Source: a virus
Taxonomy: Duplodnaviria; Caudoviricetes
Strand: one strand, 5' to 3'
Length of the DNA: 30,137 nucleotides
Virus record (IMG/VR): IMGVR_UViG_3300037470_000073
Location: 1-30,137 of that record
The translations under genes were made by a program, and so were the position numbers. Under the pieces are notes generated by a model. It was not told where the DNA came from, made no database searches, and saw nothing but the letters and a program-made list of their open reading frames with translations. Shown in pieces: positions 1 to 30,137 of this stretch. Position 1 is the first letter of the stretch; each line of letters begins with the position of its first letter.

Positions 1-41
1 TGTTGCATTGATTGTGCCCGGTATCGAGTCATACGATCCCT

Positions 42-196
42 ACGAGCTCGATTTGGAGCCCGATAAAAAAGTCAATGATTTCAATACGAGCCCGACGAGC
101 CCGATTTGGAGCCCGATGATGGACTTCCTTTGAGCCCACGATCCCACCCCTATACCCCCCTCTTAAGGGGGGATAGGGTGATCGGGCTCGAAGTTA
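42..196. repeat. Direct repeats (CGAGCYCGATTTGGAGCCCGAT x2, extra GAGCCC units) followed by a long imperfect inverted repeat centred near CTTAAG; possible origin or terminus element
   Basis: Repeats at ~43-64 and ~96-117 flank an AT-rich spacer. The arms GAGCCC..CGATC..CACCC..TAT..CCCCCC and GGGGGGATAGGGTGATCGGGCTC span ~132-189. Function is inferred. Confidence 0.6.
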
Positions 197-276
197 CGCA
201 AGTGGTTGTTTTGGGTTAATCGATTGTCCCAGGTTAGCGGTTAGGACATCACGTGATGACCAGACACATGGCCTGT

Positions 277-438
277 TCAATCGTGGGATAGAGGAGGTTT
301 GCGACGAGTGACCCGGCGAGGCGGGTCGAGGTTAGGCGATTGCTCCTCTAGGAAAGCACGGTACTCTTGCTCCCATCGATCCGGCTCATCCTCGCGGAGA
401 ACAAGATCGACGGGAGCACGTTGGGACTTGGCAGGCAT
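277..438 (-). CDS. Hypothetical protein (53 aa, MPAKSQRAP...)
   Basis: ATG lies 5 nt after the stop of the 444..1007 gene. The longer 552 start overlaps that gene and is unlikely. Confidence 0.5.
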   Translation of the reverse strand: MPAKSQRAPVDLVLREDEPDRWEQEYRAFLEEQSPNLDPPRRVTRRKPPLSHD

Positions 439-443
439 GATGA

Positions 444-1007
444 TTACTCGGCGGCCTGCCGGTGCGGCTGCGCTGCGATCACATCGTACGCAATCGGGTC
501 GATATCGATTGCGGGCAATGCCACCTTCGGCTTGACCACGACGCCGAACCACTGGCCGGTGCTGGGGTCGAAGGTCCAGCCGCCGAGGTTCTTCGCTTCT
601 TCCGAAGTGATTTGCTGCCAGACGCCTTCCAAATCCTCGACGCCACGCTTGGCGCGGCCGAGGTCAGGGTCTCGATAGTGGACCAGCGCGGCCTTGCGCT
701 CGCCGCGTTCATTCGCCGGGCTGAGGCGCAGAACGCTCTCCTGGTCGGAAAGCAGCGGGCATTCTTCCAGGTGGGCGTGGAAGTCGCACGTGCTGACGAC
801 GTAGGACTGTTCGGCGCGGCCTTCATAGAAGCCGGTCACGACCTTGTGCGGAACCCGCCGCTCGCGGAGGATTTCAGCCATCGCCTGATGGCGCGTCAGG
901 ATTTCGACGGCCGAGAATTCGGGCTGTTCGACGGAGAAGATGGTGAACGAGGTTGCGGCCGTATCCTTGGCCGACCCGCAATAGCTTTCGCTGGGATCAA
1001 TACGCAT
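444..1007 (-). CDS. S-adenosylmethionine lyase (T3 gp0.3/SAMase-like), putative anti-restriction protein
   Basis: Motif order matches T3 SAMase as recalled: FTIFS..RHQAM..LR, TGFYEG..EQS, DQESVL, AALVHY, LEGVWQQI, GGWTFD..GQW. RBS GGGAAGGA. Confidence 0.75.
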   Translation of the reverse strand: MRIDPSESYCGSAKDTAATSFTIFSVEQPEFSAVEILTRHQAMAEILRERRVPHKVVTGFYEGRAEQSYVVSTCDFHAHLEECPLLSDQESVLRLSPANERGERKAALVHYRDPDLGRAKRGVEDLEGVWQQITSEEAKNLGGWTFDPSTGQWFGVVVKPKVALPAIDIDPIAYDVIAAQPHRQAAE

Positions 1008-1096
1008 GGGGATGGTTCCTTCCCTTGGGGTTGCGACTACGGGCCAATAGTAACCCGTAAAGGATGGCGAGGCAAGCCCCGCCGACGATGAGGAGA

Positions 1097-1486
1097 TCAG
1101 CCAGCGCCAATGCCATCACGTGATGGCATCTTGTCGCGATTGTTGTAGAGTGACGAAAGCAGCGCATCGCGGGTCTCGACGGGCTCGCAAGCGAGCTTGG
1201 TCAGGACGGACTTGTACTCGTCCTCGCCCCAAATCCGTTTGGCGATGTCGTGGTTGAATATGAGGCTATCGGCCGACGCGATTTCCTGCGTCAGCGTGTA
1301 GTCGAAGCCATCGTCGCGGCGCTCAGTCAGCACGTAAACGATATGATGCGCGCAGATGGCTTTCTGCACCCCGTAGGCTTCCTTGAGGATAGCCTCGAAG
1401 CAATCGGACGCGCTGTCGTTGCGTGCGTTCTCGTAAGCGGCCTCAAGCCGCAACCCTTTCGGGGTGTAAAATTGATCATTGGGCAT
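1097..1486 (-). CDS. Hypothetical phage protein (129 aa, LIFNHDIAKRIWGE motif)
   Basis: ATG at 1486 is preceded by purine-rich GGAAGAAAGGGA. A palindrome copy lies in the last codons (PSRDG). Confidence 0.75.
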   Translation of the reverse strand: MPNDQFYTPKGLRLEAAYENARNDSASDCFEAILKEAYGVQKAICAHHIVYVLTERRDDGFDYTLTQEIASADSLIFNHDIAKRIWGEDEYKSVLTKLACEPVETRDALLSSLYNNRDKMPSRDGIGAG

Positions 1487-1576
1487 TGTGCGGTTCCCTT
1501 TCTTCCAAATGGTGCTGGATGCAGCGATGGGCTGAAGCCCCATCGGGCTGCTAAATTCCTGCGGAATTGAGCACAC

Positions 1577-1621
1577 CCCTAAACCATCACGCAACTAATG
1601 ATGTCACGTGATGGCAAAGGG
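1577..1621 (-). promoter_or_regulatory. Conserved intergenic stem-loop A of the early operon
   Basis: Minus strand CCCTTTGCCATCACGTGAC-loop-GTTGCGTGATGGTTTAGGG; the stem closes with G:U pairs on the coding strand. Confidence 0.6.
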
Positions 1622-1627
1622 CTGAAT

Positions 1628-2257
1628 TCAGTGCCGCGCGGCCGATGGCGGTTCGGCGTTGAGTGCCCGCTGACGAGCGACGGCTCGGGCCATCAAGGCT
1701 TCGGTGTCGATCCGCTCATACCCGCTGATAGCGTTTGCCGCGTTGATTTCTTGCAGTTGGGTTTCGGCCAGTTCCATCGCCGCGAAGTTGTCGCTCTGGA
1801 CCTTCCCGATCTCGGCCGCCAGTTCTTCGGCATGCGCGCGGGCGATGTCGGAATAGGGATGCCCCGGCTTGGCGTCGTCCTGGTAGACCTTCAGGACTTC
1901 CCCGAGAACCCATCGCGCGATCTGGCCGCCGATGACGACGTACGTGCTGTTGGCCAGCGCCTTGCGTGCGACGGCTTCCAGGTCGAACAGTTGGTCGAGC
2001 CCCGACACCTGCATCAGTTGCAGGACTGCGACGGCGGTTTCGCGCCACGCGTCGGCCGTGTCGACCAATGCGGCGATTTCGATCAACCGATCGAGCGATG
2101 CGGCGATTTCGATCAACTGATCGAGCGATGCGGCGGCCGGCCCCGCCTTGGCTAAAACCTGGGGATCGGAGTTATCAAGCCCGAAGCTGACCAGCGCATT
2201 GCTGATACCTTCGAGCAATGAACGTGCCTCGGAATTCGATTGCACTACGTAACGCAT
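1628..2257 (-). CDS. Hypothetical alpha-helical protein (209 aa) with an internal 10-aa tandem duplication
   Basis: RBS AGGAGG before ATG 2257; AASLDQLIEI/AASLDRLIEI repeat. Confidence 0.8.
   Translation of the reverse strand: MRYVVQSNSEARSLLEGISNALVSFGLDNSDPQVLAKAGPAAASLDQLIEIAASLDRLIEIAALVDTADAWRETAVAVLQLMQVSGLDQLFDLEAVARKALANSTYVVIGGQIARWVLGEVLKVYQDDAKPGHPYSDIARAHAEELAAEIGKVQSDNFAAMELAETQLQEINAANAISGYERIDTEALMARAVARQRALNAEPPSAARH
2068..2135. repeat. 30-bp tandem repeat (~2.3 copies, 1 mismatch)
   Basis: ATGCGGCGATTTCGATCAACYGATCGAGCG x2 plus ATGCGGCG. Confidence 0.9.
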
Positions 2258-2292
2258 TTGATTGGTCCTCCTAGGAACGGTGCAAAAGCGCA

Positions 2293-2365
2293 CCCCTAGG
2301 CCATCACAATGACATCGTCATCGAAAAGCTACGCGTTTTCGATGACATCACGTGATGGCAAAGGG
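2293..2365 (-). promoter_or_regulatory. Conserved intergenic stem-loop B
   Basis: Outer arms CCCTTTGCCATCAC/GTGATGGCCTAGGGG; inner stem GTCATCGAAAA/TTTTCGATGAC. Confidence 0.6.
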
Positions 2366-2453
2366 CTAGGCTTTAACGCCGCGAGGACTAATCCTCGCGA
2401 CCGACATTCATGGCCGATTGGAACCTTGATAATGCCAGAGATAGGCTAGCATG

Positions 2454-2924
2454 TCAACGCCAGTGGTGGAGCGAGGAATAGCCCAGATAAGAGAAGCTTT
2501 CACCCGCTATCCATTGAGCTATTGGCTCCTCCAGATTGTTCAGCACGACAATCCCCGCGTGAGTGTAGACCAGCAAAACCGCGTGATATTCCCCGCGTTC
2601 TATCTTGCCGATGCCGATTTTCATCGCGGAACGCGGGACGCCCAGAGCGAGCAATCGGGCAAGCTTGGTTACCGCGTAATCTTCGCAGTCTCCGGCCTTG
2701 GGTTCCACAGTCCAGACATCTTGCGCGCCATCAGCGCGGTATTCAATGGCCGCATTTACATCCGCATTCACGCGGGCGATAGCGTCAGAGTAGGGAATGA
2801 CGCTAGGTCCGGCGATGCCACTGCATAGGGAAGCGTAGTCACGGCAGAAATGCGCATAACCCGGGGTTGGGATGCGCGGTCCCGCGTCGGTTGGCATGAA
2901 TGCCAATAGGAGAGCTTCAAACAT
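2454..2924 (-). CDS. Transglutaminase-like cysteine peptidase (BTLCP/Peptidase C93, LapG-like)
   Basis: GDCEDYAVTK, HAVLLV and VVLNN motifs; N-terminal PGY..FC....LC; RBS AAAGGAGG. Confidence 0.88.
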   Translation of the reverse strand: MFEALLLAFMPTDAGPRIPTPGYAHFCRDYASLCSGIAGPSVIPYSDAIARVNADVNAAIEYRADGAQDVWTVEPKAGDCEDYAVTKLARLLALGVPRSAMKIGIGKIERGEYHAVLLVYTHAGIVVLNNLEEPIAQWIAGESFSYLGYSSLHHWR

Positions 2925-2950
2925 GGGATTGCCTCCTTTCGGGGTTGCAC

Positions 2951-2993
2951 TCCTAAGCCATCACGCGAGTTGTCATCACGTGATGGCAAAGGG
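2951..2993 (-). promoter_or_regulatory. Conserved intergenic stem-loop C
   Basis: Minus strand CCCTTTGCCATCACGTGA-TGACAAC-TCGCGTGATGGCTTAGGA. Confidence 0.6.
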
Positions 2994-3001
2994 CTGGAAC
3001 C

Positions 3002-3760
3002 TCACTTGCGGGCGGACTTACCCGACTTCTTCGCTTTGCCAGCCGCTGCAATGGCCGCAGCGGTGGGAATGACCGGCGGAGTTTCGGCCGGAGCTTTGAA
3101 GGCCGTTCCGTTCCGAATGGATTGGAGAGCTTCCTTGACCCTCTCCGGTGAAGTGATACCGCCCATAACATGCGTCGGGCCAGCGTTCGGGGCTTCATTG
3201 CCGATATCGACGGCAACCATCTTGAAGCCCGCAAGGCCGCTGACCAAGCCCCGCACTGTGGTAATGCGGTGCTCTCTGGTCATCCGCTTGGTTGCCGCTT
3301 CGATGATTTGAAAAAGGTCATCGAGCTTAACCAGATTGACGGCCGCGAGTGCGACTTGCAGCGGAGACTTGGTTTCTATTGAAACCGTTCCCGCCTTGCC
3401 CTTGCTGCCGCCGGTCTTGACCTTGGCGCGGTGAATCTTGTTCCGGGCCGCGTTGGTTTCCCTGAGTTTGGTCAAGGCCGCTTCCGGCTTGGGGTCGAGG
3501 CCGATAGCTGCGAGTTCCCGGGCCGTATTGTAGGACATGACGCCTTTGAGTTCCACCTTCGCCCAGTCGGCAAAGGAGAGCTTGGCGGTATCCATGTCCT
3601 TTTTGACTTTCCCGAGCGCCATCGCAACGCGTAAGCGCGCATCACGGGCCGTCAGGTCAGCATTCTTCGCGAGTTCCCAGTCCTTGGTGATTGCCAGGGC
3701 TGCGGGCTTGAAGTCCGCGAGTTTGCGCACGTTCTTCGCGAGTTCATTGGGGTTCTTCAT
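3002..3760 (-). CDS. Basic putative DNA-binding protein, DUF3102-like N-terminal region (252 aa)
   Basis: RBS GAAAGGA before ATG 3760. The segment AL.KVK...SFADWAK.EL..MSYNTARELAAI resembles DUF3102; the tail is Lys/Ala-rich. The ORF is solid, the family call is tentative. Confidence 0.6.
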   Translation of the reverse strand: MKNPNELAKNVRKLADFKPAALAITKDWELAKNADLTARDARLRVAMALGKVKKDMDTAKLSFADWAKVELKGVMSYNTARELAAIGLDPKPEAALTKLRETNAARNKIHRAKVKTGGSKGKAGTVSIETKSPLQVALAAVNLVKLDDLFQIIEAATKRMTREHRITTVRGLVSGLAGFKMVAVDIGNEAPNAGPTHVMGGITSPERVKEALQSIRNGTAFKAPAETPPVIPTAAAIAAAGKAKKSGKSARK

Positions 3761-3820
3761 AGCTGTGGTCCTTTCGGGTTTAGGTGCAGGATTGCACCGC
3801 GAGGCATGCGCCAAGCGGGT

Positions 3821-4054
3821 TCAGGCTTTGATAGTGACTTGGAGAAACCGGAGCAAACCGGCGGTTAGATCGCGTTCCCCATCGGCGCAAGCGCCAATGA
3901 AGCCCTGTAGATAGTCATACGTTTCTTTGTCGCCCCGCTGCAAATCAGTGATTTCGCGGCGGATGCGCGCCAACTGCTGGCGCGCGTTCTCCAAGACATT
4001 GGAAGCCTCAGAGGTAGCGTTGAGCACTGCCAATTGCTGATTAGGCTTTACCAT
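3821..4054 (-). CDS. Hypothetical protein (77 aa, coiled coil), first gene of the leftward operon
   Basis: RBS TAGGAG before ATG 4054. Confidence 0.75.
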   Translation of the reverse strand: MVKPNQQLAVLNATSEASNVLENARQQLARIRREITDLQRGDKETYDYLQGFIGACADGERDLTAGLLRFLQVTIKA

Positions 4055-4102
4055 GGTTTCGCACTCCTAGGTTGCGCAATGCGCGCATGCCTAGCACGAT
4101 TA

Positions 4103-4118
4103 ACGATGTCAAACAGCG
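4103..4118 (-). promoter_or_regulatory. boxA-like antitermination element (CGCTGTTTGACATCGT)
   Basis: 9/12 match to rrn boxA TGCTCTTTAACA, ~50 nt upstream of the first leftward gene. It could instead be a -35 TTGACA, but there is no good -10 at 17 bp. Confidence 0.45.
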
Positions 4119-4506
4119 GCGGAGTGCCAGGAGGCGCGCTATCTAGCGGGCTTCTGTACTCCAAGCGTATCCTTTCATGGATCAACCCAGGATGCAATAG
4201 CCTAGTTTCGCTTGTCGGGTTGATTTTTCGGCTTTGCCATCACGTGATGACAGTCCGCGCCGATCCCTCTTATTCTGTACCCAGAAGATTGTTCCCGAGC
4301 CGAGCAACCGCGTTTCCCCTGAAACCTGGGAGGACATGCCCGACAATCCGTCTAGGTTCGCGCTAGGCGAGTGCTGCGCTAGCCCGCATCCTAGTATCCA
4401 AAAGCACCGCAGTTCAGGTTCAACCCTAGCGCATAGCCGCTTGGCATAGCCATTGCATAGCGTAGCGCATTATCGACTATCGATAGGTCATCACGTGATG
4501 CCCGAG

Positions 4507-4574
4507 GCTGGCACGCGCCTTGCATACGCACGCCCCATGCCGTCGATACGCTGGCACGCGCCTTGCATACGCAC
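4507..4574. repeat. 25-bp perfect direct repeat x2 (GCTGGCACGCGCCTTGCATACGCAC)
   Basis: Copies at 4507-4531 and 4550-4574. Confidence 0.95.
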
Positions 4575-4671
4575 AATTCATGCCACCCCACCCCCACTTC
4601 GGGGCTACCCCCGGCCGTCGCTGGCGTACCCACTACTGTATCGAAAAATTAAAAATGGAGCCCAAAGCTGG

Positions 4672-4741
4672 TGCATACCCGGGTATGCAGTGGACATCAC
4701 GTGATGACCGTAGATTATACCTCTCTAAGAGAGGTTAATCT
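4672..4741. repeat. Three stacked palindromes: TGCATACCCGGGTATGCA, a GNCATCACGTGATGNC copy, and AGATTA(T)ACCTCTC-TAA-GAGAGGTTAATCT
   Basis: Located at 4672-4689, 4693-4708 and 4712-4741, directly upstream of the late promoter. Confidence 0.85.
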
Positions 4742-4747
4742 TTATTT

Positions 4748-4777
4748 TTGACTCGGCAACCCCGCCAGCGGTATAAT
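4748..4777 (+). promoter_or_regulatory. Sigma70-type promoter of the packaging/structural operon
   Basis: TTGACT-18 bp-TATAAT with an AT-rich tract upstream. Confidence 0.8.
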
Positions 4778-4888
4778 TGCAACCGCAGCCCATGGTTCCT
4801 TCCCCGGCCAACGGGCACTGCGCCGGAAGAAAGTGCGGGGCACCGGCTGAACAAACGCCCCGCCATTGAATTTTCGAAGGACACCGCA

Positions 4889-5443
4889 ATGCCGTCTGGT
4901 AAAAGAATGACAGTGCTGACCGACAAGTACCGGGCGCTGCTCTATTACTACTTCGGAGAAGCGAAGTTCAACAAGGCGAAAGCGGCCGAACTGGCCGGTT
5001 TCAAGAGCGCCAACAAGTACGCTGAGCGTTTGTTCCGCCATCCCGCTGTAGCTGCCGAGCTTGCGAAGCACCGCGCGCAGATCGAGGACCAGATCGACAT
5101 CTCGAAGGAAAAGATCGCGCAAGAACTGGCTGCGGTCGGGTTCGCAAATGTTGGCGATCTTGTTGAGCCGGATGAGAACGGCGATTTCGTTGTGGATTAC
5201 CGCAAGCTGAACATGAAGCAGCGCAAGGCCATGAACGAGGTTTCCACCGAGATTTACATGGAAGGGCGGGGGCCGGGGGCGAAAAAGGTCAAGAAGGCTA
5301 AGGCTAAGTTCGCGCCGAAGACCCAGGCCCTTGTGGAGCTTGCGAAGCTCATGGGCTACACCAACGACACCAAGAACATGGTTACCGATGAAGCGCTGGT
5401 CGCGATGCTTAACGCGGGCCGCAATCGCGTCAAGGACGAGTAG
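4889..5443 (+). CDS. terS: Terminase small subunit
   Basis: N-terminal FNKAKAAELAGF..A.RL..HPAV motif and ELAAVGFAN segment; directly upstream of TerL; RBS GAAGGA. The 4748 TTG start of the ORF track is the -35 box. Confidence 0.88.
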   Translation: MPSGKRMTVLTDKYRALLYYYFGEAKFNKAKAAELAGFKSANKYAERLFRHPAVAAELAKHRAQIEDQIDISKEKIAQELAAVGFANVGDLVEPDENGDFVVDYRKLNMKQRKAMNEVSTEIYMEGRGPGAKKVKKAKAKFAPKTQALVELAKLMGYTNDTKNMVTDEALVAMLNAGRNRVKDE

Positions 5444-5451
5444 GACATCCC

Positions 5452-7086
5452 GTGATACCCGACAAGCGCGGTCCTGGAAATCCAAACGGCAGCTTGAACG
5501 GCCCCTTGGGTCCTGACGCGCTATTAGCTAAGCAGATAGCTAAGTTCCACGACGACCCTCTTGGGTACGTTATGTTCAACTGGCCTTGGGGGATGCCGGG
5601 CGTCCTCGATACGGTGCCGCTTCCCGAGGAGTATCGCTCGCGCTTCAACAGCGAATACGGCCCGGATCGTTGGGCCTGCAAGTTTCTCGATGACTGGGGT
5701 AAAGACCTCCGGGCGAACCCGTTCGATGGCAAGCGCGCCGTGAAGGCCCTGCGCTACGCCATCAAGTCGGGACACGGTATCGGCAAGTCGGTGATGGTGG
5801 CATGGATAATCAAATTCATCTTAGATACTCGGCCTATGTCGCACGGTACTGTGACCGCGACAACCGCCGACCAGCTAAAAGCAAGAACGTGGGCCGAGCT
5901 AGGAAAGTGGCACCGTCTGTCGCAAACCGCCGGGTGGTTCAACTACCAGGACACGCGCGGAAACATGGTGCTAAAGCATCGTAAGTTCGGCATGGAATGG
6001 TTCTGCCAGGGCGTCACCTGTAAGGCCGAGAATGCTACTGCGTTCCAGGGCCAGCACGCGGCCAACTCCACTTCCTTCTACGTTTTTGACGAGGCATCCG
6101 GTGTCCCCGACCCGATCTTCGAGGCCCGCGAGGGCGGTCTCTCGGATGGCCAGCCAATGGTCTTCGACTTCGGCAACCCCAACTTCAACACGGGCTACTT
6201 CTACGAAAACTGTCGGGGCAAATACAGGTTCGATGAGCATGGTAATAAGCGCATCGACGTACGCTCAGTGGATAGCCGGGAAGTTTACATCACCCAGAAA
6301 GACAAGCTAAATGAAGACATTGGTATTTACGGGATCGACAGCGACTTCATCAAAGTCCGTATTCTGGGCGAATTCCCCTCGGCGGGCGATCTCCAGTTCA
6401 TCCCTTCCGCTGATGTCCTACTCGCCCAGACGAGGCCCCTCTCAGAAAACCGGCTCTTTCCACGCACAATTGGTGTTGACTGCGGGGGAACCGGCTCGAA
6501 CCCCGATGAAACTGTCATATACAGCGTAAAGGGCATGGACGCCCGGTCTTTCCCGCCCGTGCGGATGAAAGGCTGGGACCAGACGCAGATTGCTAACGCT
6601 GTCATCCAGGAGTTCCTGAAGTTCGCGGCGCTAGGCGATCCGGTGACTATGATCTTCGTGGACAGCACCGGCGGTTACGGCGGCGGTGTGGTGTCGCAGC
6701 TTCGCGCGTTGGGCTATCCGGTCATCGAGGTAGGTTTCGGCCTCCGGGCGACCGATAACCGCCATTACAAATACACCGTGGACGAGTTGTGGGGAAAGGG
6801 CAAGCAGGCGATCAAGGACGGGCTGTGCTTGCCGGGCAGCGATACTCAGGACGGCGATGATATCTTCGCTCAGCTTACGCAGCGGCAGTTCGGGTACACG
6901 CTTAGCGACCAAATCCGCTTGGAGACTAAGGATGACATGAAGGCGCGCGGCATCTCGTCTCCGGATATAGCCGACGCGTTGTTCTTGAACTTCTACATGC
7001 CGGTTGCCCTGCGCAACGGCTTACCACAAAACGCTGGAATGCAGATCACAGAGTACGATCCATACGCAAACGTGAGGGCAGATTAA
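5452..7086 (+). CDS. terL: Terminase large subunit
   Basis: Walker A SGHGIGKS, Walker B VFDEA, GNP motif, nuclease GVD and SPDIADAL. Confidence 0.96.
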   Translation: MIPDKRGPGNPNGSLNGPLGPDALLAKQIAKFHDDPLGYVMFNWPWGMPGVLDTVPLPEEYRSRFNSEYGPDRWACKFLDDWGKDLRANPFDGKRAVKALRYAIKSGHGIGKSVMVAWIIKFILDTRPMSHGTVTATTADQLKARTWAELGKWHRLSQTAGWFNYQDTRGNMVLKHRKFGMEWFCQGVTCKAENATAFQGQHAANSTSFYVFDEASGVPDPIFEAREGGLSDGQPMVFDFGNPNFNTGYFYENCRGKYRFDEHGNKRIDVRSVDSREVYITQKDKLNEDIGIYGIDSDFIKVRILGEFPSAGDLQFIPSADVLLAQTRPLSENRLFPRTIGVDCGGTGSNPDETVIYSVKGMDARSFPPVRMKGWDQTQIANAVIQEFLKFAALGDPVTMIFVDSTGGYGGGVVSQLRALGYPVIEVGFGLRATDNRHYKYTVDELWGKGKQAIKDGLCLPGSDTQDGDDIFAQLTQRQFGYTLSDQIRLETKDDMKARGISSPDIADALFLNFYMPVALRNGLPQNAGMQITEYDPYANVRAD

Positions 7087-7316
7087 TGGGAAGTATTTTC
7101 AAAGGACCGCCTAAAGCTCCTAAACCCCCGGAGCTTCCGCCGCCTCCGCCGCCGCCTCCTACGCCGCAAGACCCTAGGGTAAAGGAGGCGCGCGCAGATC
7201 AGCGCCGAGTTGCGGCGGCTAGCGCGGCCGGTGCGTCAGGCATCAATACCTCGGCCCAGGGCTTAGAGTTCACCCCGGCTAACTTGATCCGTAAAAAGAT
7301 CATGTTGGGCTCTTAA
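7086..7316 (+). CDS. Small Pro-rich virion-associated protein
   Basis: MGSIF..PK.P pattern between TerL and portal; TAATG coupling. Confidence 0.75.
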   Translation: MGSIFKGPPKAPKPPELPPPPPPPPTPQDPRVKEARADQRRVAAASAAGASGINTSAQGLEFTPANLIRKKIMLGS

Positions 7317-7331
7317 AGAGGGCATCACGTG

Positions 7332-9023
7332 ATGGCCGAGTACGAGAAGATCGACAAGACCTCCCGCAAATACTACGACCGCTTGGTGGCGGCGCTGAAG
7401 GACGAGCTTCAGTCGTATATCCCATGGTATCGGGAGCTAGCGGAATTCATTACCCCCCGTCGAGGTAGGTTCTTGATGACCGACATTCAGCGTCGGGGCA
7501 ACAAAAACTCCTACAAGTCCATCATCAATTCCATCGCTTCGCAGGCCCACAAGGTTTGCCGCGCGGGCATGCTCAACGGCGGGCTGCCGCGTAACCGGCC
7601 GTGGTTTAAGTTGCAGACGCCTGACCCGGATATGATGGAGTTCCAGCCTGTCAAAATATGGATCAACAAAGTCGAGTTTCTGATCCGTCGTGTCCTCGAT
7701 GATAGTAACTTCTACGCCCAAGCTTCGAACCTAATCGGCGAGCTTATCTCGTTCGGCACTGGGTTCATGTCGCATGTCGATGATTTCTATGACGTGGCCC
7801 GGTTTTATACCCACACGGCTGGCAGCTACATGATTTCGCAGAACGGCCGACAGGAGATCGATACGGTCGTGCGCGAGTACGAGCAAACCACCGAGGGCAT
7901 CATCTCAGAGTTTGGCATCGATAACGTATCCATGCCGGTGCGCAATGCTTACGATCAAGGAAACTACATGCAGTGGTTTCCAATCGTCCACATCATCCAT
8001 CCCAACCAGGACTACGAGCGAAGTAGCAAAAGCAATCGGAAGAAGGCGTTCCGTTCCTGCTATTATGAGGTTGGGCAGCCCGACAAGGGTAAGTTCCTGC
8101 GCGAGAGCGGTTTCGAATACTTCCCTGGGTATGTTCCGCGATGGGACACAACCGATGGCGACATTTACGGGTCAGACAGCCCGGCCATGACGGCGCTGGG
8201 CGACATCAAGGGCATCCAGATCAAGGAAAAGCGCGCTGCGCAGGGGCTCGACAAGTTGATCGCGCCGCCGCTGGGAGGTCCGCCCTCGGTAAAGGCTATT
8301 CCGGTTTCGGGGTTACCGGGCGGCATGAGTGCGTATGATGCGGGTCCCGGCAATCAGAAGATCGAGAGCCTGTACAATATCGATGGAACCGGCATCGCGG
8401 CTATGATGCAGAACATTGATCGTGACGAGCGGAGGATTAAGGATGCTTTCTTCAACGACCTTTTCAAAGCGATCACGGATATGGAGGGCATTCAGCCGCG
8501 TAATGAGTTGGACCTTACAAGCCGTAACCAGGAGCGGTTACTACAAATCGGACCAGTTATCCATCGCTTGGATGACGATTTCCTTGGCGGGGTTGTGAAG
8601 CGCATCTTCTTGCAGCTTCTGAAAGCTGGAGCGCTACCGCCGCCGCCGGAAGAATTGCAGGGGCAGACGCTGATGCTACGCTACGTCTCGCCGCTGGCTA
8701 TGGCCCAGGAAGCTATTAACACCGGCCCGACCACGCAGTTTCTGAGCTTCGTCGGCATGCTGGGTTCGGCTAGGCCGGATGCTTGGGACAAGGTGGACGT
8801 GGATGCAGCTATCGATGACCAGGGCAATGCGTTCGGCGTTAATCCGCGCATCATCCTGCCCAGCGAGATCGCTAACCAGATTAGGCAGGATCGCATTGCT
8901 CAGCAGCAACAGCAGGCGCAGCTTGCGGCTGGCGAACAGGTCGCTGGCATAGCGAAGGATGGGGCCTCGGCTGCCGCTTCGGTAGCCCAGGCAGAGGGAG
9001 GGTCTAATGGCGGAAGACGATGA
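7332..9023 (+). CDS. Portal (head-tail connector) protein, T7/BPP-1 type
   Basis: RPWFKL, FGTG, PRW....IYG.SP and YVSPLAMAQ motifs; size and position fit. The ATG is part of a palindrome copy. Confidence 0.93.
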   Translation: MAEYEKIDKTSRKYYDRLVAALKDELQSYIPWYRELAEFITPRRGRFLMTDIQRRGNKNSYKSIINSIASQAHKVCRAGMLNGGLPRNRPWFKLQTPDPDMMEFQPVKIWINKVEFLIRRVLDDSNFYAQASNLIGELISFGTGFMSHVDDFYDVARFYTHTAGSYMISQNGRQEIDTVVREYEQTTEGIISEFGIDNVSMPVRNAYDQGNYMQWFPIVHIIHPNQDYERSSKSNRKKAFRSCYYEVGQPDKGKFLRESGFEYFPGYVPRWDTTDGDIYGSDSPAMTALGDIKGIQIKEKRAAQGLDKLIAPPLGGPPSVKAIPVSGLPGGMSAYDAGPGNQKIESLYNIDGTGIAAMMQNIDRDERRIKDAFFNDLFKAITDMEGIQPRNELDLTSRNQERLLQIGPVIHRLDDDFLGGVVKRIFLQLLKAGALPPPPEELQGQTLMLRYVSPLAMAQEAINTGPTTQFLSFVGMLGSARPDAWDKVDVDAAIDDQGNAFGVNPRIILPSEIANQIRQDRIAQQQQQAQLAAGEQVAGIAKDGASAAASVAQAEGGSNGGRR

Positions 9024-9351
9024 AGGTCTAGTTAGCCCGGCTGAAGAAATCGATATATCTGACGAGCGGCAAGTCAGACGGCGCAAACTAACGCAGCGTC
9101 AGAAGGAAAAGAAGCAGGCGGAAGATTTTAAAGCCTTGCTCGCCTTGCCTATCGGACGGGATTTCGTGTGGCGCATGCTGTCCAATTGCCGCATCTACCA
9201 GCATGCCAATTACGGCGAGCAGGGCCAGCGAGACCTTGGACGGCGTGACGTGGGGCTTGAACTCCTAAAAGAAATTTTGGAGTTAGCGCCGGAACAGTAT
9301 ATAATTATGCAAAAGGAAGACCGCGAGCGGTCGGAAGGGAAACGACAATGA
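9007..9351 (+). CDS. Bbp19-like protein
   Basis: GRDFVWRML...GRRDVGLEL pattern; follows the portal. Confidence 0.75.
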   Translation: MAEDDEGLVSPAEEIDISDERQVRRRKLTQRQKEKKQAEDFKALLALPIGRDFVWRMLSNCRIYQHANYGEQGQRDLGRRDVGLELLKEILELAPEQYIIMQKEDRERSEGKRQ

Positions 9352-10040
9352 ATGACGGGGTTGTAAATTCGGGTGCGGTTGATCCGGCCGCGCAGGCGGC
9401 TGGCGGCGTACAAGAGACCGGCGATCAGGCATCACGTGATGCCCAGACTGCGGAAGCGGCTAAGGCAGCCGAGGCTGCCAAAGCGGCGGAAGGTAACCTG
9501 ACGCCCGAACAGAAAGCGGCGAAGGAAGCCGAAGATCGAGGTAAAGCTCTAGCCGAGGCCCGTAAGGCTAACGCGCCGGAGAAGTATGCGGATTTCAAGC
9601 GCAACGCTGAAGTTCAGGTAGACGCCGAAATGATGGCGGAAGTCGTGCCCGTGCTTCAGAAGTTGGGCCTAAACCAAGATGAAGTGCAGGGCGTGCTGGA
9701 TTTGCACGATAAGGCGATCCTGCGCAATAAGGCCGAAGCCGATAAGGCTTGGAGCACGCTGCAAACGCAGTGGAAGGAAGCGGCGGAGAAGGACGCGCGC
9801 TTTGGCGGAGAGAAATTTACGGAGAATAAAGCTGGTGCGCTTCACGCTTTGAAGCATATCGGCGGCCAGCCGTTGGTGGAAGCAATTGAAGCGGCGGGTT
9901 ATGTGGATCACCCCGAGATTATTCACCTGGGCCATGCCATCAGGAAATTGATCGGGGATGACACTCTCAACTTCGGTAAGGGTGGTGGGAGTGGGTCTGA
10001 CGCGTTGAGCAAGCTTTTCCCGTCGCACGACGCGAAGTAA
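9348..10040 (+). CDS. Capsid scaffolding/assembly protein
   Basis: Low-complexity N-terminus, APEKY, LGLNQD, W, DHPEII; directly upstream of the capsid gene. Confidence 0.82.
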   Translation: MNDGVVNSGAVDPAAQAAGGVQETGDQASRDAQTAEAAKAAEAAKAAEGNLTPEQKAAKEAEDRGKALAEARKANAPEKYADFKRNAEVQVDAEMMAEVVPVLQKLGLNQDEVQGVLDLHDKAILRNKAEADKAWSTLQTQWKEAAEKDARFGGEKFTENKAGALHALKHIGGQPLVEAIEAAGYVDHPEIIHLGHAIRKLIGDDTLNFGKGGGSGSDALSKLFPSHDAK

Positions 10041-10066
10041 AACAGGACATAAACAGGAGATAGCCA

Positions 10067-11077
10067 ATGTCCGTCTTGAGTACCCTCAATCCAACCCTCC
10101 TGGACTTGGCGAAGGCCAAGGACCCGGACGGTTCGATTGCGACCGTGGCGGAAATCCTCACCGCCCAGAACGAAATCCTCGCTGACATGAGTTGGCAGGA
10201 AGGTAACATGACCATGGGCAACCGTTCGACTATTCGAAGCGGCTTGCCGACTGCCACGTGGCGTAAGTTGTACGGCGGCGTGAAGTCCAACAAGGGCACG
10301 CTCGTCCAGGTGGACGATAGCTGCGGCATGTTGGAGGCGTGGGCTGAAGTGGACCGCGACCTCGCCAATATGTCCGGTGACGTGCGAGCGTTCCGCATGA
10401 TCGAAGATGCGGCGCACATCGAGGGCATGAACCAAGAGATGGCCGACACTCTGTTCTTCGGTAACGAAGCGGCCGAGCCTGAAGCCTTCACCGGCTTCGC
10501 GCCTCGGTTTAACTCGCTGTCTGCGGCCAACGGTCAGAACATCATCGTCGGCGGCAGCAGCGGCAGCGACAATACCAGCATCTGGCTTGTTGGTTGGTCT
10601 CCGCGCACTGTGTTCGGTATCGTGCCGAAGGGGTCCAAGGCTGGTCTTCAGCAGAAGGACTACGGCGAGGTTGTGAAGCAGGACGCCTCGGATGGTTCCA
10701 ACACCGGCAACCTCGTGGTCTATCAGACCCATTATAAGTGGGACGCGGGCTTCGTTGTGAAGGATTGGCGCTACGTCGTCCGTATCCCGAACATCGACAA
10801 GTCGGAACTGGCCAAAGATGCTTCGAGCGGCGCGGACCTCCCGGACTTGCTGTTCCAGGCGCTGCGGCGTCCCCCGTCGAACTACACCAGTACCACTCGT
10901 CCGGTTCTCTACATGAGCCGGAACACTCAGACCTTCTTGGAGCGTCAGCTTTCGGCGAAGGTCAAGGAGAGTACCCTCAAGGTCGAGCAGGTTGGTGGCG
11001 TTCGCACCGACACCTATCAGGGCATTCCGATCCGGCGCGTTGATGTGCTGGCTGCGGATGAAGCTCTGGTCAGCTAA
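10067..11077 (+). CDS. Major capsid protein (BPP-1 Bbp17-like)
   Basis: R.GLP..TWR.L..GV, F.G.APRF, SIWLVGW, DWRYVVRI.NID and GIPIRRVD motifs; RBS AGGAG. Confidence 0.93.
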   Translation: MSVLSTLNPTLLDLAKAKDPDGSIATVAEILTAQNEILADMSWQEGNMTMGNRSTIRSGLPTATWRKLYGGVKSNKGTLVQVDDSCGMLEAWAEVDRDLANMSGDVRAFRMIEDAAHIEGMNQEMADTLFFGNEAAEPEAFTGFAPRFNSLSAANGQNIIVGGSSGSDNTSIWLVGWSPRTVFGIVPKGSKAGLQQKDYGEVVKQDASDGSNTGNLVVYQTHYKWDAGFVVKDWRYVVRIPNIDKSELAKDASSGADLPDLLFQALRRPPSNYTSTTRPVLYMSRNTQTFLERQLSAKVKESTLKVEQVGGVRTDTYQGIPIRRVDVLAADEALVS

Positions 11078-11089
11078 GGAGGGCTGAAA

Positions 11090-11566
11090 ATGATTTTGGA
11101 TGAATTGACTGAGTTTGCTGATGCAGCGTCCGTAGCGGCCGCGGCCGGTACGGCACTTATCGGTGACGTGATTGATCTCGGTGCCGCGCATCGTGACATC
11201 GGTGTTGGCGAGCAGTTGTACCTCGTCATCACCACGGACACTGAGATTATCACTGGCGGCACCGCTGGCACTATCAAGTTCCAGCTTGCTTCCGATGCGC
11301 AGGCGGCCATCGCCACTGATGGCTCTGCGTCCATTCACTACGATACCGGCACTTTCGTCACCGACGATGCTGCGGCCAACTCGGCCCAACTGAACGCGGG
11401 TGGCGTCATCGCCGTGGTCGCGCTTCCCAGCGAAGGGCGGGTCTACGAACGCTATCTCGGCATTCTGTGCGTTGTCGCTACCACAGAAGTCACGGCCGGA
11501 GCGATCAACGCGTTCTTGACCAAGAACCCGTCGCAGTGGAAAGCCTACGACGACAACGTGAACTAA
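11090..11566 (+). CDS. Capsid cement protein (Bbp16-like)
   Basis: MILD..F..A, DVIDLG, IG.GEQLY, RYL, TAG.INAFL; follows the capsid gene. Confidence 0.8.
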   Translation: MILDELTEFADAASVAAAAGTALIGDVIDLGAAHRDIGVGEQLYLVITTDTEIITGGTAGTIKFQLASDAQAAIATDGSASIHYDTGTFVTDDAAANSAQLNAGGVIAVVALPSEGRVYERYLGILCVVATTEVTAGAINAFLTKNPSQWKAYDDNVN

Positions 11567-11572
11567 GGCGCA

Positions 11573-11602
11573 GGGCGGGGGCATCACGTGATGTCCTCGC
11601 CC
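11573..11602 (+). promoter_or_regulatory. GC-rich hairpin built around a palindrome copy, after the cement gene
   Basis: GGGCGGGGG-CATCACGTGATG-TCCTCGCCC with G:U pairs on the + strand; no U-tract. Confidence 0.55.
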
Positions 11603-11621
11603 GCCTAACCGGGAGACTGAA

Positions 11622-12122
11622 ATGCACGTAATTCTTAAGGCAAATTTTTTCGTCGCTAACCGTCGCTACCGCCCTGATCCGGCGGGCGGGACCATCGAAA
11701 TGGAGGACCGGCTGCGCCCGTTCCTGCCGAGCGATGCCGTAGTGGTCGAGCGCCCCAAGGCTGGCGGCCCGGGTTCGCGAGCGCCTATCGATAGCCAAGA
11801 GAAGCACTGGCGCAAGGCGGGCAAGGAGTATGATCCCCTCGAAGCGCTGGAAGCGTTGAAGAAGGCTTCCCCGAACGACGCGCTGAGTTTCGCCGTTAAG
11901 GCCGAAGCCCAGAAAGCGCTGGACGACGAAGCCAAGCGTATCGCGGCGCGCGAAGCCGAAATCGAAGCTGCGGAAGCGGCCGAGAAGCAGGCCGAGGACG
12001 CAGCCAAGGCTGCGGCTGACGCTGAGCAGGCGGAAGCAGATAAGGCCGCCGACCTAGCGGAAGCCGAGCGGCTGAAGTCACTGGAAGACAAGCGACCGGT
12101 CCGGGCTGGAAAGAAGCGGTAA
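11622..12122 (+). CDS. Hypothetical protein with an Ala/Glu/Lys-rich coiled-coil C-terminus
   Basis: RBS GGGAG; in operon. Confidence 0.8.
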   Translation: MHVILKANFFVANRRYRPDPAGGTIEMEDRLRPFLPSDAVVVERPKAGGPGSRAPIDSQEKHWRKAGKEYDPLEALEALKKASPNDALSFAVKAEAQKALDDEAKRIAAREAEIEAAEAAEKQAEDAAKAAADAEQAEADKAADLAEAERLKSLEDKRPVRAGKKR

Positions 12123-12125
12123 ACC

Positions 12126-12764
12126 ATGGCTATTGTAAGCGCATCTTTCGAGGCCGTGGGGGCGAGCGCCAGCCTGCGCTTGCAATCCCCGCAGGATTTT
12201 ACGTACTCGTTGTCGGGTACGTACGATGCTGTGATCTCTCTCCAGCGAGCTAAGACCCCGGCGGAGAACGCTTGGGAAACCATCGCCGGCCCATTCAGCG
12301 TTGCCGACGCAACCGTTACCGGACGCGTCAGCAATGAACAGCCCAATCAAAGCTACCGATGGGTTTGCGACGTTTACGAAAGCGGCGAAGCGGTTGTAGA
12401 AATGGCAACCCTGGAAAAGGTGCAGTGGGAGTATAAGGATCAGTTCGGCCGGGTGCGCGCCACTTTGACGGACGAACGCTTGTACCTCGCGGAAGCTCCG
12501 GCGGTCGGCAGCATCGTTCCTAGCGGCGTGCTGCGTGCCGGTTCGTACACCGCCCTCGCGGCCGACGAAACCGCCGGGGAAGTGGACATCGTTACGGGGC
12601 TATCGACCATCGTTAGCCTGTCTGTTTCGGTGTTGCGCGCTGGTGTTGTTGTAACCTCCGACGCAGCAGTGTCGGCTAGCGGCGGAACCATTACAGTGGC
12701 CGATGGTGCGACCTTCGATTTAGCCGAAGATGATGTGATACACTGGATCGCGGTAGGAGCGTAA
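12126..12764 (+). CDS. Putative virion decoration protein (beta-rich)
   Basis: Tight operon spacing; Val/Thr/Ser-rich; ends VIHWIAVGA. Confidence 0.7.
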   Translation: MAIVSASFEAVGASASLRLQSPQDFTYSLSGTYDAVISLQRAKTPAENAWETIAGPFSVADATVTGRVSNEQPNQSYRWVCDVYESGEAVVEMATLEKVQWEYKDQFGRVRATLTDERLYLAEAPAVGSIVPSGVLRAGSYTALAADETAGEVDIVTGLSTIVSLSVSVLRAGVVVTSDAAVSASGGTITVADGATFDLAEDDVIHWIAVGA

Positions 12765-12765
12765 C

Positions 12766-13116
12766 ATGGCAGCATTCGTTCGCACAGAACATCCGGGCGG
12801 CACCTATCTGTACACGTGGACGCTGACCACGGCGGATCACACTGGCGATCCCGTACAGCACCCTGGGGGAGCCGACAAGACGGTGCAGTTTACCACTGAT
12901 GCAGCGGGTAGCGCAACTATCATTATGGAGGGTGCGCTACATAGCGGCGAATACATTGGGCTGGTGGACCCGCAGGGTAACGCCATCTCAGCTACTGCTA
13001 CTGGCAAGTTGGAGGCCGTGTTGGAAAACACTCTCCTAATTCGCCCCCGGCTTAGCGTGCCAGGAACGGCAGCGGAATGGACCGCCTATCTCTTTGTCAG
13101 GAGCACGATGCGATGA
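12766..13116 (+). CDS. Hypothetical beta-rich virion protein
   Basis: RBS AGGAG; W.L....G.P and IRP pattern. Confidence 0.75.
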   Translation: MAAFVRTEHPGGTYLYTWTLTTADHTGDPVQHPGGADKTVQFTTDAAGSATIIMEGALHSGEYIGLVDPQGNAISATATGKLEAVLENTLLIRPRLSVPGTAAEWTAYLFVRSTMR

Positions 13117-13595
13117 ACGCGCGCCAAGTGTCTGACGCGGTGAAGAACCTCGCGAAGCAGTACAAGTCGGTCCTTGACCTGGGCGAGTACGTGGCCGGGA
13201 TCGCGGACCTGGAGGCGTACAAGCTGGAGCTTGAGAAGCAGCGCGACAAGTCGTTGAAGGAAGCGCAGGACGCGAAGGAAAGCGCCACCGCTCTTACGGC
13301 GTTTGCCGAGGAGGAGAGTAAGCGGTTGGTTCAAGCTCGCGAGGAGCGCAATGCTATCTTAGCTGGGGCTAAGTCAGCGGCTGCTAAGGTGGAGATTGAA
13401 GCAAAGGAACGAGCCGAGAAGGCTATTGAGGCAGCCGATGCGGAAGTCAACCGCGTTCGCCTGATCCTGGAGAGCGAGGTCAAGGCGCACGATGAGTTCA
13501 TGAATGCGGCTAAGGCAGAGGAAGCGGAAGCATCCGCGAGGGTAGAGGCGCTGAAAGATGAGTTCGCCAAGCTGAAAGCTAAGCTTGAGGGGTAG
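13113..13595 (+). CDS. Coiled-coil protein
   Basis: ATGA overlap with the previous stop, RBS AGGAG; heptad-rich. Confidence 0.8.
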   Translation: MNARQVSDAVKNLAKQYKSVLDLGEYVAGIADLEAYKLELEKQRDKSLKEAQDAKESATALTAFAEEESKRLVQAREERNAILAGAKSAAAKVEIEAKERAEKAIEAADAEVNRVRLILESEVKAHDEFMNAAKAEEAEASARVEALKDEFAKLKAKLEG

Positions 13596-13600
13596 TTTTT

Positions 13601-14368
13601 ATGCCGACCACCATAGTTTTGGCGGCTGGGTCTAGCTGGGAAGTACCCGGCGATTTCAACCCGGCTGACAACACTATCACGGTTATCGGCGGCGGCGGCC
13701 CCGGGCGCAGCAATGCGGTAGGCACTAGTACGCAAGGTCGCGGCGGCTCGGGCGGCGGGGGTGCGGGCGAGAAGCGTGTCTTGACTAACTGGGACCCGCT
13801 TGGCGCAACCTCAATTCCTTACTCTATAGCCCCCGCTTCAGTCGCAACCGAGCTTACTGGTGGGGATACCAACTGGAACTCCGGAGAGGCTATTGCCAAG
13901 GGTGGCAGCCGAGGCGGCCTCGGCAGCAATCCGAGCGGCGGCGTCGGCGGCCCCGGCGGCTCGGGCGGGACTGGCGGAACTGGAACTAACGGTAGCGCTG
14001 GCGGTGCCGGTACGGCTAGGAACAATACCACAAACGGACAGTTGAGTGGTAGTGGCGGCGGTGGCGGCGCAAGCCCAAATGCGGGCGGCGTCGGCGTTAC
14101 TACGGCAAGTGGCGGCGTGGGCGGAGATGGCACGTATCCTTACGGCGACGGTGGAACCGGCGGGTGGTATTCCGGGTCTACCCTTAATGCGTTTATCCAG
14201 GCAACGGGCGGCACAAACTACGGCGCTGGCGGCGGCGGCGGTGCAGGCCGGATGACTACTCAGAACCCGCAACCCGGCGGCAACGGCGCTCAGGGCGTAA
14301 TCATCATAGAATACGAACCCATAGGCGGCGATTGGTTAATTAGAGCCCGCAGGCGCGGGCGTAGGTAG
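13601..14368 (+). CDS. Glycine-rich domain virion protein
   Basis: W.VP....ITVIGGGG..GGGGAG..AKGG..GGGGG..GAQGVIIIEY architecture. Confidence 0.82.
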   Translation: MPTTIVLAAGSSWEVPGDFNPADNTITVIGGGGPGRSNAVGTSTQGRGGSGGGGAGEKRVLTNWDPLGATSIPYSIAPASVATELTGGDTNWNSGEAIAKGGSRGGLGSNPSGGVGGPGGSGGTGGTGTNGSAGGAGTARNNTTNGQLSGSGGGGGASPNAGGVGVTTASGGVGGDGTYPYGDGGTGGWYSGSTLNAFIQATGGTNYGAGGGGGAGRMTTQNPQPGGNGAQGVIIIEYEPIGGDWLIRARRRGRR

Positions 14369-14379
14369 GGCATCACGTG

Positions 14380-14979
14380 ATGGCTGAGAGCATCGTTTCC
14401 ATTTGCAATATGTCGTTCGACCACTTGGGGTCGGATATCATCGAGGCGCTATACCCGGTGGAGAAGACGCCAAACTCCAAGCGCGCCAAGCGTTGGTTCG
14501 ATATCTCGCGCCGCGCTGTCCTGGAAGGCTTTGACTGGAATTTTGCCCGCCGCCAGAAATTGTTGAACCTCTCGTCCGATGATGCTCCCGCCGACTGGCA
14601 GTACCGCTATGACTGGCCTGCTGATTGCGTAGCGCCTCGCCGCATCTGGAACCCACTGGGGGAAAACGCTCCCGCCATTCCGTATACCCAGCTTATGGGT
14701 TCGAACGGCGTCACGCGCACTATATTGACCAACATGCCAGAAGCAGAGCTAGTATATTCGTTCGACCAGACGGCGGTAGAGCTTTTCCCCGCCAGCTTCA
14801 CTACGTTGCTTAGTTATATGCTCGCGGCCAACATGGGATACGCCATCACGCGCAAGCAGGGGGTTCGCGACGAGATGCTGAAAGCGTACTGGAATTCGGC
14901 GCGGTTTATCCCGGGCACCGACGCTAATCAGCAGGTCCCGAAAAACGAGCGCGATGCGGACTGGATTACGGGCAGGTAA
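14380..14979 (+). CDS. Tail tubular protein A / adaptor
   Basis: V.ICN...LG, WNFARR, WQYRY.WP.DC, F...L...LA motifs. The ATG lies inside a palindrome copy. Confidence 0.85.
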   Translation: MAESIVSICNMSFDHLGSDIIEALYPVEKTPNSKRAKRWFDISRRAVLEGFDWNFARRQKLLNLSSDDAPADWQYRYDWPADCVAPRRIWNPLGENAPAIPYTQLMGSNGVTRTILTNMPEAELVYSFDQTAVELFPASFTTLLSYMLAANMGYAITRKQGVRDEMLKAYWNSARFIPGTDANQQVPKNERDADWITGR

Positions 14980-17900
14980 ATGGCACAAATTCTCAAGACC
15001 TCTTTCGCTAAAGGCATCGTAGGCCCGGCGGTATACGGGCGTACGGATTTGGACCTGTACAGCGCGGCGGTAAAGGACGCGCGCAATTGCGTGGTCCGCC
15101 CCCACGGCGGCATCAGCGCCCGCCAGGGCACTCGTTTCGTAGCCCCGGTCAAAGACCATGATTACGCGCCCAGACTGATCCCGTTTCAGTTCAAGACAAC
15201 CGACACTTATATAATCGAGTTCGGTGATGAGTACGTTCGCTTCATCCGTAATGGCGCTTCCGTCGCCGAAGATGCTTTTGCTATTTCAGATATCACCCAG
15301 GCATCCCCGGCGGTGGTAGAAGCCGTTGGGCATGATTTTGATAACGGCGATGAAGTGGCAATCGATGCAGCCGAGGGCATGACGCAAGTTAACAATCGGC
15401 GCTTCGTTGTGGCGAATGTTTCCGGCGATACGTTTGAGCTTACGGATCAAGTGACAGGCGCAGATATAGATAGCACTGCGTTTGATGCTTACGCTTCCGG
15501 GGGTACGGCTTCCCGCGTATACACGCTAGCTTCGCCGTATGCTATCGAGGACGTGTGGCGCATTAAGTACGTCCAGAACAAAGACGTTATAACGTTGGCC
15601 CACCCGGACTACCCGATATACGAATTGACCCGCACCGGCCACACTAGTTGGTCGTTCTCGATACCGACGTTTTCGCCAGGGCAGGCTGCGCCTACCAGTA
15701 TCGCCATTACTCCGAACACCACTGGCGCGGTAACCTACCAGTATCAGGTCACGGCGTTCGACAAGACAACCCTGGAGGAGAGCCTTCCTGGTTTGGATAC
15801 TGGCGGAGCTACAGTTATCACTGGGGCAACCCTCGCAAACCCGGTGGTGTTCTCGTCCGCCGCCCATGGCTTTAGCGTCGGCGATGAGGTTGCGCTAACC
15901 ATATCCGCTGGTCTGCTGGGGCTGAATGGCGTTCGCGGGCTTATCACCGCTACTACGACTGATACGTTTTCTCTGGCTATCGACACTACCGACTACGATA
16001 TAGCGGCTGGGCTCGTGGCCGCTTCTTACGACAACCCCGGCGGCCAGGGAGATCGCACTGCTTTCTTAGCTGTCACTAGCAGCATTACTCCGGCGGCGGG
16101 AACTTTGAGTAACCTAGTGGATGGTGGGACCGGCGCAAACTCGACGGATAGCATCGATTTACCCGGCACTGGCGCGACGGCGATCATAGCTGGCGATTAT
16201 TTTCGGTTCCAATTTTCTAGCCCGGATAGATACATCGACCAGATACAGATTTTGTCCTCTAGCATTCCGGCCCATGGCGTGTGGCAGATACAGGGCAGCG
16301 ATAACGGCAGCACCTGGACCAACTATACCGCAGGCGGGAACTTCACTTGGAACCAAGCTAGCCAGACGGTTAGTCTATCCGGCGTTCCCGCCACCGGGCA
16401 TGAATACTGGCGAATGGTTTACATCAGCGGCGGTGCTAACTGGGCTAACAATTGGTTCTCGGAAGTAACGTTCAGGATTTACGGAGTTGGCGATACCTAT
16501 GGCAGCGTGGCGCGCACGTTTAAGAAGATAACCAATGGTCACGCTACCGCGAACAATACCATCACGTGGGACGCCGTGGCTGACGCTGGCGGTTACAATG
16601 TCTATAAGCTTGATAACGGCGTGTACGGCTTTATTGGCACCACTTCAGCATTGACGTTTACTGACGACAACATTCAGGCTGACGCAACCGATACGCCGCC
16701 TCAAGCTAGAAACCCGTTCGAAAATGACAACAACCCCGGTGCTGTCGGGTACTTCGCGCAGCGCCGCGTCTTCGGCGGGACGAACGACAACCCTGAGACT
16801 AGCTATTATTCGCAGACTGGTAACCCCGCGAACATGAGCGTGTCGGCCCCGCGCAAGGATGACGACGCCATAACTGCATCTCTTGTTGCCCAATCTGTTA
16901 ACGACATACGCCACTACGTATCGATGAGTGATCTAATCATCTTTACCGGCGCAGCAGAGTGGCGCGTTAACTCCGGCCCGGACAGCAGTTTCTCGGCCGA
17001 GACCATAAAACAAAAACCCCAGACCAACTGGGGATCATCGCATCTTAGGCCGCTGCTGGTAGGGCCGGTGACGCTGTTCGTGGAGCCGAACGGCAGCCGA
17101 GTGCGCAGCTTGAATTACGACTTCCCGAATGACCTCTATAACAGCAATGAGATGAGCATCCTAGCCTATAACTTGCTGGAGAGCTACTATATTGTGGACT
17201 GGACTTTCGCTTACGCGCAGGATCAGCGAATGCACGCCGTGCGCAACGATGGTAAGATGGTCTGCATGACTTTCCAGCGAGACCAAGAAGTGGTGGGTTG
17301 GACCTACTGGGATACGCTAGGAAAGTTTGAGGCCGTTTCTGCGTTGCGTACCGTTACCAGCGGAACCGCTGATGAAATCTACATGGTAGCCAAGCGCGTG
17401 GTGGACGGCCAAACGGTACGGTACATAGAGGTCCAGCAAGGGCGAACCGTTACTGATGTGCGCGACGTGTTCCACGTGGACTGCGGGGCGAGCTACGATG
17501 ACCCGATGCCGATCACCAATCTGGTGCGCCAAGACCTTGGGATGGGAGTTATAAACTACCTGGTTTTCAGCGCAGGCCATGGTCTGTCTAACGGCGACAT
17601 AGTGGACATATCGGGCGTCGAGTGGGAGCCCGAGGTTGACGAGTACGGAACTGAAACTCAGCCCAACGTCATAAACGGACGGCGGTACGAGGTAGCAAAC
17701 GCCGCTACCGACACCTTCACTCTGACGGGCGGTAACAAGCCTGAGCTTGACGACCTGAGCGAAGACGAATTCCCGGTGTACGCCGACGCTGGATTTATCC
17801 GGCGCGCGGGTGCTTCTTTCTCGGGGTTCCAGCACCTGGAGGGGCGTACGGATGTGGTAGTTTTGGCAGACGGGGACGTGTTCGAAAACCTGACCGTGAC

Positions 17901-18300
17901 GGAGGGAGTTCTGACCCTACCGGGGGGGCGTCTAGCTAGCAGGTTGCACGCCGGATTGCCGTACCTCGTCACCGTTGAGACCCTGAACATCAACGCGCCG
18001 CAGACGCAGATGCAGGGCCGCGTCGTCAGCGCCAGCGCGATCAACGTGATGGTCGAGGGCTCCCGGGGGTTTGTGGCTGGCGTACCGCCCGCAGAAGGCG
18101 GAACCCGGCCGCGATACAGTGACGTTAAGTGGCGCGTGGATGAGGACATGGACCAGCCGACCAGCCTGTTTACCGGGGTTAAGCGCATAATCCTAGAGAA
18201 CGCGTGGAACACAAACGGCAGGTTCTTCTTTCAGCAGAAATATCCCCTGCCGATGAACATCTTGTTCGTCAGCCCCGAAGTGGACCTCAGCGATGCCTAG
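14980..18300 (+). CDS. Tail tubular protein B / nozzle with inserted domains
   Basis: SF..G...P...GR.D, N....HGG...R.GT, RLIPFQF, FAQRRVFGG and Q.V.GW motifs; three FCCH-like repeats and one discoidin-like insert. Confidence 0.9.
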   Translation: MAQILKTSFAKGIVGPAVYGRTDLDLYSAAVKDARNCVVRPHGGISARQGTRFVAPVKDHDYAPRLIPFQFKTTDTYIIEFGDEYVRFIRNGASVAEDAFAISDITQASPAVVEAVGHDFDNGDEVAIDAAEGMTQVNNRRFVVANVSGDTFELTDQVTGADIDSTAFDAYASGGTASRVYTLASPYAIEDVWRIKYVQNKDVITLAHPDYPIYELTRTGHTSWSFSIPTFSPGQAAPTSIAITPNTTGAVTYQYQVTAFDKTTLEESLPGLDTGGATVITGATLANPVVFSSAAHGFSVGDEVALTISAGLLGLNGVRGLITATTTDTFSLAIDTTDYDIAAGLVAASYDNPGGQGDRTAFLAVTSSITPAAGTLSNLVDGGTGANSTDSIDLPGTGATAIIAGDYFRFQFSSPDRYIDQIQILSSSIPAHGVWQIQGSDNGSTWTNYTAGGNFTWNQASQTVSLSGVPATGHEYWRMVYISGGANWANNWFSEVTFRIYGVGDTYGSVARTFKKITNGHATANNTITWDAVADAGGYNVYKLDNGVYGFIGTTSALTFTDDNIQADATDTPPQARNPFENDNNPGAVGYFAQRRVFGGTNDNPETSYYSQTGNPANMSVSAPRKDDDAITASLVAQSVNDIRHYVSMSDLIIFTGAAEWRVNSGPDSSFSAETIKQKPQTNWGSSHLRPLLVGPVTLFVEPNGSRVRSLNYDFPNDLYNSNEMSILAYNLLESYYIVDWTFAYAQDQRMHAVRNDGKMVCMTFQRDQEVVGWTYWDTLGKFEAVSALRTVTSGTADEIYMVAKRVVDGQTVRYIEVQQGRTVTDVRDVFHVDCGASYDDPMPITNLVRQDLGMGVINYLVFSAGHGLSNGDIVDISGVEWEPEVDEYGTETQPNVINGRRYEVANAATDTFTLTGGNKPELDDLSEDEFPVYADAGFIRRAGASFSGFQHLEGRTDVVVLADGDVFENLTVTEGVLTLPGGRLASRLHAGLPYLVTVETLNINAPQTQMQGRVVSASAINVMVEGSRGFVAGVPPAEGGTRPRYSDVKWRVDEDMDQPTSLFTGVKRIILENAWNTNGRFFFQQKYPLPMNILFVSPEVDLSDA

Positions 18301-18754
18301 CTACCGCATATTGCCCCCAACTCCCGCGCTCGTGGAAGCCCTGGCGGCGCGCCTTGGCGCGAAGGATCGGGATGAGATAGCGGCTACTGGGTATGACACT
18401 GCGCTGGAGGGGCTTATGGTCTCCGTCGAGGCATCACGTGATGCCCTGACCCTCCTGGCGGACGGAGAACCCGTAGCCATGGCCGGGGTGTCCGACTGGG
18501 GAGCCATCAGCACGACCGGGGTTCCTTGGGCGCTGACTTCCGACAACATCCGGGAGCACGCTTTGCCGTTTCTCAAATCCGCCAAAATTCTTGCTGATCA
18601 CTGGCTAAAAGAGTATAATCGGCTTTGTCAAGTAGTAGACGAGCGAAACGTAGACGCGATGCGCTGGATGGAGTGGGTAGGGTTTGAGAAAAGAGGCCGC
18701 CACTTCTTGGGTCCGGATCGAATGCCGTTCGCCATGTATGAAATGAGGGCCTGA
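18293..18754 (+). CDS. Putative acetyltransferase-fold internal virion protein (T7 gp13-like position)
   Basis: D.DEI, G.PWAL, VDERN..A.RW.EW.GF motifs. Confidence 0.75.
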   Translation: MPSYRILPPTPALVEALAARLGAKDRDEIAATGYDTALEGLMVSVEASRDALTLLADGEPVAMAGVSDWGAISTTGVPWALTSDNIREHALPFLKSAKILADHWLKEYNRLCQVVDERNVDAMRWMEWVGFEKRGRHFLGPDRMPFAMYEMRA

Positions 18755-19326
18755 TGCGCGCTCCTTGGGAAGTACGCCCTAAGTCGTTGTGGGAAGCCGC
18801 CGCGCACGGTCCCGCGCTTCCTATTGCCAGCCTCGCGGTTGGTGTGCTTGGCACCGGTATGTCCGTCATCGGCCAGATGCAGCAGGGCAAAGCCCAGCGC
18901 AACATGGCGCTATATCAGCAGCGCGTTGCCGAGAATAACATCATCCTGTCCCAGCGCGCCGCCGAGGATGCCACTGCGCGCGGCAAGGTTGAGGAACAGA
19001 GCGTCCGTCAACGCTATCGCCAGCTTATCGGAACCCAGCGCTCCACCATGGCCGCTAACGGCGTGCTCGTGGACACCGGCAGCGCCTCGGATATTGTCGA
19101 AGATACGGCTGAGATTGGAGAGCTTGACGCTCTGACCGTGCGCGCCAACGCAGAACGCGAGCGGCAGTTTTATCTGGCGCAAGGCATGAATTTCCAAGGG
19201 GAAGCAGCTATGCACGGTCTCACCAAAAAGAACTCCGGCGGGTTCCCTTGGGGCACCCTCATTGGCGGGCTCGGGTCGGTCGCGGAGAAGTGGTACAATT
19301 TCGACCAGCAAGGGGCGTTTAAGTAA
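18754..19326 (+). CDS. Internal virion (ejection) protein, gp14-like
   Basis: Hydrophobic N-terminus; G.QR..MAANGV.VD.GSA.D. Confidence 0.8.
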   Translation: MRAPWEVRPKSLWEAAAHGPALPIASLAVGVLGTGMSVIGQMQQGKAQRNMALYQQRVAENNIILSQRAAEDATARGKVEEQSVRQRYRQLIGTQRSTMAANGVLVDTGSASDIVEDTAEIGELDALTVRANAERERQFYLAQGMNFQGEAAMHGLTKKNSGGFPWGTLIGGLGSVAEKWYNFDQQGAFK

Positions 19327-21749
19327 TGGCTGAAGTTCCGACGATCAAAGTTCCGCAGGTAAAGACGGAAGCCTACCGGCCGAACTACCAGTCGGGCAAC
19401 GGCGCGACCGAGGCTGCGTTCGGCGGCAATCAGGGCCGCCAGCTAGACATCGGCGGGCGCGCGGTGATGGAAGCGTCCGATGCGCTTGGACGCGCGTCCT
19501 TACAGATCGCGGAGCGCCGGAACGCTGTCGGTCGCGCCAGCGCTGTTACGGAATTCGAGACCTGGGCTTCGGAGGCTTGGCTTGGAGCGCAGACCGAGGG
19601 CGACATCACAGACCCGGCTCAGGTGCAGGCGTTCGGCGCATCGCTAACCGCCAAGGCTAAGGAAATCGCCGCGAAGCATAACGAGGGCTACGGCCCCGCC
19701 AGCAGCGAGCAGCTTAATTCCATGCTGGAGGGACGGCGCGGCGACTTCATGGGTAACGCTGCCTCCACAGCGGCTGAAGCTAGCCAAGCCGTGATCGCGC
19801 AGACCCTGAGCGGTTCGCTCAGCAAGTACGCGTCCCAAGTTACCGCTGATCCTTCCAGCCTTCAGGACAACATGGCCGCGTGGAACCGGGAGGTAGACAA
19901 TTACGCTTCCGCGCTCACTCCGCAGCAAGAAGCCATGTACCGCAAGAACGGTGCGGCGGCTTTCATCGGCGGAACTATCGACAATACGCTGTACCAGCCT
20001 AACGGCGACCTCCTGGTGCAGAAGATGCTGCAATCTAACCCGCAGCTTATGGACGTGTTCACCGTCGAGCAGCAAGAGCAAATCCGGCAGCGCATCCAGG
20101 TCACCGCCAACGCCAACGCCGAGCAGCGCAACAAGGTCTATACGTTGTCGCCGGGCTCCAAGCTGGTGAACGGCCAGGGTGAGACCATCGCCTACTCGCC
20201 TACGATTGAGAAGGTTGAGCGCACCCCCGCGCAGACCGCGCTGGAAAATCTCGGGACCTACACAGCCATCACCGGAAAGCAGCCGACTGAGGCTATGGTT
20301 GCGGCGGCGTTGAACGTTAACGCGCCCAGCGGCGGGCAAACGCTAGCCGATCAGGTCACCGATTTTAATCAGGCGTACGCCCTTATCAACGGCGGGGCTG
20401 CCCCGTCGAAGCAAGTCCAGACTGACTTCCTCAATACGGCGGCTGGCATGCCGCAGGACCCCGCTCGCAAGCTCAACGAGCTTTCGGCTATACGCGAAGG
20501 GCTCAAGTTGCCACCGCTTAGTAACACCCAGGTTGACGCCCTGCTTGGCGTAAAAGAAGATACCACTAAGACCTTGGCAGAAAAGATGGCGGAAGCTAAG
20601 AAGGTGGTCGGCGAGATGAGCCGAGAGGAGGCAGCTAAACTTGGCGGCTTCTTCGTAGCCCCGGTCGAGCAGGAGAATAACAACACCTTCGGCGATAGCA
20701 TCACCGGCCGCACGTTGGATATGTTCGTGCAGATGGCTCCGGCGTATGCGACCGGCCAGACCACGCCCGATCAGGACCGCCAGTTTGAGATCGCGGCTTG
20801 GTCATACGCCATGACCCCAATCGGCCAGGACGTTAACCCGTACACCAAGGAGACCACGTATCGCTACCGCCCGCTGCCGCTGCACGTGTCGCAGGCTCTG
20901 GAGCAGCGCGGGGTTAAGTGGCGTTTGCCAAGCCCCGGCGAGCCGCCCCCGCAGCCGATGCTAGGCGATCCGAATAGCGCCGCGCCGTCGAGCGAGCCCG
21001 ATCCTAACGACCCGGCGGAAATGGGCGACGAGAGCACTAACGCTGGCCCTGGCGATCCGGCGCAACCCGCCATGGCGGACGTAGGCCCGCCGACCAAGGC
21101 GAATGCTCAGCAGCAGGCTCAGGTTGCTGATCCTGCGGCATCACGTGATGCCCAGCAGCCCGCCGTGCAGCCCGACCCCATGGCCGGTGCGAGAACCAAG
21201 AACGAAACCTTGCTTGAGCTTGGAGCGCGCAACACCGGCCCCATATCCGGTATGGCTAAGCAGTTGCATAAAATCCCGGGTTTAGGTAAGGGCGTCGGCG
21301 GCGAAGCTACGCAGGCCGGGAGCGATATCAACGCCCTGAAGAACGACCTTGTGCGCGTGTTGCAAAACAACCCTCGCTACGCCGAAGGTGAGCGCAAGCA
21401 AATCATGGACGAGATCGACGTGAGCACCAAGTTCGTTGATGACCCGCAGCGGTACATCGACAACGTTATGGGTCTGCGCAAGTCGCTCCTGACGCGGCTG
21501 GAGAATGAGCGCAAGACGGCTGAAGTTTCTGACATCGGCTCCGAGGAACGCGTCAGGGCTATGAATACCGTCAACGCCATCGAAAACTTCCTGGGTGTTC
21601 TTACGCCTCCGGTGTTCGACAGCGAAGAAGAAGCACGCGTTTGGGCTAACCAGCAAGAGCCCGGCACCCCGATGGTGCTGAAGAAAGGCAATACTTACCA
21701 GCTTGGGTACAGTAAGAAAACGGGCGCAGCCGCGCCAACGGGGCAGTAA
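19326..21749 (+). CDS. Internal virion (ejection) protein, 807 aa
   Basis: MA.VP start, Ala/Gln-rich helical composition, position after the gp14-like gene. Confidence 0.72.
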   Translation: MAEVPTIKVPQVKTEAYRPNYQSGNGATEAAFGGNQGRQLDIGGRAVMEASDALGRASLQIAERRNAVGRASAVTEFETWASEAWLGAQTEGDITDPAQVQAFGASLTAKAKEIAAKHNEGYGPASSEQLNSMLEGRRGDFMGNAASTAAEASQAVIAQTLSGSLSKYASQVTADPSSLQDNMAAWNREVDNYASALTPQQEAMYRKNGAAAFIGGTIDNTLYQPNGDLLVQKMLQSNPQLMDVFTVEQQEQIRQRIQVTANANAEQRNKVYTLSPGSKLVNGQGETIAYSPTIEKVERTPAQTALENLGTYTAITGKQPTEAMVAAALNVNAPSGGQTLADQVTDFNQAYALINGGAAPSKQVQTDFLNTAAGMPQDPARKLNELSAIREGLKLPPLSNTQVDALLGVKEDTTKTLAEKMAEAKKVVGEMSREEAAKLGGFFVAPVEQENNNTFGDSITGRTLDMFVQMAPAYATGQTTPDQDRQFEIAAWSYAMTPIGQDVNPYTKETTYRYRPLPLHVSQALEQRGVKWRLPSPGEPPPQPMLGDPNSAAPSSEPDPNDPAEMGDESTNAGPGDPAQPAMADVGPPTKANAQQQAQVADPAASRDAQQPAVQPDPMAGARTKNETLLELGARNTGPISGMAKQLHKIPGLGKGVGGEATQAGSDINALKNDLVRVLQNNPRYAEGERKQIMDEIDVSTKFVDDPQRYIDNVMGLRKSLLTRLENERKTAEVSDIGSEERVRAMNTVNAIENFLGVLTPPVFDSEEEARVWANQQEPGTPMVLKKGNTYQLGYSKKTGAAAPTGQ

Positions 21750-24655
21750 TGGCCGATAACACAAAAGATTTCTTCACCCCGTTCGATCCCGCTACTCTAG
21801 CGCCGGGCAGCCCTACTCAGCTTCCGCCTAACTCGGACGATTTCTTTGAGCCGTTCGACGCCGATGGGGTAACTGGCAAGCAGAAAGAGCGAGCTTTCGA
21901 ACAGGGCTTGAACGCTGGCTTGTCGCACGGTGCCCCGACAGCCGTGGGCATTGGCGCTGGCGCTCGCATTGGCGCTAAGGCCGGTTCCGTTCGGGGTCCG
22001 GTCGGGGCTTTGTTTGGGGGCATCGGCGGAGCCATAACCGGCATGGTAGCCGGAGATATGGCGGGGCAGGGCGTCCAGAACCAACTGTCTAAGGTTCAGA
22101 TGCCGGATGGCACATTCTTGACTTACGAAAGCATGAATGCTGTGCCCCTGGAATTGCGGCCGTTCGCCAAGGCAGGCGAAGTAGCCGGTAGCTCTATCCC
22201 GCTGGGCGGGCTGCCACTGTACGCAGCCGCGTACGGCAGGCAGTTGTCGGTCCCGGCGCTGACCGCTAAAATGGACGATCTTGCTTGGTGGAGTTCCCCG
22301 TACGTCATCACGCGGGAAGGCACCAAGAAGGCGGTCAATCTTCTGCCTCGGTACATCAACACCGTTATCAATTCCGCCGGTCGGCATCCGATTTCGTTCC
22401 TCATGGCCGAGGCTCAAGCTGGCTTAATGGGCGGCGTTGGCGCGGGCGTGGCGGAAGCCAGCTTTCCCGGCAGCGCAAAAGCGGAATTTATCGGTAGCAC
22501 TATCGGCGGCTTCTTCAATTGGGGACGCTGGGTTGGCACGGCGGTTAAGACGGTCGGCCATAATGCCGCCGCACTGCTGCGTGGTTCTTCTACTACCGAG
22601 GAGCGCGCCGCTAAGTATTTGCAGACCATCGTGGGTAACAGCGGCACCAGTATAGACGACACCATCATTGCCCTGCAAAGCGCGGGCTTCGACACTACCG
22701 GCCTTACCTCGGGGCTGAAGTCGGGGAACCCGGCCTTGCTGGCGCTTGAAGCTGGGCTTGCTAAGCAAAACCAGCGCTTCGGTGTCGATGCCTCGGAGGC
22801 GGGGCAGCGGCATCTGTGGCAGTTAAAGACCATGATTGTCGGCCTGCGGGAGATTGGAAGCCCTGAAGCTCTCAAGGTCGCGGCGCAAGCGGAGGACGCC
22901 TTGTTCACGGCCAACGTGAACGCTCGGTTCCGGCTAGCTGCCGACAAGCTGACGGAAGCGACGGCCCATATCAACCCCAACCTGATAGACGCCAAATCGT
23001 TTACCGAATTCGGTAAGAATGCCAACCGCATTCTGGATGAGGCGCTGACCGAGGTTCGCGCTGTAGAAAAGTCGCTCTGGGACGCTGTGCCGCAAGGCAC
23101 GACCGCCAAGCATGACAACTTCGCCCAGGCGGTTATCGACACCCGTACCCAGCGCATCCTGCCAAACCAGAAGCTGGACCCGGATATCGAAGGCTATCTG
23201 AAGCACATCGACGCCCGCGAGCAAACCCTGTCCAAAATTCGCAAGCTGGAGGCCCAAGGAAAGCCCGTACCGGCGGGCATGATGAAGCAAGTGCGGGAGC
23301 TTGGGGAAGCCAACTTCAAGGAGTTGCGTATCCTTCGGTCGGAATTGCTGAACATGGTCCGCAAATACTCGGCGGCGTCGGATTGGAATTCCGCCAACCT
23401 GTATAGCTATCTGGCGGCGGCGGTGGACAAAGACCTAGCCTCGGCTATCTCTGGGGACCTCAAGGGGCAGATCGCCCTGGACACGGCGCGCACTTGGTCC
23501 AAGCAGATGCACGACGCCTTCACTCGTACGTTCGTTGGCGATATCCAGGGGGCGGCGCGAGACGGCGCTCAAGCGGTAGCGCCTGAGCTTGTGATGTCGC
23601 GCGTATTCGCCAGCGGCAAAGAGCTTGGCGCGCTGCAATTTCAGCAGCTTCGGGAGGCTAGCCGGTTCGCCGGGCAGGAATACTTTGCCCGCATGGCGAA
23701 GATGCAGTACGACACGCTTCAGTACGCCGCATCCAAGGTTATAGACCCGGCGACCGGCAAGGTCAATGGAAACGCGCTGGCGAAGTTCCGCCGCGACAAT
23801 CACGATCTGATCGCCCAGTTCCCCGACCTGCAAACCCAGCTTTCGGACGTTTCGAGGGCTAACGACTTCTTCGCGAAGACGCAATCCGCCGCGAAGAACG
23901 CCAAGGAAGAAATCCGGGGCAACGCTGCCTTTTCCATGGTGCTTAAGCACGGTGACGCAGCGGAAGCTATCGGCGCGGCACTTAGCTCTCCCGACCCCCT
24001 GGCCGCCATGCGCCAGTTCAAGATTTGGTCCATGGATACCGCCAAGCTGCCGCATGGCTTCACCGGCGAGGATGTCGCCAAGGGGCTGGAGAGCGCAGTG
24101 TTCCACCACGCCCTGGCGAAAGCGGGGGGCGCGGGGAAGGGGTTCTCCTTCACTTCCTACCACGACGCGTTCTTCGCCCCGCTGAGCGCTTCCGGCCCCT
24201 CCATGGCCGATACCCTGGTTAAGAGTGGCGTGCTAAAGCAAGGTCAAATCAATCAGCTTAAAGCTTGGCTCGGCGAAGCAGCGCGCATTGAAACCGCCAT
24301 CGCCAGCAAACAGTCCATCGAGCAGTTCCGCCAGCGCCACGGCCCAATCGTGGACTTCGTGCTGCGGTACACCGGCTCCAAGCTCGGCGCGTTTGCCAGC
24401 GGTGGCAGCAATAGCCTTATCATACAGGGCGCGGGCTCCAACATGCTGCGTCAAGTCTTCGATAGCATTCCTCGCGGCAAGATGCAGCAAGTGATCCTGC
24501 AAGCGTCCCGCGATCCTGAGTTGATGGTGGCTCTGTTGCAGAAAGCTACCACCCCGAAGGAGCAACTGCGTGTGGGCCTGCAAATGAACGCGTTCCTGTA
24601 CGCCAACGCTCTCGGCGGCTGGGAAAGCGAAAATGGACAATACGGCCAGGAATAG
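21749..24655 (+). CDS. Large internal virion (DNA ejection) protein, 968 aa
   Basis: Gly/Ala-rich hydrophobic N-terminal segments then a helical body; position before the tail fibre. Confidence 0.72.
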   Translation: MADNTKDFFTPFDPATLAPGSPTQLPPNSDDFFEPFDADGVTGKQKERAFEQGLNAGLSHGAPTAVGIGAGARIGAKAGSVRGPVGALFGGIGGAITGMVAGDMAGQGVQNQLSKVQMPDGTFLTYESMNAVPLELRPFAKAGEVAGSSIPLGGLPLYAAAYGRQLSVPALTAKMDDLAWWSSPYVITREGTKKAVNLLPRYINTVINSAGRHPISFLMAEAQAGLMGGVGAGVAEASFPGSAKAEFIGSTIGGFFNWGRWVGTAVKTVGHNAAALLRGSSTTEERAAKYLQTIVGNSGTSIDDTIIALQSAGFDTTGLTSGLKSGNPALLALEAGLAKQNQRFGVDASEAGQRHLWQLKTMIVGLREIGSPEALKVAAQAEDALFTANVNARFRLAADKLTEATAHINPNLIDAKSFTEFGKNANRILDEALTEVRAVEKSLWDAVPQGTTAKHDNFAQAVIDTRTQRILPNQKLDPDIEGYLKHIDAREQTLSKIRKLEAQGKPVPAGMMKQVRELGEANFKELRILRSELLNMVRKYSAASDWNSANLYSYLAAAVDKDLASAISGDLKGQIALDTARTWSKQMHDAFTRTFVGDIQGAARDGAQAVAPELVMSRVFASGKELGALQFQQLREASRFAGQEYFARMAKMQYDTLQYAASKVIDPATGKVNGNALAKFRRDNHDLIAQFPDLQTQLSDVSRANDFFAKTQSAAKNAKEEIRGNAAFSMVLKHGDAAEAIGAALSSPDPLAAMRQFKIWSMDTAKLPHGFTGEDVAKGLESAVFHHALAKAGGAGKGFSFTSYHDAFFAPLSASGPSMADTLVKSGVLKQGQINQLKAWLGEAARIETAIASKQSIEQFRQRHGPIVDFVLRYTGSKLGAFASGGSNSLIIQGAGSNMLRQVFDSIPRGKMQQVILQASRDPELMVALLQKATTPKEQLRVGLQMNAFLYANALGGWESENGQYGQE

Positions 24656-24693
24656 GTTATAATTGGGCATCACGTGATGCCTAGGGAGATAAA

Positions 24694-25788
24694 ATGGCGC
24701 TTTCTGTAGCTACTGGGTATGTGGAAGTCGCTGGCAATGATGTAGCCACGTCGTTCTCGTTTAGCCCGGTTATCATTCAAGACCCGACGCATCTTGCCGT
24801 CTACTTAATCGACGCCGATGGCGAAGCTACCCTGGTTACGCGCGGGTCTGGGGCCGACCAGTATCAGGTGGTCGTGGCTTCGTACCCTGGCACCGGCTCA
24901 ATCACCTACCCAGCCAGTGGCAGCGACTATCTTGCTACCGGAGAGACACTCCGTATCAAGCGTGTCGTGCCCCTCACCCAAGAAACCCAGCTAGGGACCG
25001 AGGGCGGCTATAGCTCGGTGGTGCAGGAGAACACCTTCGACTACGGCCGCATGATCGACATCCAGCAGCAGGAAGAAATAGACCGTTCGCTGAAAGTTCC
25101 CATCGGGGATGACACGGACCCGGCCGATTATCTGGATACGGTTGCCACGGCTACGGCGGCGCTAGCTACGGCTGGTGCGGAAGCGGCGCAAGCTGCCGCT
25201 GAAGCGGCGCAAGCTGCTGCTGAAGCGGCGGAGACCAACGCCGAGACGGCAGAGACCAACGCTGAGACGGCTGCCACGAATGCCCAGACGGCAGAGACCA
25301 ACGCTGAGACGGCTGCCACGAGTGCCCAGACGGCAGAGACCAACGCTGAGACGGCAGAGACTAATGCCGAAGCGGCTGCGGCTGCGGCTGCGGCTAGCGC
25401 GGTGGATGCTGCGGCTAGCGCTAACGCTTTCTACGATACCCCGTTTAACGCTGGGTACACCAGCGCCATGGCCTCGACCGACCTCGCCGTTCAGACCTAC
25501 GGTGAATTGGTCGTCGGGCGGGCCTTTACTGTGACCGGCGAACGCGGCTATATCGGAACCGTCGCTACGGGCGCGGAAGTTATTGTGGACATCGAAAAGA
25601 ACGGCACCACGATATACACCACTAAGCCTGAGTTCGATATCAGCGCTAACGCCTTGACGGCTGGCGTATTGAAGACGGACGGCACCGAGGATTTCGCGGC
25701 CGGGGACCGCATGACGTTCAAGGTCACCCAGATCGGCTCCACCATCAAGGGTGGCGCTTTGCGTTTCACGGTATTGGGAGCCCTGTAA
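24694..25788 (+). CDS. Tail fibre / adaptor with T7 gp17-like N-terminal domain and heptad-repeat stalk
   Basis: GN.VATSFSF, G.ITY, I.RVVPLTQ, E..FD...MI.QQ..E.I.RSLK; AETN repeats. Confidence 0.85.
   Translation: MALSVATGYVEVAGNDVATSFSFSPVIIQDPTHLAVYLIDADGEATLVTRGSGADQYQVVVASYPGTGSITYPASGSDYLATGETLRIKRVVPLTQETQLGTEGGYSSVVQENTFDYGRMIDIQQQEEIDRSLKVPIGDDTDPADYLDTVATATAALATAGAEAAQAAAEAAQAAAEAAETNAETAETNAETAATNAQTAETNAETAATSAQTAETNAETAETNAEAAAAAAAASAVDAAASANAFYDTPFNAGYTSAMASTDLAVQTYGELVVGRAFTVTGERGYIGTVATGAEVIVDIEKNGTTIYTTKPEFDISANALTAGVLKTDGTEDFAAGDRMTFKVTQIGSTIKGGALRFTVLGAL
25178..25375 (+). repeat. 21/42-bp tandem repeats encoding AETNAET/AATNAQT heptads
   Basis: GCAGAGACCAACGCTGAGACG recurs with 21-bp periodicity. 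Confidence 0.9.
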
Positions 25789-25789
25789 A

Positions 25790-26410
25790 TTGGCCTCAGT
25801 TCTGAACGTGAACGCGTTAGCGCCGCAATTTAATACGGAACTTCCGACTGGTGGTTGGGACCCTGCTGACGCGGGTGGTGGTGGTGGCAATACCGTAACC
25901 GGCGGCGGTTACATTCTGGACCGTACTCTTGGCGCTGGCGAAGGCAGTGGCGTGTCGCTCATCGGTCACAGCCAAGCGAGCGGCGGCAAGTTCTACGCCG
26001 AGTTTGTGCCTACATTTGCCGGTATTATGAGCGTCGGTTTAGCTATTAGCACCTGGAACAACGAATTCGACGAGCCCGGTGATGCCGCCAATACGTGGGC
26101 TATTCGGCAGAACGGTGACACTTTTACCGCTAACTCAGGTACGGCACATGCTGGCAATGCCTTCGTATCCGGGGAAACGGTTGGGATTGCTGTCGATTTC
26201 ACCGCCGGGGAAGTTTGGTTCCGCGACGGGGCCGGTTGGACCTCGGGCGACCCGGCAGCGGGTACTTCCCCCCAATATTCCGGCATCGGGGCCGGGACCT
26301 ATTATTTGGTGGCGGCGACTTACACCACCGCCGATGAAGTTCTTTTGAAGCCGGGCAGCGGAACTGCGTTCACCTACACGCCGCCCGCCGGTTTCTCAAA
26401 TTGGGGTTAA
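25790..26410 (+). CDS. SPRY/B30.2-like domain protein (putative receptor-binding tip)
   Basis: GKFYAEF, VGLA, GETVGIAVDF..GEVWF, F.Y.PPAGF; TTG start with RBS GGGAG. Confidence 0.78.
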   Translation: MASVLNVNALAPQFNTELPTGGWDPADAGGGGGNTVTGGGYILDRTLGAGEGSGVSLIGHSQASGGKFYAEFVPTFAGIMSVGLAISTWNNEFDEPGDAANTWAIRQNGDTFTANSGTAHAGNAFVSGETVGIAVDFTAGEVWFRDGAGWTSGDPAAGTSPQYSGIGAGTYYLVAATYTTADEVLLKPGSGTAFTYTPPAGFSNWG

Positions 26411-26415
26411 TCCAA

Positions 26416-26688
26416 ATGGCGGATAACGTAAAGCATACCGACGAGCGCCGCAAAGCAACCTTCTTCAGTAGACAGATCACGTTCGGCAGCATCATCAACG
26501 CCGTGTCGATGGCTATCGGCCTCGTCGCTGCCGTTATCGCCTACCAGGACTTCAAGCACGATACCGGGCTGCGGCTGGTCAAGCTGGAAGCCATCTCGGG
26601 CGAGATAACGCGGGTTGTAGCCCAGCAGCAGAACCAAATCAACCTTATCTTTGATCGCATCCTTCCGGGCGATCACGCGAGGCGCTAA
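26416..26688 (+). CDS. Putative holin / membrane protein
   Basis: One hydrophobic segment (ITFGSIINAVSMAIGLVAAVIAY), directly upstream of the endolysin. Confidence 0.55.
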   Translation: MADNVKHTDERRKATFFSRQITFGSIINAVSMAIGLVAAVIAYQDFKHDTGLRLVKLEAISGEITRVVAQQQNQINLIFDRILPGDHARR

Positions 26689-27191
26689 TGTCTGTCCGCG
26701 CTAAAATTCTGGTCGCTGCCACCGTAGTTTCTGCTGCGTCGGGCGCTGGCTTAACCGCGTATTTCGAGGGTAAGGTCAATCGGGTTTATCTGGACCCGCT
26801 CGGTATTCCTACCGCCTGCTACGGCCATACGGGACCGGAGCTTCGGATAGGGCAGAAGTTTACCGACGCCCAGTGTGACGCCCAGCTTGCCGCCGACGTG
26901 GCCCCTTGCTGGCGCGCCGCTGACCGCTACGTTCAGGTGCCGATGACAGGTTTCCAACAATACGCTCTGACCGACTTCTGTGTGAACGCTGGCGTGGGCG
27001 CGCTCCAGAAGTCGCCGATGGTCCGCTACGCCAACCGGGGCGACTGGATAAACGCCTGCAAAGCGTTTGAAGGCTACTACACTAGTGGTAGAGATCGCCG
27101 TACTGGCGAACGGGTTTACTTCAAGGGCCTTGAGCGCCGCCGCATCGCGGAAGCCGCGCTGTGCCGTGGAGAGGATGTCATACTGAAATGA
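26688..27191 (+). CDS. SAR endolysin, T4-lysozyme-like GH24 muramidase
   Basis: N-terminal Ala/Gly-rich anchor; triad E-8x-D-5x-T (FEG..YLDPLGIPT); CYGHT; GLERRR. Confidence 0.93.
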   Translation: MSVRAKILVAATVVSAASGAGLTAYFEGKVNRVYLDPLGIPTACYGHTGPELRIGQKFTDAQCDAQLAADVAPCWRAADRYVQVPMTGFQQYALTDFCVNAGVGALQKSPMVRYANRGDWINACKAFEGYYTSGRDRRTGERVYFKGLERRRIAEAALCRGEDVILK

Positions 27192-27577
27192 TGGCTTTCC
27201 TAGCTAAGCCTCTGATCAAGTGGGGTATCATCGCTGCCGTGGCAGCCGCCCTTGTAGCAACAGTTGTGATCCAGTCGCTGCGGTTGGATAATGCCAAGCT
27301 CGAACGCCAGAACGCTCTGGACGATCTAGCCCAAGCCGAAGACATTAACCGGGGACTGGCCGAAGACATCCGCAACCTAGTGATCTTGCGCCAGATGGAT
27401 GCGAAGGCCACGGCCGAGGAATTGAAACGCACCGAGGATAGGAACGTATCCGTCGAGAAGTTAAAGAGGGAAATGCGAAATGCTGAAGGCGCTAATGAGC
27501 TTGCTGGTCCTTACTTCGATGATCTTGGTGACCGGCTGCGGAACCTCGACGCGGGTCCTGACCAAAAGCCAGATTGA
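27188..27577 (+). CDS. i-spanin (Rz-like)
   Basis: N-terminal transmembrane segment then coiled coil; ATGA overlap with the endolysin. Confidence 0.8.
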   Translation: MMAFLAKPLIKWGIIAAVAAALVATVVIQSLRLDNAKLERQNALDDLAQAEDINRGLAEDIRNLVILRQMDAKATAEELKRTEDRNVSVEKLKREMRNAEGANELAGPYFDDLGDRLRNLDAGPDQKPD

Positions 27578-27764
27578 GTATGTCTTCGAGCCGGAGGTTT
27601 TCCAGCACTGCCGCGCTCGACCGCTCCCGCCCCCGCGAGGAGCTCCGCGCTCTGCTTGGTCCGACTACGCGGCCGACCTCCACGCCTGGGGCGCCGATTG
27701 CGAGGCCAAGGTCAAGGGCGGCGCTGATTGGGCTGCTGCTCATCGCATCGTCATTCACCGCTAG
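27480..27764 (+). CDS. o-spanin (Rz1-like lipoprotein), overlapping the i-spanin
   Basis: Lipobox LVTG-C, Pro-rich, further Cys residues; the start may be a few codons later. Confidence 0.8.
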   Translation: MLKALMSLLVLTSMILVTGCGTSTRVLTKSQIEYVFEPEVFQHCRARPLPPPRGAPRSAWSDYAADLHAWGADCEAKVKGGADWAAAHRIVIHR

Positions 27765-27782
27765 CTGTGAGCTACCAACGCT

Positions 27783-27813
27783 AAGGGGGCCTAGCTTTCG
27801 CTGGCCCCCTTTC
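27783..27813. terminator. Intrinsic terminator between convergent operons
   Basis: AAGGGGGCCTAGC-TTTC-GCTGGCCCCCTTT. Confidence 0.75.
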
Positions 27814-27857
27814 ACGCACGACACGCCCCCGATCATGCTCCGGTTTAAGACCCGGTT

Positions 27858-28358
27858 TTAGCCGCCCACCATTTGAGCTTTACGATCCGCCAGCCTTCTA
27901 ACCGTCTTGCGCTTCAACCCCAGTACCACCGGCACGTTAGCTTTGCGCCGTTCAAGCTTACTTCTACGGAGCGGCACCGGATCGTTGGTGGCGTAGCAGC
28001 CGCTGTTGCCATCACGTGATGTCAACGCCTCCACAACCTGCGTCTCCCCCGCGTCTTCGTCTTTGAGCATTCGCTCCAGACGCGCCAAGGCGTTCCAGGC
28101 GATCTGGCCTGCATGCTTCACCCCGCCATCTTCCTCGTTAACCGGGCCGCGCAGGGCTTCTTCCAGCAGATGCTTGCCGATCTTTTCCAAGTAGTAGTCG
28201 GCGGACTGGTCAAGATAGGTCATATCCCCCATGACGACCTTGTATTTCTTGACCCCGAATTCCGAGATGCGAGCAAGCTCGGCCATGGCGCGGGGGAACC
28301 GCAGGAAGGCCCCCAGCATCGGCTGCGTCTCCTTGGGAATGGCTCGCCCCTTCGTCAA
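27858..28358 (-). CDS. dATP/dGTP diphosphohydrolase-like protein (DUF5664)
   Basis: FPRAMAELARISEFGVKKY, KH and HAGQIAWNALA motifs; TTG start (TTGA overlap) with RBS GGGAG. Confidence 0.72.
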   Translation of the reverse strand: MTKGRAIPKETQPMLGAFLRFPRAMAELARISEFGVKKYKVVMGDMTYLDQSADYYLEKIGKHLLEEALRGPVNEEDGGVKHAGQIAWNALARLERMLKDEDAGETQVVEALTSRDGNSGCYATNDPVPLRRSKLERRKANVPVVLGLKRKTVRRLADRKAQMVGG

Positions 28359-28495
28359 ACCACAACTCCCACAGCCATTGAAACGCCGAACAGCGAGAAC
28401 GCGATTATATACTCGCCTGCTTCCACGTAGCCGGTATCCCAGGCAAACCATTGCTCGGTCTGGAAACCGATAGAGAACACGATATGAAACGCCAT
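28355..28495 (-). CDS. Small hydrophobic hypothetical protein (46 aa, MAFHIVFSIG...)
   Basis: Absent from the ORF track. TGATG coupling to the HD gene and TTGA coupling to the next gene fill the gap exactly. Confidence 0.6.
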   Translation of the reverse strand: MAFHIVFSIGFQTEQWFAWDTGYVEAGEYIIAFSLFGVSMAVGVVV

Positions 28496-29265
28496 CAGAA
28501 TTGGTATCCTTCCTCGTCAAGACCCGCCATCCGGGTCCACTTGTGATACCGCTTGAGCCACTCAAACTTAGCTCGCGTCGGCTGCCAAAGCTGGATCGTG
28601 ATCCCGTCCAGCGGCGGGTACTTGTCGTACGCCCACTCAAGCTGCGAGCGTTGAACGGCGCGCTTCTCGTGGTAGACGATCCGCACGTCGAGTTCCTTGA
28701 TCTTGTCCTTGAGGCGCTCGTATATCTTGGAATAGCCGTACTTGGCGGACAATACACCGTGCCACTTCTCTTCCAGCGGCTTGTAGCAGGGGCGTATGGC
28801 CGCCTTCAACGCCCTATGCTGGTCCTTCAGGATGAACTCAGGGGCGTCATGAAAAAGCACCGCAAGGCAGGCCACTGGGGACCATCCCAACTCTTGCTCC
28901 GCATAGTCGGCTAGTAGGACGCTATGTTCCGCCACTGAGTAATGGATTTCGACTGGGATTTGATCGCCGTAACGACCAGCTTTCGCAAGTCCGTTGGCAA
29001 CATCTCCAACATCGAAATCGCCGGGACGGGGGTCTTCGACGTATATTTCCCGCCCCGACAAGGATTGCGTCCACTCGCCAACGCGTTCACCAGTTTTGTC
29101 GATGTCATCCTTGTCCTCCAGATCGATCCGGCCATCAACCGGCTTACCGCCGTTGCCGGTCCAACTCATATCGGGGACATCACGTGATGCCCGAAGCGCC
29201 CGGCAGCCCGACAAGTGATCGGTTGTGCCGCCGCAGTAGACGCAGTGTGCGCCCATTAAGCCCAT
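28495..29265 (-). CDS. HD-domain phosphohydrolase (YfbR/YfdR-like 5'-deoxynucleotidase) with N-terminal Cys/His extension
   Basis: RY..Q...HYSVAEHS, LFHDAPE..D, D......EK; RBS GAGGAGG. Confidence 0.85.
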   Translation of the reverse strand: MGLMGAHCVYCGGTTDHLSGCRALRASRDVPDMSWTGNGGKPVDGRIDLEDKDDIDKTGERVGEWTQSLSGREIYVEDPRPGDFDVGDVANGLAKAGRYGDQIPVEIHYSVAEHSVLLADYAEQELGWSPVACLAVLFHDAPEFILKDQHRALKAAIRPCYKPLEEKWHGVLSAKYGYSKIYERLKDKIKELDVRIVYHEKRAVQRSQLEWAYDKYPPLDGITIQLWQPTRAKFEWLKRYHKWTRMAGLDEEGYQF

Positions 29266-29280
29266 CTTCCCCTCCTCGGG

Positions 29281-29523
29281 TTATTTCTTCTTCTGAGGCG
29301 TGGTGCGCCGCAAATGCGCGGTGTTATCCGGCATGCGGTTCGCCATCATGAAAACCTCGGGCTCGCCGTCTTTGCCCTTACGCATCTTCAGCTTGAACTC
29401 ATGCACGAGGCCGCAGTCACAGCACGCGATAACGTCGCGGCGGTTGGACTTACCCTCCCCGAACTTGAACCACTGGCCGTCGTAAATCTGCTCGTAATCG
29501 TCGGCTGGAATGACCTTCGCCAC
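29281..29523 (-). CDS. Small putative Zn-binding protein (80 aa, CCDCGLVH)
   Basis: GTG start coupled to the upstream TAG (TAGTG); RBS GGAG. Confidence 0.7.
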   Translation of the reverse strand: MAKVIPADDYEQIYDGQWFKFGEGKSNRRDVIACCDCGLVHEFKLKMRKGKDGEPEVFMMANRMPDNTAHLRRTTPQKKK

Positions 29524-30137
29524 TAGAACATCTCCGGGTTGACTGTGTTGCGGGAGACCTCGCCGTGCTCCCGATGGTAGGTGATCTGCTTCATCTCGCG
29601 CATGGATCGATAGCCCCGCTGCGCCGCCCACGCGTCCTGGGTAGCCAGCACCCGATGCTGCTCGACCTGAACCCCGATCATATCCCAGCGCGCCAGATGA
29701 TGCAGATGGCCGATGTGCCAGTAGCGATGCACAGTAGCGCCCCAGTCCTCTGGCACGTCGTTCGCCATGATCCCTGGCAACATATCGGGCTTGGTTCCGT
29801 GGCCGTGGTGCGAAGCCAGCAAGGTCTTGCCGAAGCGGTAATAGTGGTAGTGCTTCGGCGATATATCGACCGTGACGCGAGGCTCGTTCTCGTAAAAGCT
29901 TTCCAGCGACACCATCAGCCACACGGAGCTAGCCAAATCATGGTTGCCGATTTCCACAATGACGTGAACGTGCTGATGCTTCTGTAGCATCGTGGACACG
30001 GTAGCGCGTAGCGACCGCACCGCCGTCTTGACCATTTTTGGGAACCGCGTATCGCTGTCCAGGACGTGCTTGCTGGTAGGCGTGACCGCCGCGAAGCCGT
30101 CATAGTGCAGGAAGTCCCCCAGCACAAGCAGCAGCCC
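29523..30137 (-). CDS. Calcineurin-like metallophosphoesterase (5' end outside the window)
   Basis: LGDFLH, GNHD, HHGH and GHLHH motifs. Confidence 0.85.
   Translation of the reverse strand, partial: GLLLVLGDFLHYDGFAAVTPTSKHVLDSDTRFPKMVKTAVRSLRATVSTMLQKHQHVHVIVEIGNHDLASSVWLMVSLESFYENEPRVTVDISPKHYHYYRFGKTLLASHHGHGTKPDMLPGIMANDVPEDWGATVHRYWHIGHLHHLARWDMIGVQVEQHRVLATQDAWAAQRGYRSMREMKQITYHREHGEVSRNTVNPEMF

Follow-up and report, generated by a model that had tools for sequence, protein, structure and literature searches.

The repressor c of phage phiC31 binds conserved inverted repeats (CIRs), which in this phage (NC_001978) are 16 dispersed 16-bp palindromes. Of these, 15 are intergenic; the sites include ones before terL, before the portal gene, after the capsid and fibre genes and at the repressor gene. 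Cluster A mycobacteriophage stoperators are described in PMC6550527 as 20-30 sites genome-wide that lie mostly off promoters and block elongation, with motif variants that track repressor variants. For Cluster K mycobacteriophages PMC3203893 reports 11-19 SAS/ESAS repeats per genome, which lie at gene starts, are kept across subclusters and are of unknown function. A further dispersed element for comparison is the canonical chromosomal parS, printed as TGTTTCACGTGAAACA in PMC5450999. Genome-wide repressor-site systems are known from temperate phages, as for the phiC31 repeats and the stoperators.

Here we characterized a palindrome in a 30,137 nt stretch of phage DNA (the window; G000 in our set of genomes), which is a partial genome of a BPP-1-like podovirus with a likely alphaproteobacterial host. 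All counts for this phage are limited to these 30 kb. A scan of the whole window yielded 16 exact copies of CATCACGTGATG, the first at 247 and the last at 29178, compared to none in every one of 100 dinucleotide-shuffled windows. The extended form GNCATCACGTGATGNC fits all 16 exact copies (245..29191). Both the 16 perfect copies and the conserved outer G and C reported in a first-pass annotation of this DNA were thus confirmed. Allowing two mismatches added three matches at 877, 1600 and 5444 (chance mean 0.11). Since the matches at 1600 and 5444 score above the threshold of a matrix for the phage clade described below and the one at 877 falls under it, the latter was discarded and the window total is 18 sites. 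Nine of these lie in the first 5.5 kb, the same number, variants included, as originally given. Between 5444 and 29176 the site-to-site gaps range from 1168 to 4061 bp with a CV of 0.32 (P = 0.001 versus random placement).

The first site (245..260) is intergenic and lies 3' of the SAM lyase gene. The site at 1112..1127 covers the final codons of an early gene (1097-1543), where it reads ..PSRDG... In the early module the variant site at 1600-1615 is intergenic and accompanied by an extra half-site at 1585 (together 1584..1615). The site at 2344-2359, with a half-site at 2300 (2300..2359), is found about 70 bp downstream of a minus-strand promoter-like match, TTGACA-17-CATTAT (2457..2429), and the site at 2972-2987, with a half-site at 2957 (2957..2987), lies directly past the stop codon of a minus-strand gene for a 252-aa protein (3002..3760), the candidate binder discussed below. 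The sites at 4236..4251 and 4487..4502 both fall in the non-coding divergent region that separates the early unit (minus strand) from the late unit (plus strand). A late promoter-like match (TTGACT-18-TATAAT, 4748-4777) has its predicted start about 83 bp downstream of the centre of the site at 4693..4708, and the variant site at the terS/terL junction (5444..5459) contains the GTG start of terL. Further along, sites overlap the starts of the portal gene (7321..7336) and of the gene for tail tubular protein A (14369..14384) or lie within genes, namely those for the scaffold/protease (9428..9443, reading ..ASRDA..), the gp13-like internal virion protein (18430..18445), an 807-aa ORF of the internal virion block (21137..21152) and the dATP/dGTP diphosphohydrolase (28008..28023). 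The remaining sites are located after Bbp16 (11580..11595, in the middle of an inverted repeat that is longer and rich in GC), immediately 5' of the tail fibre Shine-Dalgarno sequence (24666..24681) and 5' of the minus-strand phosphatase gene (29176..29191).

The window sites and the phiC31 CIRs have an identical 8-bp core, TCACGTGA, such that phiC31, which had been named as one of several precedents, is a closer one than initially stated. With their arms CTAC..GTAG, the CIRs are identical to window sites at 8-9 of 16 positions. The CIRs are not evenly spaced (P = 0.19) and one is intragenic, whereas the clade sites are even and many of them are intragenic. The phiC31 repressor c is moreover unrelated to the candidate binder (hhalign probability 0.14%, E 0.43; no HMM match), and phiC31 is temperate with an integrase, while none was found among the accessory proteins scanned from four relatives of the window (G007, G020, G062 and G063). 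Stoperators and window sites are alike in being many, genome-wide and mostly not promoter-associated. Stoperators are, however, asymmetric and oriented with transcription, whereas the window and clade sites are palindromic, and stoperator phages are temperate with an integrase or parABS, neither of which was found here. SAS is an asymmetric 13-mer and ESAS consists of paired 17-bp repeats with a variable spacer, in contrast to the fixed palindrome seen here, which also occurs deep in genes.

The phage clade of the window was reached via TerL. Sites were present in 23 of 29 fetched records, with 3-31 in each, and follow the form G-[G/N]-N-A-TCACGTGA-T-N-[C/N]-C. In these uncultured phages the palindrome recurs at intervals of 1.5-4 kb. 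The arms of the palindrome are fixed within each phage and differ between phages, with GGTATCACGTGATACC being the clade consensus. In a TerL tree (IQ-TREE quick run, 70 rows, no bootstrap) the motif-positive rows all fall into one 31-row clade; long branches lead to the window and to G036. Among the capsid-based relatives of at least 4 kb (79 of 80 loci) a dispersed palindrome of such kind was absent, and in the Bbp16-based loci several copies were seen only for G001 and G006, with one copy in L387. G004 and L747/L816 were rejected as clade members, the motif occurring there in short tandem repeats. The podoviruses of the clade possess their own DNA polymerase and primase; an RNA polymerase gene was not detected. 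A literature search of mostly non-subscription papers returned no description of the clade, the motif (CATCACGTGATG, ATCACGTGAT) or the protein.

Positional conservation, which the first-pass annotation had proposed to look for, was seen: the site 5' of the tail fibre gene is kept in 15 of 16 relatives, and the gp13-like internal virion gene has an internal site in 12 of 16, at the aligned codon. Based on a simple in-house gene caller, which makes some starts in the relatives approximate, a site accompanies the fibre start in 15/16 cases, the terL start in 12/20 and the major capsid start in 0/19. Of 146 sites, 61 lie entirely in coding DNA, and such sites are kept within genes by codon choice.

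At many positions the site stops shortly before a Shine-Dalgarno sequence. This would suit RNA hairpins or DNA cruciforms that act as processing sites or terminators, and longer stems are possible at the early modules with an extra half-site and at the post-Bbp16 site. The half-sites vary independently, however: variable columns were symmetric in 110 of 236 cases, against 117.9 ± 5.9 if the halves were independent, and among the 16 window copies only 5 have N bases that could pair in Watson-Crick fashion. The palindrome is therefore not a hairpin. Hairpin selection is largely refuted as a general explanation, and we leave it hardly any probability. The independence of the halves supports, at the sequence level, the earlier preference for a dimeric protein reading dsDNA.

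The likeness to parS had led to the suggestion of a partition role. Both elements are 16-bp palindromes with a TCACGTGA centre, which makes the present sites a third system converging on this core beside parS and phiC31, and 12 of the 16 positions of canonical parS are identical in the clade consensus GGTATCACGTGATACC. Such agreement would favour a mimicry in which the sites load host ParB (and SMC) onto the phage DNA. The window and G001 sites, however, agree with parS at only 8-10 of 16 positions, and in six genomes 0 sites lie within 2 mismatches. Window sites are dispersed, whereas parS is clustered; the arms are phage-specific, whereas chromosomal parS is described as common to different species (PMC5450999). 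A Pfam match to ParB/ParA was found neither among the 53 ORFs of the incomplete window nor among 41 + 113 proteins of relatives (the 113 being accessory proteins from four near-complete relatives) nor among 141 members of the candidate-binder family, such that the partition reading was not sustained. A CI-type repressor was likewise not found in the accessory proteins of the near-complete relatives. In GTDB about 1300 stretches were estimated versus about 2200 by chance (hand estimate; 6 of 64 parts scanned), and in the likely host class, to which a Bradyrhizobium record belongs, 21 unclustered sites were present in 16 of 151 genomes versus about 14 expected (hand estimate). Enrichment of the motif in host chromosomes was rejected given these background counts. 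Overall, parS mimicry is highly improbable.

The search for a phage-encoded binder, likewise proposed at the outset, led to the gene at 3002-3760 in the window, which is the second gene of the early operon and adjoins the likely genome end. Its product is basic (net charge +21), with a helical core (residues 1-117) and a Lys/Ala-rich tail; the family has a median net charge of +16 and a K+A content of 32%. Helices 63-70 and 77-88 form a putative helix-turn-helix, as read from secondary structure and conservation alone. The core (model pLDDT 93.5) was predicted as a homodimer with an ipSAE of 0.77 versus 0.00 for the best control. A value this high was obtained for 20 of 30 solved homodimers and for 1 of 23 monomers, counts that hold only roughly because our own alignment was used. 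Contacts of the dimer predictions agreed to at least 97% between runs, at a pLDDT of at least 85. In the predicted dimer, helices 18-58 build the interface and helix 77-88 lies outside of it.

All fold matches were generic helical bundles, so that the fold can neither be assigned nor called new. For the whole protein Foldseek gave a best E of 0.79 in the PDB and 0.044 among viral structures, and VIA a best Z of 6.5; for the core alone the best values were E 0.63 (Foldseek) and Z 6.8 (VIA-align, rmsd 2.9, 68 aligned), with ParB absent from the matches listed by either program. Sequence searches of the PDB returned nothing for the candidate binder, and PHROGs and Pfam no real family. Of 141 family members, 5 give weak matches to DUF3102 (PF11300; best E 0.0015) and the window protein gives none, and a look-alike in ESM features (score 0.91; 150 features in common) carries DUF3102 on 42% of its cluster; the likeness is thus faint and seen only via relatives and ESM. 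No function of DUF3102 turned up among the papers listed. Neither 50,697 phage records from GenBank nor 72,556 plasmids contained a homologue of the core, and locus searches with the binder returned the query's own genome or nothing and did not yield the roughly 12-18 kb by which the window falls short of its genome. With 446 clusters at E ≤ 1e-10, the family is large, unannotated and without a cultured member.

This protein probably binds the palindromes. All 15 fetched genomes with a strong homologue, 8 of which had been picked by motif, carry 5-31 sites each. Among 26 near-complete head-gene relatives, G007 has both protein and sites, while the other 25 have no strong homologue and at most one site. 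G020, reached via TerL, encodes the protein and has 1 strict site; 14 relaxed sites were then found. A motif-first scan found the protein in all four multi-copy contigs of 44-49 kb. G036, which the TerL tree places as sister of the window, contains 0 sites, and its homologue is truncated and degenerate; a replacement palindrome was sought there, and none was found. Kinship confounds the co-occurrence, since every gene specific to the clade is expected to show it. Of 17 binder genes, 8 have a site no more than 150 bp away on each side, compared to 6 of 232 genes of similar size (Fisher p = 1.8e-7); the sites around the binder gene of the window are 22 and 484 bp away, only the former being close. 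In addition, the 14 genomes in which position 2 of the site is G all have K as helix residue 82 of their best paralogue, and the three genomes without this G have E, Q and Q (p = 0.0015, uncorrected for kinship and representing about two independent events). In L791, a contig without this G, a second paralogue carries K. The missing third of the window's genome may hold a second paralogue as well. A large unannotated family thereby gains a concrete target sequence and a residue-82/position-2 prediction, and its natural specificity variants are a possible source of orthogonal 16-bp binders.

Kinship could give the co-occurrence also if a different phage protein (for instance the small terminase subunit, or one that belongs to the virion or to replication) read the sites as packaging or replication marks, with the 3002-3760 family being merely a clade-mate. 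The confinement of the motif to one TerL clade and the presence of TerS in most clade members agree with such a reader. It would leave the flanking sites, the residue-82 covariation and the joint loss in G036 unexplained, and motif-free relatives share the same head and replication genes, such that we regard it as quite unlikely. Considered as a whole, the first-pass interpretation held for the dimer, the conserved positions, the background host counts and a phage-encoded candidate binder, and was not supported for parS and partition.

A paralogue near terS is kept in G007, G008 and G062, and the main copy in most relatives adjoins a primase or helicase gene. Together with the place of the window's gene in the early operon by the likely genome end, the even spacing and the lack of a detected RNA polymerase gene in these podoviruses, the terS-proximal paralogue would fit a DNA-entry ratchet, in which a protein made from the first-entering DNA binds each site leaving the capsid and pulls the genome in. 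The usual location of the main copy is, however, away from the presumed leading end, and gaps of 2-8 kb are long for such a device. This makes a ratchet very unlikely.

In the best reading the 3002-3760 protein is both the binder and a self-limiting, genome-wide roadblock for transcription, to which we assign somewhat less than an even chance; its main rival is a protective or organising DNA coat. A dimer on each site would form a two-way block to host RNA polymerase every few kb, each of the two 77-88 helices presumably reading one half-site. Expressed early, the protein would hold its own gene in check by way of the flanking sites, damp the early (host-takeover) operon with its dense sites and throttle read-through into the terL, portal, tail and fibre genes, leaving the major capsid start free. 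Such a stoperator-like brake, with no integrase detected, might set the timing of the lytic programme or provide a holding state. Sites lie inside operons, with 64 of 146 at -80..+10 of a start versus 15 expected, the early region is site-denser in 7 of 9 genomes and less dense in 2 of 9, and the flanking sites at the binder's own gene indicate an effect on transcription. Core-promoter operators were rejected, since the overlap of sites with sigma-70-like core promoters (3 observed versus 5.3 expected for 61 promoters) was not above expectation. As counterpoints to the roadblock, a block on late genes is hard to make sense of unless the phage has a dormant state, and no integrase was found; even spacing and basic tails suit a structural coat as well or better. 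If true, a roadblock would suggest integrase-free lytic deferral, in podoviruses that encode a DNA polymerase and a primase of their own and in which an integrase was not detected.

For the structural coat, dimers would nucleate every few kb and their Lys/Ala-rich tails would bridge or spread to form a phage-specific nucleoprotein. It would compact the replicating genome, mark it as self and shield it from host restriction, translocating nucleases or the phage's own nucleases. Compared to a null based on gene junctions, spacing was more even in 7 of 9 genomes, and sites are placed where the cost is least, overlapping start codons or coding DNA; the basic, K+A-rich family and the failure to find integrase, CI-type repressor and Par genes in the proteins scanned point in the same direction. 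An internal site is present, however, in only 11 of 33 genes longer than 2.8 kb, the largest gaps reach 8.8 kb, and the sites flanking the binder's gene suggest a transcriptional effect. We consider such a coat unlikely. Somewhat doubtful, too, is a lytic podovirus clade with sequence-addressed chromatin, in which a dimer family on self-marks that recur every few kb and extend even to codons, a tail coat and site/helix pairs as lineage barcode would separate phage from host DNA for protection, compaction or entry. A coat, if true, would be a novel means by which a phage labels its DNA as self. The early regions of these phages hold anti-defence genes (SAM lyase, Tad2-like and Acb2/Tad1), in line with such a protective function.

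The 16 exact copies of CATCACGTGATG that the first-pass annotation had counted in the window were recovered in full, and none occurred in 100 shuffles of the window. All 16 also fit the longer pattern GNCATCACGTGATGNC. Hits with two mismatches to this pattern were found at 877, 1600 and 5444; scoring with the clade matrix accepted those at 1600 and 5444 and excluded the one at 877, giving a site total of 18. The N positions are indeed often non-complementary, only 5 of the 16 N pairs in the window being complementary, and the half-sites behave independently (110 of 236 symmetric versus 117.9 expected), in agreement with the earlier proposal of a dimer reading dsDNA rather than a hairpin. An early module is repeated at 1584-1625, 2300-2368 and 2957-2996, where a site is accompanied by an extra half-site, with AGCCCTTT ahead of it on the minus strand; the copy at 2300-2359 is able to form a long stem.

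The motif is real and clade-wide. A viral motif scan returned 83 loci, mostly single hits, together with two distant relatives of the window (TerL 47-49%, capsid 58-61%) that carry 11 (G001) and 3 (G002) copies. Further members were found by a TerL profile search and a motif-first scan (210 loci, 44 of 64 parts). Among 29 fetched and scored records, which include some close kin or fragments of a single phage, 23 carry 3-31 sites, G012, G016 and G022 have 1-2 each, and G019, G021 and G036 have none. In bacterial chromosomes the motif stayed at background level. The core TCAC is nearly invariant and the outer arms are specific to each phage: GGTA in the majority, GGGA in G007 and G010, GGTC in G008, GACA in G001 and GNCA in the window. 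The site centre is relaxed in G020 and G088 and reads CAGCTG in G018. Since the window has only 0-8 20-mers in common with seven relatives, none containing the motif, its conservation is old and not due to recent copying.

In a quick TerL tree of the top 70 rows all 17 motif-positive rows fall within one 31-row clade (support 100), of which 14 rows lie under the site cut-off, including a 7-row subclade with 0-1 sites. The window's sister in this tree, the site-free G036 (loci L485-L487), shows a tandem repeat of 13 bp at about 26385. Among 22 contigs with several copies that came from the motif-first scan, 18 have the clade capsid or the candidate binder described below; the remaining four, a 221-kb record and three short fragments, have neither. 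As clade members L747:889-1525, L816 and G004:6116-6191 were rejected: they look unrelated, with the motif inside tandem arrays (31-33 bp and ~10 bp period) and clade genes absent.

Site placement was analysed for 146 sites in 13 genomes. Of these, 85 overlap intergenic DNA, where 16 would be expected, and 64 fall between -80 and +10 of a gene start, where the expectation is 15. Starts with a site are those of the fibre (15/16), terL (12/20) and portal (12/21) genes; none was seen at capsid (0/19) or terS (0/16) starts. Sites are not enriched over sigma-70-like promoter cores (3 versus 5.3 expected) and mildly enriched at -100 to -40 of such promoters (11 versus 4.9). Site density is higher in the early region of 7 of 9 genomes. 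Within genes, 57 of 61 sites occupy the frame giving x-S-R-D/E, a stop barring one of the three frames, and S-R-D/E tripeptides use the motif's codons in 91 of 177 cases versus 1.4% expected. The gp13-like gene has an internal site in 12 of 16 genomes; its peptide there varies with the DNA variant (SRET, SRHT, SRGT), and motif-free relatives have different residues at this position. Selection thus acts on the DNA.

Gene clustering among relatives singled out a candidate binder, a 252-aa protein of net charge +21 encoded at 3002-3760 on the minus strand, which probably binds the sites as a dimer. Its ~105-residue core retrieved 789 clusters (50% identity) at E<=0.001 and, at the stricter 1e-10, 446. 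It matched none of the Pfam and PHROG families searched, its likeness to DUF3102 being faint, and nothing in GenBank phages or plasmids. Strong homologues occur in 6 of 50 head-gene relatives, all six with sites, and 25 of 26 near-complete head-gene relatives lack a strong homologue and have at most one site. G036 encodes a weak, truncated homologue (163 aa); the fragments G010 and G017 have sites and no strong match. A strong homologue was present in 15 fetched genomes, every one of which carries 5-31 sites; 8 of these genomes had been chosen via the motif, and G085 lay outside the fetched set. Sites bracket the binder gene in 8 of 17 cases, compared with 6 of 232 other genes; in the window the nearest lie 22 bp past the end of the gene and 484 bp away from its start.

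The core is modelled as entirely helical (pLDDT 93.5), with R42, F63, W66 and R100 invariant, and is predicted to form a homodimer. The prediction scored 0.77 versus 0.00 for the best control, with contact agreement of at least 97% and pLDDT of at least 85. Of 30 solved dimers 20 attained the score mark, as did 1 of 23 monomers; these counts apply approximately, as the protein's own alignment was used. The predicted interface comprises helices 18-58; helix 77-88 is not among its named parts. Residue 82 in this helix is K in the best paralogue of all 14 G-type genomes (G at the second site base) and E in the window. An extra search aimed at phages with A at the second site base yielded Q in both contigs found with a homologue (p=0.0015 for the contrast as a whole, kinship uncorrected). 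Because contig L748 and G001 represent one phage, contig L791 is probably on that branch, and a second L791 paralogue carries K, this covariation represents about two independent events. Two paralogues per genome occur in G007, G008, G062 and L791; in the long genomes G007, G008 and G062 one sits near primase/helicase and the other near terS, and the two may have different roles.

Because sites bracket the binder gene, crowd the early operon and occur within operons, leaving the start of the capsid gene free, the favoured reading is that the main job of the bound protein would be a stoperator-like roadblock, in which a dimer on each site would halt transcription from either direction; binding and roadblock together have a little less than an even chance. 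A close rival, which we consider unlikely, is a structural or protective DNA coat. It would fit the even spacing of the sites (in 6 of 9 genomes they are spaced more evenly than under uniform placement, and a gene-junction null is likewise exceeded in 7 of 9), the basic tails of the binder and the failure to find an integrase; gaps reach 8.8 kb, and just 11 of 33 long genes have an internal site. Integrase, ParA and ParB were absent from the 113 accessory proteins of at least 60 aa scanned from G007, G020, G062 and G063, among which G063 gave one HTH_3 match below threshold. Roadblock and coat are compatible, not mutually exclusive; that the system is a sequence-addressed phage DNA coat seems doubtful.

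In phiC31 the TCACGTGA palindrome, reportedly bound by the phage repressor, occurs 16 times (13 reading CTACTCACGTGAGTAG, 15 intergenic), at analogous junctions and also at the repressor gene. By comparison, this repressor and the candidate binder are unrelated. The layout of the clade sites is like that of phiC31 and of the stoperators (PMC6550527), but binder, arms, symmetry and lifestyle place the system outside both. A partition reading failed, the site being too different from parS (PMC5450999) and ParB and ParA missing from the proteins scanned. The SAS/ESAS repeats of cluster K mycobacteriophages (PMC3203893) offer a further comparison. The literature search found no account of the motif, clade or protein, and supplementary motif tables, outside this search, could bear on novelty. 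The system is a variant, so far undescribed, of dispersed-site repressor systems and comes with a specific, testable candidate cognate protein.

The window, which is the entire record, holds a partial podovirus genome with BPP-1 as nearest cultured capsid (52%). Late genes (terS, terL, portal, GP7 capsid, Bbp16, tail tubes, internal virion proteins, fibre, lysis) occupy the plus strand from about 4750 to 27861; tail tubular protein B (14980-18300) has an E1_FCCH-like domain (Pfam E 1e-13). Early genes run leftwards from 4054 on the minus strand and include a BTLCP transglutaminase-like cysteine peptidase domain gene (2454-2924, minus strand; E 4e-25) and an S-adenosylmethionine lyase family gene (444-1007, minus strand; Pfam E 8e-9), likely for anti-restriction and also encoded by G020. 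At the right end a dATP/dGTP diphosphohydrolase adjoins a nucleoside monophosphate phosphatase (27858-29265, minus strand), a nucleotide metabolism pair that hints at a modified base or at editing of the nucleotide pool. Near-complete relatives encode Prim-Pol, SNF2 helicase, DUF2800, Enc34-type SSB and DNA polymerase. As the relatives' primase sits beyond the early genes, five GAGCCCGA/TCGGGCTC repeats at 56, 88, 97, 109 and 182, found with a GC hairpin at 50-190, are possibly origin iterons. Two copies of a ~25-bp repeat lie at 4507-4575, in the non-coding DNA that separates the divergent units, and the genome end may be located around there.

GANTC occurs 3 times in the window versus 65 expected, and several 6-bp palindromes are missing altogether. 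Given the established biology of CcrM, this depletion points to an alphaproteobacterial host. GANTC is not depleted in G008, G013 and G062, the last of which encodes an MT-A70 methyltransferase. Anti-defence domains were also seen in relatives, Tad2-like at L451:10188-10733 (G006) and Acb2/Tad1 at L710:15713-15952 (G063).
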